This document shows positions 1-64,000 of a stretch of 64,000 bases of DNA, piece after piece. Origin of the DNA: Candidatus Kaiserbacteria bacterium. GTDB lineage: Bacteria > Patescibacteriota > Minisyncoccia > Phycocordibacterales > UBA918. Below the pieces are notes generated by a model. It did no database searches, had not been told where the DNA came from, and saw only the letters and a program-made list of their open reading frames with translations. Made by a program: the position numbers and the translations under genes. How positions within the stretch are numbered: position 1 is the first letter of the stretch; each line of letters opens with the position of its first letter. The stretch covers positions 985,015 through 1,049,014 of the forward strand of contig CP064968.1 of the NCBI GenBank assembly GCA_016699245.1, given 5' to 3'.

Positions 1-1
1 G

Positions 2-799
2 TGTGAGTACAAACGTGATTTTCTTTCGCTCACGCCCGATATCCTCGTGATTACAAATCTGGAGCATGAGCACGTTGATTACTACAAAAACCTTGGCGAA
101 GTGCAACAAGCTTTTCGAGAATTTGCATGTCAGGTGAGAGAAGGCGGTGTCGTGATTGTAAATTTTAGCGGTGAAAATATCGCACCAATTCTAGAGAGTG
201 TCACGGTGTCGGTGCAGGACTATGGAAAGTATTTTGACCCACTCCTTTCGCTTATGGTGCCAGGGATACACAACCAGATGAATGCTGCCGCTGCGATAGC
301 AGCGGCGGAGTATGTCGGCATCTCACGAGATGTCGCAAAAGCGGCACTCACCAAGTTTGTGGGTACGTGGCGACGATTTGAATACAAAGGTGAAGTGCAG
401 GGAGCAAAAGTATACGACGATTATGGACACCACCCCACTGAAATTGCAGCGACGCTTCAGGGCGCTCGGGAATTGTATCCCGACAAAAAAATCACCCTTG
501 TGTTCCAGTCGCATACGTACTCACGCACGAATGAACTTTTTGATGACTTTGTAAGTGCACTGAGCAATGCAGACGAGGTGTATATATTACCTATTTATGC
601 AGCCCGCGAAGAAAATGAAAGCGGGGTCTCGCATACACTGCTTTCCGAGGCGGTTGCTAAAGGTGGGGTGTCTATCCATGCGCACGATTCCTTTGAAACA
701 GTTGTAAAAGAACTCAAGGCACACATAGGCACACATGATGTCGTCCTCGTCATGGGTGCAGGGGACATTACGCATCTCGCCACACAACTTGTATCATGA
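2..799 (+). CDS. murC: UDP-N-acetylmuramate--L-alanine ligase, C-terminal portion (5' end outside window)
   Basis: The reading frame is open from the window edge (..RDFLSLTPDILVITNLEHEH..). Mur-ligase central/C-terminal motifs are present (DYGHHPTEI, LVFQSHTYSRT). The stop overlaps the next start as ATGA. Confidence 0.75.
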   Translation, partial: CEYKRDFLSLTPDILVITNLEHEHVDYYKNLGEVQQAFREFACQVREGGVVIVNFSGENIAPILESVTVSVQDYGKYFDPLLSLMVPGIHNQMNAAAAIAAAEYVGISRDVAKAALTKFVGTWRRFEYKGEVQGAKVYDDYGHHPTEIAATLQGARELYPDKKITLVFQSHTYSRTNELFDDFVSALSNADEVYILPIYAAREENESGVSHTLLSEAVAKGGVSIHAHDSFETVVKELKAHIGTHDVVLVMGAGDITHLATQLVS

Positions 800-1470
800 A
801 TGGATTACTTTCAGTCGTCGCAACACCAATAGGGAACATGGAGGATATTACCTTGCGGGCTATTCGCGTGCTCAAAGAGGCAGACTACGTGCTGTGTGAA
901 GATACACGTGTGACGGGAAATCTTTGTAAGCATCATGGTATTGAAACGAAGTTGAAGCGCTATGACGCACATGCGAGTGAGAAAGTGCATGGTGATATTT
1001 TGCGTGATTTAGGAGAAGGGAAGCACATTGCTCTCGTGAGTGATGCGGGGACACCTGGCGTGAGCGACCCTGGGGTACTTTTGGTTGCGCGAGTACGCTC
1101 CGCGGGTGTGCGAATAGACGCTATCCCAGGAGCATCAGCGATCACGGCACTCTTTTCTATTGCAGGAGTGACGGGAAATAGTTTTGTATTTCTTGGATTT
1201 GTACCACTTAAAAAGGGTCGGCAAACTTTTTTCAAAAGTTTGCCGGAGTACACCACCCCTGTCATGTTCTATGAGGCACCACATCGAATTATGAAAACAC
1301 TTACATCACTCGCGGAGGAACTTCCTGAAACTGCGCAGGTAATCATTGGACGTGAACTCACCAAGATGTTTGAAGAGGTAGTGACGGGAACGCCAAAGGA
1401 AGTACTCCAGTATTTTACTGATCACCCCGACCATGTCCGCGGGGAGTTTGTGGTCCTTTTGACACAATAA
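796..1470 (+). CDS. rsmI: 16S rRNA (cytidine1402-2'-O)-methyltransferase, tetrapyrrole-methylase family
   Basis: N-terminal VATPIGNMEDITLRA..EDTR and GTPGVSDPG motifs are typical of RsmI/YraL. The start codon overlaps the murC stop (ATGA). Confidence 0.8.
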   Translation: MNGLLSVVATPIGNMEDITLRAIRVLKEADYVLCEDTRVTGNLCKHHGIETKLKRYDAHASEKVHGDILRDLGEGKHIALVSDAGTPGVSDPGVLLVARVRSAGVRIDAIPGASAITALFSIAGVTGNSFVFLGFVPLKKGRQTFFKSLPEYTTPVMFYEAPHRIMKTLTSLAEELPETAQVIIGRELTKMFEEVVTGTPKEVLQYFTDHPDHVRGEFVVLLTQ

Positions 1471-1515
1471 AGAATTCTGCTCTCAGTTGTTCACACCAAC
1501 TAAGTTTTTAGGGTT

Positions 1516-1536
1516 TTCCACACTTTCGCGCACTTA
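1516..1536 (+). terminator. 7-bp stem hairpin (GCGCACT..AGTGCGC) between rsmI and the next gene, immediately followed by TATACT
   Basis: Inverted repeat seen directly. No strong T-tract. It could be a weak terminator or an operator overlapping a -10-like TATACT. Confidence 0.25.
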
Positions 1537-1542
1537 AGTCGA

Positions 1543-1815
1543 GTGCGCTATACTATTTATATGTCTAAAGAAACATTGGTTTTTGCAATCGGAATATTGG
1601 TCTTTTTCGTCCCCTTTGTCGGGGTGCCGACTGAATGGAAGGAGTGGTTCCTTATGGGGGCGGGTGTGGTGCTTATGATAGTGGGCTACGCACTCCGTCG
1701 CAAAGCGTTTTTTCAATCACTTGAACATGAGAGCGGAGAGCGACGAGCCGATGTATTTGTGGAAAGTAAGTCGGTGGTATCACTACCGGTCAGCGAAAAA
1801 GTTGATGAAGTATAG
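1543..1815 (+). CDS. small hypothetical membrane protein (start may be 1564)
   Basis: Hydrophobic stretches (VFAIGILVFFVPFVG; GAGVVLMIVGYAL). No recognisable family. Confidence 0.3.
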   Translation: MRYTIYMSKETLVFAIGILVFFVPFVGVPTEWKEWFLMGAGVVLMIVGYALRRKAFFQSLEHESGERRADVFVESKSVVSLPVSEKVDEV

Positions 1816-1818
1816 TCT

Positions 1819-3117
1819 ATGAAAATTGCATCGATTGTAGGAGTATCAGGAATTGCATTTGTTCTTGCTTCGTATGTTGCATTGCCTCGCCTCACTGCGG
1901 TGGAATACGCACCGCACGCTACCGAAGTAGCGAGAGCAACAAAAGAAGAAAAGAGAGTAGTCGAAGAAATACCCCCTGATACGCGTGAGGTCATATCGCA
2001 TGTACCACTCCCACCCGCGGTGAAAGCAATCTACATGACGTCGTGTGTGGCAGGGACTCCTTCTTTTCGAGAGAAACTCTTGGCGCTCATTCGTGAGACT
2101 GAAATAAATGCAGTGGTGATAGACGTAAAGGATTTTTCTGGGACGATTTCATTTCCACCGATTGCGCCTGAATGGCGCCCTGCGTGGGACGCAGCACAAT
2201 GTGGTGCAACAGACATGAAAGCATTGGTGGCGGAGCTTCATGAACAGGGAGTGTTTGTTATTGCACGCCTCACGGTGTTTCAAGACCCTTTTTATGCAAA
2301 GACACACCCTGAACTTGCTGTTTCAAAAGCGTCTGACGGCTCGGTGTGGAAAGACAGGAAAGGACTTTCTTTTATTGATGTGGGCTCTCGCCCCTTTTGG
2401 GACCATATCATCACCCTTTCGCGCGACACGTACAACATAGGTTTTGACGAAATCAACTATGACTACGTGCGCTATCCTTCAGACGGTAATATGCAGGATA
2501 TTGCCTTTCCACAAAGTATGCAGAGCCAGTACAAAGGTGATAAGCAAGCAAATCTTGAAGCATTCTTTCAATATCTCAATGAAAAACTGGATGACGAAAC
2601 ACTCTTTGCTGATGTGCGCCATGAAAATACGGGGCGCGCATCCACAACACCATATACTTCTGCAGACCTCTTTGGTATGACGACCACGAACACCGATGAC
2701 CTCTCTATCGGGCAAGTGCTCGAACGCGCTGCCGCGCATTTTGATTTTGTTGCGCCAATGGTGTATCCGTCTCATTACCCCAACTCATTCCTTGGACTCG
2801 GTAACCCAAACGACCATCCATACAAGGTGGTGCACTATGCGATGCAGAGTGGGGCAAACAGAATGGTTGCAACTACCACGGCGGTGGCTGGATTTGCGCA
2901 TACTCGGATTGGTACCTCGACACCTGCACAATATACAAAACCCGCCTATTCTCCCGATAAACTTCGCACCTGGATTCAAGATTTCGACTATGGTGGTGAC
3001 TATGATGCAATTGACGTACGCAATCAGATTCAAGCAAGTTACGACGCTGGCGTACACTCATGGATGATATGGGCGCCAAGTAATATCTATACCCGAGGTG
3101 CACTCAATGATGAGTAG
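1819..3117 (+). CDS. putative TIM-barrel glycoside-hydrolase-like protein (DUF4015/COG1306-like) with N-terminal TM anchor
   Basis: N-terminal hydrophobic segment. Internal ..FDEINYDYVRYPSDG.. and the overall pattern resemble the DUF4015 putative glycosyl hydrolase family. The assignment is from memory of the family only. Confidence 0.45.
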   Translation: MKIASIVGVSGIAFVLASYVALPRLTAVEYAPHATEVARATKEEKRVVEEIPPDTREVISHVPLPPAVKAIYMTSCVAGTPSFREKLLALIRETEINAVVIDVKDFSGTISFPPIAPEWRPAWDAAQCGATDMKALVAELHEQGVFVIARLTVFQDPFYAKTHPELAVSKASDGSVWKDRKGLSFIDVGSRPFWDHIITLSRDTYNIGFDEINYDYVRYPSDGNMQDIAFPQSMQSQYKGDKQANLEAFFQYLNEKLDDETLFADVRHENTGRASTTPYTSADLFGMTTTNTDDLSIGQVLERAAAHFDFVAPMVYPSHYPNSFLGLGNPNDHPYKVVHYAMQSGANRMVATTTAVAGFAHTRIGTSTPAQYTKPAYSPDKLRTWIQDFDYGGDYDAIDVRNQIQASYDAGVHSWMIWAPSNIYTRGALNDE

Positions 3118-3126
3118 TGGATGCTT

Positions 3127-3198
3127 GCCCCGTACTCACATGTGTAGTACTGGGGCCTGCCCCGTACAAAGGTGAAGCATGAACCTTTCGTACTGGGG
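3127..3198 (+). other. two tandem imperfect hairpins built from repeated CCCCGTAC / GTACTGGGG motifs
   Basis: GCCCCGTACT..AGTACtGGGGC and CCCCGTACAAAGGT..ACCTTTcGTACtGGGG, read directly. They lie between the DUF4015-like gene stop and the duplicated gene-end copy. Confidence 0.4.
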
Positions 3199-3249
3199 AT
3201 ATGGGCGCCAAGTAATATTTATACCCGAGATGCATTGAGTGATGCGTAG
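3199..3249 (+). repeat. diverged (~86% identical) direct duplicate of the last 51 nt (including stop) of the upstream CDS (3067-3117)
   Basis: atatgggcgccaagtaatatCtatacccgagGtgcaCtCaAtgatgAgtag versus atatgggcgccaagtaatatTtatacccgagAtgcaTtGaGtgatgCgtag. Both end in TAG. Confidence 0.7.
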
Positions 3250-3298
3250 TTTGTGAGCAAACATCATTCTCAATGTTTTGTTTTGCTATACTATACGC

Positions 3299-5335
3299 AT
3301 GGCATTTGATCCGAATAAAATAACGTTCTTTGCAAAGACAGATGCACGGGGGAAAAACGTGCAGTTTGGTATTAAGGCGAAGGATAGACAGCGCCATGTC
3401 TATGTTATTGGAAAGACAGGAATGGGAAAATCCACCTTGCTCGAAAATATGGCAGTGCAGGATATTTTGAATGGGGAAGGACTTGCCTTCATTGACCCAC
3501 ATGGCTCTGCAGCGGAGACACTTCTTAAATACATCCCTGAGCATCGCATCAATGATGTGCTCTACTTCGCACCATTTGATACCGAGCATCCTGTGTCGTT
3601 TAATATTATGGAGGATGTGGGTCCTGATAAGCGACATCTCGTGGTGTCGGGGCTTATGTCAGTCTTTAAAAAGATTTGGATTGACGCGTGGTCTGCACGC
3701 ATGGAGTATATTCTCCAAAATACCCTCATGGCGCTTCTTGAGTACCCTGGCTCCACCCTCCTCGGGGTCAATCGCATGCTTTCGGACAAGGATTATCGAA
3801 ACTTGGTAGTGGCAAATGTGAAAGACCCTGGTGTGAAATCGTTTTGGGTGGATGAGTTTGCAAAATATAATGAGCGGTACATGCAGGAAGCGGGCGATGC
3901 GATTAAAAACAAGATTGGACAATTTACCGCAAACCCTATCATTCGTAATATCATTGGCCAACCAAAATCCTCTTTTGATATTCGCGAGATGATGGACAAT
4001 AAAAAGATTCTTATCATGAATCTTTCAAAGGGACTCATTGGAGAGAGCAATGCAAACCTCCTCGGCTCAATGCTTACGACGCGTATCTACCTCGCCGCAA
4101 TGAGTCGTGCCGACCTCTCACCTGAAAAAATGCGCGAGATGCCCAATTTTTATTTCTTTGTGGATGAATTTCAGTCCTTTGCGAATGCAACGTTTGCTAA
4201 CATTCTTTCTGAGGCACGTAAGTACCATTTGAATCTTACGATTGCCCATCAATACATTACGCAAATGGAAGAGGAGGTGCGGGATGCGGTGTTTGGCAAC
4301 GTAGGAACAATTGTTTCTTTTCGTGTGGGACCACTCGATGCAGAGTTTCTTGAGACCATCTTCACTCCACAATTTCTTGCGACCGATATTGTAAATCTGG
4401 GATTTGCGCAGGTGTACATGAGTCTCATGATTGACGGTATTGGTTCCCAGCCTTTTTCTGCAGTGACGCTCCCACCAATAGCGCCGCCAGTAGTCTCGTG
4501 CCGTGATATGGCGATTGCCGCAAGTCGCGCACAATTTTCAAAAGTCCGCGCACAGGTAGAAGAAGATATTCATAAATTTCATGAACGTGTGGAGGTGCCA
4601 AAGAAAGAAGAGAGAAGGGAACGTCCCGCGACTGCACCTCTTACGCCACGCCCCCCACGCATCGACGAACAGCCTCGTACTGAAGTTCGGCCAGTGACCT
4701 CTCGAGTATCTCGAGAACCAGAAACTCCCCGTCCCCCTGTACATGAAGCTGTGGCCTCGGGAGTAGAGGCCCCTAAGCCGGTTGTAGTAGAAATTCCTCC
4801 TCCAGAAACGCCTGTGGCGCCTGTAGTAGCACGTGAGGAGCCGAAGGCATCAGTATCAAGAAACAGCGGTGTACCCGAGCGCAATGAGCGCCTGGAGCGT
4901 ACAAAACCACCACAACAAAAACGTGCGCCACAACAGGTGGGTGATTTGCGTTCCGTGCTCAAAAAGATTGTAGAGTCTCCTGAAGTGTCGGGAGAGAAAC
5001 GAAATGGTACATCCGCAAAACCTGGCAGTGAGCAAAATCGCAGCGATTTGAAAGCAGCACTGAGCACTGTGCTTGCGCACACATTTCCCCAAGCAACACC
5101 TGCCACACCAGAAGTGGCGCCGAGAGAGCAAACACCCGCCGCGATGTCTGTGCCAGAAGTTCCATTTACCCCCCTCACGACACCTATACCAGCATCTACA
5201 CCCGCACCCACATTCATCTTCGCACCTAAACCTGCGTCACCTGCACCTGCTCCCTCAGAATCCAAAATGCCAACCCCCAAAGAACTCGAGCGCATGATGC
5301 GTGTCACCACAAGTGATAAGCCCCCTCTCGGTTAG
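3299..5335 (+). CDS. P-loop NTPase resembling type IV coupling protein (TraD/VirD4/TrwB-like) with ~250-aa Pro/Ala/Glu-rich disordered C-terminal tail
   Basis: Walker A VIGKTGMGKST followed by IDPHG. Later DEFQSF..ARKYHLNLTIAHQ resembles the T4CP C-terminal region. The C-terminal third is low-complexity P/T/A/E-rich. Start chosen at MAFDPNK, downstream of a TATACT box; the ORF track starts at 3278. Confidence 0.45.
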   Translation: MAFDPNKITFFAKTDARGKNVQFGIKAKDRQRHVYVIGKTGMGKSTLLENMAVQDILNGEGLAFIDPHGSAAETLLKYIPEHRINDVLYFAPFDTEHPVSFNIMEDVGPDKRHLVVSGLMSVFKKIWIDAWSARMEYILQNTLMALLEYPGSTLLGVNRMLSDKDYRNLVVANVKDPGVKSFWVDEFAKYNERYMQEAGDAIKNKIGQFTANPIIRNIIGQPKSSFDIREMMDNKKILIMNLSKGLIGESNANLLGSMLTTRIYLAAMSRADLSPEKMREMPNFYFFVDEFQSFANATFANILSEARKYHLNLTIAHQYITQMEEEVRDAVFGNVGTIVSFRVGPLDAEFLETIFTPQFLATDIVNLGFAQVYMSLMIDGIGSQPFSAVTLPPIAPPVVSCRDMAIAASRAQFSKVRAQVEEDIHKFHERVEVPKKEERRERPATAPLTPRPPRIDEQPRTEVRPVTSRVSREPETPRPPVHEAVASGVEAPKPVVVEIPPPETPVAPVVAREEPKASVSRNSGVPERNERLERTKPPQQKRAPQQVGDLRSVLKKIVESPEVSGEKRNGTSAKPGSEQNRSDLKAALSTVLAHTFPQATPATPEVAPREQTPAAMSVPEVPFTPLTTPIPASTPAPTFIFAPKPASPAPAPSESKMPTPKELERMMRVTTSDKPPLG

Positions 5336-5472
5336 AAATCCCGCTCATAATACAATGTTGCACATTCAGTGAATGGGATTTTGGTTTGCAATTTAGAGGG
5401 CGTACGGTACAGTGAGTGATAGTACAGTTCATCGTACACTGTTTTTCATACCTGATATGGAAGGAGAGCGTC

Positions 5473-5742
5473 ATGTGTAGCAAAAAAGTGGTACTAGCAA
5501 AGGCCAGTCTCACCGATGGAGAGTTTCGGGACTTTTTGATTGATCTTCAGCACTCATTATGCAGTCAGTTTACTGAAGTGTACCACACCTCTATCGAAGT
5601 TGGCTGGATAGAAATAGAAGTGTGTAGCAACGGGAATCTTCCTCGTGAGGTCGCAAAAAACCTACTCAAGGAAAGTCTTACGAGTAGTGGTGGCGGGCTC
5701 AATATTGAGGGTTGGGGAAAGGTTGTCCAAATTGTTGATTAA
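5473..5742 (+). CDS. hypothetical protein
   Basis: GGAAGGAG RBS 6 nt upstream of ATG 5473. No family recognised. Confidence 0.3.
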   Translation: MCSKKVVLAKASLTDGEFRDFLIDLQHSLCSQFTEVYHTSIEVGWIEIEVCSNGNLPREVAKNLLKESLTSSGGGLNIEGWGKVVQIVD

Positions 5743-5897
5743 TTCTTTCATCCACAAGCCCCGATGTACTACGTGCATCGGGGCTCTCTTGTATACAAAA
5801 CACCCCATACAAAGAAGTAACATTCTGTATCAATTTTTGGTACTATACGATGATGCAAACAAATGATTCAGATCAAAAACTCATAGTAGTAATCGGA

Positions 5898-5917
5898 GGG
5901 GCGGGTTTACCCGCCCC
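5898..5917 (+). terminator. GC-rich hairpin GGGGCGGG-TTTA-CCCGCCCC
   Basis: Perfect 8-bp GC stem with a 4-nt loop in the intergenic region before the glycan island. There is no downstream T-tract, so it is either a factor-dependent terminator or another RNA structure. Confidence 0.3.
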
Positions 5918-5961
5918 GACCACGTGCACGAGCATCTACACGAAATTAACCACAATAGTAT

Positions 5962-6837
5962 ATGGAACCAATTAAACTTGCTTTAGTGACGGGAGGGGCG
6001 GGATTCATTGGTTCACACCTCTGTGAGCGGCTCGTGGCAGATGGGCACAAGGTGATTTCGCTCGATAATTACTTTGCAGGCAGAAAAGAGAATCATGTGG
6101 AGGGTGTTGAGTATCGAGAGGGACATACAAAAGACATTGCATTACTCGTCCCTGAAACTCCCGATATTATTTATCACCTTGGTGAGTATTCTCGTGTCGC
6201 GAAAAGTCTTGAGGAACCAGATGTGGTATTTGATTTGAATATTGCGGGCACCTTTGGGGTGCTTGAGTTTTGGCGAAAGGCACAGTGCAAACTGGTATAC
6301 GCAGGATCATCGACAAAGCACGTGGAGGCCCGCGAAGACGGCGTCACTGGTCGCGACCTCGCTCCCTATACCTGGATGAAGGCGGCTAATACGGAGTTGG
6401 TAGTAAACTACGGCCATTGGTACGCGCTTCCATACGCTATTGTGTATTTTTATAATGTCTACGGCCCACGAGAGCGTACTATTCTGGACTACGGCACGGT
6501 GATAGAGACATGGAGACAACGTATGCTCGAAGGAAAACCACTCATGGTCCGCGAGCCGGGCACTCAAGAGCGCGCCTTTACCCATGTGCTCGACACCGTG
6601 GAAGGGATTGTGCTCGTCGGTGAGAAAGGGGATGGAGATAACTTTGGTATTGGTAGTGATGAGCATTTTTCTTTACTTGAAGTCGCGGAGATGTTTGGGG
6701 GTGTAATTGAAATGCTTCCACAAACACAATCATCCCGCACATCACCCGATGTTGATGCAGGGAAAGTTCGAGAACTTGGTTGGGTACCTACACATCATCT
6801 CCCTGACTATATCAAGGAGACTAAAAGTAATTTATGA
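5962..6837 (+). CDS. NAD-dependent epimerase/dehydratase (SDR, UDP-sugar 4-epimerase / UDP-xylose synthase-like)
   Basis: N-terminal VTGGAGFIGSHL Rossmann motif. Short-form SDR typical of nucleotide-sugar epimerases. Confidence 0.8.
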   Translation: MEPIKLALVTGGAGFIGSHLCERLVADGHKVISLDNYFAGRKENHVEGVEYREGHTKDIALLVPETPDIIYHLGEYSRVAKSLEEPDVVFDLNIAGTFGVLEFWRKAQCKLVYAGSSTKHVEAREDGVTGRDLAPYTWMKAANTELVVNYGHWYALPYAIVYFYNVYGPRERTILDYGTVIETWRQRMLEGKPLMVREPGTQERAFTHVLDTVEGIVLVGEKGDGDNFGIGSDEHFSLLEVAEMFGGVIEMLPQTQSSRTSPDVDAGKVRELGWVPTHHLPDYIKETKSNL

Positions 6838-8042
6838 AAAAGATTCTTATTTTTTCACTCGACTATTTACCGGGAACTATCTCGGGGGCGGAGGCGGCGA
6901 TTGAGGAAATTACGAAGCGCATTAGTCCCGAGGAGATAGAGTTCCATATGGTGACGCTCTACTATGATAGCGCTGTTCCGCGGGTGGGGAAGATTGGGAA
7001 TGTACTCATTCATCGCGTAGGATTTTTTGGAAAGCCCCATGCGTCACTTGAGGAACGACGGCAATTTCCTCTCCATTACAACAAACACTTTTTCCAGTTT
7101 GCAGCAGGCATCAAAGCGTATTTTTTGCACAGGAAATATCACTATGATGGCGCATGGGCAGTAATGGCACACGGAACGGGTGTACCGGTATCGATTTTTA
7201 ATCTGCTCACCAAGGTACCATACGCGCTCACCCTTCAAGAAGGAGATCCACCTGAGTACATCGAGCGAATTATGAAACCGGTGTGGTCACTCTTTAAACG
7301 CGCGTTTACACATGCGACGGTAGTGCAGCCAATATCAGCATTTCTCGGCGCATGGGCAAGACGTATGGGCTACAGGGGTGATACTCAAATCATACGGAAT
7401 GGTGCAAACCCAGAGTCGATTAAACCGACATTTGACCTCTCTGAGGTTGAGACACTAAAACAAAAACTTGGTAAAAAAGAGGGGGATATTTTTCTCATGA
7501 ACACCGCACGGCTTGTACACCAGAAAGGCTTTGATACCACTATCCACGCGCTTACCCTTTTGCCTGCGCATATTAAACTCCTTGTCGTGGGAGGTGGTCC
7601 TGATGAGGGGATGCTTAAAAGCCTGGCGGAGGAACTCGGTCTCGGTGAGCGGGTGATTTTCACCGGACAGATAGACCGAAGCGAAGTGACAAAGTACCGT
7701 TTCGCAGGAGATATTTTTGTGGGTCCGTCACGTTCGGAAGGGCTCGGAAACGCATTTCTTTCTGCGATGGCGTGCAGGCTTCCGGTGGTCGCAACACAGG
7801 TGGGGGGTATTGCCGATTTTCTTTTTGATGCAAAACGCGATCCTGAGAAAGGAACGACAGGGTGGGCAGTAGACCCAGAGAGTCATGAGCAGATCGCAGA
7901 AGCAGTGCATGAGATTCTCGCGCACCCAGAAAAAGTACGCGACGTGACGGAACGCGCTAGAGAAATGGTTGTAGCAGAATACGATTGGGATATTGTCGCA
8001 AAGCGCATGCAACGCGAAGTGTTTGAAAAGATTACGGAGTGA
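6834..8042 (+). CDS. glycosyltransferase family 4 (GT-B)
   Basis: C-terminal Glycos_transf_1 motif ..GPSRSEGLGNAFLSAMACRLPVVATQVGG.. ATGA overlap with the upstream gene. Confidence 0.85.
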   Translation: MKKILIFSLDYLPGTISGAEAAIEEITKRISPEEIEFHMVTLYYDSAVPRVGKIGNVLIHRVGFFGKPHASLEERRQFPLHYNKHFFQFAAGIKAYFLHRKYHYDGAWAVMAHGTGVPVSIFNLLTKVPYALTLQEGDPPEYIERIMKPVWSLFKRAFTHATVVQPISAFLGAWARRMGYRGDTQIIRNGANPESIKPTFDLSEVETLKQKLGKKEGDIFLMNTARLVHQKGFDTTIHALTLLPAHIKLLVVGGGPDEGMLKSLAEELGLGERVIFTGQIDRSEVTKYRFAGDIFVGPSRSEGLGNAFLSAMACRLPVVATQVGGIADFLFDAKRDPEKGTTGWAVDPESHEQIAEAVHEILAHPEKVRDVTERAREMVVAEYDWDIVAKRMQREVFEKITE

Positions 8043-8043
8043 T

Positions 8044-9138
8044 TTAGTGGAGTCCTTGCTGGCGTTTTTTCTCATCATCACTCCGAAGAGAATCACGGAG
8101 ATTTTTGTATGCATCAATGCGTTCCATAGGGACAGGGGTTTCACTCAGTACGTGTGTGAGTACGTCATTCCAAAATGTCACACGCGCTTCGTTCAGTGTA
8201 CGCAAATTACCTTCTGCGTGTGCTAAGGTACGGACGTAAAACCATATGAGTTCTGTGAGTCGATAGATACGCATCATGCGAAGTGAAATAGATTCCTCTA
8301 GCGTACGATTGACGCGTACATACTCGGTGAGTGCGCTCGCAAGTGGGGGATTATAGAGCTCCATAAAGTTGATGAAACGTGCCCAGCCTTCATATTTATT
8401 TCCGAAGGTAAGTGAGGAGTGGTCGAGAAGATATATTGCATTTTTATTGATGCGAATATTGTGCGGTACAAAGTCGGTATGGGTGAGAAAATCTGCATAT
8501 TGCTCGATAGTCTGTACCCCCTCTGCGAGTTGATGTCGTGCAACTGCCAAGTTTGTATGCACATCGACTGCTTCCGGTATGATCATGTGAAGATTGGTCA
8601 CAAAGATGCCAAAGTTTTCTAGGTATGTTTCTCCAGTACGAATATCAAACACATTCTGTATCAGTTGGTGATGCTTCCAGGTGGTTGCATGGGTACCTTC
8701 CTGTGCTTTGAATGCACGCAGTGCAAAGTCAAACTGTGCTTCAGTAGTACGCTCAAGGAAGGATTGTTCCTGCGTGATAAATTCCTGGACTGCAATAGTC
8801 ATGTCTAGATTATTAAGAAAGAGTATCTCTTTCGGTGAAAGAAACACCTCTGCGGCAAAGTCTATTTCTTTAAGAATCTCACGACATTCACGCTCATGAC
8901 GCAGTTCTTCTCTTCCGTGCGCGTCACGCGAGGCTTTAATGACTACCTGCACACCTTCTCCCGTTGTTCCGAGGAGGATCACTTTCTTGCCACTTGTGGT
9001 GGTGACGGCTTGCATAAGAAAGCGTTCACCTTTGATATGTGGCTGCGTATCAGTGAGGGTAATGTTGTGGTGAAGGAGAATCGGTGTTATCACCTTGATT
9101 TCATTTTTGCAATACTCTTCCCAGGATTCTTTGGTCAT
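8044..9138 (-). CDS. kinase-like phosphotransferase (APH/ChoK-like fold), function unknown
   Basis: ..FVPHNIRINKNAIYLLDHSS.. resembles the catalytic-loop/DxD region of aminoglycoside/choline-kinase-like phosphotransferases. Start chosen at the MTKESW Met (9138), whose ATG overlaps the stop of the upstream GT4 fragment as ATGA. The longer ORF to 9186 is also possible. Confidence 0.4.
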   Translation of the reverse strand: MTKESWEEYCKNEIKVITPILLHHNITLTDTQPHIKGERFLMQAVTTTSGKKVILLGTTGEGVQVVIKASRDAHGREELRHERECREILKEIDFAAEVFLSPKEILFLNNLDMTIAVQEFITQEQSFLERTTEAQFDFALRAFKAQEGTHATTWKHHQLIQNVFDIRTGETYLENFGIFVTNLHMIIPEAVDVHTNLAVARHQLAEGVQTIEQYADFLTHTDFVPHNIRINKNAIYLLDHSSLTFGNKYEGWARFINFMELYNPPLASALTEYVRVNRTLEESISLRMMRIYRLTELIWFYVRTLAHAEGNLRTLNEARVTFWNDVLTHVLSETPVPMERIDAYKNLRDSLRSDDEKKRQQGLH

Positions 9139-9752
9139 ATGTGGGAAGTAATAGACGTGATTAATGAAGTGATGTGTTTTTCCCAAGACGCTTCGTATGC
9201 AAGGAAGGCGCTCTGTGGGTACTCATGAAACGGATGGATTTCTGGACGTATGTCTGGATTGTGGATGCATATACATTTTTGGGAAAGCTTTGGGTCCTGA
9301 ATGAGTGTCTCTATTTCGGGTGGAATATTTTCGGGAGTGATGAGAAGATGCACGCGACGCATCGCGACAATAAGTATCATGCGAAAGAGTCTGTTGTGCA
9401 CCGCATGGGTAAGTGCAACTGAATCTCCCAGACGTAGTACACTCGGTATGTGTGAAAATAATGAGACGAATGTAAATGGCACTTCTACAGAAGGACCGTT
9501 TTGCAGATAGACCACGTCCGTTTCTTTCAGTAGTGTACGGAGTTTCCAGGCAAAGATACTCATGCGTATGGGTGCGGGGAATCGTTTTTCGACGGTTACT
9601 ATTGCTACCCCTGACACAATTTCTGGAATGTGACTGTACGCAAGTATGGTGATGGTGTGTGCGCCGTCGAGTCGCGTCGCAAGTTCCTTTACGTAGGGTG
9701 CGGGCCCGGCGATGTCAGGCGGATAGAGTGGAGTGACGAGTAAGATACGCAT
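9135..9752 (-). CDS. GT4 glycosyltransferase N-terminal domain only (205 aa; C-terminal catalytic domain absent)
   Basis: MRILLVTPLYPPDIAGPAPYVKELATRL is a classic Glyco_transf_4 N-domain start. The ORF terminates after ~205 aa with no EX7E/Glycos_transf_1 domain. Confidence 0.55.
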   Translation of the reverse strand: MRILLVTPLYPPDIAGPAPYVKELATRLDGAHTITILAYSHIPEIVSGVAIVTVEKRFPAPIRMSIFAWKLRTLLKETDVVYLQNGPSVEVPFTFVSLFSHIPSVLRLGDSVALTHAVHNRLFRMILIVAMRRVHLLITPENIPPEIETLIQDPKLSQKCICIHNPDIRPEIHPFHEYPQSAFLAYEASWEKHITSLITSITSHI

Positions 9753-9914
9753 ATGGTACTACTATAACAGTCTTTGAGTATGTTCAAAAACCTCATATAC
9801 TGCGTTGCACTGCACTCGAAAACGTTCATCGTATATTGAATTCCTTAACAGGAACTGTCCACTCATTGGGTCTTTTGCTTCATTTCATTCGCAAAAGTCC
9901 TCAATGAGTCTTGC

Positions 9915-9935
9915 GAAGTGATATTAAATCACTTC
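9915..9935. promoter_or_regulatory. perfect 8-bp inverted repeat GAAGTGAT-ATTAA-ATCACTTC in divergent intergenic region
   Basis: Read directly. Located between the minus-strand GT4-fragment/kinase operon and the plus-strand ATP-grasp gene. Candidate operator. A second inverted repeat TTCGCAA..TTGCGAA lies at 9888-9917. Confidence 0.25.
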
Positions 9936-10068
9936 TCACGCCTCACATTTTCTCGTTTGTGCGCCTTGTCTATGAGGTTTTTTAATCATACTCTGCTTTA
10001 GTTGTACAAGGTTTTGGAAGAAAAAGGTATACATGGACACAATATTTTGGCCGTATTAGTATGGGTGT

Positions 10069-11277
10069 ATGGAATCAGCACTCATTCTCGATGGAAATCT
10101 GAAAAGCGCGCTCGCCTCAGTACGGTCGCTTGGTGGGCGAGGAATCACGGTGAGTGTTGGCGCAACACGGAGTACCGGTATGGCACTTCATTCTCGTTTT
10201 GCAACCGCAGTGTTCACCTACCCTTCGCCCTACACTCATCAGGAGGGTTTTATAGAAGCAGTGAAGAGAGAAGCACTCCGCCTTGGTGGGCAGCCAGTGG
10301 TATATGCATTTAGTGATGCAACATGGCTTTCTTTGTATGCATACCGTGAAGCACTTGCTTCGCATATGACCCTCATTTTCCCCAGTGAGACTTCTGTCGA
10401 CATTGCGTTCGATAAAGCAGCGACGTATTCGCTCGCACATATTTCGGGAGTCCACACCATTCCTACACAGGCCCCAGTGACTCATGAGGAAATTCTTCAT
10501 CTGAGTCAAAGCGTTGAGTACCCCGTTGTGGTGAAGTCGCGGAGAAGTGTGACGTGGAAGGATGGGGTAGGGATTTTTGGTACGGCATCATTTGCGCAAA
10601 ATGCTATGGCACTTGTGTCACAGTTTGAAAAAATTACGCAAGAAAGCGGCGAGTCGCCACTCATTCAGACCTGCATCTTTGGTGAGGAATATGGTGTTGA
10701 GATGCTCGCGCATAAAGGGAAACCTTTTGTGCTTGCCATGCACCACAGACTTCGTTCACTCTCACCAACGGGCGGCGCGTCAGTCCTCAAAGAGACTATT
10801 GGAGAAGGAGATTTGTATCATGAATTACGAGGTTATGCCGAAGTGCTCGTTAAAAAATTAGCATGGTCCGGACCAATTATGGTGGAGTTTAAAGTTGATG
10901 GCGATACACGCAAACCCTACCTTATGGAAATCAATGGACGCTTCTGGGGCTCACTCCCACTTTCGATGGCTGCGGGTGCGGACATGCCGTACCAATACTT
11001 TATATATGCAACAACAGGGAAGGTGCCTTCACAAATAGCATATGCGCGCGAAGGTGTGGTGTCCAATCACCGTATGGGGGACATAATGCACCTTCTTCGC
11101 GTACTTTTTAAGCGTGATGCGATGCGTTCACTCTTGTATCCGAAGCGTACGAGTGCACTTCAGAGTTTCTGTGCACTCCCCAAAGGCACCGTGTCCGACG
11201 TATGGTCCCTCCACGACCCCAAACCCGCCCTCATGGAAATCATAGATATCTTCAAGAAACTTTTCCCTTCAAAATAA
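10069..11277 (+). CDS. ATP-grasp domain enzyme (ligase; substrate unknown)
   Basis: ..PIMVEFKVDGDTRKPYLMEINGRFWGSLPL.. is a typical ATP-grasp C-terminal Mg/ATP-binding segment. Confidence 0.7.
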   Translation: MESALILDGNLKSALASVRSLGGRGITVSVGATRSTGMALHSRFATAVFTYPSPYTHQEGFIEAVKREALRLGGQPVVYAFSDATWLSLYAYREALASHMTLIFPSETSVDIAFDKAATYSLAHISGVHTIPTQAPVTHEEILHLSQSVEYPVVVKSRRSVTWKDGVGIFGTASFAQNAMALVSQFEKITQESGESPLIQTCIFGEEYGVEMLAHKGKPFVLAMHHRLRSLSPTGGASVLKETIGEGDLYHELRGYAEVLVKKLAWSGPIMVEFKVDGDTRKPYLMEINGRFWGSLPLSMAAGADMPYQYFIYATTGKVPSQIAYAREGVVSNHRMGDIMHLLRVLFKRDAMRSLLYPKRTSALQSFCALPKGTVSDVWSLHDPKPALMEIIDIFKKLFPSK

Positions 11278-11282
11278 TTTTC

Positions 11283-11329
11283 CCCATTTACCGTATATGT
11301 AACAGGTGTACAATATACGGTAAATGGGG
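11283..11329 (+). terminator. long perfect hairpin (~20-bp stem, 7-nt loop) 6 nt after ATP-grasp stop, followed by G/T-rich tract
   Basis: CCCCATTTACCGTATATGTA-acaggtg-TACATATACGGTAAATGGGG read directly. The downstream sequence is GT-rich (gggggaggtggtgtgtgtgggtgtgtttgggg) rather than a pure U-tract. Confidence 0.4.
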
Positions 11330-11427
11330 GGAGGTGGTGTGTGTGGGTGTGTTTGGGGAGTATTTTGGGTGTTTAGGAATAGTTGTATTATCTTTCGTCT
11401 TCTTGGAAATGACGGTATACTCGTTCT

Positions 11428-12228
11428 ATGGAACTTACGGGTATTATGCATTGTCATGCATCGTATTCATACGATGCACAGATGTCTCTGTTGGAGATTA
11501 AAGCATTGTGTCAAAAAAAAGGTATTCAGTTTGTGTGTATGACGGAGCATACCGATGAACTTACTCCCGAACGTGCGGCGGATTTTGTGCGTGAGTGCGG
11601 GGTGCTTTCTGATGACACGTTTCTCTTTATTCCGGGGTTTGAAGTGCCTTTCATGAAGGCACATATTCTTATGATAGGCGAACGCACATTTTCGGGTACG
11701 TATGCAGGCACCATAGACGCTCTTAAAAAGTGGACGAGCACGGCGCCCTTTGTGGTGCTTGCACACCCGGTACGGAATCACTTTGAGGTACGCGACGCGC
11801 TTCTTGAGGAGATAGACGCTCTTGAAGTATGGAACCAGCAGTACGAAGGGAAACGTGTACCACGCACGCGCTCGCTTCGGCTCTTTGATACCCTTCGTCT
11901 TAAAAAACCGGCGCTCGTTGCGACGGGTGGTGTGGATTTTCATCGTGCACCACATTTTGGTGCTCCATTCATTACACTCAATGCCACAGTTTTCAGTGAG
12001 TTTGATATTTTAGAAAAACTTAAGATTGGTGCATTCCGCATCCATTCTGATGAAGCGTCGCTCTATGGCGTACTCCCGAATGCTCCAGCACTCATCAGTC
12101 TCTATAGATGGAAAAGTCTCCGTTCGGTGTGGATTATTACTGTGGGAAAATGGGTGAATGCACTTCTCGCACAGTTGGGTATTCGCTTTCCCAAGCAACT
12201 CACCCAGTTCGTTCGCTCGCGTGTGTAG
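11428..12228 (+). CDS. PHP-domain phosphoesterase
   Basis: N-terminal MHCHASYSYD metal-binding His motif, then ..MTEHTDE.., typical of the PHP (polymerase/histidinol-phosphatase) family. Confidence 0.65.
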   Translation: MELTGIMHCHASYSYDAQMSLLEIKALCQKKGIQFVCMTEHTDELTPERAADFVRECGVLSDDTFLFIPGFEVPFMKAHILMIGERTFSGTYAGTIDALKKWTSTAPFVVLAHPVRNHFEVRDALLEEIDALEVWNQQYEGKRVPRTRSLRLFDTLRLKKPALVATGGVDFHRAPHFGAPFITLNATVFSEFDILEKLKIGAFRIHSDEASLYGVLPNAPALISLYRWKSLRSVWIITVGKWVNALLAQLGIRFPKQLTQFVRSRV

Positions 12229-13204
12229 TGATGTCGTGCATATGAGCGCTCTCCATGCCGTATCGCTTTTGTAGTGTGCAGAAATGGCGGAGAATTTCCT
12301 CAAGATTTTTGAAGTTTTCATCTTGGTTGATACCCATGTTGTGTGGATGCCACCAGAGGTGAAATATTTCTCCGTGCTTTGCTGCATGGGTCATACTCTT
12401 TTTAATGCGACGCAAGCGTAACCATTCAAAGAAGCGAAGGGAGGGCATAAAGGGACGGAAGAAACGACTCGAAGGAATGTTGTATAGTCCATATACATCG
12501 GGATAGGGAAGTGGATAGGTGTGGTGTCCACTCACGTTGAAATAGTGATCGAGAAGGCGTGTACCGCGAATGAGCAGTGACTGCGCAGATTCTTTGCGCG
12601 GTGCATAGAGCACATGTGCTTCGTTACCACGATATGCGGTGATACCACGCTCTGCGCACGTATAGAGTGCTTCATGGCTCGCTTGGTTGCGCGGGAATAC
12701 AATGGAGGTAGCGGTGATGCCATATGTCGCGGCGATGGCTTCAAACGCTTCCATGTCGCGTAGAAAAAGCGATGCATCGTTCTCATACCCATCGATGCAG
12801 TAGTAATGCGAGAAGGTGTGGTTACCAAACTCTTGATGCGGTGTCTCTATAATCATCTGAACAAAAGTGGAGCCAAAGTGATATTGGTCAATGACTTCAT
12901 CTTCTCCAATATGCGCAGTCTCAATGTATTCATATGAGGAAGCGCGCATGTCGGTATACTGTGGGCGAAGTTCCTTAGGAGGAATGAGTGAGAGGAGTTC
13001 TTTCTTTGTGCGCGCCATGAGCATCCCTACTCCTGCCCAGGTCGCGTGGATGCCGTATTTTGTAAAGAGTGCGAGGGTGCGTGGAATAGCGGTGCGCTCA
13101 CCTTTAATACGCGCACCGTATTCTTCGAGCGTCGTCTTATCAAACATCCCCCAGAAAAGTTCCAAGTCGATAGATACTACAAAAAAACCGTGTTTTTCCT
13201 CCAT
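12200..13204 (-). CDS. polysaccharide deacetylase-like protein (CE4-related, PEP-CTERM-locus type)
   Basis: N-terminal ..VVSIDLELFWG.. resembles the SVDVEDYF start of exopolysaccharide-locus deacetylases. Convergently overlaps the PHP gene by 29 nt. Confidence 0.5.
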   Translation of the reverse strand: MEEKHGFFVVSIDLELFWGMFDKTTLEEYGARIKGERTAIPRTLALFTKYGIHATWAGVGMLMARTKKELLSLIPPKELRPQYTDMRASSYEYIETAHIGEDEVIDQYHFGSTFVQMIIETPHQEFGNHTFSHYYCIDGYENDASLFLRDMEAFEAIAATYGITATSIVFPRNQASHEALYTCAERGITAYRGNEAHVLYAPRKESAQSLLIRGTRLLDHYFNVSGHHTYPLPYPDVYGLYNIPSSRFFRPFMPSLRFFEWLRLRRIKKSMTHAAKHGEIFHLWWHPHNMGINQDENFKNLEEILRHFCTLQKRYGMESAHMHDITTHASERTG

Positions 13205-13266
13205 ATCCTGTAACTATACCTGTAGGAGGGCTGTTTTAAAAGAGGTTATTCAGGCATACTATTTTT

Positions 13267-14373
13267 ATGAAGATTCTTATTGCAACAGGACTCTATACAC
13301 CTGACATCGGTGGCCCTGCAACATACACGCGTTTCCTGGAGCGGGTGCTTCCCGCGCGCGGTTTTTCTCTTACGGTCGTTTCATTTGGCGAAGTGAGACA
13401 TCTACCAAAAATAATTCGACATCTTGCCTACCTTTGGAAACTTTTGCGTGCGGGGTGGGAAGTGGATGTTATCTATGCACTTGATACGGTGAGTGTGGGT
13501 CTGCCTGCGACTATTGCAAGTATCATACTCAGGACACCACTCTATGTGCGTGTGCCAGGGGACTATGCCTGGGAGCAGGGGCAACAGCGTTTTGGTGTAA
13601 CGAGCACGCTTGACGAGTTTCAGCACGAGTGTACGCGCCACTCTAAAGAGGTGCGCGCACTTGTATTCATCCAAGCGTGGGTAGTGCATCACGCAACACG
13701 TGTGGTGGTGCCGAGTGAGTATATGCGAAGTCTCGTGATGGGATGGGAAATAGCTTCAGAGAAAATCATTCGCGTATATAGTGCGCTTAGCCCCATTATA
13801 CTTTCTGAGACACGAGAGTCACTTCGTCAAAAATATAACTACACGGGAGTGGTGGTGACTACCGCAGCACGTTTGGTGCCGTGGAAAGGGATTGTGGGGC
13901 TTTGTGAGGCTGTCCTTGCTCAGAGAGGACAAGGAATGAATGTCTCTCTAGAAATCATCGGGGATGGTGTTCTACGAGATGCACTCGAAGTATTTATCAA
14001 AAAACACAATGCATATACGTATATAACGCTTCGCGGAAGTGTGGGAAAACAGGAACTATGGGAACGGGTGAAGGCATCAGATGTGTTCGTGCTCAATACC
14101 GCATATGAAGGTCTCTCGCACCAACTCCTTGAAGTGATGAATATTGGCACACCAATTATTACGACACCAGTAGGTGGAAACGTGGAGTTAATTACTCATG
14201 GGAAAGAGGGACTCCTCGTGGCACATAATGATGTGCAGGCGATTGGAGAAGCTATTACACGTCTCACGAATGACACACTTCTTTGCGAGCACATAACGCG
14301 CGCGGCGCGTACAAAGGTTGGGCAGTTTCGCGAAGTGGTGATTGCCGAAGAAGTAGTCCGATTATTTTCATAG
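13267..14373 (+). CDS. glycosyltransferase family 4
   Basis: MKILIATGLYTPDIGGPATY N-domain. C-terminal ..NTAYEGLSHQLLEVMNIGTPIITT.. motif. Confidence 0.85.
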   Translation: MKILIATGLYTPDIGGPATYTRFLERVLPARGFSLTVVSFGEVRHLPKIIRHLAYLWKLLRAGWEVDVIYALDTVSVGLPATIASIILRTPLYVRVPGDYAWEQGQQRFGVTSTLDEFQHECTRHSKEVRALVFIQAWVVHHATRVVVPSEYMRSLVMGWEIASEKIIRVYSALSPIILSETRESLRQKYNYTGVVVTTAARLVPWKGIVGLCEAVLAQRGQGMNVSLEIIGDGVLRDALEVFIKKHNAYTYITLRGSVGKQELWERVKASDVFVLNTAYEGLSHQLLEVMNIGTPIITTPVGGNVELITHGKEGLLVAHNDVQAIGEAITRLTNDTLLCEHITRAARTKVGQFREVVIAEEVVRLFS

Positions 14374-14376
14374 TAT

Positions 14377-15495
14377 ATGCATGTACTTACCATTAGTCTG
14401 GGAAGAAATATTCTTCGAGAAGGACGCGAGCAAGAGCGAATGAAACTCTATGCGGCGCACCTCTCGCAACTTTCTATTATTGTGCTCACGCGAAAGGAAC
14501 ATGGATATACCGATGTGGTAGAGGAAGGGAATCTTCATGTGTACCCTACCAATTCTCGTAATCGCTTCATGATGCTCGTGGATGCCTTTCGTATTGGATT
14601 TCGAGTTTTGCGTGTGAAAGACACTGATACTGCGCGTGTAGTTTCTGCGCAAGACCCGCTCCTCATTGGGTGGTTTGCATGGGTGCTTTCTCAAGTGTGT
14701 GATGCACATTTTCATGTGCAGGTGCATGGAGATTATTTTGGAAGCGGGTGGAGTGGACGCTCGCCTGTCAAGCGCATTCAACTATTTCTTGCTTTGTTAC
14801 TGCTTCGGCGTGCGCCGTTTATCCGTGTCGTTTCAAAGCGTATCAAAGACTCGCTTACACAACGTGGTATTCCTGCAAAGAAAATCACGGTGTTGCCTAT
14901 CCGCCCGGAACTTGAGGCATTTCTTCCGTATACGCATGTGGTGCGCACCACACCCCCGTACACGTTTCTTTTTATAGGGCGCCTCGCGCCGGAGAAAGAT
15001 ATTCTCCGAATCGTGCGTGCATTTGCACTCGTACACCGAGAGCATCCCCTGACGCACCTCCGTATTGTGGGTGAGGGAAGCGAGCGAGCGCGTATTCTTG
15101 GACTCGTGACATCGCTTGGGGTACGTGACGCAATCACACTTCTTCCATGGACTGATGCGGTAGGAAAAGAAATGGCAGAAGCAGACATATTTCTTCTTGC
15201 ATCGCTCCACGAAGCATATGCACTTACCCTTGTCGAAGCAATGGCAGTTGGACTTCCCCTCATTACCACTGACGTGGGGTGTGTTGGCGAGGTGGTACAG
15301 GACGGGATCCACGGACTCGTCGTGCATGAAATGGATGATGAGGCGTATGCTGAGGCGATGATACATATGATACGGGATACTGCTTTTCGCACGCAGTGTG
15401 GTACAAACGGAAAAGAAACTGCGCGAGCGCTTAGTGAATCCACGGCAGAGGAATACGCAAAAGCGTGGGTAACCGCATTAAAGCCGGTCTCGTAG
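14377..15495 (+). CDS. glycosyltransferase family 4
   Basis: ..FIGRLAPEKD.. and ..ASLHEAYALTLVEAMAVGLPLITTDVG.. motifs. Confidence 0.85.
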   Translation: MHVLTISLGRNILREGREQERMKLYAAHLSQLSIIVLTRKEHGYTDVVEEGNLHVYPTNSRNRFMMLVDAFRIGFRVLRVKDTDTARVVSAQDPLLIGWFAWVLSQVCDAHFHVQVHGDYFGSGWSGRSPVKRIQLFLALLLLRRAPFIRVVSKRIKDSLTQRGIPAKKITVLPIRPELEAFLPYTHVVRTTPPYTFLFIGRLAPEKDILRIVRAFALVHREHPLTHLRIVGEGSERARILGLVTSLGVRDAITLLPWTDAVGKEMAEADIFLLASLHEAYALTLVEAMAVGLPLITTDVGCVGEVVQDGIHGLVVHEMDDEAYAEAMIHMIRDTAFRTQCGTNGKETARALSESTAEEYAKAWVTALKPVS

Positions 15496-15511
15496 CGGGT
15501 ATACTATCTAC

Positions 15512-16951
15512 ATGTCAAATCAGGAAGACGATACACTCAATCCATCAAAACGTGCTGCTTCGCACCTCAATACGATACTCGATGCATCAGCTGATGTATC
15601 GGACGAGGTGGTGATTGTTGATGAGCGTGTTGCGGAGCGCGTGCGTGTGCGTGCCGAGGAGGCAGCAATACCAGAACCTGAAGAGGAAATTGTACCCGAA
15701 CTTCCTTCGGTGAAACTTACCGAAGCACGCAAGGAGGAGTCGGTCTTGGTACATACGGAGATACGTCAGTCTACTCGATTGCTTCTTATCACCAAGGATA
15801 TCCATGTCCGCGATGAGGGAAGTGAAATACACAGACGCATCACCGATTTACGAAATCGATTTTTGGAGATTCATATTGTACTTATTAATAGTGTGGACCC
15901 TGATTCCGACATCGATACCGATACTGCAACAGAGCGCCTTTTTGAAAATGTATGGCTCTATCCCACTAATTCATCAGCACCATGGAAATGGTGGTTTCAG
16001 GCGTATAGTATTATAAAATCGCAGCTTGAGTTTAGTGGTGGTTTCAGGGCAGATATTGTGATTGCTGATGATCCGGCTGTGGCGGGTATGGTGGGGTGGT
16101 ATGTGAGTCGGAAATATAAACGACCCTTTCTCCTGCATGTACAAGAAGACTTTTTTGATAAGGAATTTGTCGGTACAATGAAGTACCCTGGTTTCTATGA
16201 TTGGTGTGTGGCGTATGTTCTTGAACATGCCACACATGTGCGTACCGACACTGAAGAACAACGCCTTGCGGTAATTCACGAACGACCTGAATTAGAAAAT
16301 ACCGTAGAAGGGCTTCCTCAGTACTACCCTCTCGACTTATGGAAAGACTTTCAACCCACTGCTACACTTCGCGAATTCTACCCGCAGTTTAAATTTACCA
16401 TGCTCCATGTGTCCACGATGCACACGAATTCACGCACCGCTTCGGTTATTGCGGGTGCAGCCCGCATCATGCATCGATACCCGGCACTGGGTTTGATAAT
16501 CGCGGGGAATGGCCCGCTCCGCGCACAGTTGGAAGCAAATGTGATTGCGCTTGGTATCCAAAAGCAGGTTGAGTTTCTCCCCATGCCCGAAGAAATACTT
16601 TCCTATATCACGTCAACAAATTTGTGTGTACATATGTCTGAAGATCCAGGAGATGATGAGTTTCTTCTCAAAGCAGCAATGGCTAAGGTACCACTCGTTG
16701 CAAATGCACAAGGGCTTGGTGGAAAAATATTTGTGGAAGGCGAGTCTGCGTGTCTCTGTGAGCCCGGGGATGTAAAGTGCATTGCTGATGGTATTAATCG
16801 CTATTTGAATGAAAATCAAACCCGTACACATTTCGCATTAAATGCATTTGAGGCAACACTCGACCGTGTCGAACAAAACTATGGTGCATACCTTGAGGCA
16901 TACGCGCTCAGCATAGAACGCTGTATGGTTGAATCAAATAAAGCTGCATAA
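15512..16951 (+). CDS. GT4-like glycosyltransferase with ~90-aa acidic N-terminal extension
   Basis: Asp/Glu-rich N-terminus. C-terminal half has a Glycos_transf_1-like pattern (..AMAKVPLVANAQGLGG..). Confidence 0.6.
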   Translation: MSNQEDDTLNPSKRAASHLNTILDASADVSDEVVIVDERVAERVRVRAEEAAIPEPEEEIVPELPSVKLTEARKEESVLVHTEIRQSTRLLLITKDIHVRDEGSEIHRRITDLRNRFLEIHIVLINSVDPDSDIDTDTATERLFENVWLYPTNSSAPWKWWFQAYSIIKSQLEFSGGFRADIVIADDPAVAGMVGWYVSRKYKRPFLLHVQEDFFDKEFVGTMKYPGFYDWCVAYVLEHATHVRTDTEEQRLAVIHERPELENTVEGLPQYYPLDLWKDFQPTATLREFYPQFKFTMLHVSTMHTNSRTASVIAGAARIMHRYPALGLIIAGNGPLRAQLEANVIALGIQKQVEFLPMPEEILSYITSTNLCVHMSEDPGDDEFLLKAAMAKVPLVANAQGLGGKIFVEGESACLCEPGDVKCIADGINRYLNENQTRTHFALNAFEATLDRVEQNYGAYLEAYALSIERCMVESNKAA

Positions 16952-17032
16952 GATTTTCATAGAACGTTTTGACATTTTAGTGAGTTAGAAAAAATATGCA
17001 AAAAAGGGTATGCTGGGACACCCTAGAATTTA

Positions 17033-18049
17033 ATGAAGATACTCATCACAACACAAGCGGTAGATAAAAATGACCCAATTCTGGGTTTCTTTCACGGATG
17101 GTTATTAGAGTTTGCAAAATATTTTGAACGTGTTGAGGTGATTTGTTTGCGGGAAGGAGTGCATACATTACCCGCGCACGTACACGTACACTCATTGGGG
17201 AAAGAAAAGGGGGTGAGTTATATTCGGTATCTCTCGAGACTTTTTTACTCTGCATGGACTCTGCGTTCTGAGTACGATGTGGTTTTTTCGCATATGAATC
17301 CGCACTACATTGTGCTGTGTGGGTGGCTATGGAGACTCCTTGGGAAACCGATGTTTTTCTGGCGTAACCATGCGCGGATGAATATGCTGACGCGTGTCGC
17401 GGCGCGCTTCGCGCGCCGCGTCTTTTATACCTCACCCTTAGCCTGTACGCGCGTGTTTCCGCACGCGCTTCAGATGCCTGTCGGGATTAATACCGAGGTG
17501 TTTCAGCCCATGGTGGGAAAGGTACCTAAAGAAAAGTCCCTCCTTTTCTTTGGACGTCTGTCTCCCGTAAAGCGCCCCGAACTTTTTATTGCAGCTGCAA
17601 ATATGCTTTCTGAATATACGGTGGATGTATACGGTGATGTACAAAATGCAAACGGTGAGTATGGTAATGCCTTACGCAAAAGCGCAGGTAAACACATTAC
17701 GTTCCATGACGCCGTTACCAACCATGAAGCTCCCGCGATTTATAGCACTCATGAGATTTATGTTAATCTAACCCCAGAAGGAAGTATGGATAAGACAGTT
17801 CTTGAGGCGGCAGCGTGTGGCGCTTTGGTGCTTGTGACTAATACCTCATTTAAAGGCATGTTGCCAGACCTGAGTATACTTTCTCATGATTCTGCTGAAG
17901 GTGTACGTGACGGTGTATTGCGACTCAGTGCACTTTCAGAGTCAGAAAAAAACGAGTATCGCACCCAACTACAGAAGATGGTACGTGAGCAACATTCGCT
18001 TTCAAAATTAGTGGGATTATTACAAGAACAATTTACACAAACAACATGA
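17033..18049 (+). CDS. GT-B (GT4-like) glycosyltransferase
   Basis: MKILITTQAVDKNDPILGFFHGW N-terminus and ..FFGRLSPVKRPELF..EAAACGALVLVTN.. C-terminal motif. Confidence 0.7.
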   Translation: MKILITTQAVDKNDPILGFFHGWLLEFAKYFERVEVICLREGVHTLPAHVHVHSLGKEKGVSYIRYLSRLFYSAWTLRSEYDVVFSHMNPHYIVLCGWLWRLLGKPMFFWRNHARMNMLTRVAARFARRVFYTSPLACTRVFPHALQMPVGINTEVFQPMVGKVPKEKSLLFFGRLSPVKRPELFIAAANMLSEYTVDVYGDVQNANGEYGNALRKSAGKHITFHDAVTNHEAPAIYSTHEIYVNLTPEGSMDKTVLEAAACGALVLVTNTSFKGMLPDLSILSHDSAEGVRDGVLRLSALSESEKNEYRTQLQKMVREQHSLSKLVGLLQEQFTQTT

Positions 18050-18885
18050 TTGACTTCATAGGAATAGGTGCACAGCGGTCGGGGACATCATGGGTGTATG
18101 CGTGCCTCTATGAGCATCCTGAGATTTGTATTCCCATTAAAGAAATTCATTTCTTCAGCCGTCCCCGATATGAAAAGGGTATAGCGTGGTACGAAAATAA
18201 TTTTGCAAAATGTGATGCAGGAAAAAAGTGTGGAGAGTTCTCTACCTCATATCTGTATTCCGATATTACCGCGACGCGCATTCATGAGCACTATCCTGAT
18301 ATAAAAATAATTGCGATTTTGCGCAACCCCATCGATCGCGCGCTTTCGCAATATGGTAATGCTATCAAGGGTGGGGAAATTCCTGAGTCTATGCCCTTTA
18401 CGGAATATTACACCACTGAAAAAAGTGTCCTTGAACAAGGACTCTATGCAAAACAACTCGCTCCATACTATGAGCACTTCGACCCATCGCAGATGCTCGT
18501 GCTCATCTACGAAGATAACAAAAATGACCCCGAAGCGTTTATAAAAAAAATATATGCATTCCTTGGGGTGAGTACTGATTTTGTTCCGAGTATGCTCCAT
18601 GAGTCTATCAATGTGACTCGTGTGCCCAAAAATATAGCCCTTGAGAAAAATATGCACCTATTCTCCGAATTTCTACGTAAGAGTGGGCTCGACCGACTGG
18701 TGCACATTATACGTCGCCTCGGAATTCCTGATTTGGTACGGCGTTTCAACACAAAACCTCCAAAAAAGGAAGAGGAACCGACATTTGACAGAACTGGCCT
18801 TGCGACATATTTCCGTGATGATGCTATGCAACTTTCGAATATTCTTGGCCGCGACCTCGTGACCGAATGGGGACTTCATGAGTAA
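18046..18885 (+). CDS. PAPS-dependent sulfotransferase family protein
   Basis: 5'-PSB-like loop ..GIGAQRSGTSW.. at the N-terminus and the 3'-PB region ..ILRNPIDRALSQY.. are characteristic of the Sulfotransfer family. ATGA overlap with the upstream GT. Confidence 0.75.
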   Translation: MIDFIGIGAQRSGTSWVYACLYEHPEICIPIKEIHFFSRPRYEKGIAWYENNFAKCDAGKKCGEFSTSYLYSDITATRIHEHYPDIKIIAILRNPIDRALSQYGNAIKGGEIPESMPFTEYYTTEKSVLEQGLYAKQLAPYYEHFDPSQMLVLIYEDNKNDPEAFIKKIYAFLGVSTDFVPSMLHESINVTRVPKNIALEKNMHLFSEFLRKSGLDRLVHIIRRLGIPDLVRRFNTKPPKKEEEPTFDRTGLATYFRDDAMQLSNILGRDLVTEWGLHE

Positions 18886-18894
18886 TATAGAGAA

Positions 18895-19704
18895 ATGAAA
18901 CAACTACTTCGTGATACGTATATTGCACTTGCCCACATAACGGGAGTTTCATGGCTGTATCGTGCACATGTGCGCACAAAGGGTCCTTTGGTGCGTGTGA
19001 TTGTCTTCCATGACATTGAGGACAGAGAATGGTTTGCGGAGAGTATCAGGACTCTTTGTACGCACTGCCACATGCTCACACCTGAAGAATTTACTGCCGG
19101 GAATTTTGATACGAAGCGAATAAACATACTCGTCACCTTTGATGATGGCTACGCTTCGTGGGTGGATGTATGCCTTCCCGCGCTTTTAGAATATAACGTG
19201 AAGGCGCTTTTTTTCGTCAATTCAGGGCTCCTTGATGCACAAAATAAAGAAGAGCAAGAGACCTTTGTGCGAGAGAGACTTCTGCTCACAAAGCCACACC
19301 GTATCCTTGACTGGGAAGGTGCGCGCACACTTTTGCGTGCGGGCCACACCATAGGTGGCCATACACGTACACACATGCGTCTCAGTGAATTACCTGTGGC
19401 AGAGCAGGAGGAAGAAATAAAGGGCGACAAGGTACGTCTCAGTACTATGCTCGGCACGAGCGCTACAGCTATTGCGTATCCCTTTGGCAATCAGGGCGAT
19501 TATACAGAAGACACGGCGCGCCTTATGAGCGAAGCCGGCTACACTCACGCATTCACAACCGAGGGTGTCTTTGCTGATATGCGTACTCCATACGCAATCT
19601 CTCGCCTTTGTATTCCTGATAGTCTTCCACCCACGACACTCCGCAGGTGGGGAGAGGGTGGATACGACCTATACGGTATACTGAAGAAACTATGTGCGCG
19701 ATAA
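18895..19704 (+). CDS. polysaccharide deacetylase (NodB homology / CE4)
   Basis: ..ILVTFDDGYASW.. and ..GHTIGGHTRTH.. NodB-domain metal/catalytic motifs. Confidence 0.8.
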   Translation: MKQLLRDTYIALAHITGVSWLYRAHVRTKGPLVRVIVFHDIEDREWFAESIRTLCTHCHMLTPEEFTAGNFDTKRINILVTFDDGYASWVDVCLPALLEYNVKALFFVNSGLLDAQNKEEQETFVRERLLLTKPHRILDWEGARTLLRAGHTIGGHTRTHMRLSELPVAEQEEEIKGDKVRLSTMLGTSATAIAYPFGNQGDYTEDTARLMSEAGYTHAFTTEGVFADMRTPYAISRLCIPDSLPPTTLRRWGEGGYDLYGILKKLCAR

Positions 19705-21560
19705 ACGGCATTACTAAAAAAGATGAGGCGCTTGTAACAAAAATGAATGAGCGCACGAAGCACCGTGGCCCTGATGGCTCTTCGGTGTATCAAAGTGGCA
19801 ACATTACCCTTGGCCATAATCGCCTTGCGATTATCGATACCTCCCACGCTTCCGATCAGCCGATGCAGAGCAATGACGAACGCTATACCATTGTCTTTAA
19901 TGGTGAGATATATAACTACCGTGAACTCCGTGAAGCGTTGCGTGCACACTATGATTTTAAGACAGAGGGAGATACTGAAGTGCTTCTCGCAGCATACGCT
20001 ACGTGGGGAAGGGAGATGTTCCCGCGCCTACGGGGCATTTTTGCATTCGCGCTTTGGGACAAGGAGACAGAAACACTTTTCCTCGCACGTGACCACATGG
20101 GTGTGAAGCCACTCTATTATACGGAGCGAGACGGAGTACTCACGTTCTCTTCCGAACTCCCCGCAGTCTTGCTTTCTGTCCCTTCACCTACACTCAATAT
20201 GGAAAGTGTGGGATTTTATCTCAGTATGGAATATGTACCTGCGCCTCAGACACTCGTAGAAGGTGTGTACAAACTCGAAGCAGGGCAGGCGCTTATCTGG
20301 AAAGCGGGTGCATACACGACATATTCATTTCTTCAGCCAGTACCAGAGAAAAAAACAGTATCACATGAGGATGTGTACGAGACGATCCAAAAAGCGGTGG
20401 AGCGGCAAATGGTGTCCGACCGGCCTATAGGAGCATATCTTTCAGGAGGGTTTGACTCGAGTATTGTGGTGCATCATATGGCACAATTTTCTCCGCATAC
20501 TCGCACATACTCGGTAGACTTTGAAGCGGTGCGGGGAGAGGAATCTGAAGCGTCAAAGTTTAATGCTGATGCGATACTTGCAAAAGAGACTGGAAAGTTT
20601 TTTGGTACCGAACACAAGACACTCACGATTACCCTTGATGCAGTACGAAACTCACTTGAGCAAGTACTTTCCTCGATGAGTGAACCGGTAGCCAACTCTA
20701 CGGCAGTGACACAGTATCTCCTCAGCGACTTTGTGCGTAAGGACGGCACAATTGTGGTCTTGGGTGGCGATGGTGGTGATGAACTCTTTGGGGGGTATAC
20801 ACGTCATCGTATCGCAATGGGGGCGTACCTCTATCAAACACTTCCGCTTCCTCTACAACATCTCGGAGCGCGGATGAGCCCACGTGTGGGGAAACTTGCG
20901 ACGCCGTTTGGTACTTCACTCCACAGAGCGCTCATGGTAAAAGATGAAAAGAAAATTCGCCCGTTTCTTTCTCGTGATCTAGGTATCAATGCGAGCACTA
21001 CAGAATTTTTTAATGCGCAGTATGCAAAGGTGGGGAATACACAGCACCCACTTGATACTTTTATGCAGGTAGACCGCCACACCTGGCTTCCTGATGAGTG
21101 CTTTGTACGCTCTGACTATGCTTCTATGGCGCACGGCATTGAACTGAGGGTGCCCTTTGTCGATACGGATGTAGTCTACATGTCTGATCAAATTTCAGTC
21201 TGGCACAAGACGCTTCCGCACGAGGGAAAACGCATCATTCGCCACACATATAAAAAGTATCTTCCTCCACATCTCTACAATCAGCCAAAACGGGGATGGC
21301 TTTCTCCTGCAGCTAAGTGGTTTCGCGACCCTGTCATCAATGTATTTATGCGGGACACATTTTCCTCTCCGTATTACAATGGCCTCGATAGCCTTTTTGA
21401 TTGGGAGGCAGTACAGAGGCTTCTTTCTGACCATGTTGAAAAGCGGGGCTATTACCTGTATCCTCTTTGGAACATCCTGGTGCTCCAGGTGTGGGCAAGG
21501 GCACACGGCGTGCGTATAGATGAGTATCAAAAAACTTTACTGGGTAGACTACAGTTATAA
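19692..21560 (+). CDS. asparagine synthase (glutamine-hydrolysing) family amidotransferase, WbpS-like
   Basis: MC(A)INGI N-terminal nucleophile Cys2. ..HRGPDGS.. and ..LGHNRLAIID.. GATase-II motifs. PP-loop ..YLSGGFDSS.. in the synthetase domain. Start set at the Met-Cys. Confidence 0.85.
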   Translation: MCAINGITKKDEALVTKMNERTKHRGPDGSSVYQSGNITLGHNRLAIIDTSHASDQPMQSNDERYTIVFNGEIYNYRELREALRAHYDFKTEGDTEVLLAAYATWGREMFPRLRGIFAFALWDKETETLFLARDHMGVKPLYYTERDGVLTFSSELPAVLLSVPSPTLNMESVGFYLSMEYVPAPQTLVEGVYKLEAGQALIWKAGAYTTYSFLQPVPEKKTVSHEDVYETIQKAVERQMVSDRPIGAYLSGGFDSSIVVHHMAQFSPHTRTYSVDFEAVRGEESEASKFNADAILAKETGKFFGTEHKTLTITLDAVRNSLEQVLSSMSEPVANSTAVTQYLLSDFVRKDGTIVVLGGDGGDELFGGYTRHRIAMGAYLYQTLPLPLQHLGARMSPRVGKLATPFGTSLHRALMVKDEKKIRPFLSRDLGINASTTEFFNAQYAKVGNTQHPLDTFMQVDRHTWLPDECFVRSDYASMAHGIELRVPFVDTDVVYMSDQISVWHKTLPHEGKRIIRHTYKKYLPPHLYNQPKRGWLSPAAKWFRDPVINVFMRDTFSSPYYNGLDSLFDWEAVQRLLSDHVEKRGYYLYPLWNILVLQVWARAHGVRIDEYQKTLLGRLQL

Positions 21561-21562
21561 CA

Positions 21563-22414
21563 GTGTGTATGAAAATAGGATTTATTGGACAGGGTTATGT
21601 GGGGAAAAATATTGCAAATGACATTGAGTCGAAGGGACATACCGTGGTGCGGTATGCTCTTGAGAAAGAATACGTAGGGAATAAGGATGCACTCAAGGAG
21701 TGCGATATCACGTTTATTGCGGTACCTACTCCTACTACACCTGAGGGGTTTGATTACAGTATCATCGAGAAAAGCCTTTCTCTTCTTCGAGACGGAAGTA
21801 TTGTTGTAATAAAGTCGACTCTTCTTCCGGGCACAACGCGAAAACTGCAAGATACTTTTCCAAGTTTGGTCATACTTTTTTCTCCAGAATTTCTCTGTGA
21901 AGCAACTGCAGCGCACGATGCAGCACATCCTATTGTGAATGTCGTAGGAATATTCCCCGATTCTGCAGGACACCGCACAGCAGGCGAGACCGTCATGCGC
22001 ATACTCCCGAAGAGCCAGCATGAATTTATTATTCCTATTGAATCAGCGGAACTCTTTAAATACATTCACAACATTCATGGCTTCATGCGGGTGATTTTTT
22101 CAAATCTTTGCTATGACCTTGGAGAAAAGTTGGGGGTTGACTGGGTACATGTGGAGCAGATTATGAATGTCGATCCCATGATGTCGCCCTACTACAATGC
22201 ACCTCTTCACAAGAGCGGCCGTGGCGCAGGAGGACATTGTTTTATCAAGGATATGGCCGCATTTAGCCTCCTCTACCGTGAACTCTGTGTGAATGATACG
22301 AGTGGTGTCGAACTCCTCAAACTCATGGAGAAGAAAAATCTGGAACTCCTGGCTTCAACGCAGAAGGATCAGGATTTGGTGAATGGGGTATATGGTGATA
22401 GGACGCCTCATTAG
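21563..22414 (+). CDS. UDP-glucose/GDP-mannose dehydrogenase family protein, short form (283 aa)
   Basis: MKIGFIGQGYVGK NAD-binding start and catalytic-Cys motif ..GRGAGGHCFIKD... The ORF ends ~55 aa later, so the usual C-terminal UDP-binding domain seems absent. Confidence 0.6.
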   Translation: MCMKIGFIGQGYVGKNIANDIESKGHTVVRYALEKEYVGNKDALKECDITFIAVPTPTTPEGFDYSIIEKSLSLLRDGSIVVIKSTLLPGTTRKLQDTFPSLVILFSPEFLCEATAAHDAAHPIVNVVGIFPDSAGHRTAGETVMRILPKSQHEFIIPIESAELFKYIHNIHGFMRVIFSNLCYDLGEKLGVDWVHVEQIMNVDPMMSPYYNAPLHKSGRGAGGHCFIKDMAAFSLLYRELCVNDTSGVELLKLMEKKNLELLASTQKDQDLVNGVYGDRTPH

Positions 22415-22474
22415 TTTAGTATGCTGTATACGGTGTATACTGCATGGGTTTGAATACAAGTAATTATGTAAATC

Positions 22475-23761
22475 ATGAATAGTCAAAAGAAAATAGAGGC
22501 TACAATACATCAAGAAATAAAGTCGTATTTTAAAGACCTTCCTAAAAATCATTTTAAGAATCCAAATTGGATTGCTCCTATTGGAGGTGGATACTATGAT
22601 GATAAAGAGATTACAGCAGTAATGAAGTGTTATATTCATGGTTCTCTTTCTACACAAAAGCCCGTCATAGAATTTGAAAATAAGTTTTGTGCGTACACAG
22701 GAAATACTCATGGCATCGCCGTAAATTCAGGAACATCGGCAAACATTCTTGCGTTTAATGCACTCCTCGAAAATGGTGATTTAAAAAAGGGAGACGAAGT
22801 TGCGGTTCCCGCGACGACATTCATAAGTGTCGTGACGCCCATTATTCAGCTCGGATTAAAGCCTGTGTATATTGATATTGATCCACAGACACTCAATATG
22901 GACATAGGAGCGCTTGAAGAAGCACTCCAAAAAAAGAATAAAATCAAATGTGTCATTATCGTGCACACACTTGGATGTCCTGCTGATATGGAACGGCTTC
23001 TCCCAATTGCAAAAAAATATAAGCTCAAAGTAATTGAAGATTGTTGCGAGGCACATGGGGCAAAAATAAAAGGGAAGGTTGTTGGAAGTTTCGGAGATAT
23101 TGCGACATGGAGTTTTTATGTCGCACACAACATGACGACCGCAGAAGGAGGAATGATTCAGACGAATTCAGATACGTACAATACAATTCTCAGAGACTTA
23201 CGTGAATTTGGAAGACGAAGAATCCATACGGGGCCACGGTACAGTTATTCATCGGGGAAACTTAAAGACTTTGATGAGCGGTATACCTTCCATAAAATTG
23301 GCTGGAATTTCAGAATGGCTGACGCCCCCGCTGCATTTGGTATAGAACAGTTAAAAAAACTCCCTGCAATGAATGCGATTCGTATCAAGAATGCAGAATA
23401 TTTGAGTAAGCAACTCGCGGGACAGAGCGATATATTCCATTTCCCACCAACATCAGATGGAACATTTGTGCATGCGTACTATACGTTCCCAATTGTCATT
23501 AAGGACACTAAGCGTGTCGTCCGTAAAGAATTTGCACGATATCTGGAAGAGCACAAAATCGAGACACGAGCAATTATGTGCGGTACACTCCCCGATCAAC
23601 CTGGTCTCGTAAAAGCCCCGGGACGAAGTTTTGGCGCTTTGAAAAATAGTCGGTATATTAGGGACAACGCGATATCAATTGGATGTCACCCACTCCTCGG
23701 GCGGAAAGAGTTGGATTATATTATTGAGACCATAAAAAACTACATTACCCATGTCAGCTAA
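22475..23761 (+). CDS. DegT/DnrJ/EryC1/StrS-family PLP-dependent sugar aminotransferase/dehydratase (long RfbH/ColD-like form, 428 aa)
   Basis: ..GIAVNSGTSANILAF.. and the overall layout match the family. The length matches the RfbH/3-dehydrase subgroup better than the ~370-aa aminotransferases. Confidence 0.75.
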   Translation: MNSQKKIEATIHQEIKSYFKDLPKNHFKNPNWIAPIGGGYYDDKEITAVMKCYIHGSLSTQKPVIEFENKFCAYTGNTHGIAVNSGTSANILAFNALLENGDLKKGDEVAVPATTFISVVTPIIQLGLKPVYIDIDPQTLNMDIGALEEALQKKNKIKCVIIVHTLGCPADMERLLPIAKKYKLKVIEDCCEAHGAKIKGKVVGSFGDIATWSFYVAHNMTTAEGGMIQTNSDTYNTILRDLREFGRRRIHTGPRYSYSSGKLKDFDERYTFHKIGWNFRMADAPAAFGIEQLKKLPAMNAIRIKNAEYLSKQLAGQSDIFHFPPTSDGTFVHAYYTFPIVIKDTKRVVRKEFARYLEEHKIETRAIMCGTLPDQPGLVKAPGRSFGALKNSRYIRDNAISIGCHPLLGRKELDYIIETIKNYITHVS

Positions 23762-24758
23762 AAATATACTCGTTACCGGAGGCACCGGCGCTATTGGTTC
23801 GAATCTTATTAAAAGACTCATTGAAATTGATGATTTTGACACCCTCGTCATTCTTGATAACAACTCATCGGGTCATGCTGATAACGCGCACTCACACCCT
23901 AAAATTGTGTATGTGTATGGAGATATTTGTGATGACGAAGTGCTGAGTAAGGTATTTGAACACAACATTACGCATGTCTATCACTTGGCAGCAAACTTCG
24001 CCAACCAACTCTCGGTTGATTTTCCGGTGAAAGACCTCACCACCAATGGTATTGGTATTGTGAAGTTACTTGAAAAGTCAGTTGCGCATAAGGTAGAAAA
24101 ATTTTTGTACTCATCATCTTCGTGTGTATACCGACCAACCGGAGAGCCATTTACTGAGACGAGCCCTCTCATGCTTTCGACTCCGTATGCGATTACGAAG
24201 TTACTTTCAGAGCATTATGTTACGTTCTTTAGTAAGTTCAAAGGACTCCCTGCAGTTGTCGTTCGTTACTTTAGTAGTTATGGTCCGGGAGATTACCCGG
24301 GAAAATTCAGAAGTGTTATTCCAAATTTCTTATGGAGTGCAATGCATGGTATGCCTCTTACCATAACCGGTACCGGCGAAGAGACACGACCATTTACCTA
24401 CGTCGGCGATATTGTGGAGGGAACTATTGCGGCGATGGAAAAGAGTCAACATAAAGTCCTTAAAAACTACTATACACACCCGCTTGAGGCAGATGACAAT
24501 CTTGTGTACAACATCGGGACCGAGGTGGCGACAACGATGTCAGATCTTGCACAAAAGGTGAATGCACTCTGTGGTAATAAATCAGAGATTGTGTATGTAC
24601 CAAGACGTGATTGGGATGTGGTATTACATCGACCTGTCGACGCATCAAAAGCTCGCAAGGAATTGAATTTTGAAGCACAGGTATCACTCGATGAAGGACT
24701 CAGGAAGACACTCGACTGGTTTGAATCGGACGGATTCAATAAAAACCATGTGGTCTAA
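23751..24758 (+). CDS. NAD-dependent epimerase/dehydratase (SDR)
   Basis: ..ILVTGGTGAIGSNL.. Rossmann motif. YxxxK-type SDR fold. Confidence 0.8.
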   Translation: MSAKNILVTGGTGAIGSNLIKRLIEIDDFDTLVILDNNSSGHADNAHSHPKIVYVYGDICDDEVLSKVFEHNITHVYHLAANFANQLSVDFPVKDLTTNGIGIVKLLEKSVAHKVEKFLYSSSSCVYRPTGEPFTETSPLMLSTPYAITKLLSEHYVTFFSKFKGLPAVVVRYFSSYGPGDYPGKFRSVIPNFLWSAMHGMPLTITGTGEETRPFTYVGDIVEGTIAAMEKSQHKVLKNYYTHPLEADDNLVYNIGTEVATTMSDLAQKVNALCGNKSEIVYVPRRDWDVVLHRPVDASKARKELNFEAQVSLDEGLRKTLDWFESDGFNKNHVV

Positions 24759-24781
24759 GGGGCTGAGTTTGCAATAAATGT

Positions 24782-25960
24782 ATGGGAGACAGCATTAAAA
24801 AAATAAAAGTGCTGTATGTCGTGAATGCACGTATGCCAAACGAGCGTGCAAATGGAGTGCAGATTGCACATACGTGCGAGGGAATTGGGGTGCAGGGTAT
24901 CGACCTCACTCTGGTGACGAGGTATACACGAGATACGGTGTCAGTCCCTGAGTTCTTTAACCTTGAGGATACATTTCCTCATACGAAGATATGCGCGATA
25001 GACATAGAAGGGATCCCATTTCGATACGCACTCCGCAATTTTTCTTTTTTTCTGTGTGCAAACATCTATATTTTTTCTGTATGGTGTCAGTCACTTTTTA
25101 CACGAAAGAAACTAGTGGTGTATGTACGGGGTGAAGTGGTGCTCTCGTTGATACCACTCTCCTACCTCATGCCTATATTTTTTGAGACTCATCAGATTCG
25201 AAATTTTGAAACGTTGTATATATGGGCGCTTCGATGTATGTGTGGTGTTATCGTCATTACTGAGGGACTTAAAAAAAAGTTTGTTGAAGCGTACGCATTA
25301 CCTGCTGATAGGATTCTTGTCGCTCGAGATGCTGTTGACTTACCAATGTTTGAATCAGTGCTACCGAATAGAGATATTTGGAGTATGCACGGGATTAGAA
25401 CGGGGAAGAAAATTGTATTGTATGCAGGGACGCTTGCTCCAGAAAAAGGTGTCGAGACATTGGCAGAAGCAGCAGATTTTCTTCCTCAAGATATACATAT
25501 TGTCTTTCTCGGGGGAACTGAGAACCAAGTGCACTCATTCAAAGAGCGATATGGGCAAAAAAGTAACATTTCTATTTTGGGAAGAGTTGACTATGTTGAG
25601 GTACCGCACTATGTTGTATCGGCAGATGTCCTTGTTCTGCCTGATTCTGCTCTGTTTACCTATAGCAATCTATACACGTCACCTATGAAACTTTTTGAAT
25701 ACATGGCAAGTCGCATACCGATTGTGGCATCGAACGTACCGTCACTCCGCGAAGTCCTCGATAGTACCACAGCAACATTCTTTGAGTCAGGAAATGCAGA
25801 ATCACTTGCAAAGGCAATTCAGGATACACTCAAAGATACGTACGGTTCAAAAATACGCGCAGAGAGCGCGCATAGAGTCGTCTCAGCGTTTACATGGGAA
25901 CAGAGGACAAAAGCAATTGTAGCGCATATACTAGAGCGAGTTCATAAACGAAACAAATGA
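24782..25960 (+). CDS. glycosyltransferase family 4
   Basis: ..YAGTLAPEKGVETL.. and ..SPMKLFEYMASRIPIVASNVPSLREVL.. motifs. Confidence 0.8.
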   Translation: MGDSIKKIKVLYVVNARMPNERANGVQIAHTCEGIGVQGIDLTLVTRYTRDTVSVPEFFNLEDTFPHTKICAIDIEGIPFRYALRNFSFFLCANIYIFSVWCQSLFTRKKLVVYVRGEVVLSLIPLSYLMPIFFETHQIRNFETLYIWALRCMCGVIVITEGLKKKFVEAYALPADRILVARDAVDLPMFESVLPNRDIWSMHGIRTGKKIVLYAGTLAPEKGVETLAEAADFLPQDIHIVFLGGTENQVHSFKERYGQKSNISILGRVDYVEVPHYVVSADVLVLPDSALFTYSNLYTSPMKLFEYMASRIPIVASNVPSLREVLDSTTATFFESGNAESLAKAIQDTLKDTYGSKIRAESAHRVVSAFTWEQRTKAIVAHILERVHKRNK

Positions 25961-26565
25961 CAAACCAAGAAACATACGCAGAAAAAATTTATACCAGAAA
26001 GGGTATTACGAAAGAAAATGTCTTTACGCATGGTGAGAAAGTTCTTCATATCGGCCCGGGAAAAAAAGCATTGCCTGGCGCCGTTACGATAGATATACTT
26101 GATCTGCCGGGTATCGATATTGTGCATGATTTGGATGTGCTCCCGTGGCCTTTTCCCGACAATTCCTTCGACCTTATTTTTGCACATAGTGTATTTGAAC
26201 ATTTGGATAACCAGTTGGCGATTATGAAAGAGATGAAACGCATCTTGAAGCCAAAGGGGAGATTACTTATTGCAGTTCCGTATTTCCGTTGCCCTGATGC
26301 CTTTACCGACTCAACTCACAAACACTTCTTCACTACTCGTTCACTTGATTACTATATTGAAGGGAAGGCACTCGCACAGTATGAGTATGTCGATGCGCGG
26401 TTTCATCTACGTGGTTTTTGGTATGGTTGGCCACAGGTATCCGGTAATCCACTCGTGAGAATATTTAAGTGGTGTATAGGGAGGTATCCAAAGTTTTACG
26501 ATTCGCACCTCTCACTTCTTTTTCCTATGAAGATACTTATATGGGAACTTGAAGTTATAAAATAG
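25957..26565 (+). CDS. class I SAM-dependent methyltransferase
   Basis: ..VLHIGPGKK.. motif I and ..LKPKGRLLIAVPY.. Methyltransf_11-like pattern. Confidence 0.7.
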   Translation: MTNQETYAEKIYTRKGITKENVFTHGEKVLHIGPGKKALPGAVTIDILDLPGIDIVHDLDVLPWPFPDNSFDLIFAHSVFEHLDNQLAIMKEMKRILKPKGRLLIAVPYFRCPDAFTDSTHKHFFTTRSLDYYIEGKALAQYEYVDARFHLRGFWYGWPQVSGNPLVRIFKWCIGRYPKFYDSHLSLLFPMKILIWELEVIK

Positions 26566-26568
26566 TAT

Positions 26569-27663
26569 ATGCGTGTTGGTATTGTATTACATCCATTCGG
26601 TGATTCAAGAAAGGGACTTGAGCAGTATATATTTGAAAGCACTCGTTCTCTGATTGAGTCTTCAAAAACCCCATCTTCTTTTACGGTATTTGTGAAAGGT
26701 AATCCTGATACAACAGGATTACCGGAAGGGGTGCGCATAATACATATTCCCCATGTATGGTACTCCCAACTCTATCTCATACGGCACTCCACGTCGTGTG
26801 ATGTGTTTGTGTTCTTTACCGAGTCAGCCCCACTCTTTTTATGGCGGAAGAGTATTATTGTTTTCTTTGATGCAGCATATTATTACTTTGGAGACACCTC
26901 GTTTTTTGCGCGTATACAACGAAGTTTTTTAGCATTATGGAGAGGGTGGATGATGCGACTTTCAAGGCATGTGGTAACTATTTCAGAAGCGTCAAAAAAA
27001 GATTTAGTTGAAATTTTTTCGGTACCGAAAGACCATGTGTCTGTCATATATCCTGGATTCAAATCGCTTTATGGTGACATTATTGAAAAAACTGAACAGA
27101 ATCGTGAACCATATTTTATGTATATTGGTCCCATAAAAGAAAGAAAGAATGTTCTTGGCATCGTGAATGCATTTCTTCTTTTCAAAACTGATACGGGACT
27201 ACCGCATACATTATTTCTTGTGGGGAGAAAATCGAAAGGTGCATATGAAGAGAAAGTGGATGCACGCATAGAGGAGAGTGAATACAAAGACGCAATTGTC
27301 TTTAAGACGAATGTTTCGGATGCAGATTTGGGTGAGGTGTATCGAAACGCAACAGCACTTGTCTTTCCAAGTCTTCTTGAAGGATTTGGACTACCCGTAC
27401 TTGAGGCACTCAGTTGCAATTGTATGGTAATTACCTCTTCTACCACGAGCACCAAAGAAGCATTGGGAGATGTGGGTATGCTTGTTGATCCAAAAAATGA
27501 GCGGGAGATTGCTGCTGCGATGGCTCTTGTGGCGCGAGGTGAGTACGATAGAGCACTTTTTATTGAAAACGCAAAAAAACAGTCGACCTTTTTTACCTGG
27601 GAAAAATCGGGAGAAGCGTGGAATAGAGTGCTCCGCAAGAGTGCGAATCTTGAAAATACGTAG
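26569..27663 (+). CDS. glycosyltransferase family 4
   Basis: ..VFPSLLEGFGLPVLEALSCNCMVITS.. Glycos_transf_1 motif. Confidence 0.8.
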   Translation: MRVGIVLHPFGDSRKGLEQYIFESTRSLIESSKTPSSFTVFVKGNPDTTGLPEGVRIIHIPHVWYSQLYLIRHSTSCDVFVFFTESAPLFLWRKSIIVFFDAAYYYFGDTSFFARIQRSFLALWRGWMMRLSRHVVTISEASKKDLVEIFSVPKDHVSVIYPGFKSLYGDIIEKTEQNREPYFMYIGPIKERKNVLGIVNAFLLFKTDTGLPHTLFLVGRKSKGAYEEKVDARIEESEYKDAIVFKTNVSDADLGEVYRNATALVFPSLLEGFGLPVLEALSCNCMVITSSTTSTKEALGDVGMLVDPKNEREIAAAMALVARGEYDRALFIENAKKQSTFFTWEKSGEAWNRVLRKSANLENT

Positions 27664-27679
27664 TACAGTACTCTGACAT

Positions 27680-28714
27680 ATGCTTACAAAGAAAGCCTTC
27701 ATAACGGGAATAACTGGCCAAGATGGGTCCTATCTTGCACCACTGCTTTTAGATAAGGGGTATGAGGTGCATGCACTTTTTCGACACTCAGGCATCGACT
27801 TACCTATTTATGTTGATGATTTGATACGAAGTAAGAAAATTATCCCGCATGAGGGTTCTCTGACGAATCTGGCATCCCTGCATACCATTTTACACGACGT
27901 AAAGCCGGACGAAGTATATAATTTGGCTGCTCAGTCATTTGTATCTGAATCATTTAAAAACCCTGTGGATACCTGGGACGTGAACTATTACGGTGTGGGA
28001 CGACTGGTAAACGAAGCGGTGAGTGCAAATCCGAAAGTGCGCATATACCAAGCATCAACGAGTGAGATGTTTGGTAATTCACCTGCTCCTCAGAATGAGC
28101 ACACACCGTTTGACCCCCAGAGTCCGTACGCTGCGTCAAAGGCGCTCGCGCATGAAGACTTTATTGTCCATAAAAGAAAATCCCAAAATATATACGCCGT
28201 CTCGGGAATTTTGTTTAATCATGAATCACCGCGAAGAGGGAGACATTTTGTCACACGAAAAATTACCTTTACCTTAGCAAAAATAGCTGCGGGGCTTGAG
28301 GAGTGTCTTGAACTCGGGAATTTGAATGCGGTACGTGATTGGGGGCATGCGGAGGATTATATTGAAGCGATGTATCTCATGTTGCAACAAGACGTGCCCG
28401 ATGATTATGTCATTGCGAGTGGTGTGTCACACTCGGTACGAGATTTTGTAACTATTGCGGCTTTGTATTTTAATATTGAGATTGCATGGGAAGGGGAGGC
28501 TGAGTCTGAAGTAGGGCGAAACAAAAAGACAGGGAACGTAGTTGTAAAAGTAAATCCTGAGTTTTATCGTCCTCAGGAAGTAAATTTTATTCAGGGTGAC
28601 CCAGCGAAAGCATACACACAACTCGGGTGGAAACCACGTCACACCTTTGAGAGTCTCGTAACAGAAATGGTTACCGCAGATCAACTTTTAGTAGCGCGAG
28701 AATATAAACTATAA
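27680..28714 (+). CDS. gmd: GDP-mannose 4,6-dehydratase (paralog 1)
   Basis: Signature ITGITGQDGSYLA..LL..GYEVH and ..LFNHESPRRG.HFVTRKIT.. Confidence 0.9.
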   Translation: MLTKKAFITGITGQDGSYLAPLLLDKGYEVHALFRHSGIDLPIYVDDLIRSKKIIPHEGSLTNLASLHTILHDVKPDEVYNLAAQSFVSESFKNPVDTWDVNYYGVGRLVNEAVSANPKVRIYQASTSEMFGNSPAPQNEHTPFDPQSPYAASKALAHEDFIVHKRKSQNIYAVSGILFNHESPRRGRHFVTRKITFTLAKIAAGLEECLELGNLNAVRDWGHAEDYIEAMYLMLQQDVPDDYVIASGVSHSVRDFVTIAALYFNIEIAWEGEAESEVGRNKKTGNVVVKVNPEFYRPQEVNFIQGDPAKAYTQLGWKPRHTFESLVTEMVTADQLLVAREYKL

Positions 28715-28718
28715 AATA

Positions 28719-29876
28719 ATGGTCCACAGTACACGTTTACGAATACTCGTCTTATTTATACTGTCAGTATTGTTTTTCCCATTTCGTGGAAAAGCAACGC
28801 GGGTAAAAAAGGATACTAAAAGGGTAGGAATCATCTACCTCACCGGAAATGTGGGTGATATGGTTTTCTGTACGCCTGTATTTCGAGCACTGAAAAACGC
28901 AAAGCCAGAGAGTGAAATGTATGTTATTGGGCGCAAGCGAAATGCTGATACCCTCAGGTATAACCCCGACGTGCACACGTACATTGAATGCCCACAGACA
29001 GTACGCGCACTCTTTAAAGAAGTGCGTTCACTCAAGCTCGACTACGCATACCTCCTCAACCCCTCAGTACTCGAGCTCGCCATTTTTTACCTTGCGGGTG
29101 TTCCTGCCATTGCAACTTTTTCTGCACCCGTTGCATCTGCAGAAACAAAAACATATAAAATACTCAAGCACCTCTGTCTCCAGATTCCATTTACTGCAGG
29201 AGCGAACTTTGCTACCGAAAACTTAAGACTGCTCAGTCCTCTCGGCATAGTCTCGACGGATGTACGAAAACACCTTTTCTTTTCGGAGGAGGCGGACGCC
29301 GCTATCTTGGAGTTTCTAAAAGAAAATCATGTTACCCCCAGAGTAGATTTCATCATTGCACTTGCCCCCGGAGCAGGTACCAAAGAGAAGCAGTGGCCTG
29401 CAGATAGATTTGCCCGGCTTGCAGATTATCTCTATGCAAAATATGGGAAACCTATATTTATAGTGGGAGGGCCAGGTGACACAGAAGAATTCAAGCAGAT
29501 GTCTCTTGCACTCAGTCGAAAGACACAGATTGTCTCATGTCTTCATCACTCTATTGATGAACTCAAAGCATTTATGTCGCATATTGATTTGATTGTTGCA
29601 AATGATAGCGCCCCAATCTATATTGCTGAAGCATTTGATAAGGCTACGGTCACCATCGTGGGTCCTACCGATGAAAGTGAGCACCCACCCACAGGTCCAA
29701 AACATCGTTTGGCAAAGAGTACGGGAAGAGGGGCTCCGGTACTCGCTGCATGGAATCTAGAGCGCCAACCTGAAATCCAAAATGATGCATTAGAACAGAT
29801 TGCACAAGTTACCTATGAGGACGTAGAGCGTGTTGTGGATGAATTGATTATTTCTCTCGTACAGAAACGATACTGA
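28719..29876 (+). CDS. glycosyltransferase family 9 (heptosyltransferase-like)
   Basis: ..GAGTKEKQWP..FIVGGPGDTEE.. and ..DLIVANDSAPIYIAEAFDKATVTIVGPTD.. match the GT9 (ADP-heptose:LPS heptosyltransferase) fold motifs. Confidence 0.7.
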   Translation: MVHSTRLRILVLFILSVLFFPFRGKATRVKKDTKRVGIIYLTGNVGDMVFCTPVFRALKNAKPESEMYVIGRKRNADTLRYNPDVHTYIECPQTVRALFKEVRSLKLDYAYLLNPSVLELAIFYLAGVPAIATFSAPVASAETKTYKILKHLCLQIPFTAGANFATENLRLLSPLGIVSTDVRKHLFFSEEADAAILEFLKENHVTPRVDFIIALAPGAGTKEKQWPADRFARLADYLYAKYGKPIFIVGGPGDTEEFKQMSLALSRKTQIVSCLHHSIDELKAFMSHIDLIVANDSAPIYIAEAFDKATVTIVGPTDESEHPPTGPKHRLAKSTGRGAPVLAAWNLERQPEIQNDALEQIAQVTYEDVERVVDELIISLVQKRY

Positions 29877-29913
29877 TTTTAAATTTATTATTTCTTATGA
29901 TACATTTGACGCT

Positions 29914-30960
29914 ATGAAAAAGGCATTAATTACAGGAATTACAGGACAAGACGGCTCATATTTAGCTGAATTTTTGTTGGACAAAGGATATGAAGTGCAC
30001 GGTGTTATGCGAAGATGCAGTACGGAACCGTTGATTCGAATCCAGGATATCGTGTTTGAAGGGAAGGTCACTCTCCATATGGGAGATTTACGAGATTATG
30101 AAGCCATTAAGCGAATCATCACAAAGGTTTCTCCTGATGAAATATACAATCTCGCAGCACAATCAGATGTAGGGATTTCTTTTATGTGCCCTGAAGAAGC
30201 GTTTGCGATAAACTATGAAGGAGTGGGAAATGTTGTAAAAGCGGCATTCGAACATAATAAAAACATTCGTATATACCAAGCATCCACCAGTGAAATGTTT
30301 GGTAAGACGAATCCACCGCAAAGTGAATCAGCACTGTTTCAGCCCGTGAGCCCGTATGCCGAAGCAAAACTCAAAGCACATGAAGAGTACGTTGTTGGGT
30401 ACAGAGACAATCATGGTATGCACATATCTTCAGGTATCCTTTTCAATCACGAATCACCACGAAGAGGGAAGCACTTTGTGACACGAAAAATTACCCACTC
30501 GCTTGCAAAAGTGAAACTGGGGCTTCAGACACATGTTACCCTTGGGAATCTTGAATCAAAACGTGATTGGGGATTTGCAGGCGATTATGTGGAGATGATG
30601 TGGCTTATGCTTCAGCAAGAGATACCTGACGACTATGTCATTGCAACGGGAGAATCTCGTTCAGTTCGTGATTTTGTTGAAGCAACAGCAAAGGCTCTTC
30701 ATATGGATATAGCATGGGAAGGCGAAGGAGTTAAGGAGGTAGGAAAAGACGCACAGGGAAATGTCATTGTGCGTATCTCAGAGAAGTTTTATCGACCTGC
30801 AGAAGTAGACTACCTCCTTGGTGACGCCTCGAAAGCAAAAGAGAAATTAGGTTGGACCCCAAAAACATCTTTTCAGGAACTTGTAGATATGATGGTTGCA
30901 TCAGACCTGAATGATGCAAAGTTTGAAGAGCTTAAAAAACAAGTCAACATGCAAAATTGA
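29914..30960 (+). CDS. gmd: GDP-mannose 4,6-dehydratase (paralog 2)
   Basis: ITGITGQDGSYLAEFLLDKGYEVHG and ..LFNHESPRRGKHFVTRKIT.. Confidence 0.9.
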   Translation: MKKALITGITGQDGSYLAEFLLDKGYEVHGVMRRCSTEPLIRIQDIVFEGKVTLHMGDLRDYEAIKRIITKVSPDEIYNLAAQSDVGISFMCPEEAFAINYEGVGNVVKAAFEHNKNIRIYQASTSEMFGKTNPPQSESALFQPVSPYAEAKLKAHEEYVVGYRDNHGMHISSGILFNHESPRRGKHFVTRKITHSLAKVKLGLQTHVTLGNLESKRDWGFAGDYVEMMWLMLQQEIPDDYVIATGESRSVRDFVEATAKALHMDIAWEGEGVKEVGKDAQGNVIVRISEKFYRPAEVDYLLGDASKAKEKLGWTPKTSFQELVDMMVASDLNDAKFEELKKQVNMQN

Positions 30961-31016
30961 TATTCTTTGCATAACTAAAAATCTATTAGCAATATGCACA
31001 TAACTACGTAAAGAAT

Positions 31017-31406
31017 ATGCAGATACTCATTCCGTGCTCACCGGGGGAACTCATCGATAAGATTACTATTTTGGAAATTAAACTGAGTGAGATTACTGAT
31101 GTAGCAAAAATTGAGAATATAAAAAAAGAACTCTCGCTTCTCACGGAGGTGCTTAATCGGGAAATTCCTAGTTCGGAAGCACTTGAAGTGCTCCATACTG
31201 AATTAAGAACTGCCAATAAGAAAATTTGGGATACGGAGAATGATGTTCGGCAGTTTTGGAATGAAGACGCACTCTTTCTTAAAGCGTCCCGTGGCTCGCA
31301 TTTTAATAATGATGAGCGTGCGCGGGTGAAGCGGGCAATCAATGAACTGCTTGGGTCAGGAATCATGGAGGAAAAGTCACACCCGAAGTATGAACAAAAA
31401 ATGTAG
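31017..31406 (+). CDS. hypothetical protein embedded between GMD paralogs
   Basis: ORF only. No recognisable family. Confidence 0.3.
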   Translation: MQILIPCSPGELIDKITILEIKLSEITDVAKIENIKKELSLLTEVLNREIPSSEALEVLHTELRTANKKIWDTENDVRQFWNEDALFLKASRGSHFNNDERARVKRAINELLGSGIMEEKSHPKYEQKM

Positions 31407-32415
31407 ACGAGCCTGTATCACGGGTGCGTTTGGTCAAGATGGATCATATCTTTCTGAACACCTGCTCAGAGAGGGTTATGAGGTGCTCGGCTTGGTGCAT
31501 AGAGATGATGTGGATGCACAGAGCGCTATCTTCCAACTACTTACCGCGCACCCCCATTTCACTCTCTGTGTCGGCAGCCTTTCGGACCTTAATTCATTTG
31601 CATCAAAGATTGATGCATTTGCTCCCGATGAGATTTATAACCTCGCCGCTATTTCTGATTTAAAAACTGCACGAGAGCATCCAGAACTCACGATGGACGT
31701 TAATTTTCATGCGGTCCGAAACCTTGTCGAACACAGTACAGGTACCAACTCCGACGTGCGCATATTTCAAGCACTTTCTTCAAGAATACTTACCCCCGAT
31801 ACAGAAGGAGTAATCACAGAGGAATCAACTCTTATGGAGTCTCAAAATGCGTATGACAGGGCAAAACGTGCGTCATACGAGGAAGTGGTACTTCCATACC
31901 GAAACAAAGGATTTTTTATTGCGTCAGGGTTTTTATGCAATCACGAATCTCCACGGAGAGGTGAACGTTTTGTTACCGGAAAGATTGCACAGAGTGTCGC
32001 GCGTATTGCATCGGGTAAAGAGGAGGTTTTGTATGTGGGAAATGTCGGTGCAAAAAGGGATTGGAGTTATGCAGGAGATTTTGCTGTTGCGATGCACGCC
32101 ATCCTTTGCCTTGAATCACCCGATGATTTTGTTATCGGTTCAGGAGAACTCCATACGGTGCAGGATTTTATTGATGTGGCGTTTAGGGTTACCGATATAA
32201 AATTAACTTGGGAGGGAACTGGTGTCGATGCAAAAGCCTACGACACGAAGGGAAACCTTCGTGTCGCTGTGGATGAGCGGTTCTATCAGCGTGATGATAA
32301 TCCTGTGGTATCAGATACCACTAAAATTCGGGAGGTTACCGGATGGTCACCCAAAGTTTCTTTTGAGGAATTGGTTACACGGATGGTTGAGGCAGAACTT
32401 GAAAAATTGCAATAA
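31390..32415 (+). CDS. divergent GDP-mannose 4,6-dehydratase-family NDP-sugar dehydratase (paralog 3)
   Basis: ..ITGAFGQDGSYLSEHLLREGYEV.. and ..LCNHESPRRGERFVTGKIA.. Start set at the MNKKCRR Met; the ORF track starts at 31342. Confidence 0.75.
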   Translation: MNKKCRRACITGAFGQDGSYLSEHLLREGYEVLGLVHRDDVDAQSAIFQLLTAHPHFTLCVGSLSDLNSFASKIDAFAPDEIYNLAAISDLKTAREHPELTMDVNFHAVRNLVEHSTGTNSDVRIFQALSSRILTPDTEGVITEESTLMESQNAYDRAKRASYEEVVLPYRNKGFFIASGFLCNHESPRRGERFVTGKIAQSVARIASGKEEVLYVGNVGAKRDWSYAGDFAVAMHAILCLESPDDFVIGSGELHTVQDFIDVAFRVTDIKLTWEGTGVDAKAYDTKGNLRVAVDERFYQRDDNPVVSDTTKIREVTGWSPKVSFEELVTRMVEAELEKLQ

Positions 32416-32417
32416 CC

Positions 32418-33686
32418 TCAAAACGTTACAATTTCAAATTTTGGACAGGGTACGATAAATGCACCGCCGTTTTTTAGATAGTCTGCTTCTCGAATTTTAA
32501 ATTCATGAATGAAATGCCATGGAAGGACAAGCATGTAATCAGGTTTCTTGCTGCGTGCTTCATCTTCAGAAAAGATAGGAATATTTGAACCTGCGGTTTT
32601 CTTTCCATATTTTATTTCAGAGCGTTCTGCGATACCGTCTATATGCGAATTATTGAGCCCGTACCATTGGAGCAGGGTATTGCCTTTTGTTGAGGCTCCA
32701 TACCCCCACACCGTTTTTCCCTCTGCCCGCACCTTTAGGATAAACTCCATTGTTTGTTTTTTCAGTTCTTGGATTTTATCAAAGAAGGAGAGATACGTCT
32801 GTGGATCTTTGAGGTTCATTTGCTCCTCGAGTGCACGAATACCCTCTACCCGCATTTCAGCAACGTCTCGATAGGGTGAGGTGGCAAAAAGAGATGCGGT
32901 CGCATTTTTCTTTCGGATATAGATTCTGAAACTTCCTCCATTGATATCATTTAACTCACAGTCAACGACTGAAAAGTCGTGTTGGTCGAGGAGGTAGGTG
33001 AGGGATTCGAGACTGTAGTACTCAAGATGTTCATGGCAGATGTTATCGAAAGCAAGTTGTTTGAGCATAAGGGGGAGATAACTCATTTGAATTATCCAGA
33101 GCCCTTCATCATCGAGCGCTGCGCTAATGTCGTTTACAAATGCATGAGGATCTTCCAAGTCGTAAAACATTGCGATTGAGGTGATTACCTTGGCCCGCTT
33201 ATGTCCTGTGGCTTTAAATTTTTCGGCGGTAAAGTAGTCAGCGACGATAGTATCTGCATGCTTCTTTGACTCTGCCTCAAGGAATGTGTTGAGTGCAGGA
33301 TCAAATCCAATGCGAGTTACGGAAGGGTCGACGTTTGAAAGAAGTGTGCCGTCGTTACAGCCGATATCGAGCCATACGTCGCCTGCGGTCGGGCGAATGA
33401 GTTTTGTTGCTCGCTCTGCGATTTCTTTGAGTTCATTGCGCATGGTGTTATTGGTGCCCGAGCGATACCAATACTCGCGGTACATTTCATCAAAGTCCGC
33501 AGTATGCGCAAGTTGCACAAGGCCAGACTTTGGTGCCAGCATGAGCTTAAGCTCGACAGGAGTGAGTCGTGGCTCTGCATCTTGGTCGATAAAGTCTGAT
33601 ATATGTAGTTCACCCAACGTGAAAAGCTCTACGAGCGGTTCGCCCGAGATACGACAGGTACTTCGCTCAGGAATTTGATTAGACAT
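32418..33686 (-). CDS. NDP-hexose C-methyltransferase-family SAM methyltransferase (TylCIII-like, N-terminal Zn-ribbon)
   Basis: N-terminal Cys pair (..CRISGE..) followed by the SAM-binding ..WLDIGCNDG.. and a C-terminal domain of typical length for Methyltransf_13/14 C-methyltransferases. Confidence 0.6.
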   Translation of the reverse strand: MSNQIPERSTCRISGEPLVELFTLGELHISDFIDQDAEPRLTPVELKLMLAPKSGLVQLAHTADFDEMYREYWYRSGTNNTMRNELKEIAERATKLIRPTAGDVWLDIGCNDGTLLSNVDPSVTRIGFDPALNTFLEAESKKHADTIVADYFTAEKFKATGHKRAKVITSIAMFYDLEDPHAFVNDISAALDDEGLWIIQMSYLPLMLKQLAFDNICHEHLEYYSLESLTYLLDQHDFSVVDCELNDINGGSFRIYIRKKNATASLFATSPYRDVAEMRVEGIRALEEQMNLKDPQTYLSFFDKIQELKKQTMEFILKVRAEGKTVWGYGASTKGNTLLQWYGLNNSHIDGIAERSEIKYGKKTAGSNIPIFSEDEARSKKPDYMLVLPWHFIHEFKIREADYLKNGGAFIVPCPKFEIVTF

Positions 33687-33866
33687 GGTAGGATTATAAC
33701 GTGCTAGACATTAAGGGACAAGATTGTTCCGTACGTATTGAACACATGATTTTACCATAGAAAATTATGTTAAAAGGTATATACTAGAACACAAATTTGA
33801 ATTTATTGAAATAGCGTACATTAAAACTTTAGAGAATTATATAAAGTTTTATACGAGATAACACAT

Positions 33867-34427
33867 ATGATTAAACAAGTAATTAAAAAGGGACTTGCTG
33901 CAGCGCAGATTTGTAACCCCGCTCTTGGCGTCAAAATAACTCCAGAAGCAAAAGCGGCGATTCTTTTGAAACAGGCAAAACCAGAAATGAGTATTTTTGT
34001 CGAAACGGGCACTGAATATGGGGCTATGATTGAGATGGTTGGGGATAGGTTTAAAAAAATCTACTCCATAGAATATGATAAGAAACTCTATACTGATGCG
34101 TGCAAAAAATTCTCACAAAGGAATGATATCGTTTTTATTCATGGAGATAGTGGTGTAGAACTTACCAAGGTAGTTGCTCTGTTAACAGAACCAGCACTCT
34201 TTTGGCTTGATGCACATGGAGCGGGTAAAATGACGGTTAAAAACCCATTACACTGTCCGGTGGAAAAAGAACTTCATGCTATTTTTTCTCACAGTATTCA
34301 AGGGCACGTCATCATCATCGATGACGTCCGACACTTCGACCGCCATACTATTGGGGTTATAAAGAGTCTCGCTAAAAAACATGGCTACACCGCTACAGTG
34401 GTAGATGGATTATTCGTCTTGAGATAG
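33867..34427 (+). CDS. putative SAM-dependent methyltransferase (weak)
   Basis: ..FVETGTEYG.. (motif I-like) and ..FWLDAH.. / ..VIIIDD.. patterns. Family not resolved. Confidence 0.35.
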   Translation: MIKQVIKKGLAAAQICNPALGVKITPEAKAAILLKQAKPEMSIFVETGTEYGAMIEMVGDRFKKIYSIEYDKKLYTDACKKFSQRNDIVFIHGDSGVELTKVVALLTEPALFWLDAHGAGKMTVKNPLHCPVEKELHAIFSHSIQGHVIIIDDVRHFDRHTIGVIKSLAKKHGYTATVVDGLFVLR

Positions 34428-34437
34428 TTATTCTGAT

Positions 34438-35220
34438 ATGGAACGTAAAAAAAACATCATTGGCATAATCCCTGCGCGTATGGGGTCGTCTCGCTTCCCA
34501 GGGAAGCCACTTGAGAAGATTCTTGGGCTTCCTATGATTGCGCATGTGTATTATAGGGCGAAGATGAGTGGGGTGTTGAGTGAGGTATACATTGCCACGT
34601 GTGATGAGGAGATTAAAGCGTATGGTGAGAGTATTGGGGCAAAAGTCATTATGACAAAAGATACCCATGAGCGTGCATCAGATAGAGCAGCAGAAGCGGT
34701 AGAAAAGATTGAGAAATCTACAGGAGAAATTGTAGACATCGTAGTGATGATTCAGGGGGACGAGCCGATGCTTGTTCCCGAGATGATTGATCTCTCAGTA
34801 CAGCCTTTTCATGATGATGTTACAACGAAAGTGGTAAATTTAATGGCATCCATTAAAACCGAGGCAGAGTTTGTTGATCCAAACTGTCCAAAGGTTGTTG
34901 TCGATAAAAATAGCAATGCATTATATTTTTCTCGTGAGCCAATTCCTTCAACAAAAAAATGGAAAGGGGGACCAGTACCTATGTATAAGCAAGTCTGTGT
35001 GATTCCTTTTACCCGTGAATTTCTCATTGAATATAGTTCATGGGCGCCTACACCACTTGAAGAGGTTGAGTCGATTGATATGAATCGAGTTTTGGAATAT
35101 GGCCATAAAGTGAAGATGGTGTATGAGGAGTTTGAGACATACTGTGTGGATACACCGGAAGATTTGAAGCGAGTTGAAGAGTATATGCAGAATGATATGC
35201 TGATGGAGAAGTATGGTTGA
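34438..35220 (+). CDS. kdsB: 3-deoxy-manno-octulosonate cytidylyltransferase-like (CMP-Kdo / CMP-nonulosonate synthetase, CTP_transf_3)
   Basis: ..IIPARMGSSRFPGKPL.., ..THERASDRAAEAVEK.., ..MIQGDEPML.., ..ALYFSREPIP.. and ..VDTPEDLKRVEEYM.. track KdsB along its whole length. Confidence 0.75.
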   Translation: MERKKNIIGIIPARMGSSRFPGKPLEKILGLPMIAHVYYRAKMSGVLSEVYIATCDEEIKAYGESIGAKVIMTKDTHERASDRAAEAVEKIEKSTGEIVDIVVMIQGDEPMLVPEMIDLSVQPFHDDVTTKVVNLMASIKTEAEFVDPNCPKVVVDKNSNALYFSREPIPSTKKWKGGPVPMYKQVCVIPFTREFLIEYSSWAPTPLEEVESIDMNRVLEYGHKVKMVYEEFETYCVDTPEDLKRVEEYMQNDMLMEKYG

Positions 35221-37060
35221 AACAAGTATCATCATTAGAACCTTCAATGAAGAGAAACATCTCGGAAATCTTCTTGATGCAATAAAAAAACAGTCATATA
35301 CGGATTGGGAAATTATTGTTGTGGACTCAGGCTCCACGGACAAAACTCTTGAGATTGCAAAGGAGCGTGGTGTGCAGATTATAAAAATTGAAAGTCGTGA
35401 TTTTACCTTTGGGTATTCACTCAATGTTGGTTGCAAAGCAAGTGTGGGAAAGTATCTTGTCTTCGCTTCGGCGCACGTACTTCCTGTTGATACTGAGTGG
35501 CTTTCACAACTCACTACATCGCTCAAAGATGAGAGGGTCGGGATGGTGTATGGACGACAGCAGGGAAACGACGCATCAAAGTTTTCTGAACGGATGGACT
35601 TTATGCGTATCTTCGGTACGGCTCCCTCAAGTGATAATGCCTTACTTACCTATGCTAATAACGCAAACGCTGCAATTAAAAAATCTCTCTGGGAAGAAAC
35701 GCCCTTTGATGAGTATCTTTTTGGATTAGAGGATATAGATTGGGCACGAAAGATGACGGAGAAGGGGTATCTCGTCCGGTATGAACCAAAAGCCTCGGTA
35801 TATCATATTCATGATGAGCAGTGGTACCAGGTGCTCAATCGGTATCGAAGAGAGGCCATTGCTGCTGTGCGTATTGGTCTTGCAAGACCACCACAAGCAA
35901 AACTCGGTGTTGTTTGGTTATTTATTTATTTTTTCCTTGACCTTGTCTATTCTTTCCCAAATTATACAGACACACGACTTAAAGAAATCATTAAGTTTCG
36001 TTATTACCAGTGGAAGGGAAGTCGATTAGGATGGAGTCAAGGTAAAGGTATTGATCTAGAAAGAGAGCGAAATAGCGCTTTTTTTCCTGTACAAAATTGG
36101 TCCGTTGTTATTAAAGGTCCGCATAAGGCAGAACTTGAGGAGACTGCATTGCCCGACATGAAGCCAGGGGACGTACTCGTAAAGGTAGACTATGTTGGGG
36201 TTTGTCGTACTGATTTAGAAGTACATGAGGGCACACTCGGCTACTACCGAGATGGTGTTGCTGCGTACCCTATTATTCCTGGGCATGAGTTTGCAGGCAC
36301 AATAGTGCGTATTGGATCAAATAATAAATTTCAAGAACGATTCAAAATCGGTCAAAGAATTGTGGGGGAATGTATTCTTTCACGTGATGACGCACATAGG
36401 CAGGAAGTAGGTGTTATTAATGTAAATGGTGCGTATAGTCAGTATGTCGTGGTGCCAGGTGACTCGCTCCATAAAATTCCCGAGGGAATGGACTCAAAAA
36501 CTGCAGTGCTCGCGGAGCCACTCGCGGTTGTGTTGCGTGCACTCCGTCGTATCGAATCACGCATATCAGGCAATTCAAAAATTGCAGTAGTCGGCGCTGG
36601 TCAGATTGGTAACCTCTGTACACAAGTACTTTCACTTCACGGACACAGAGTGACCCTCTTTGATAGGGATGCACAGCGACTGCGTATGGCGGGTGAAAAT
36701 GTACATCACACGTCGACGGCACTTACCGGTATAGGAGATTTTGACGTCATTGTTGAAGCGAGTGGTTCCAAACAAGCGCTGGAGCAAGTTCTCAAAGAGA
36801 GTCATGTTGATGCAACACTCCTCCTCCTCGGGTTTCCGTATGGTGATATGCAATACAACTTTGAGGACTTTGTTGGAAAGGAAAAAGTGATTGTGGGCTC
36901 GGTGGGTGCTGATGATGTTGATTTTGATAGAGCGCTCGAACTTTTACCAAAACTCGATATGAAACATTTTACTGAAGTAATTATGCCACTCCAAGATTTT
37001 CAAAAAGCATGGACTACGCATAAGACCTTCGCACACCTCAAAATCATTTTGCAGCCATGA
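35213..37060 (+). CDS. fusion protein: N-terminal GT2 glycosyltransferase + C-terminal Zn-dependent medium-chain alcohol dehydrogenase (MDR)
   Basis: N-terminal ..IIIRTFNEEKHL..IIVVDSGSTDKT.. (GT2 DxD context). From ~aa 330 ..GVCRTDLEVHEG..PGHEFAGTIV.. (MDR Zn/catalytic motifs), ..VVGAGQIGNL.. (Rossmann). Single uninterrupted ORF. Confidence 0.75.
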   Translation: MVETSIIIRTFNEEKHLGNLLDAIKKQSYTDWEIIVVDSGSTDKTLEIAKERGVQIIKIESRDFTFGYSLNVGCKASVGKYLVFASAHVLPVDTEWLSQLTTSLKDERVGMVYGRQQGNDASKFSERMDFMRIFGTAPSSDNALLTYANNANAAIKKSLWEETPFDEYLFGLEDIDWARKMTEKGYLVRYEPKASVYHIHDEQWYQVLNRYRREAIAAVRIGLARPPQAKLGVVWLFIYFFLDLVYSFPNYTDTRLKEIIKFRYYQWKGSRLGWSQGKGIDLERERNSAFFPVQNWSVVIKGPHKAELEETALPDMKPGDVLVKVDYVGVCRTDLEVHEGTLGYYRDGVAAYPIIPGHEFAGTIVRIGSNNKFQERFKIGQRIVGECILSRDDAHRQEVGVINVNGAYSQYVVVPGDSLHKIPEGMDSKTAVLAEPLAVVLRALRRIESRISGNSKIAVVGAGQIGNLCTQVLSLHGHRVTLFDRDAQRLRMAGENVHHTSTALTGIGDFDVIVEASGSKQALEQVLKESHVDATLLLLGFPYGDMQYNFEDFVGKEKVIVGSVGADDVDFDRALELLPKLDMKHFTEVIMPLQDFQKAWTTHKTFAHLKIILQP

Positions 37061-37947
37061 AGACATATATTGCTGAGTTGGTATATATGAGCTCTGCGGT
37101 ACTCGGAGAAGGTCCACTATGGGATGAGAAAAGAGGTGTACTTTGGTGGGTTGATATTGTAGGAGGGCAGGTACACAAATTCAACCCGGGAACGAAACAA
37201 GATGAGATATTTTCTATAGGTACTCCTGTCGGAGCAGTAGTCCTCGACAAAGAGGGGCACCTCATACTTGCAGTGAAAAACGGCTTTGCTCGGTACGATA
37301 CAGAAACAAATACCCTTGAAATGCTTGCGACCGTTGAGCATACAAATAAAAGTATACGGTTTAATGATGGAAAGTGTGATCCGTATGGTCGTCTTTGGGC
37401 GGGGACTTTAGCTGAAGATGGTACTCCTGATGCGGGGAGATTATTTTGCCTTGAGCATGATTTTTCAGTTACAGAAAAACAGAGTGGTGTAGGAATATCA
37501 AACGGTATTGGATGGAATGCGAATGAGGATACTATGTATTATATTGATTCGCAGAGTCAACAGGTTGTCGCATATGAGTACGATAAAGATAGTGGTGCCA
37601 TCACGCACCCGCGCACCATAGTGACGATTGATGAAGCCGAAGGTACCCCAGACGGTATGTGTGTCGATTCTGAAGGAATGGTATGGGTTGCACTTTGGGG
37701 TGGGGGAAAGGTGGTTCGCATTAATCCAGACAACGGAGAAAGACTTGCTGAAGTACAAGTTCCAGATGTTACACATGTTACTTCGTGTACATTTGGTGGA
37801 AAAGACATGAACATACTTTTTATTACGACCGCACGACAAGGACTTACCCCAGAAGAGGAAAAGAATGAACCGTATGCGGGTAGTATTTTTGCAGTTGAAA
37901 CTGATACAACAGGGCGCTTTGCCCATACATACAAAGGTGGAAAATAG
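37057..37947 (+). CDS. SMP-30/gluconolactonase/LRE-like beta-propeller (sugar lactonase)
   Basis: ..GEGPLWDEKRGVLWWVDI.. N-terminal signature of SGL-family lactonases. Confidence 0.8.
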   Translation: MKTYIAELVYMSSAVLGEGPLWDEKRGVLWWVDIVGGQVHKFNPGTKQDEIFSIGTPVGAVVLDKEGHLILAVKNGFARYDTETNTLEMLATVEHTNKSIRFNDGKCDPYGRLWAGTLAEDGTPDAGRLFCLEHDFSVTEKQSGVGISNGIGWNANEDTMYYIDSQSQQVVAYEYDKDSGAITHPRTIVTIDEAEGTPDGMCVDSEGMVWVALWGGGKVVRINPDNGERLAEVQVPDVTHVTSCTFGGKDMNILFITTARQGLTPEEEKNEPYAGSIFAVETDTTGRFAHTYKGGK

Positions 37948-38022
37948 TTGAAATTTTCTAAATTGTGTGTTTTAATCCAAACGAAGCACATTTCGTTTCA
38001 TTGATATTTACAGGAGGATGCT

Positions 38023-38475
38023 GTGAGAACAAATAAGCATGTGTACGGCGAACGCGCAATTTGGGTGAAGGGCACAGAGGCGAAAATGGCAAAAGAAGGT
38101 CATTTAACGGTCATTATTCGGGAAGGAGACCGTTCTGACCCTGTCAGGACACCAATGCAGTGGTTGCCGTTGTTTGAATCGATTCCTGTGTACTGCATTG
38201 CCGTTCCTGGCGATCAAGTAAACGGAATCGCTCCACAGTTTGAACGGGATGAAGGAATTGCCGTCAAAGTTGTCCGTCGGACGGTTACGCGACTCCTTGA
38301 TATAAAGAATAGTGACCTCAACTATTTGGGTGGATCTGCTGTCCCACGAAATAAGGAGTTCATAGAACGTTACCTTAAGGAAGAACTGTCGCCAGGGAAG
38401 ACCTTTTCTCGGTTTGCTGTCTTGACCATTTACTGGGTCGTGTATCTTCCAAAGGAACCTCCTGCTCTCGACTAA
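38023..38475 (+). CDS. hypothetical protein (GTG start, AGGAGG RBS)
   Basis: ORF with an upstream AGGAGG. No family recognised. Confidence 0.3.
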   Translation: MRTNKHVYGERAIWVKGTEAKMAKEGHLTVIIREGDRSDPVRTPMQWLPLFESIPVYCIAVPGDQVNGIAPQFERDEGIAVKVVRRTVTRLLDIKNSDLNYLGGSAVPRNKEFIERYLKEELSPGKTFSRFAVLTIYWVVYLPKEPPALD

Positions 38476-38580
38476 TACGCTTGACGCATCTTTGAACCAC
38501 CCAAAACACCGGGTGGTTTTAATTTTGATAATGCGGTGAGATGTGTAACTATGTATGGGAAAATAAGGTTAGAATACATA

Positions 38581-39524
38581 TGAAAAAAATACTCATATCC
38601 GCGCCGTACATGCACCGAGAGAAAGAGAAAGTCACCGAGATGCTCAAGGAGTATGATTTTGATGTAACATGGGCTTCTGTAGAGGAGCGACTTGAGGAAG
38701 CAGACCTACTCCCAATCATTGAAGCGTATGACGGTATCCTCTGTGGTGACGATAGAATTACAAAAAAGGTCATTGATGCCGCATTGCATTTAAAAGTTAT
38801 CGTTAAGTGGGGAACGGGGATTGATTCGATAGATAAGGAATATGCTGAGTCAAAAGGAATACAGGTATGTCGAACTCCGAACGCATTTACCGAACCTGTT
38901 TCCGACACGACACTTGGACTCATTCTCAATGAGGTGAGAGGTATTGTACGAAACGACCGAGTGGTAAAAAGTGGTGGGTGGGATAAGCCACAGGGATATA
39001 TGGTGCGTGAGAAAATTGTTGGCATAATAGGTTTTGGCGATATAGGGCAAGCAGTAGCAAAAAAACTTATTCCGTTTGGTCCAAAGGTTTTGGTAAACGA
39101 TATACACGAGCCTCCTACGGAATTGCTCAAATCACTCAATGTGACGTATGCATCCAAAGATGAGATATACGAAACATGCGATATCATCACCCTTCACTGT
39201 GATCTCAATTCCACAAGTCAGTATCTTTTGAATACCGAAACATTTCTTAAAATGAAAAAGAAGCCATACATTATAAATACGGCTCGCGGTCCTCTTATTA
39301 AAGAAAGCGACCTTATTTTGGCACTACAGAATGGTGTGATAGCAGGAGTGGGAATCGATGTTTTTGAGCACGAGCCACTTTCTCTCGATAATCCTTTACG
39401 ATCAATGGATGCAGTCACAGGGTCATGCCATAATACAAACAGTAGTCCATCGTGTTGGGATAAAATACATATCAATTCTCTCAAGATGATGGATGAAGCG
39501 TTACATAAATCATACAATGCTTAA
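38581..39524 (+). CDS. D-isomer-specific 2-hydroxyacid dehydrogenase (NAD-binding)
   Basis: ..VGIIGFGDIGQAVAKKL.. and ..TARGPLI..L..AL..G.IAGVGIDVFEHEP.. motifs. Confidence 0.8.
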
Positions 39525-40278
39525 AATTCCCTACATCTTTACTTCACAAGAACGATTTCTTGAACGATTTGGTTTAAAAAAAATTATTCCGAATGAGATT
39601 ACGCGAGATAATTTTTTTGAATCATATTTTAGAACGAAGCGACCTTTTGTAGTACAAATCGGCGCCAATGATGGGAAGACACATGATTCACTCTATACAT
39701 ACATACTGAAGTATCAGCTCCCGGGGCTTCTCGTAGAGCCACAGCCTGATATATTTAATGCACTAAAGGAAAATTACAAAGGAAATAAAAACCTGCAGTT
39801 CGCAAATGTCGCGGTAGGAGAAAAAGATGGTCAGATGCCTTTTTATAGAATCAAGCCTGAGTTGGTTATGCCAGGGAAAGAGTATAAGGCATCGAGCGGA
39901 TCCTCTTTTTTCAGAGAGCAAATTGTCGGAAATGTTATGAATAGGCTTCCGCCCAAAAATACGGGAATTCTTAAACATATTTCCAATAATCCTGATGACT
40001 ATATACAAGAAACGCAGGTAATGGTGAAGACACTTCCGACGCTCCTTCGTGAGTTTAAAATAGACCATATTGATTTTCTACTTACTGATTGCCAAGGTGC
40101 AGATTACACGATACTCACACAACTGGAATTTGACCGCTTTGCACCCGATATCATTAATTATGAACACTGCTTGCTCAGTGCCGAAGATTTATCAGCGAGT
40201 AGGGAATTACTTACAGCGCACGGGTACAAGTATTTTATCCATGGCGTTGATACCTGTGCATATAACGTAGCTGCATGA
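39493..40278 (+). CDS. FkbM-family methyltransferase
   Basis: ..VVQIGANDGKTHD.. and ..ANVAVGEKDGQMPFY.. are typical of Methyltransf_21 (FkbM). Confidence 0.7.
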   Translation: MKRYINHTMLKIPYIFTSQERFLERFGLKKIIPNEITRDNFFESYFRTKRPFVVQIGANDGKTHDSLYTYILKYQLPGLLVEPQPDIFNALKENYKGNKNLQFANVAVGEKDGQMPFYRIKPELVMPGKEYKASSGSSFFREQIVGNVMNRLPPKNTGILKHISNNPDDYIQETQVMVKTLPTLLREFKIDHIDFLLTDCQGADYTILTQLEFDRFAPDIINYEHCLLSAEDLSASRELLTAHGYKYFIHGVDTCAYNVAA

Positions 40279-41852
40279 AAAAAACAGCCCTCGTAATCTT
40301 TAAAAAAACATTCTCAGAAAAAGAGAGAAATTTTTTTAAAAATACTGCTCACTACGAGGTTGTTATTGCTCCTGCTGAACTCAAAGACGAAATCACATTG
40401 CTTGGGTATACCTATCTCGCGCTCGAGGAGTACGTTGAGGCGGGAAGTATTTATACTGCAAATACACTTGTGCAAGAACTTTCTACTCTTACGTTTCATG
40501 ACGGTACTCGTGTTTCAAAATCATTCATATATAAAGGATATGAGTTATGGTGGATGAATTACGATACACTCTATTTTTTGTACTGTCTCCCATATTCTCA
40601 ATACAAAAGATTGCTTGAACATCTCGTCATCTATGACGATATCCATTTGTATAACCCTCCATACCCGAGACTTTTTGAGTCTTTTATGACTGCGTATCGT
40701 AAAAACTTTAAAATTATTAAAGAACGAAAAATAAAAAGCCCCTCATTTTTACCCGTAGGAGTTTTTTGCCAAATAATGCTCACGTTTCTTTTTTTACCGG
40801 TACTTATCATACAGAGACGGCCAATCATGGTGTACATTAGCGATGAATTTCATGGGTCTAAAGATTATCACTTTAGAATGGGCTTTATCTATGAAGCCCT
40901 TCGTGCAAAAAATCTTTCCTTTGTCGAATATATTCGAAGTATTGAATCGTGGTCCACAGTTATTACGCATGCCTTTCGTCGAAAGAGACCTGTTGTGTAT
41001 ACAGATGCAATTTTGTTTATTGCTCGTTTCATCAGTTATGCAACAGGGGGTCGTCTCCGAGCAAAACGTCTTTTCAAAAACTATAGCACCGTAGGTGGGT
41101 ATGATTCAGAAAAACAATTTAAATTAAGCCTCGCGACACAATATCTTTTGTGTGTGTACGATGATGTATGGGCGATACGGATTATGAAGGTATACCTCCG
41201 TGTTACGGGGGTTAAGTCAGCACTTATTGTGGCTGCTATGGGGAGAAATTTTCAAACAGTCTTGGCGTGTAAATTAAACAAAATCCCTATCATTGGAATT
41301 TTGCACGGAGTCGCCTCACAACACTATAATGTATATGACTTTATGCCTACGTATGACGGAGACAAGGTACTCTCGGTTGACAAGTATGGAGTGTGGAGTG
41401 AGTGGTGGAAGGAGTACTATACTGCCCATAGCCGAGTGTACCAAAAAGAGCAGTTGTATGTGTCAGGGCCAATGCGACCACTCATGCAAAATGAAGCAGT
41501 AGCTTATTCAAAAAAATTACCATCGGGCCCAATTAACGTTTTGTTGGTCTCAGAACAACTTGCTGTTCCTGAAGAAGTGCTTCCGTATCTCAAAGCACTT
41601 ATTGAAGATAAAGGTATATCACTCTCTATAGTTTTCCGTCCGAAGTGGGGAGATTATTTTGATTTAAAAGAGTATGATACCGAGCATACGTTTATTGCAG
41701 AAAATCCCGAGGGGCTCATACAAAGAGTGAAGCAGAGCACCGACGTTTCAGAGGAGACTTTGAGAGACTTGCAAAACAGATTTTTTGGTAACCCATATCA
41801 AAATGGAAGTGCATGGGCAATAGAAGAAATTGAAAAAACATTAATTAAATAA
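40275..41852 (+). CDS. hypothetical 525-aa protein (possibly a capsule-synthesis/TagF-like GT-B transferase; speculative)
   Basis: ORF only. Its position in the sugar-tailoring operon and its size suggest a transferase. I recognise no confident motif. Confidence 0.3.
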   Translation: MKKTALVIFKKTFSEKERNFFKNTAHYEVVIAPAELKDEITLLGYTYLALEEYVEAGSIYTANTLVQELSTLTFHDGTRVSKSFIYKGYELWWMNYDTLYFLYCLPYSQYKRLLEHLVIYDDIHLYNPPYPRLFESFMTAYRKNFKIIKERKIKSPSFLPVGVFCQIMLTFLFLPVLIIQRRPIMVYISDEFHGSKDYHFRMGFIYEALRAKNLSFVEYIRSIESWSTVITHAFRRKRPVVYTDAILFIARFISYATGGRLRAKRLFKNYSTVGGYDSEKQFKLSLATQYLLCVYDDVWAIRIMKVYLRVTGVKSALIVAAMGRNFQTVLACKLNKIPIIGILHGVASQHYNVYDFMPTYDGDKVLSVDKYGVWSEWWKEYYTAHSRVYQKEQLYVSGPMRPLMQNEAVAYSKKLPSGPINVLLVSEQLAVPEEVLPYLKALIEDKGISLSIVFRPKWGDYFDLKEYDTEHTFIAENPEGLIQRVKQSTDVSEETLRDLQNRFFGNPYQNGSAWAIEEIEKTLIK

Positions 41853-41891
41853 TACCGAAATCCCTTAATAAAATGATATAGTAATATTATT

Positions 41892-42641
41892 ATGCTTCAC
41901 TTACTCAAAGAAAAACTATTTTTTTTAAAGCAGTGGTACACCCTTGTTTTTACGTATCCGCAAAAAACACTTACGGTGGAGGCCTCACTTGATTACGATG
42001 AGTATTGGAAACAAAAGCGTGGAACTCAGGAAGGAAATAGAGCCCGACACATCACGGGTAATGAAAAGAAGCGTGCGGACTACGTTGCTTCAACTATTGG
42101 GAAAAAGGAGAAGGTAACTATTGGGGACATTGCTTCAGGGCCAGGGGTTATTTTTGATTACCTCAAAGATAAAATTTCGATAGAAGAGTACATCGGCTAT
42201 GAGAGTTCCGACTATGCGCTTGATGTTGCGCGGTCTCTTGGCATGACGGGGGTGAAATTTGATATTAATTCTGACGAAGACATTCGAGCAATAAAACCCG
42301 CAGACTATTTTTTACTCCTTGAGATACTCGAACATATTCCGAACTCAGAAAAGGTGCTCAAAACCATATATGAGAAAGCGGGGAAGGGAGTATTTTTCTC
42401 ATTTCCAAATTCAGGAAACTTTCTGTATCGGCTCCGCCTTCTCTTTGGAAGAATGCCAATGCAGTGGATTAAATTTCCAAATGAGCATCTTCGTTTTTGG
42501 ACACTTACCGACCTGAGGTGGTGGTTACGAGCGCTCGGCTATACGAAATATCACATTCATGGGTATCGTGGTATTCCATTCTTAGAAAAAGTATGGCCAG
42601 CAATGTTTGCAGGAAGTTTTGTGGTGTTTTTAAAAAAATAA
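41892..42641 (+). CDS. class I SAM-dependent methyltransferase (MetW-like)
   Basis: ..IGDIASGPGV.. motif I and ..LLLEILEHIPN.. motif. Confidence 0.7.
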   Translation: MLHLLKEKLFFLKQWYTLVFTYPQKTLTVEASLDYDEYWKQKRGTQEGNRARHITGNEKKRADYVASTIGKKEKVTIGDIASGPGVIFDYLKDKISIEEYIGYESSDYALDVARSLGMTGVKFDINSDEDIRAIKPADYFLLLEILEHIPNSEKVLKTIYEKAGKGVFFSFPNSGNFLYRLRLLFGRMPMQWIKFPNEHLRFWTLTDLRWWLRALGYTKYHIHGYRGIPFLEKVWPAMFAGSFVVFLKK

Positions 42642-42646
42642 AACAC

Positions 42647-43915
42647 TCATTCTTCTTTTATTTTTTGAAAGTAATAATACACACTAAAACTAGTTGCTAC
42701 TTGTGTCAGTAAGAATGAAGCAATTGCTCCCCAAATTCCAAAGAGTGGAATAAGTAGTACCATAAAACTAATCTTCGTTACCGACTTTACAATATTTACC
42801 ACATAGAGCGCTTTTTTCTGATTCAAAGAAGTAAGAGCTTGTACGTGAAGAATTGAGGGCATAAATAAAAGGGTTAATGACAGGACCTGTGAATACAAAA
42901 GTGCTTCTGTATATTGTGGAAAAATAGCGATGAAAAAGAATTGTGCAAGAATACAATACAAAATGGTTAGAAAGAGTGAACCTAGAAAAAACATCACTAT
43001 CTTATGACGCATAGCACTTTTTAATTCACGGATTGAACGTGTGCTAAATTTTGGAAGTGCAAGTGCACGCATGATCCTTGAGACGCTTTGTAGTTGTTTG
43101 GTGGGAGCAAGTGCAAGTGAATAAAATGCGAGTGACGTTGCTCCGAGAAGTTGAAATACAATAATTTTGTCAACATACATGGAAATATTTCCAAAAAGTT
43201 CCATGAGACTAAAATGCTTTCCCGTTACGAGACTGGATGCAGCCAGTGCATCATGTTCACGTGCAGGGGGAACTTTCTTTGTAAGGAAATAAAAGCGTGC
43301 TGCTGAAATGAGCGTACTTGAGAGAAAATATGCGCATACAACATACAAGACGCTATGCGTCATGAACGCCGTAAGAAGAATAGATGCGGAAATTGCAATA
43401 TTTTTTAGGGCGTTATCATACGCAATTTTTTTAAATTGTTTTTTCCCATTAAAATATGCTCCATAGAGAGATGATCCCGCGAGTAATGGAGTGGTGAGAC
43501 CAGTGACTAATAATGAATAGCCAAGGACTTCGTTATCTTTGAAAAGGTAGTAACCTCCCGCACACATGGTAATAATGGCAATGGGGGTGCTCCATTTCAG
43601 TTTTGACCAAAAACCAAGTAATAGGGAACGATCAAACCCCTTCGCAATAGATTGGGCAACAGCGGTATCCATGCCTGAATGGGTAAACATACCCACAACA
43701 CCCGCTAAAGAAAGGATATAGGCGTACTGACCATATTCTGCCTGATCAAGTACACGCGCCAATCCTACTGTAAGAAGAAACGCTGATAGTGTCGCAAATA
43801 TTTGGCCAATACTGAGGAGTGCGGTTCCTTTGAGAAGGTAGCGAATATCAGTCTTAGAAAATGTTTGTAGACGAGTGAGGAGTCTCTGAATATGTAAGAA
43901 GCCTTGTGTACGCAT
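42647..43915 (-). CDS. wzx: polysaccharide/O-antigen flippase, Wzx-like (MOP superfamily)
   Basis: ~12-TM hydrophobic profile with N-terminal ..LLKGTALLSIGQIFATLSAFLLTVGLARVL.. typical of Polysacc_synt flippases. Confidence 0.75.
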   Translation of the reverse strand: MRTQGFLHIQRLLTRLQTFSKTDIRYLLKGTALLSIGQIFATLSAFLLTVGLARVLDQAEYGQYAYILSLAGVVGMFTHSGMDTAVAQSIAKGFDRSLLLGFWSKLKWSTPIAIITMCAGGYYLFKDNEVLGYSLLVTGLTTPLLAGSSLYGAYFNGKKQFKKIAYDNALKNIAISASILLTAFMTHSVLYVVCAYFLSSTLISAARFYFLTKKVPPAREHDALAASSLVTGKHFSLMELFGNISMYVDKIIVFQLLGATSLAFYSLALAPTKQLQSVSRIMRALALPKFSTRSIRELKSAMRHKIVMFFLGSLFLTILYCILAQFFFIAIFPQYTEALLYSQVLSLTLLFMPSILHVQALTSLNQKKALYVVNIVKSVTKISFMVLLIPLFGIWGAIASFLLTQVATSFSVYYYFQKIKEE

Positions 43916-44002
43916 AGTCGTAATAGTATATAGTGTTCCGATATAAAACTATAGGCAGACTGCAATAGTTGTATACAGAAAGTTACAGAAAAGTCGTGTA
44001 TT

Positions 44003-45106
44003 ATGGTAACTACTCATATGAAAAAAATTAACGTTTTGTCGGTGTACCGTTCACCACTTCTGGAAAATCGGGGGACGCCGCTTCGGGTACAGAGTCTGAT
44101 ACGGGAAGGCATGAAGGATTCTCTTTTCGCATGGCACACGTGTACGCTTGATAGTGAGAGTCCACTTGGGTTGCCCCATATCACTATTACCCATGCACAT
44201 GTGGACGATATTAAAAAAATTAGGCAGTTTGTGAAACAACACGATATTGATGTAGTAATTTTTCATAGTGTGGCCGCTTCGTTTTATCTGCCGTTTGTGA
44301 AGTTTGGTACACGAGCACGAATGGTGCTTGAGATGCATGGCTTTCGTGAAGAGGAAGAACTTCTGTATGGAGGTATCTCAAAATATAAATATTGGCGGGA
44401 TAAGTTTTTTTATAGTGTTATATACCGTCTCTCAGACTTGATTACTACCTGTAGTATTAGTGCGACTGAGTACCTCAAGAAGTACAACAAAAATGTGGTG
44501 AGTGTGTATGGGGGTGTTAATCTAGGACTCTTTAACCCTGAAGTGAAGTCTGGAGGGTACATACAGAAATCTGAAGGCACCATAGTCGTCGGGTATGCAG
44601 GTGACGGTAAGAAGTGGCAAGGACTTCCGTTTCTCTATACTGCGTTTGAAAAACTTGTTGAACGATATCCTCAGTTTAGGCTTGCACTATTACTGAGTGA
44701 AAAACGCACAACTCCTGATAAATCATACATACAGGTGACGGATGCACTTCCTCATGAAAAAGTTTCGAGTTTTACGATTGATTGTGATGTGCTTGTACTC
44801 CCGCGTATTATTTCACGGGTAAACGAGCTCACGTACCCATCAAAATTTATGGAATATATGGCCATGGGGAAGGCTGTGGTGGTGAGTCGTACGAGTGATA
44901 TGCATAAAATCATTGTGGACGGAGAAAATGGTCTTACCTTTAATCCTGAGGATACTGAGGGTTTTATTGAAGCAATGGGTAAACTTACGGATCCTGTCCT
45001 TCGGAAAAAGCTGGGAGAGAATGCAGTAAAGACAGCAGTAGGAGGTTACACGTGGGATATTCAAGGAAAAATATTCCTTGATGCGCTTAAGAAATTATTT
45101 GCATAA
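44003..45106 (+). CDS. glycosyltransferase family 4
   Basis: ..YPSKFMEYMAMGKAVVVSRTSD.. Glycos_transf_1 motif. Divergent from wzx. Confidence 0.8.
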   Translation: MVTTHMKKINVLSVYRSPLLENRGTPLRVQSLIREGMKDSLFAWHTCTLDSESPLGLPHITITHAHVDDIKKIRQFVKQHDIDVVIFHSVAASFYLPFVKFGTRARMVLEMHGFREEEELLYGGISKYKYWRDKFFYSVIYRLSDLITTCSISATEYLKKYNKNVVSVYGGVNLGLFNPEVKSGGYIQKSEGTIVVGYAGDGKKWQGLPFLYTAFEKLVERYPQFRLALLLSEKRTTPDKSYIQVTDALPHEKVSSFTIDCDVLVLPRIISRVNELTYPSKFMEYMAMGKAVVVSRTSDMHKIIVDGENGLTFNPEDTEGFIEAMGKLTDPVLRKKLGENAVKTAVGGYTWDIQGKIFLDALKKLFA

Positions 45107-45115
45107 ATACAGAGT

Positions 45116-45736
45116 ATGGATAGTAACAATCAGAAAGAAAAAAGTAATCACGATATTGTAGGTTCAACACAACTTATTGCAGGGCAAAAATTCCATCATC
45201 AAGGAGAAAATGGTGTGGTGTATTTTCAATTGAACGTTGTAGAAATGAGTAATGGAAGTTTGTACCCAATGACACGTTCTGCGAATGCTTGTAATGTGTT
45301 ACCACTTGAAATGAATGAAGAGGGGGAGATTATTGCCGCGTATTTCTTGTCTCAGAAAGGGCGAGAAGAAACAAAAGATAATGCAGTAGCACTCAAGGCC
45401 GTGGGTTCTTTTTGTAATGTGGGTGAGAGTGGTGCTGAGGGAGCGCTCCGGTCTCTCGATACAAAATTAGGGATGAAGGGGTTGCCCGAAGATTTGATTT
45501 TTGTTGGTCAGTCGTATGGCTTTGGAGACCAGTTTCAATTTCCCATTGATTTGTTTGTTATAAAACAATTTACGCTCGCTGAGAACCCTGTCTTAGGTGG
45601 GTGTGAACGAGTACGTATGACCATTGAAGATATCGCAATCGCACAAAAAAATAGAACATTTTTTAATAGTGAAACTATTGACTTAATTGCAACAGTGTTG
45701 CTTCGAAATCAATGTAGAGATATATATGAATGGTAG
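45116..45736 (+). CDS. hypothetical protein
   Basis: ORF only. Confidence 0.3.
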   Translation: MDSNNQKEKSNHDIVGSTQLIAGQKFHHQGENGVVYFQLNVVEMSNGSLYPMTRSANACNVLPLEMNEEGEIIAAYFLSQKGREETKDNAVALKAVGSFCNVGESGAEGALRSLDTKLGMKGLPEDLIFVGQSYGFGDQFQFPIDLFVIKQFTLAENPVLGGCERVRMTIEDIAIAQKNRTFFNSETIDLIATVLLRNQCRDIYEW

Positions 45737-45797
45737 GAAGGTTTGGCACCCCTGTGTTTTAAGACAGACTTAGATTACAATACGCACAATATCAAAC

Positions 45798-46893
45798 ATG
45801 GAAACTATTCAAAAAAAATCATATCTTGTTGTCTTGGGAGCTCGGCCTAATTTTGTGAAGGCGGCACCATTTTTTAATCGGGCAAAAGAGTATCCACAGT
45901 TTTCTTTTACCCTCGTCCACACAGGACAACACTTTGACGATAACATGTCGAAGATTTTTTTTGAGCAGATGGGTATCCCAAAGCCCGATATACAACTTGA
46001 TATCAAAGGCGAGTTTCATACTGAAAAGATTGGCAAAATGTTTACCGCACTCAAGTCTACAATCGAAAATGGTGCATTTGATGGCGTTATTGTGTTTGGT
46101 GATATCAATTCAGCACTAGCGGGCGCGATTGCGGGGATAACACTTGGTAAGAAAATCATACATGTGGAGTCAGGATTACGCAGTCATGATAGACGTATGC
46201 CCGAGGAGATTAACAGAGCCATCATTGATCACATCAGTGATGTACTCTTTGTAACTGAAGAGAGTGGTCTTGAAAATTTGGAACGTGAGGGTATTGCGCG
46301 GGAAAAAATCCATGTGGTGGGGAATATAATGATTGAAAGCATCGAGATGTTCAAATCAAACTTTGATGATTCACGTGTGCTGTCTGATTTAGATTTGGAG
46401 AAGGGAAGATATGTGGTAACGACGATTCATCGACAAGAAAATACTGATGACCCAATCACCCTTAAAAAGATTTTTAGATATGTTGGGTAGCATAGCGGAA
46501 ACACATACACTCGTGATGCCTCTCCATCCCGGAACGCAGCAGAAAATTAAAAATTATGGGTTTGGTGATTTGCTCAAAAATATCAAAATAATTGAGCCAC
46601 TCGGGTACCTTGATTTTATGAAGTTGGTTGTTGATTCCTCGGGTGTCGTGACTGATTCAGGTGGCATACAAGAAGAAACATCTCATCTCGGTATCCCGTG
46701 TTGTACTCTACGGGATAATACGGAACGGCCCGTTACCCTTATGCTTGGATCAAACGTACTTTTTCCTATTGAGTCGATGGACGTCCTAAGTATCAAGACG
46801 CATCTTGCGCGTACAGATTTTAAGTCCAATCACATTCCTTTGTGGGATAATGGTGTGAGTAAAAGAATTTTTGATGTATTAGAGCAGATGTAA
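45798..46893 (+). CDS. UDP-N-acetylglucosamine 2-epimerase (WecB/NeuC family), interrupted by an apparent 1-nt insertion near 46466-46472 (A5 run)
   Basis: ..LGARPNFVKAAP..HTGQHFD.. N-terminal part, ..DGVIVFGDINSAL.. and ..TDSGGIQEE.. C-terminal part. Homology continues across two ORFs (45798-46490 and 46447-46893) with a +1 frame change inside cttaaaaagattttt. Confidence 0.8.
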
Positions 46894-46944
46894 GCATTTT
46901 TTCTCAATGTACAAAGTAACGACGAGTGGTATGATTCTCGCATA

Positions 46945-47890
46945 ATGAAATTATCAATCATTTTACCTATATATAACGAAGGGAAGAGTATCCCGGAACT
47001 TTTTGTACGTATTACGAAGGTAATGAAAGAAATTAATTATCCCTATGAGGTAATTGCAGTCAATGATGGTTCAAAAGACAATAGTGCACAAGAATTGACC
47101 GCAATTGCTTCCAAAGACCCACAGGTAAAAGTAATTCATTTTCGGGTGAATGCGGGTCAGACGGCAGCGATTCATGCAGGTATCGAACATGCGACGGGTG
47201 ATATCATTATCCCGCTCGATTCTGATTTAGAAAATGACCCTCAGGATATTATTCATATTTTGAAGAAAATGGATGAGGGCTTTGATGTGGTTTCTGGATG
47301 GCGCAGGAAGCGCTGGGCTGATAAGAAACTCGTGCGTAAACTTCCCTCGATACTTGCGAATAAACTTATCTCGTATGTATCCGGCGTACATCTCCATGAC
47401 TATGGATGCACACTTAAGGCATATCGCCGTGAGGTGATTCAAGGGAGTTAACCTCTATGGAGAAATGCATCGATTTATTCCTGCGTATGCAGCACGTATG
47501 GGGGCGCGCGTCACAGAGATTGAGGTATCCTATGCACCGCGAAAGTATGGAAAGAGTAATTATGGATTTTCACGCACACTCCGCGTACTCCTCGACCTTG
47601 TCGTACTTCAATTTCTGTATAAGTACATGGACCGACCAATTCAGTTTTTTGGGTTTATCGGTTTTTTCATGAGTGGCGTGGGGGTACTCGCGGGAATAGG
47701 GGCAATCGTACTTCGGGTATTTTATAATGTATATATGATACAGACACCACTTCCGGTGCTCTCTGCACTTTGCATCATTGTAGGTGTGCAACTGGTGACT
47801 ATGGGAATCCTTGCAGAAATGATTATGCGTACCTACTACGAATCGCAAGGTAAGAAAGCATATCTCATTAAAGAAACAATCAACTTTTAG
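46945..47890 (+). CDS. GtrB-like GT2 polyprenol-phosphate glycosyltransferase, interrupted by a 1-nt insertion at ~47446
   Basis: ..LSIILPIYNE..VNDGSKD..DSDL.. GT2 motifs, then ..YGEMHRFIPAYAARMGARVTEIEV.. and two C-terminal TM helices, continuing in the +1 frame. The junction is ..VIQG|a|VNLYGEMHRF.. Confidence 0.8.
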
Positions 47891-47892
47891 GT

Positions 47893-49749
47893 ATGTGCGG
47901 TATTGCCGGTTATTGGGGGACAGGTTCGCGGGCTATCCTTGAGGAGATGAATAATACGCTCACGCACCGAGGTCCTGATGATGGAGGGGTGCTTCGAGAT
48001 TGGCCCTGTGGGTCTCGCACAACGGAGGTTGTCTATCGTTGACCTTATCGCCCGCGGGGCATCAACCTATGTGTACAAAGAAGGGAGATGTATCACTTGT
48101 GTTTAATGGTGAAATATATAATTACCAAGAACTCAGGGAAGAATTTTTAGGATCATACGAATTTAGGGGAAGTAGTGATACGGAAGTACTGCTCCATCTC
48201 TATGAAGAATTGGGGGAAACTTTTCTTACAAAAATTCAGGGGATGTTTGCGTTAGCCCTTTATGATACGAAGAAAGGCATACTCCTTCTTGCGCGAGACC
48301 ATGTCGGGAAAAAACCATTGTACTGGACTCACCATGACAGCACATTTATTTTTGGTTCCGAACTCAAGGCACTCAGGAAGCATCCTTCGTGTCCAAAGAA
48401 AATAAGCACCACCGCACTCGCACAGTACTTGGTGTATGAGTATGTTCCTGGACCAGCGACTATTTATGAAAACGTGAGTAAACTTGATCCGGGGACATAT
48501 CTTATCTATGACGGGAAAAATGTGACGCAGGGGACGTTTGGCAGGATTATCTCGACACAGGGAGCATACACAAAGAATTTTGAAAGTGCGAAAGACGAAC
48601 TCCATGCGCTTCTTCAGACTGCGGTACAAAAACGCATGGTCGCGGATGTTCCTGTAGGCGTCTTTCTCAGTGGTGGTCTTGATTCAAGTACGATTGCATA
48701 CTTTGCACAAAAATCATCCACAAACCAGATTAAGACATTTTCAATCGGCTTCAAGGATACAAGTTTTGATGAGCGTGAGTATGCTCGGGAAGTGGCAACA
48801 TTTCTTGGGACTGACCACCATGAGTACGTCGTGGGTCCAGAAGAATTACTCAAAGTGATTCACGAGATACCCCAGGTACTCGATGAACCAATCGCCGACT
48901 CTTCAATCATTCCATCACTCATATTGTCTCGGTACACGAGTAAGGAGGTGAAGGTGGTGCTTGGGGGAGATGGGTCCGATGAAATTTTCTTTGGGTACGG
49001 CACATTTTTTGCACACCGTGTGGGACTTTGGTATGAAAAAATACCAAAGTGTATTACGCGCGTAATACGTTATGTGGTGGAACGACTTCCTGTCTCACAT
49101 GCGTACATGAGTTTTGATTTTAAGGCAAAGAAATTTATCTCAGGTTTTCAGTACGACAAGGGCTCGCCGTAATACCTACTGGCTCAGTGCGTTTACACCC
49201 GAGGAACTGAAGTCAATTTGTAACTTTGACGTTGATGACGCGCATATTCTTGCCCCCACAGATGCGCTGTACACAGAAGGCACGAATTTTTGGGATAGCG
49301 TGCAGATGGAGTACATGAAAGGATATTTAGTAGAAGATATTTTGGTAAAAACAGACAGAGCAGGGATGCGACATGGTCTCGAAGTCCGTGCGCCGTTTTT
49401 GGATATTGCGCTCGTGAACTTTGCGCTCACACTTCCGCTCACGTACAAGCTGAAGGGGCGTACAGAAAAGTACATCCTTAAGGAACTGATGAAGTCATAT
49501 CTACCGGCTCGTATTGTGGGAAGAAAGAAAAAAGGATTTGGTATTCCTATTGGTGCATGGATTCGGGGAGAACTCCGGGATATATTCACCAAAACGCTTT
49601 TAGAGGGGAAATTGGTACAAAGTGGTCTGTTCAAGCGCGAGGGGCTTGCTATACTGCTTCAATCGCACCAGGATGGTGTATCTGATAACAGGAAGAAACT
49701 TTGGACATTATTTGTGTTAGCACTTTGGATGGAGGAATGGTATGAATAA
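47893..49749 (+). CDS. second asparagine synthase-family amidotransferase, interrupted by three single-nt insertions (~48004, ~48031, ~49161)
   Basis: MCGIAGYWG..HRGPDDGG | PVGLAQRRLSIVDL | SPAGHQPM..YNY.. lie in three successive frames. PP-loop ..FLSGGLDSS.. is present. The C-terminal part ..ARRNTYWLSAF.. continues in a +1 frame. Confidence 0.75.
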
Positions 49750-49764
49750 AAATGAACAAAAAAC

Positions 49765-50282
49765 CAACCTGGCCGGGGGGAAAAAAAAAAAGAGGGATGG
49801 AAAATGGGGTTGGTTTCGGTCCCCCAACCCCCAGGGGGGGGGGGGGGCCGGGGTGGGGGGCGGGGTGTGAAATATATTTTGATTTTTTTGTTGGGTTTGG
49901 TGTGGGTGTGTTTGTGGGAAAAACCTTGGTTGGTGTTGTGGGATTTTGGTTGGATGTTAAAAAAAAAAAAAAAACCGGGAGGGTCCCCCCCCCAGTGGGG
50001 GGGGGTTTCCTGGGGGGGCAGGGGGGGGGAGGGGAGGGATTTTTTTTTTCTTTTCCTTTTTTATAAAAAAAACCACAAAAAGAAGTTTTGGGGGGGGTTT
50101 TTTTTTTTTTTTCCGGGGTGGGTGGGGGGGGGGTTGTTTTTTCCCCCTTTTTCCCCCTGGGGGGGGGGGAGGGAAATCCCTTTTAAAAAAAATAAAAAAT
50201 TTTTTTTGGGGGGTGGGGGGGCCTTCCCCCCCTGCAGGTGGAATTGGGGGTTGGGGGTTGGGGGGGGGGGGGGGGGGGGGAG
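49765..50282. repeat. ~520-bp homopolymer-saturated low-complexity tract (G-runs up to ~28, A16, T17, C-runs)
   Basis: Read directly. The composition is completely unlike the flanking sequence. ORF-track 'proteins' here are poly-Gly/Lys/Phe translations of the tract. Contains CCTGCAGG. Confidence 0.9.
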
Positions 50283-50314
50283 TTGTTTTTAAGAAAGTCT
50301 AATAACACGTACAC

Positions 50315-51081
50315 ATGTCATCACAAAATAGATTTGGATACGAATGGGAAAAATATTCTTGGGTAACCCGGGATTACGAGAAGCAGTTTTTGAATTGGAC
50401 AAACCCCATGCAACCTTCCGACTGGGTAGGGAAGAAGGTGCTTGATGCTGGCTGTGGTATGGGTAGAAATAGTTTGTGGCCAATGAAGTTTGGTGCTGCC
50501 TCCGTCACTGCATTTGATTTTGATGAACGCTCTGTAGCACGAGCAAAAGAGACACTCAAAGAATATCCGACTGCGACGTGCACTTTCAAAGTATCTATGA
50601 TATTACGTGGAAGAATGAGTTTGATGTTGCATTCTCAATTGGCGTGATTCACCATTTACGAGACCCAAAAAAAGCACTCGCCAATATGATAGACGCGCTT
50701 AAATCAGGGGGAAAACTTTTGGTATGGGTATATGGGTATGAGGGGAATGAGTGGATAGTGCGGTATGTCGATCCTGTACGTATTCATATCACGTCAAAAC
50801 TGCCGCTCCCCCTTGTGCACCTCCTCTCATATTTTTGTTCTGTTCCGTTGTATGCGTTTGTAAAAATATGCAAAGGTCCGAGCGCGTATCTCAAGCAACT
50901 CTCGACATTCAATTTTTGGCATGTGCACAGTATTGTGTTCGACCAACTCATTCCTGATGTTGCACATTACTGGAAAAAAGAAGAAGTGCGGGCACTGGTC
51001 GCAGACCTCCCCCTTACGGATATAACTGTTTCTCCACCACCAAATAAATCGGGGTGGATTTTGGTGGGAATTAAAATGTAG
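50315..51081 (+). CDS. class I SAM-dependent methyltransferase, interrupted by a 1-nt deletion near 50578
   Basis: ..VLDAGCGMGRNS.. motif I in the first ORF and ..FDVAFSIGVIHHLRDP.. motif II/III in the second, in the -1 frame. Confidence 0.7.
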
Positions 51082-51122
51082 GCTGATTTCTTGTTTTAAA
51101 TTAATTGTGAGATAGAAGGCAG

Positions 51123-51557
51123 TTGAAAGATATGAAGAAATTACTTAAGTCCTATAGAAATTTACAATTAAAATATGCCTTACTTATTAGACAGATAATG
51201 AAGTTTTCGCTTACTGGTTTGATTGCAATATTTGTATTACTTACGTCACTGTTTTTTTTCACTGAGATTATTGGGATATGGTATTTATTCTCTGTTGTCC
51301 TTGCAAATATTTGTACATTGATAGTGAATTTTTTAGTTCAAAAATATTTTGTCTTTTCTAATTATGATACAAATGTTGCTAGAAAACAATTTATATGGTT
51401 TATCGTCTTGTCGGTGGGTTATCTTATCGTAAATACATTACTTATGTATCTTTGGGTAACTGTCATAAAATGGCCATATTTGTATGCACAAACACTTAAT
51501 GTTATTCTTCTAGCCATGATCACGTTCTACATTAACCGAAAATATATTTTTGTTTAG
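51123..51557 (+). CDS. GtrA-family small membrane protein (polyprenol-P-sugar flippase-like)
   Basis: ~140 aa with 4 TM segments. ..FSLTGLIAIFV..ANICTLIVNFLVQKYFVF.. is the typical GtrA-like pattern. Confidence 0.7.
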   Translation: MKDMKKLLKSYRNLQLKYALLIRQIMKFSLTGLIAIFVLLTSLFFFTEIIGIWYLFSVVLANICTLIVNFLVQKYFVFSNYDTNVARKQFIWFIVLSVGYLIVNTLLMYLWVTVIKWPYLYAQTLNVILLAMITFYINRKYIFV

Positions 51558-51583
51558 ATGTATAGAGAATCTATTTTGATATT

Positions 51584-53353
51584 ATGAATGGTCCAATTCA
51601 GAGACTGTGGATGGTTGTAGCAAGACATTCTTTGATGCTTGCGTTGGGATTTGCTATGACCCTTTTTGTTGTTTCACCAAATATACGGTCTTGGAATACA
51701 ATCGGATCTGAAAATTTCAGAGGAGTGTACCCCGTGTTTACTGATGATGAGATTACGTATCAAGCTCGAATAAAGGAAGTGACAGAAGGGAAATATTCAA
51801 TAGGAAATCCTTATATAAAAGAGCATATGGATGATGCTTTTATAATGCCACCGATTGCTGAATTAATTATGGCATGTGGAGTCTGGCTTACGGGTGCATC
51901 TGTACCTTTCATAGCAGCGTTCGGAGATTTCGTTATTGTGTTTATTGATTTCATACTTATATATACTTTTTTTCTCATAGTTTCAGGTGGTTATCGTACA
52001 ATTGCACTACTGTATACGGTCATATTCGTTGTATGTATACTTGCTTCATTAGGAAGACCTATCAGTCCACAGTTAAATTATGTTTTCCTATTTGCAGGGT
52101 TGATACCCATTGCTCTTATTTATTTCCGGGAAAGTATTTATTCTAGACGATGGCATGTTTCTGCCGGTCTTATTACCGGTATAACATGTTTTATTTCACC
52201 TTATTTTTTTACAACACTTTTTGTTTTGTACTCATCACTCTATCTAGCAAAAGTATGTATCAACAAGAAATCTCGATTATTTACTCAAGACCTATTATAT
52301 TTTTCAGTTTCTTTTTTTCCCTTTTTACTCGTTTTTTTATATTTCCAATACAAAGCATCCCAAGGTATCTCATACGCAGAGACCGCACTACGCTATGGAA
52401 TTATGTATACACATTTGCCAGGGAGTTTTACCAACGTGGCTTTGGCAGTACTTGCTGGTGGAGTAATTGTTCTAGCAAGTAGAAAACTCAGTCTGCAGGA
52501 GCGATTCTTTTGCATGAGTGGAGTAATAACTATATTTATTCTCAACTGGCAAAATATTATAACTGGAGTTTCGCTTCAGTTTGCTCCTCACTACCAATTT
52601 ACTACCATTCCAATCATTTTTTCAGTACTTATGATTATCCATCAGCGTTTGATCACTAATAATGAAGTCGGAAGAATCAGTAGTAAGATTATTGGAGTGG
52701 CATTGCTTTTATTAATGTGCATTATTGTGTACCATCAGCGAAATGAATTTATGCACATCGCTCGGATGCCATACTCAGAAGTGGAGCTCGTCGCTATGCA
52801 GAAAAAGATGGACGTCTTTTCATGGTTACGAACTAACACACAGTCAGATTCAGTCGTGTATTCGCTTGGTGGGATGTATGATTTTACTCTACCTGTTTAT
52901 ACTGAAAATAAAGTGTATTATAATTTCTATATTGCGCTTTATCCAGCTTCAGACCATGAGGTTGAGAATCGCTGGTTGGCACAACATTTGTTCGACCTCA
53001 ACATGAGCTCGAGCACAATTCAAGAAGCGCATCGAGAGTATTGGGGAAATCGTTACATTGACAGTTACGCATCTGCTGAGAACCGGAAGAAGATTATTGC
53101 TTTAGTTACGCTCAATGAGTATGTTCCTGGAGAACGTATTTCAGATAGTCTTAGTGAGAGAATGTACAGTCGATGGATTGATGTTAAATCCCAACCACCA
53201 ATAGATGTATTGAGACAATATGAAATTGATTATATTTTGCTCAGTAAGGAGTACCAATATTATGACGAAACTAAAAAAAGATTGGAGCAAATAGATGAAT
53301 TATCTATTGTTGCCGATTTTAATGGTGAACTCTTGTATGCGTTACAAAAGTAA
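51584..53353 (+). CDS. large polytopic membrane protein, probable GT-C-type (GtrC/ArnT-like) glycosyltransferase
   Basis: ~12 TM N-terminal domain plus a C-terminal soluble domain. The position immediately after GtrA fits a GtrABC-type periplasmic-face glycosylation module. No sequence motif confirmed. Confidence 0.4.
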   Translation: MNGPIQRLWMVVARHSLMLALGFAMTLFVVSPNIRSWNTIGSENFRGVYPVFTDDEITYQARIKEVTEGKYSIGNPYIKEHMDDAFIMPPIAELIMACGVWLTGASVPFIAAFGDFVIVFIDFILIYTFFLIVSGGYRTIALLYTVIFVVCILASLGRPISPQLNYVFLFAGLIPIALIYFRESIYSRRWHVSAGLITGITCFISPYFFTTLFVLYSSLYLAKVCINKKSRLFTQDLLYFSVSFFPFLLVFLYFQYKASQGISYAETALRYGIMYTHLPGSFTNVALAVLAGGVIVLASRKLSLQERFFCMSGVITIFILNWQNIITGVSLQFAPHYQFTTIPIIFSVLMIIHQRLITNNEVGRISSKIIGVALLLLMCIIVYHQRNEFMHIARMPYSEVELVAMQKKMDVFSWLRTNTQSDSVVYSLGGMYDFTLPVYTENKVYYNFYIALYPASDHEVENRWLAQHLFDLNMSSSTIQEAHREYWGNRYIDSYASAENRKKIIALVTLNEYVPGERISDSLSERMYSRWIDVKSQPPIDVLRQYEIDYILLSKEYQYYDETKKRLEQIDELSIVADFNGELLYALQK

Positions 53354-53419
53354 CATGATAAAATATGAGCCCATTCGGACTTGCAACCAGATCATATTTA
53401 GCAATAGTCGAAATATATA

Positions 53420-54133
53420 ATGGCGAAGATAGAATACGAAAAGAATATCGATAATTTTGACATAAGAAATTTCTTTAAACGCTGGCAATTTTTCTATTTT
53501 TTTATTGCAAATGTATTTGGCCCTATGATGTTTTGTGGATTAAGTGCAGTTGCATTTTTAAAACGTTATCCATCTGAAGGTAAGGTATTAAACTTGGGTT
53601 CTGGACCGAGGATTTTATCCAAGGGTGTAGTAAATGTTGATTTTTATCCATACACAGGAGTAGAAATAGTTGCTGATATAAATTCGGTACCGTTACCAGA
53701 CGCAAGTGTGGCGCGTATTATTTCAGATAATGTACTTGAACATACGTCACTTCCATCTAAAGCAGTATTGGAAATGAGACGCTTACTATGTAAAGACGGA
53801 CTAGCATATATCTCCACACCATTTTTATACCCTTTCCATACGTCACCTTCTGACTATCAACGCTGGACAGATGAGGGATTACGGGAATTGTTTAAAGACT
53901 TTGAAATGGTAGAAATTGGGGTCCGAGCAGGACCATTTTCTGCACTTACCGTTTATTTAAATCATCTGTTTTCAATAATTTTTTCATTTGGCTCGCATAA
54001 AATCGCTTCAATACTTCTTAATTTGATAATGTTTGTAACCTTTCCAATAAAATTTCTTGATTTAGTTTTTAATCACTGTCCTCGGTCTGTTGAAATAGCT
54101 GCAGTGTTATATTGTGTCGTGCGGAAAAAATAA
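53420..54133 (+). CDS. class I SAM-dependent methyltransferase
   Basis: ..VLNLGSGPR.. motif I and ..DNVLEH.. Methyltransf_11-like pattern. Confidence 0.7.
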   Translation: MAKIEYEKNIDNFDIRNFFKRWQFFYFFIANVFGPMMFCGLSAVAFLKRYPSEGKVLNLGSGPRILSKGVVNVDFYPYTGVEIVADINSVPLPDASVARIISDNVLEHTSLPSKAVLEMRRLLCKDGLAYISTPFLYPFHTSPSDYQRWTDEGLRELFKDFEMVEIGVRAGPFSALTVYLNHLFSIIFSFGSHKIASILLNLIMFVTFPIKFLDLVFNHCPRSVEIAAVLYCVVRKK

Positions 54134-54229
54134 AGTTTTCCTAATTGGTTCAGGGGACCTTAGAACATATATATTTTTTGAGTATTTGTAACTTTTCATA
54201 TTTAATTTGGTAATACTATAATAATATTA

Positions 54230-54417
54230 TGAAACGAATAGCAATATCAGGGGGTTTTGACCTAATTCATCCAGAATGCCACGGGGTTCGACCCCGTGGA
54301 TGAATGGACAAATATATAGCTTCGGCGGAGCCGAATCCTCAGCTAGCAAAGAACCCCAGGTCCCACCCCAGCACTGACGGGTGGAAAATGCCCCATCCCC
54401 TCTGGGGTGGGGTTCTT
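54230..54417 (+). ncRNA. candidate structured small RNA: tRNA-like acceptor/T-arm minihelix + two further hairpins, ending in a GC-rich stem followed by a U-rich tail
   Basis: TATAAT-like box at 54216-54221. 54266-54307: TTCATCC-agaatgcc-[CCACGGGG-TTCGA-CCCCGTGG]-GGATGAA (7-bp outer stem; 8-bp stem with a T-loop-like TTCGA loop, partly mutually exclusive). 54320-54337: TTCGGC-gga-GCCGAA. 54348-54416: long imperfect hairpin AGAACCCCA(ggtccc)ACCCCAG ... CTGGGGTGGGGTTCT followed by TTTACTGATTT. No CDS fits. Confidence 0.25.
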
Positions 54418-54605
54418 TACTGATTTCTCGAGTTGCGTTGAGGATTTGACCGGAGCAATTAAGAGGGAATTGAGTATTGACAATATAACTGTTGTATATA
54501 CAATGGTTATATTACCTGTCCTGTTCACAGTTGTGAAAGTGGATGCATAGGTATCGATTTTTAGGCAGGAGAGAATAGGGATACACTCATAATTATTAGA
54601 TAACT

Positions 54606-54887
54606 TTGTATAGGATGAAAACAGTACTCAATGTGAAGACGGACAAAGATGTGAAGGAGAGAGCGCAGGCACTCGCCAAACACCTCGGTATACCACTCTC
54701 AATAGTGGTAAATGCTTATCTGAAGGATTTTATATATTCGGGAGAATTTCGCGTGACACGCGAGCCAGAGTTGCGTCCTGAGGTGAAGAAAGAACTTAAG
54801 AAAATGTACGCAGATGCGCGTGCAGGCAAAAATATGTCGCCCGCATTCACGAACGTTGATGATGCTATAGCATGGCTTAAGAAATAA
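54606..54887 (+). CDS. relB: type II antitoxin, RelB/DinJ family
   Basis: ..LNVKTDKDVKERAQALAKHLGIPLSIVVNAYLKDFI.. matches the RelB/DinJ ribbon-helix-helix antitoxin pattern. The true start may be 54615. Confidence 0.7.
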   Translation: MYRMKTVLNVKTDKDVKERAQALAKHLGIPLSIVVNAYLKDFIYSGEFRVTREPELRPEVKKELKKMYADARAGKNMSPAFTNVDDAIAWLKK

Positions 54888-54891
54888 TGGT

Positions 54892-55146
54892 ATGCAGGTA
54901 ACGTTTCATAAAAAGTTTAAAAAGCAACTTAAGAAACTTCCTCCTCACATCCAGAAAACGTTTTTTGAGCGTCTGAGTGTACTCATTGCATCCCCACATG
55001 ATCCTCTTCTCAATGTACACAGACTCACTGGGGACATGGATACGTTTTTGAGTATGAATGTAACTGGTGATTATCGAGCGCACTTTACATACGAAGAGTA
55101 TACGATTGAGTTTTATAAAATTGGCACACACAGCGAGTTGTATTGA
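54892..55146 (+). CDS. relE: type II toxin, RelE/ParE family mRNA interferase
   Basis: 84 aa, starts 5 nt after the antitoxin stop. C-terminal ..GDYRAHFTY..IGTHSELY is the RelE/ParE signature. Confidence 0.7.
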   Translation: MQVTFHKKFKKQLKKLPPHIQKTFFERLSVLIASPHDPLLNVHRLTGDMDTFLSMNVTGDYRAHFTYEEYTIEFYKIGTHSELY

Positions 55147-55259
55147 GGACACGTGAACCAAGGTCTTCTTGGGTAGGCGTGTCGTCGCGCTACTTTTTTG
55201 ATTTTGGGGATGTTATAGTATTTGTTCAGTACTATATCAGTCACTAATTTTGTTCATCC

Positions 55260-56915
55260 ATGAGTTCACCAGATTTGCAGCACGATATTCTTACCCTCCC
55301 ACGCCTCAACCTCAAAGGGCGCGTACTCCACGACCTTGAGGTGATGCTCCTTGGGGGCTTTGAGCCCGTCGTGGGCTTTATGGATGAGGCGGACTATAAC
55401 GGTGTGGTGGAGTCGATGCGTCTCGCTGATGGAACCCTTTTCCCGATACCTATCGTGCTCGATGTGTCGGCACAGAATTCGTATCAGGTAGGGGAGCGCA
55501 TACTCCTTTGTGATGCGTTTGGAAACCCGCTTGCGGTCATGGCGATTACCTCACGCTTTTCACCCGACAAGACAAAGGAAGCGCTTCGCGTGTATGGCAC
55601 CGAGGACAGAATGCACCCCGGCGTGCAGTACCTTTTTGATGAAATGGAGGACACCTACCTCGGGGGTACGGTGACAAAGATTGCACTCCCTGAACGAAAC
55701 GACTTTAAACAATTCCGCAAAACACCCACAGAACTCAAAGCGCTTTTCAAAGAAAAAGGATGGGATAAGGTCGTGGGCTTTCAAACACGCAATCCCATGC
55801 ATCGCGCCCACTTTGAACTTGTAAAGCGTGCAAGTGAAAAAATAGGAGCACCGGTACTCGTGCATCCTGTTGTGGGGATGACAAAGCCAGGAGACATAGA
55901 CTACGTCACCCGCGTGCGCACATACAATGTGGTGTGCAACACCTACGGAAAGGATTTTACGCATCTTTCACTCTTGCCCCTTGCGATGCGTATGGCGGGC
56001 CCGCGTGAGGCGGTGTGGCACTCGATCATCCGCAAAAACTACGGATGTACGCACTTCATAGTGGGGCGTGACCACGCGGGCCCGGGCAAGGGAAGTGATG
56101 GAAAGGATTTTTATGGTCCGTATGATGCGCGTACGCTCGCACTCACCCATGCTGATGAGGTAGGTATTATTATTGTTGACTCGGACGAACTCGCGTACTC
56201 AAAGACACGAGAAAAGTATGTGTCGGCACATGAGGTAGAAGAGGGGGAAGATATTGCCAATATCTCGGGTACTGAGTTTCGTCGACGCTTGCGTGAGAAT
56301 GAGGAGATACCTGAATGGTTTTCCTTTAAGGAGAGTATCGCAATTTTGCGCGAGAGTGTGAAGCGGGATACGCGCCCCGGCGTGACGTTCTTTTTCACGG
56401 GACTTTCATGCTCGGGCAAGTCGACGCTTGCGCAACTTCTGTATGCACGGCTTCAAGAACTGCAGGATAGAGATGTAACCTTCCTCGATGGCGATATTAT
56501 TCGTGAGCACCTTTCGAAGGGCTTAGGCTTCTCAAAGGAGGATAGAGATGAAAACGTAAAGCGTGTAGGCTTTGTAGCCCGTGAGGTGATAAAGCACGGA
56601 GGAATCGTTATTTCAGCACTTATTGCACCGTACAGGGACGCGCGGAGACACGTACGTACTATGGTGGAGCAGTATGGGGAATTCATTGAGATATTTGTGG
56701 ATACACCAGTGGATGTATGTGCAACACGTGATACGAAGGGCCTGTATGAAAAAGCACGTCAAGGACTTATTAAAAACTTTACGGGAGTTGACGACCCGTA
56801 TGAGGTACCGGAAGCACCAGAATTGGTTGCAAAAACTGTAGAAAGCACGCCTGAAGAGATTGTAGAAAATATTATTGAACATCTCTATACACGCGGCGTT
56901 TTGGTGCGAAGGTAG
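55260..56915 (+). CDS. sat/cysC: bifunctional sulfate adenylyltransferase / adenylyl-sulfate kinase (PAPS synthase-like)
   Basis: ATP-sulfurylase motifs ..GFQTRNPMHRAHFEL.. and ..GRDHAGPG... C-terminal APS-kinase P-loop ..FFFTGLSCSGKSTLA.. and ..ISALIAPY.. Confidence 0.85.
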   Translation: MSSPDLQHDILTLPRLNLKGRVLHDLEVMLLGGFEPVVGFMDEADYNGVVESMRLADGTLFPIPIVLDVSAQNSYQVGERILLCDAFGNPLAVMAITSRFSPDKTKEALRVYGTEDRMHPGVQYLFDEMEDTYLGGTVTKIALPERNDFKQFRKTPTELKALFKEKGWDKVVGFQTRNPMHRAHFELVKRASEKIGAPVLVHPVVGMTKPGDIDYVTRVRTYNVVCNTYGKDFTHLSLLPLAMRMAGPREAVWHSIIRKNYGCTHFIVGRDHAGPGKGSDGKDFYGPYDARTLALTHADEVGIIIVDSDELAYSKTREKYVSAHEVEEGEDIANISGTEFRRRLRENEEIPEWFSFKESIAILRESVKRDTRPGVTFFFTGLSCSGKSTLAQLLYARLQELQDRDVTFLDGDIIREHLSKGLGFSKEDRDENVKRVGFVAREVIKHGGIVISALIAPYRDARRHVRTMVEQYGEFIEIFVDTPVDVCATRDTKGLYEKARQGLIKNFTGVDDPYEVPEAPELVAKTVESTPEEIVENIIEHLYTRGVLVRR

Positions 56916-56950
56916 GACACATCTTGACGAAGTGAGGAATAAAATGTGAA

Positions 56951-56981
56951 AAAGGCGCCGCCCCTACGGTCGCGCCTTTTT
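56951..56981. terminator. intrinsic terminator (GC stem flanked by A5 and T5; bidirectional potential)
   Basis: AAAAAGGCGCcgcccctacggtcGCGCCTTTTT, 36 nt after the sat/cysC stop. Confidence 0.6.
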
Positions 56982-57025
56982 CACTTGTACAGCACCACCT
57001 CCACTATGGTATAGTTTTCATCATT

Positions 57026-59245
57026 ATGAAAGACATTACAAAAGGACTTGTGTATGCGGGTATCTTTGCGATTCCAGCGATTGTGCTCATTATTTCTAAT
57101 ACTATGTTTTTCCCTTTTATTACGGGGAAGAATTTTACCTTCAGAATTATTGTTGAAATTATCTTTGCAGGCTGGGTGATCCTTGCTCTCTATGAGCCAC
57201 TCTACCGCCCTAAGTTTTCGTGGATACTTGGTAGTTTCAGCGCGCTTCTCGTGGTGATGTTTTTCGCCAACCTCTTTGGTGAATCGCCACAATCAAGTTT
57301 CTGGAGCAACTATGAACGTATGGAAGGGTACGTGACACTTGTGCACACATTCTTGTACATGCTCATTGCCGGTACCGTTTTGACCACAGAGAAAGTGTGG
57401 GACAGATTTTTTATGACAACCATTGGTGTGGCTGTCGTACTTTCACTCTATGCATTTGCACAGCTCTCGGGCAACATCACCATCAATCAGGGAGGCGTGC
57501 GTCTTGATGGTACGTTAGGAAACTCTGCATACATGGCCATCTACATGCTCTTCCATATCTTCATTACGTTCTTTATGCTTTTCCGTGCAAAGAGCAAGGG
57601 AGCACGTATTGTCTATGGTGGGCTTGCAGTTCTTTTCATCTATCTCCTCATACAGACAGCAACGCGCGGTACTATCCTTGGCCTTGTGGGCGGCTCATTC
57701 ATTATGGCTACCTACATCGCGCTCTTTGCGCGAGAATATCCCATGTTCCGCAAGATTGCGACAGGGGGAATCGTGGCTATTATTGCGATTGTTGCAATCT
57801 TCATTACCTTTAAAGAATCATCATTCATTCAGGGCAACCCCTATCTTCAACGTATCGCAACTATTTCCCTCGCTGAAGGTGGCAATCGTTTTAATATTTG
57901 GAGCATGGCCTTTGAAGGAGTAAAGGAACGACCAATTCTCGGCTGGGGTCAGGGTAATTACAACTACGTTTTCAATGAGTATTATCGTCCAGAACTCCAT
58001 GGTGGGGAAGCGTGGTTTGACCGTGTTCACAACATCGTCATGGACTGGCTTATTGCTGGAGGGGTACTTGGTCTTATTGCATACTTGTCTGTTCTTTTCT
58101 CAGCTCTGTACTATCTCTTCTTCCGACCTCTCTTTAGAAAAGATGATCATGCCTTTACCGTAGTGGAGCGCGGAGTGCTCATTGGGCTTCTTGCAGGCTA
58201 CTTCGTACACAACATATTCGTATTCGACAACATCGTCAGTTACATCTTCTATGCCGTGATACTCGCATACATTCATGCGCGAGTGGCACTTCCAAGTTCC
58301 GCACTGGTGAAGCGTAAAGTAGATATACGTATTGTTGAACAGGTGGTTGTTCCCGTGGTATGTATCCTTGCGTTTGTAGTCGTGTACTCCGTCAATGTTC
58401 CGGGTATTCAGGCATCAAAGGATATTATCAAGGCATTCCAAACACAGGATCCAGAAAAAATGCTCCAGTCGTTTGAAACCGCACTTTCACGAGATTCCTT
58501 TGGTACTCAAGAAATTCGTGAGCAAATGACACAGAAAGCACAGGCAGTGCTTTCGGATGAGAAAATACCTGAAGAAATAAGACAAAAATTTAAGACTCGG
58601 GTAGAAGAAGAACTTCTCAAGCAGGAAGCAGAAAAGCCAGGCGATGCGCGTGTTGAAGTCTTTATAAGTTCATTTTATCGTGCTACAGGCAATCTCGAAA
58701 AAGCAATCGAACACCTCAATACTGCGCGTAAACTTTCTCCAAAAAAACAAATCATTATTTTTGAGCAAGGTTTTGCGTACCTCCAAAAACAAGAGCCACA
58801 AAAGGCTATGGAACTCTTTAAAGAGGCATATGATCTCGGTCCACAATTTATGGAGTCACGAGTGATGTATGCAATGGCTGCAACCTATGCGGGGAATATG
58901 GCTATCGTCGATGAACTCATTTCGACCGAAGAGCAAAAACAAGCATTCGCAAACAACGACAACGCGCTCCAGGCAATGCACCAGGTGCAGCAGTATGGAC
59001 GTCTCAAAGAAATGCTTGAAATACGCATTGCGTTGAAGCCTACCGTCTCACAGGAACGTGCAAGTCTTGCATACGTACTCAATGATTTGATGAATGATAC
59101 CGCAGGCGCGATTGAGGTGCTCAAGAAGGCAGGAGAAGATATTCCTGAATTCAAAGCAGAAGCTGATCAGTACATGCAAAGTATCGTGAGCAAGAATCTC
59201 GGCATAAAGGAGACTGCTCCCGTGGCTCCTGTGCCCACAGAATAG
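57026..59245 (+). CDS. O-antigen ligase/polymerase-family (Wzy_C/WaaL-like) membrane protein with C-terminal TPR repeats
   Basis: ~12 TM N-terminal domain including ..IQTATRGTILGL.. (Wzy_C-type loop with conserved Arg). The C-terminal ~300 aa is soluble with TPR-like helical repeats. Confidence 0.65.
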   Translation: MKDITKGLVYAGIFAIPAIVLIISNTMFFPFITGKNFTFRIIVEIIFAGWVILALYEPLYRPKFSWILGSFSALLVVMFFANLFGESPQSSFWSNYERMEGYVTLVHTFLYMLIAGTVLTTEKVWDRFFMTTIGVAVVLSLYAFAQLSGNITINQGGVRLDGTLGNSAYMAIYMLFHIFITFFMLFRAKSKGARIVYGGLAVLFIYLLIQTATRGTILGLVGGSFIMATYIALFAREYPMFRKIATGGIVAIIAIVAIFITFKESSFIQGNPYLQRIATISLAEGGNRFNIWSMAFEGVKERPILGWGQGNYNYVFNEYYRPELHGGEAWFDRVHNIVMDWLIAGGVLGLIAYLSVLFSALYYLFFRPLFRKDDHAFTVVERGVLIGLLAGYFVHNIFVFDNIVSYIFYAVILAYIHARVALPSSALVKRKVDIRIVEQVVVPVVCILAFVVVYSVNVPGIQASKDIIKAFQTQDPEKMLQSFETALSRDSFGTQEIREQMTQKAQAVLSDEKIPEEIRQKFKTRVEEELLKQEAEKPGDARVEVFISSFYRATGNLEKAIEHLNTARKLSPKKQIIIFEQGFAYLQKQEPQKAMELFKEAYDLGPQFMESRVMYAMAATYAGNMAIVDELISTEEQKQAFANNDNALQAMHQVQQYGRLKEMLEIRIALKPTVSQERASLAYVLNDLMNDTAGAIEVLKKAGEDIPEFKAEADQYMQSIVSKNLGIKETAPVAPVPTE

Positions 59246-59275
59246 TCTTAGAGAGAATGACGCATACATTTTTTA

Positions 59276-60319
59276 GTGCCCTTCACACTGCTTGATTTCA
59301 TGCCTTCATGTATACGAACTGATATACCCCTTGCTCCCCACACCACTCTTGGTGTGGGTGGCCCTGCGCAATTTTTTGCTGAGGTGGATTGTGTTGCTGT
59401 ACTCGAAGAGGTCGTTATATGGGCAAAGAGAGAAGGGCACCCTATTACTCTTTTAGGGTGTGGTTCAAATGTGCTTATCTCTGAAAACGGGATACGAGGA
59501 TTGGTGATTCGATACGTGGCTTCGGAGATTGCGTATGAGGAACGGGCTGATGTGGTACGGGTGACCGCTGATGCCGGAGTTATCCTCGATGCACTTATTC
59601 ATGAACTTGTGTTGAAAGATTTGTGGGGGCTTGAAAATCTTTCCGCGATACCAGGTCATGTGGGCGCAGTGCCCGTTCAAAATGTTGGTGCATATGGTGT
59701 GGAAGCAAAAGAGATAATTGAATCAGTTTTCGTGTACGACACTTCTTGTGGACAGACACGAACACTCACAAACACAGAATGTGCTTTTGGATATCGTGAT
59801 TCACTTTTTAAAAAAGCTGAGGGCAGCAAATATATTATTCTTTCAGTCACCTTTACGGTAGTGCATATGCGGGCACCACGACTCACCTATAAAGACCTTA
59901 CCGAATATTTTGGTACACAGACACAACCTTCGCTCCATGAAATACGTGAAGCAATTATTACGATACGAGGAAAGAAATTACCTGACTGGCATGAGATAGG
60001 AACCGCAGGGTCATTTTTTAAAAACCCTATTGTGCCTCTTGCTGTGTATGAGGCGCTTGTCCAGAGATATCCAGAATTACCAGGCTTTCCGCAACAGGAT
60101 GGTGATGTGAAGGTGTCACTCGGATGGATACTCGATAGGGTGTGTGGACTGAAAGGTTACCGTGAAGGGAAGGTGGGACTCTATGAAAAACAGGCACTCG
60201 TGCTTGTGTGTGAGCATGGTGCGACGGCACGTGAGGTGACTGATTTTGTAGCGCGCATCATTGCATTGGTGTATGAAAAAACGAGTATCGTGATTGAACC
60301 AGAGGTGCGGATGCTGTGA
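59276..60319 (+). CDS. murB: UDP-N-acetylenolpyruvoylglucosamine reductase
   Basis: FAD-binding ..LGVGGPAQFF.. and ..LGCGSNVLI.. motifs. C-terminal MurB domain. Confidence 0.85.
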   Translation: MPFTLLDFMPSCIRTDIPLAPHTTLGVGGPAQFFAEVDCVAVLEEVVIWAKREGHPITLLGCGSNVLISENGIRGLVIRYVASEIAYEERADVVRVTADAGVILDALIHELVLKDLWGLENLSAIPGHVGAVPVQNVGAYGVEAKEIIESVFVYDTSCGQTRTLTNTECAFGYRDSLFKKAEGSKYIILSVTFTVVHMRAPRLTYKDLTEYFGTQTQPSLHEIREAIITIRGKKLPDWHEIGTAGSFFKNPIVPLAVYEALVQRYPELPGFPQQDGDVKVSLGWILDRVCGLKGYREGKVGLYEKQALVLVCEHGATAREVTDFVARIIALVYEKTSIVIEPEVRML

Positions 60320-60326
60320 AAAAATA

Positions 60327-60364
60327 TGTGTATGAAAAATATTTTAAAATATTTTTCATACACA
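60327..60364. promoter_or_regulatory. perfect 38-bp AT-rich palindrome TGTGTATGAAAAATATTTT|AAAATATTTTTCATACACA, followed by an A-tract-rich region
   Basis: Read directly, 8 nt after the murB stop. Could be a terminator hairpin and/or a dimeric binding site. Downstream, 60365-60470 is >85% AT with phased A/T tracts. Confidence 0.4.
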
Positions 60365-60574
60365 AAACATTTTATACAAAAATAAAATTATAAAAAAATA
60401 AAATAAAATTTTTTATTTTATTTTTTTATCCCCACATTTTTTATTTTTTTTCTTGTGCATTTTTTGTAATGACTGATAATTATACATAAGCAAACATTCT
60501 CTTTGCACAATGCTCTTTGAAAAGGGAACAATGCGGTCGAAACGTTAATGAGTAAAATTTCAAAAATTTATATC

Positions 60575-60706
60575 ATGCCAGCAAAAAAGAAAGTTGCAAA
60601 GAAGGCTGCTAAGAAAGTAGTCAAGAAAGTTGCAAAGAAGGCCGCAAAGAAGGCTACTAAGAAAGTAGTTAAGAAGGTTGCAAAGAAGGTAGCAAAGCGA
60701 AAATAA
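60575..60706 (+). CDS. 43-aa lysine/alanine-rich basic protein with KKVAKKAAKK tandem repeats (histone H1/Hc1-like)
   Basis: ATG at 60575. MPAKKKVAKKAAKKVVKKVAKKAAKKATKKVVKKVAKKVAKRK*. The nucleotide repeat is aagaaagt(t/a)g(c/t)aaagaagg. The ORF track only reports the antisense mirror (60560-60799, minus). Confidence 0.55.
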   Translation: MPAKKKVAKKAAKKVVKKVAKKAAKKATKKVVKKVAKKVAKRK

Positions 60707-60839
60707 TATTTCCGCAAAGCCATCTAAAGCACACAAAACACATTCCTGCATTGGAATGTGTTTTGTTTGTCTCATACGTGTGAAGGCGGTGCCTCTCAAG
60801 TAGTTTCATGGTATGCTATGCGGATTCTAACCATATATT

Positions 60840-63375
60840 ATGTCATTTCTAGATACATTCTTCGGACCCACATACGAGAAGGAACTCAAGCAAATAAGCC
60901 CTATAATCGAGGCAATCAACGCGATTGAGCCATCACTTACCATACTTTCAGATAGTGAGTTGCTTGCGGCATCCGATGCGCTCCGAAATGAGGTGGTGAA
61001 CGGTAAATCGCTTGATGATGCACTGCCACAGGCATTCGCACTTGTACGCGAAGCAGCAAAGCGGACACTCGGTCAACGACACTATGATGAGCAACTCATC
61101 GGTGGCGTCATTCTGCATCGTGGAAAAATAACCGAGATGCGTACTGGTGAAGGAAAGACACTTGTGGGTACCCTCCCTGCATACCTCAATGCACTCTCAG
61201 GAAAAGGTGTGCACGTCATCACCGTGAATGATTATCTTGCACGGCGTGATGGAGTATGGATGGGGCAAGTGTATGCACATCTCGGACTCTCGGTAGGTGT
61301 AATCAATCAAACAGGTTCATATCTTTATGACACTACGCACGTAGAGAGTGATGCAACACGTGATAGTCAAGGTGCATATAAAATTGTGTATGATTTTTTG
61401 CGACCATGTACCCGTAAAGAAGCGTATGCTGCAGACATCACGTATGGTACCAACAATGAGTACGGATTTGATTACCTTCGCGACAACATTGAATTTGAAA
61501 TACAAAATTTACGTCAGCGTGAACATGCATACGCTATCATCGATGAAGTGGACTCTATTCTTATTGATGAGGCACGTACACCGCTTATTATTTCTGCACC
61601 AGCGCAGGATTCAGAGAATCTGTACAGTATCTTTTCGCAGATTGCGTCACGCCTCAACCCCGAGACTGATTACGTCATTGATGAAAAACTTAAAAGCGCA
61701 ACACTCACGGATAGTGGTATCGAAGCCGCAGAAAAAATGCTCGGCATTGGTAATATCTACACTGATAAAGGTATTAAGTATGTACACCACCTTGAGACTG
61801 CGGTACGTGCTCGTGCGCTCTATATGCGCGATAAGGAGTACGTGGTAAAGGATAATGAAGTCGTCATTGTGGACGAGTTCACCGGCCGTATGCAGCCAGG
61901 ACGACGATGGTCGGATGGTCTTCATCAGGCAATCGAGGCAAAGGAAGGAGTCACTATTCAGCAAGAGTCACGCACGTACGCGTCCATTACCTTCCAGAAC
62001 TATTTCCGCATGTATGAAAAACTTTCAGGCATGACGGGAACCGCGCTCACGTCACAAGAAGAGTTTTACTCCGTATACAAACTCGATGTAATTCCAGTCC
62101 CCACACACCATCCTATTCAGCGTCTCGATCACAACGACCTTATCTTCCAAACGGAGAAAGGGAAAATTGCTGCTATTATTCGGAAAGTGAAAGAGGTGCA
62201 TGAAAAGGGACAGCCAATACTCATCGGTACTGCTTCAATCGACAAAAATGAAATGCTCAGTGCCGCACTCACGGAGGCAGGTGTCGTACATGAAATGCTT
62301 AATGCCAAAAATCATGAACGTGAAGGCGAGATTATTGCGGATGCGGGAACAAAAGGAAAGGTGACGCTCGCGACCAACATGGCTGGTCGTGGTGTCGACA
62401 TTAAGCTCGGTGGTACAAAAGCAACAAAGGAGGAGGCTGAGACCATTAAAACCCTTGGCGGACTCTTTGTACTTGGTACTGAGCGTCATGAGGCCCGCCG
62501 TATCGATAATCAGTTGCGCGGCCGCGCCGGCCGTCAGGGCGACCCCGGGAGAAACACAGTTTTATGTGTCTATGGATGACTCTCTCATGCGCGTCTTTGC
62601 GGGGGAGGCGGTAAAGAATATGATGGGACGCTTTGGTATCCCTGAAGATCAGCCTATTGAAAACGGCGTTATCACACGCTCACTCGAGTCCGCACAAAAG
62701 AAAATTGAAGGATTTCATTTTGACTCCCGTAAGCACGTGCTTGCGTATGACAATGTGCTCAACCAGCAACGGGTGATTATCTACGAAAAGCGCCGTAAAC
62801 TTCTCCTTGGTTCTGCTACCGATGTGCAAGAACTCGCGCAGGAACTTATTGCCTTTATTCCCGAAGTAGAAGAGCAGATTGCGCTTCGTATCAAAGAGTA
62901 TGGAGAGGAAGCGTGGTATGAAGTGATGCGTAAATTGATGCTTCAGGTCAATGACGTGCTATGGGTAGAACACCTTGAGGTCATGCAACATACACGCTCG
63001 AGTGTGGGGCTTCGTGCATACGGACAGCAAGATCCACTCATTGAGTACCGTAAAGAGGGCTTACGGCTCTTTAGAGAGATGCAGGAGGCTTCATTCCATC
63101 GCGTGGCAGAATTAGTCCCTACGGTGCGTACCGAGGCGGTAGAGCGTGAAGAGGAGGCGCTTAAGAAGGCTCAGGCACGCATTGCCCTCGGAGGAGGGAG
63201 TAGTGAGGTGGCGCGCGTGGCCGAGGAGATTGCGCATACACCTGTTGTGAGCGGAGCAAAAATTGGACGTAATGAATTTGTGACTATCACCAATGGCACC
63301 GATACCGAGACACTGAAGTTTAAGAAAGCAGAACCGCTTCTAGCGAGTGGGGAATGGAAAGTGGTAGAAAAGTAG
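60840..63375 (+). CDS. secA: preprotein translocase ATPase SecA, interrupted by a 1-nt insertion at ~62550
   Basis: ..RTGEGKTLV.. Walker A and ..[12 protein letters not shown]|a|[16 protein letters not shown].. Conserved SecA sequence continues in the +1 frame (ORFs 60840-62579 and 62389-63375). Confidence 0.9.
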
Positions 63376-63433
63376 AAAGCCCTTCACTAATATGGTCGAC
63401 TTACGATGTCGGCCATAAACCCGCAAGGCGTCG

Positions 63434-63456
63434 CCTTGAGGGTTTTCCTATTTTCA
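63434..63456 (+). terminator. weak terminator hairpin CAAGGC-gtc-GCCTTG + GGGTTTTCC after secA
   Basis: Read directly. Preceded by a second hairpin ATGGTCGAC..GTCGGCCAT at 63393-63426. Confidence 0.35.
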
Positions 63457-63460
63457 CTAC

Positions 63461-63808
63461 GTGATACACTTCACGTATATGCATTTTTTAATTCGTCTTG
63501 CTATCACCACGTCAGCGTTTCTTATTGTCTCGTATGTGGTACCCGGTATCACGGTCTCGGGATGGATTCCTGCGGTCATTGTGGCACTCTTTCTTATCAT
63601 TCTTAATACCATCGTTCGTCCGATACTCATTGTGCTTACACTGCCGATTACCATCCTCACCCTCGGACTCTTTCTTCTTGTTATCAATGCGAGCATCCTC
63701 TTTTTCGTTGCATCGTTTGTAGAAGGCGTGCAGATTCAAAATTTTTGGAGCGCTCTGCTCGGTTCCATCCTCATCAGTATTATTAGCACCTTCGCGAATA
63801 GGAAATAG
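63461..63808 (+). CDS. Phage_holin_4_2 (DUF360)-family 4-TM membrane protein
   Basis: ..YVVPGITVSGW..ALFLIILNTIVRPILIVLTLPITILTLGLFLLVINASIL..VEGVQIQNFWSALLGSIL.. matches the family consensus closely. Confidence 0.6.
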   Translation: MIHFTYMHFLIRLAITTSAFLIVSYVVPGITVSGWIPAVIVALFLIILNTIVRPILIVLTLPITILTLGLFLLVINASILFFVASFVEGVQIQNFWSALLGSILISIISTFANRK

Positions 63809-63843
63809 CGGAAAATCAAAATCATTGCTTGCAATGGGGGTGA

Positions 63844-64000
<157 letters not shown>

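Follow-up and report, generated by a model that had tools for sequence, protein, structure and literature searches.

A candidate pathway for PAPS-dependent sulfation of a surface glycan in a Candidatus Kaiserbacteria genome

A bacterium of the Patescibacteria (CPR) with a tiny genome, Candidatus Kaiserbacteria (contig of 1.05 Mb), carries an intact sulfotransferase gene and an intact gene for the enzyme that makes the sulfuryl donor in one and the same glycan island. We consider it probable (about 0.7) that this locus directs the PAPS-dependent sulfation of a surface glycan. The same reading had been proposed in a preliminary description of this DNA, and it is supported as a candidate by the preservation of the PAPS-binding residues and by operon and synthase synteny in at least five species.

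The glycan island and its genes

The window, by which we mean the whole 64-kb stretch of DNA that was analysed, was scanned with Pfam across approximately 65 open reading frames. As judged from its sequence, about 50 kb of the window is a cell-envelope glycan island. The sulfotransferase gene lies within an uninterrupted glycan operon (13267–32415 in the list of open reading frames), all genes of which are on one strand, and the PAPS synthase gene is located at the far edge of the island. The features considered here are as follows.

10069–11277, + strand: ATP-grasp ligase-like protein, first gene of the conserved core (Pfam ATPgrasp_Ter, 5.7e-11)
11428–12228, + strand: PHP-family metal phosphoesterase, conserved core (invariant metal ligands, AF2 model)
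12200–13204, − strand: divergent polysaccharide-deacetylase-like protein, core (weak match to Pfam Polysacc_deac_1, 3.3e-4, below the cut-off)
13267–14373, 14377–15495 and 15512–16951, + strand: three consecutive GT4 genes (Pfam Glycos_transf_1 / Glyco_trans_4_4)
17033–18049, + strand: GT-B glycosyltransferase; its stop codon overlaps the start codon of the sulfotransferase gene (Pfam Glyco_trans_1_2/1_4)
18046–18885, + strand: PAPS-dependent carbohydrate-type sulfotransferase of the HS 3-OST/NDST-like clade (Pfam, PDB matches, residues, AF2/Foldseek; GenBank QQR64909.1)
18895–19704, + strand: CE4 (NodB-type) polysaccharide N-deacetylase (Pfam Polysacc_deac_1, 7e-23)
19647–21560, + strand: AsnB-like glutamine amidotransferase, core (Pfam Asn_synthase/GATase_7)
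21563–22414, + strand: short UDP-glucose/GDP-mannose dehydrogenase-like protein of 283 aa, core (Pfam UDPG_MGDP_dh_N and central domain only)
42647–43915, − strand: Wzx-type flippase, located in the variable, low-GC central part of the island (Pfam Polysacc_synt, 2e-22; at least seven TM-like segments)
54606–54887 and 54892–55146, + strand: toxin-antitoxin pair (DUF6364-like and ParE/RelE-like; Pfam) directly upstream of the PAPS synthase
55260–56915, + strand: bifunctional ATP sulfurylase/APS kinase, i.e., PAPS synthase (Pfam and NCBIfam NF004040; GenBank QQR64947.1)
57026–59245, + strand: 12-TM Wzy_C protein (O-antigen ligase/polymerase/O-OTase-type) with C-terminal TPRs (Pfam Wzy_C, 7.5e-17, and TPR)

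Four GT-B genes (13267–18049) precede the sulfotransferase gene. It is followed by genes encoding the CE4 deacetylase, the AsnB-like protein, the short dehydrogenase-like protein, an aminotransferase and an epimerase, and GT4 genes appear again from 24782. The sulfotransferase had earlier been placed in an uninterrupted run of GT4 genes; the uninterrupted, same-strand glycan operon is there, but it does not consist purely of GT4 genes. None of the genes in the 64-kb window was recognised as encoding an initiating phosphoglycosyltransferase.

The sulfotransferase and the PAPS synthase

Is the protein encoded at 18046–18885 a PAPS-dependent carbohydrate sulfotransferase? The open reading frame, of 279 aa, matched Pfam Sulfotransfer_1 (2.2e-20, 73.6 bits against a cut-off of 22) and Sulfotransfer_3 (4.6e-19), in agreement with the family named in the preliminary description. 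The translational coupling to the upstream glycosyltransferase that had been claimed there is likewise visible in the sequence: positions 18046–18049 read acaacATGAttgac, in which the ATG of the sulfotransferase gene overlaps the TGA of the GT-B gene, and the identical 4-bp overlap was found in two related loci (L010 and L052). Among PDB sequences, the protein matched 3rnl (5.4e-26, residues 4–271), 3-OST-3 (3e-18) and NDST1 (1e-10), with HS 3-OST-1/3/5 among the matches. The PAPS-binding residues were checked in an alignment of 31 homologues (57–87% identity), and both the 5′-PSB loop GAQ[K/R]SGTSW and the 3′-PB motif RNPxxRAxS (Arg93 to Ser101) are present and invariant in all 31 members. 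Also invariant is Glu33-x-His35, whose counterpart in the alignment with HS 3-OST-3 is the ‘EPHFF’ segment. In the window protein and 12 of its 31 relatives, the 5′-PSB lysine is replaced by arginine, a substitution that animal GlcNAc-6-O-sulfotransferases tolerate at this position.

The AF2 model of the sulfotransferase is confident (pLDDT 87.8). In a Foldseek search of the PDB, the top 21 matches were all 3rnl, 3-OSTs or NDST1 (TMq 0.62–0.69), with the 3-OSTs ranked above NDST1; cytosolic SULTs and TPSTs ranked far lower (TMq 0.34–0.48). Because no TM or signal-like segment was found in either the sulfotransferase or the CE4 enzyme, both are predicted to act in the cytoplasm, before flipping of the glycan.

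The claimed fused ATP sulfurylase/APS kinase was also recovered as an open reading frame with PUA_2, ATP-sulfurylase (9.6e-83) and APS_kinase (1.7e-59) domains. It scored 789.6 bits against NF004040 (‘bifunctional sulfate adenylyltransferase/adenylylsulfate kinase’; equivalog cut-off 669). Its translation holds the catalytic motifs of both domains (QTRNPMHRAH, GRDHAG, GLSCSGKST, LDGD and FTGVDDPYE). The protein is full length and has at least 120 homologue clusters, those listed being all 71–95% identical to it. Compared with other Sat-CysC synthases of NF004040, it has the same order of PUA, ATP-sulfurylase and APS-kinase domains and no difference at the sequence level; only its genomic role differs, in that the Kaiserbacteria gene flanks a glycan island beside Wzy_C.

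Synteny across Patescibacteria

The gene layout, from the sulfotransferase operon through to the PAPS synthase, is conserved in about 25 species of Patescibacteria, and it is described here as new. The core order is ATP-grasp, PHP, deacetylase, three GT4 genes, a further GT, sulfotransferase, CE4 deacetylase, AsnB-like and short UDPG-dehydrogenase-like; after this block comes a variable low-GC region with Wzx, and then, in every case, PAPS synthase, Wzy_C/TPR, MurB and SecA. The synteny of the core block was tallied across 27 loci of the sulfotransferase family. A homologue of the GT-B gene ends 7–363 nt before the sulfotransferase gene in 21 of these loci, and the CE4 gene starts 0–38 nt past it in 20. 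The order of the three upstream GT4 genes is kept at about 20 loci. The ATP-grasp homologues (31–63% identity) and those of the divergent deacetylase-like gene (49–67%) each occupy the same position at 15 loci, and the AsnB-like gene is syntenic at 12. The relatives of the short dehydrogenase-like protein are 63–88% identical, and the one in L133 is also 283 aa long.

Two of these neighbours can be characterised further. The CE4 profile matched 6dq3, PgaB, an IcaB-like enzyme, PdaA and PgdA in the PDB, and its motifs TFDDG, HxxxH and YPFG are invariant among homologues. The AsnB-like protein matched the NCBIfam model of an XrtA/PEP-CTERM EPS amidotransferase, below the cut-off of that model.

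In at least five species, coordinates place the sulfotransferase and PAPS synthase genes on a shared contig with their order and orientation preserved and 4–36 kb between them: 36 kb in the window, 23 kb in JAIPIB010000001.1, 25 kb in JBKJIT010000001.1, 24 kb in CAZBMV010000004.1 and 4 kb in L010. A further five contigs of at least 40 kb bear both genes, as judged by a matching contig name or length. Close PAPS synthase homologues were found on 15 contigs that are 60 kb or longer, and 11 of these also bear the sulfotransferase gene or the core PHP gene, again as judged by contig identity or equal length. The Wzy_C/TPR gene is always the gene directly after the PAPS synthase in related loci, and the Wzx gene is located 0.1–8 kb upstream of the synthase in most of them. 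The order PAPS synthase, Wzy_C/TPR, MurB, SecA is kept in L047–L051, L058, L059, L064 (as far as the contig reaches), L068 and L072. Synteny is the basis for linking the sulfotransferase to the synthase, and the gene order beside MurB and SecA could be in part historical.

Proposed pathway, alternatives and known systems

We propose that the PAPS synthase would convert sulfate and two ATP to PAPS in the cytoplasm, and that the sulfotransferase would transfer the sulfuryl group to a sugar, most likely a hexosamine-type residue, on a lipid-linked or nascent oligosaccharide made by the GT4 enzymes encoded next to it. Further tailoring of the same unit might fall to the adjacent CE4 N-deacetylase in the cytoplasm, together with the AsnB-like amidotransferase and the ATP-grasp enzyme; Wzx would then flip the finished unit, and the Wzy_C/TPR protein would polymerise or ligate it outside, giving a sulfated, negatively charged surface glycan. 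On this reading, PAPS in this organism would serve sulfation and not cysteine synthesis. A working pathway of this kind needs both a PAP phosphatase and a sulfate transporter, and none was identified in the 64-kb window. We speculate that the PHP protein might be the missing PAP (3′-phosphoadenosine-5′-phosphate) phosphatase. Its metal ligands (HxH, E, H, H and DxH) do not vary among homologues, which carry the JGI label ‘metal-dependent phosphoesterase TrpH’, and its AF2 model (pLDDT 91.6) gave TM0559 (2anu) and BVU_3505 as the best folds, followed by RNase AM (TMq 0.43–0.45).

Could the PAPS synthase instead be part of the usual assimilatory sulfate reduction, with cysH/cysIJ in another part of the genome, a coincidental position at the island edge and a sulfotransferase that borrows housekeeping PAPS? 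Bacteria widely encode Sat-CysC fusions of this NCBIfam family (at least 8000 matches at E ≤ 1e-50), the synthase adjoins the housekeeping genes MurB and SecA, and the gene search covered 64 kb of a 1.05-Mb contig. The preliminary description had noted that sulfite and sulfide reduction genes were lacking nearby, and this held: domains of the PAPS_reduct, sulfite reductase, Inositol_P (CysQ), DHH and sulfate-permease types were all missing from the Pfam scans of the window, as were other cysteine-synthesis genes. In three relatives, the ±10 kb around the synthase likewise held no sulfite or PAPS reductase, other cysteine-synthesis gene, CysQ or sulfate permease. A survey of CPR genomes found sulfur-cycle genes to be nearly absent save sat and a few others (PMC12153355). 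These results, with the co-occurrence on long contigs and the constant Wzy_C/TPR neighbour, make an assimilatory role quite unlikely. It is hardly credible that the genes are decaying or artefactual and that no pathway operates. At least five genes of the window are frameshifted (UDP-GlcNAc 2-epimerase, GT2, AsnB, methyltransferase and SecA), and there is a homopolymer-stutter stretch of about 520 bp; however, the essential SecA is among the split genes, so sequencing error is likelier than gene decay. The frameshifts spare both the sulfotransferase and the PAPS synthase genes, and these two, like the CE4 and PHP genes, are full length and collinear with their homologues, with the invariant residues intact.

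Two further readings concern the acceptor. The CE4 enzyme and the sulfotransferase might together act as a split counterpart of animal heparan-sulfate NDST and its two catalytic domains, the former deacetylating GlcNAc or GalNAc and the latter N-sulfating the amine, to give N-sulfo-hexosamine in a bacterial glycan. The close spacing of the two genes and the rank of NDST1 among the nearest sequence and structural relatives favour this variant, as does the UDPG-dehydrogenase-like gene, which hints at a uronic acid; the deacetylase domain of NDST1 is, like CE4, a metal-dependent polysaccharide deacetylase, of the (beta/alpha)7 His-His-Asp type (PMC10864358). We nevertheless regard it as unlikely, because the O-sulfotransferases match better in both sequence and structure, the adjacency may be mere operon conservation (the GT and AsnB-like neighbours are equally constant), the freed amine could be acylated by the ATP-grasp or amidotransferase enzymes, and the Pfam scans of the window revealed GT4 and GT9 alone and no heparosan-type synthase (GT2/GT45 KfiA/KfiC-like or EXT). 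A non-glycan acceptor, such as a lipid, small metabolite, peptide or protein tyrosine, with an incidental position in the GT operon, appears very unlikely. The Sulfotransfer_1/3 superfamily also holds small-molecule, lipid and tyrosine sulfotransferases, and the best match, 3rnl, has no assigned substrate, but in about 20 species the sulfotransferase gene is tightly spaced from, or overlaps, the GT gene before it and the CE4 gene after it, the characterised close relatives are all glycosaminoglycan enzymes, and the folds of SULTs and TPSTs are far more remote.

The preferred reading, sulfation of a surface glycan, can be compared with several known systems. The closest characterised relatives, animal HS 3-OST-1/3/5 and the sulfotransferase domain of NDST1, are PAPS-dependent and act on hexosamine acceptors in a polymer, and they share with the window protein the 5′-PSB loop, the 3′-PB Arg and Ser and the Glu-x-His (‘EPHFF’ versus the bacterial ‘KEIHFF’). 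Identity to them is only 18–24%, however, and the window protein is soluble and predicted to be cytoplasmic, whereas the animal enzymes are in the Golgi lumen; besides the arginine in the 5′-PSB loop, it has Phe aligned with the Lys of the ‘EKTPSY’ segment of 3-OST-3, which we take to be Lys215. The best full-length match, 3RNL from Alicyclobacillus acidocaldarius (Foldseek E 3e-15, 27% identity), falls with the window protein in one bacterial branch of the HS-sulfotransferase-like clade; as a structural-genomics entry from another phylum without assigned function, it gives no functional information. In rhizobia, Nod-factor sulfation combines the NodH sulfotransferase, PAPS synthesis by NodPQ and the NodB deacetylase on a GlcNAc-based glycan. 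The Kaiserbacteria locus similarly combines a carbohydrate sulfotransferase with a dedicated source of PAPS and an N-deacetylase of the NodB/CE4 type (the weak NCBIfam matches of the CE4 protein include NodB). NodPQ is nevertheless of the GTPase-coupled CysD/CysN-CysC type, in contrast to the homomeric Sat-CysC fusion with a PUA domain, and its pathway yields a lipochitooligosaccharide that is secreted as a signal, whereas the genes studied here lie in a Wzx/Wzy_C surface-glycan island. PAPS-dependent sulfation of envelope glycoconjugates has been shown for Sinorhizobium meliloti LpsS (LPS) and mycobacterial Stf0 (Cronan & Keating 2004, in PMC12445080); LpsS is annotated as Stf0 family, and this family differs from that of the HS-like Sulfotransfer_1/3 protein of Kaiserbacteria. 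The cyanobacterial xss cluster for synechan, a sulfated exopolysaccharide, is of the Wzx/Wzy type and has PF00685/PF13469 sulfotransferases among many glycosyltransferases, and such clusters and sulfated polysaccharides were stated to be known from cyanobacteria only (PMC8205485). The Kaiserbacteria locus differs in that it occurs in Patescibacteria, includes a PAPS synthase gene of its own at the edge of the island and has CE4 as a constant partner; genes for a polysaccharide co-polymerase (PCP) or for outer-membrane export (OPX) were not seen there.

The toxin-antitoxin pair directly upstream of the PAPS synthase matched DUF6364 at 1.7e-6 and ParE_toxin at 5.2e-6, and the PAPS synthase of L051 is likewise flanked by a ParE/CopG pair.

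Sulfotransferase and PAPS synthase

A preliminary description had proposed that a sulfotransferase gene among glycosyltransferase (GT) genes and a distal gene for a fused ATP-sulfurylase/APS-kinase serve a sulfated surface glycan. The argument rests on the following features, with lengths from the ORF list of the window.

11428-12228: PHP protein, identical to QQR64903.1, 'PHP domain-containing protein'
18046-18885 (+): sulfotransferase, 279 aa, identical to GenBank QQR64909.1, annotated 'sulfotransferase'
18895-19704: CE4 (NodB-type) polysaccharide deacetylase
42647-43915 (-): Polysacc_synt, the Wzx flippase
55260-56915 (+): PAPS synthase, 551 aa, identical to QQR64947.1, 'bifunctional sulfate adenylyltransferase/adenylylsulfate kinase'
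57026-59245: Wzy_C protein

Both enzymes proved to be what had been claimed for these ORFs. The sulfotransferase exceeds the Pfam cut-offs of Sulfotransfer_1 (PF00685; 2.2e-20, 73.6 bits, cut-off 22) and Sulfotransfer_3 (PF13469; 4.6e-19, 70 bits, cut-off 27); an NCBIfam search gave it no named family. In the PAPS synthase, the three Pfam domains PUA_2, ATP-sulfurylase (9.6e-83) and APS_kinase (1.7e-59) are present, and the bifunctional equivalog NF004040 of NCBIfam matches residues 5-548 with 789.6 bits (cut-off 669). Its translation contains QTRNPMHRAH and VGRDHAGPG in the sulfurylase domain and GLSCSGKST, LDGD and FTGVDDPYE in the kinase domain, corresponding to what we take to be the catalytic motifs of the two domains (QxRNPxHxxH and GRDHAG; the P-loop GxxxxGKS/T, DGD and FTGxDxxYE). 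Among the 120 matches listed, homologue clusters of the synthase share 71-95% identity with it, and the named ones belong to Pacebacteria/Paceibacterota.

The PAPS-binding motifs, on whose presence the preliminary description had made its proposal depend, are conserved in an alignment of 31 sequences, in which we looked for K/R-x-G-T/S-T/S after strand 1 (5'-PSB) and R-x-P-x-x-x-x-x-S (3'-PB). The 5'-PSB loop reads G8-A-Q-R11-S-G-T14-S15-W16, where G8, A9, Q10, T14, S15 and W16 are invariant and position 11 is occupied by K in 19 of the 31 sequences and by R in the other 12, the window protein among the latter. In the 3'-PB motif, R93-N-P-I-D-R98-A-L-S101, the residues R93, N94, P95, R98, A99 and S101 are invariant. 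HMMER aligned these motifs with GVKKGGT and VVRDPVTRAIS, respectively, of the human heparan sulfate (HS) 3-O-sulfotransferase-3 (3-OST-3). A third segment, K32-E33-I-H35-F-F-S-R, with K32, E33, H35, F36, F37, S38 and R39 invariant, lies opposite A-E-P-H-F-F-D-R of 3-OST-3 in the HMMER alignment; E33 matches the Glu of the 3-OST 'EPHFF' segment, presumably the catalytic general base as in the 3-OST literature. The window enzyme thus keeps the Glu-x-His-F-F segment of the HS 3-OST/NDST clade, but differs from 3-OST-3 at the second active-site Lys, that of 'EKTPSY', which is replaced by Phe (E64-F65-S-T-S-Y), a residue nearly invariant among the relatives.

By sequence, the closest solved structure is 3RNL, an uncharacterised sulfotransferase from Alicyclobacillus (5e-26, full length), followed by HS 3-OST-3 (3e-18), 3-OST-1 and 3-OST-5, and the sulfotransferase domain of NDST1 (1e-10). 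The AlphaFold2 model computed from the alignment is confident (pLDDT 87.8, pTM 0.79); with it, Foldseek retrieved 118 PDB matches at E<=1e-3, and the best 50 of these 118 are all sulfotransferases or sulfotransferase-fold enzymes. The top 21 comprise only 3RNL, HS 3-OSTs and NDST1 (TMq 0.62-0.69), after which there is a clear drop to cytosolic SULTs, TPSTs and others (TMq 0.34-0.48). The protein has no transmembrane (TM) or signal-like segment, and is therefore predicted to be cytoplasmic.

A search of 5.8 billion proteins gave 617 matches to the sulfotransferase. Apart from the 100% entry of the protein itself, the best 120 of the 617 show 57-87% identity over 75-100% of the query, and nearly all are full-length (275-285 aa). 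The wider family is large: at E<=1e-30 an exhaustive HMMER scan yields 987 representatives of 50%-identity clusters, and at E<=1e-10 it yields 18,371, so that enzymes of this type as such are no rarity among environmental bacteria.

Gene order across species

The ATG of the sulfotransferase overlaps the TGA of the GT-B gene 17033-18049 (ACAACATGATTGAC at 18041-18054), which bears out the ATGA coupling previously suggested, and the same 4-bp overlap recurs in two homologous loci, L010 and L052. The 'uninterrupted run of GT4 genes' in which the enzyme was said to sit was not recovered. Four GT-B genes precede the sulfotransferase, and CE4, an AsnB-like amidotransferase, a short UDPG-dehydrogenase-like protein, a DegT aminotransferase and an epimerase follow before GT4 resumes; the arrangement is therefore a long same-strand glycan operon rather than a GT4 run. 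Promoter and terminator consensus scans revealed nothing above background in the operon. The UDP-glucose/GDP-mannose dehydrogenase-like gene (21563-22414) lacks the usual C-terminal domain. We rejected truncation by artefact as the cause of its 283-aa length; because it has the same length in the homologous locus L133 and 63-88% identity in relatives, it is a native short form.

To place this order in a wider context, we scanned one genome per GTDB species and compared all window proteins by tblastn with the loci found. Of 46 loci, 27 encode a family member at >=41% identity. Apart from bacterium UASB270 and a single short contig named 'Ignavibacteria', their labels are Paceibacterota, Kaiserbacteria, Magasanikbacteria, Patescibacteria or, probably in a loose sense, Saccharibacteria. 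The core order consists of a kinase-like and a GT-N-like gene on the minus strand, ATP-grasp, PHP phosphoesterase, a deacetylase-like gene (minus), three GT4 genes, a GT, the sulfotransferase, CE4, AsnB-like, short UDPG-DH-like and GT4. The sulfotransferase starts 7-363 nt from the end of the GT homologue in 21 of the 27 loci, and CE4, a separate gene rather than a fusion partner, begins 0-38 nt after the sulfotransferase in 20 of the 27; in two loci (L021 and L022) one GT gene intervenes. CE4 is missing only in L025 and L011, the latter having just 807 bp of downstream sequence.

Several further observations concern this block. The two minus-strand genes have no Pfam family: 8044-9186 (-) encodes 380 aa with an HxDxxxxN kinase-like motif (HTDFVPHN), and 9135-9752 (-) encodes 205 aa resembling the N-terminal half of a GT-B enzyme. 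In several relatives the two genes are syntenic. In L011 and L025, both from Patescibacteria, the sulfotransferase homologues (54% and 41% identity) have an unrecognised context without the core block. The homologue in bacterium UASB270 (L021), which lies outside the candidate phyla radiation (CPR), is 47% identical and has GT and CE4 genes beside it, a hint that the module may have moved horizontally. Upstream of the glycan island, 3278-5335 encodes a VirD4/TrwB-like coupling-protein ATPase (T4SS-DNA_transf, TraG-D_C).

The PAPS synthase lies on the same strand as the sulfotransferase in the contigs listed below. With the count restricted to contigs that reach 40 kb or whose record name confirms the match, we found both genes on five further contigs of >=40 kb (1,031,779; 83,090; 66,986; 41,979 and 40,632 bp), matched by identical bp total or record name. 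A match of this kind between P0079 and P0179, both 3,049 bp, was rejected, the two being different contigs.

Sulfotransferase and PAPS synthase genes on the same contig (contig; sulfotransferase end; synthase start; strand; distance)
JAIPIB010000001.1; 101,142; 124,511; same; 23 kb
JBKJIT010000001.1; 132,522; 157,925; same; 25 kb
CAZBMV010000004.1; same contig; same; about 24 kb
L010; same contig; same; 4 kb
Window; 18,885; 55,260; same; 36 kb

In the loci of relatives, the synthase is always followed by Wzy_C/TPR (12 TM), MurB, SecA, a holin-like gene, VTT, Obg and GatB, and a Wzx flippase is usually found 0.1-8 kb upstream of it on the opposite strand; the window, too, has a Wzx and a Wzy_C gene. 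Taken together, the synteny of the two loci defines an island with a conserved sulfotransferase core, a variable middle and a conserved PAPS synthase/Wzy_C-TPR end. A toxin-antitoxin (TA) pair at 54606-55146 (DUF6364-like antitoxin, ParE/RelE-like toxin) lies between the variable region and the synthase, and relatives have TA genes at comparable positions (ParE/CopG flanking the synthase in L051; PemK between the sulfotransferase and CE4 in L052). The consensus scan gave only one strong -35/-10 match, which lies ahead of the TA pair and the synthase at 54477-54504 and is too weak a basis for defining transcription units.

Possible route to a sulfated glycan

How might these genes work together? 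We consider it probable, at roughly 0.7, that the island directs synthesis of a sulfated glycan through its PAPS synthase, sulfotransferase and GT, CE4, Wzx and Wzy_C proteins, a reading that builds on the observed gene content, its intact motifs and its conservation. The fusion enzyme would activate sulfate to PAPS, and the cytoplasmic sulfotransferase would sulfate a sugar of a lipid-carrier oligosaccharide built by the adjacent GT4 enzymes; its relatives suggest that the acceptor may be of hexosamine type. CE4 would N-deacetylate a HexNAc of the same oligosaccharide unit, and the amidotransferase and ATP-grasp enzyme may add further decorations. Wzx would then flip the unit, and the Wzy_C/TPR protein would polymerise it or ligate it to its final carrier. 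Domains of an initiating phosphoglycosyltransferase of the WbaP/WecA type (Bac_transf, or Glycos_transf_4 of MraY/WecA) are absent from the window ORFs.

The claim that no sulfite/sulfide reduction genes lie nearby was confirmed by the Pfam scan of about 65 ORFs over the whole window, which revealed no PAPS/APS-reductase, sulfite-reductase, CysQ/Inositol_P, DHH or sulfate-permease domain. Nor did the reductase, CysQ and permease families occur among the genes called up to 10 kb on either side of the synthase in three other species. Neither a sulfate transporter nor a PAP phosphatase was recognised in the window. We speculate that the PHP phosphoesterase (11428-12228) is a PAP or sugar-phosphate phosphatase. 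Its metal ligands of the trinuclear set (H8, H10, E40/H41, E72, H79, H113, D170 and H172) are invariant, and its homologues carry the JGI label 'TrpH'. We took as reference the 3',5'-bisphosphate nucleotidase of COG0613, Cv1693/TrpH type. Single-sequence and profile searches of the PDB gave nothing or TM0559 only. With the structural model, Foldseek placed the uncharacterised TM0559 and BVU_3505 ahead and RNase AM/TrpH 8th and 12th (TMq 0.43-0.45); 2yb1 was not among the best 50 matches.

The constant CE4 partner is reminiscent of NDST, and by this analogy one could imagine that Paceibacteria (CPR) make a glycosaminoglycan-like, N-sulfated surface glycan by a 'split NDST', in which back-to-back cytoplasmic CE4 and HS-type sulfotransferase would act on a lipid-linked hexosamine/uronic-acid unit with PAPS from the island. 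The conserved PHP phosphoesterase of the core block might then recycle PAP, and for an ultra-small episymbiont such a heparan-sulfate-like coat could be a means of host attachment or cation scavenging. CE4 has an intact catalytic set (TFDDG and HxxxH invariant) and no signal peptide; its best PDB relatives are PplD-like 6dq3, PgaB, an IcaB-like enzyme, PdaA and PgdA. The deacetylase domain of NDST1 is an Agd3-like, metal-dependent (beta/alpha)7 His-His-Asp enzyme (PMC10864358). The 3-OSTs match the window sulfotransferase better than NDST1 does, and N- and O-enzymes of this clade are inseparable by sequence. No heparosan/heparan synthase domain (EXT, KfiA/KfiC or PmHS type) occurs in the window ORFs, where the core GTs are of the GT4, GT9 and GT2 types only, and we therefore do not class the system as heparan-sulfate-like. 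On balance, we regard the N-sulfated variant as improbable and prefer the more general sulfated glycan.

PAPS-dependent sulfation is established for rhizobial Nod factors, through NodH and NodPQ alongside NodB, and for mycobacterial sulfolipids. In Sinorhizobium meliloti, the lipopolysaccharide is sulfated, LpsS being a Stf0-family enzyme (PMC12445080). The cyanobacterial xss cluster for synechan is a Wzx/Wzy cluster with PF00685/PF13469 sulfotransferases, and its authors state that, among bacteria, sulfotransferase-bearing polysaccharide clusters and sulfated polysaccharides had been reported from cyanobacteria only (PMC8205485). This picture would become wider with a conserved case from a phylum that is unrelated and uncultivated. 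We found no description of the locus in the open-access and bioRxiv literature on sulfotransferases or the PAPS pathway of CPR/Patescibacteria/Parcubacteria; the gene products are already named in public annotation, and the system they form is apparently undescribed. A CPR survey counts 'sat' among the few sulfur genes (PMC12153355), and surveys that use it as a sulfur-cycling marker may be counting a glycan-sulfation gene.

The prediction of glycan sulfation is well supported, and it owes its interest chiefly to the organism and to how deeply the locus is conserved. With genomes of about 1 Mb, Patescibacteria do without most biosynthetic pathways. The source contig of the three key proteins, from Candidatus Kaiserbacteria, which belongs to the Patescibacteria (CPR), measures 1,054,716 bp, and the island occupies about 5% of the genome. 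The retention of an ATP-expensive PAPS synthase and a tightly conserved sulfotransferase operon in this clade argues that the sulfated product matters for the lifestyle, possibly through surface charge, host-cell attachment, or phage or predator resistance. Sulfate-specific stains or 35S labelling could provide a handle on CPR envelopes.

Assembly errors and the variable middle

At least five genes in the window are frameshifted, and their orthologues in the homologous locus L072 are single in-frame ORFs. Because the essential SecA is affected, the five frameshifts are most likely long-read sequencing errors; a decaying island was rejected, SecA also being split and the L072 orthologues intact. 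The CE4, PHP, sulfotransferase and PAPS synthase genes are full length and untouched by frameshifts. Between the AsnB-like and methyltransferase genes, a homopolymer 'stutter' of about 520 bp (49770-50290; long G, A, T and C runs) is missing from L072, where only about 40 bp separate the orthologous genes; it has the look of an artefact of long-read basecalling or assembly.

Frameshifted genes (ORF starts; span; product)
45798/46447; 45798-46893; UDP-GlcNAc 2-epimerase
46945/47465; 46945-47890; GT2 with TM tail
48000/49114; 48000-49749; AsnB-like
50315/50578; 50315-51081; methyltransferase
60840/62389; 60840-63375; SecA

The variable middle contains many nucleotide-sugar and methyltransferase genes and has a GC content of 0.36-0.46 against 0.45-0.49 in the flanks. 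From about 0.48, the G+C falls to 0.36-0.44 across 20000-54000, the part that differs between species, consistent with the exchange of O-antigen-like cassettes. Nearly every gene lies on the plus strand, GC skew is positive along almost all of the window, and scans of the window for tRNAs and Rfam families returned no hits. The region 27680-32415 contains three GDP-mannose-4,6-dehydratase-like paralogues (27680, 29914 and 31342) with a GT9 heptosyltransferase-like gene among them; a convergent gene for an NDP-hexose C-methyltransferase follows at 32418-33686 (-), an indication that the glycan may carry 6-deoxy or branched sugars. At 35213-37947, an unusual fusion of GT2 and zinc alcohol dehydrogenase (615 aa) is followed by an SMP-30/gluconolactonase-like gene. 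Finally, the region 46945-53353 contains the GT2 with TM tail, a GtrA-like flippase (51123-51557) and a 589-aa, 11-TM protein without a family (51584-53353), which together resemble a GtrABC-type extracytoplasmic glycosylation trio; the 11-TM protein has a 51%-identical homologue in the homologous locus L047.
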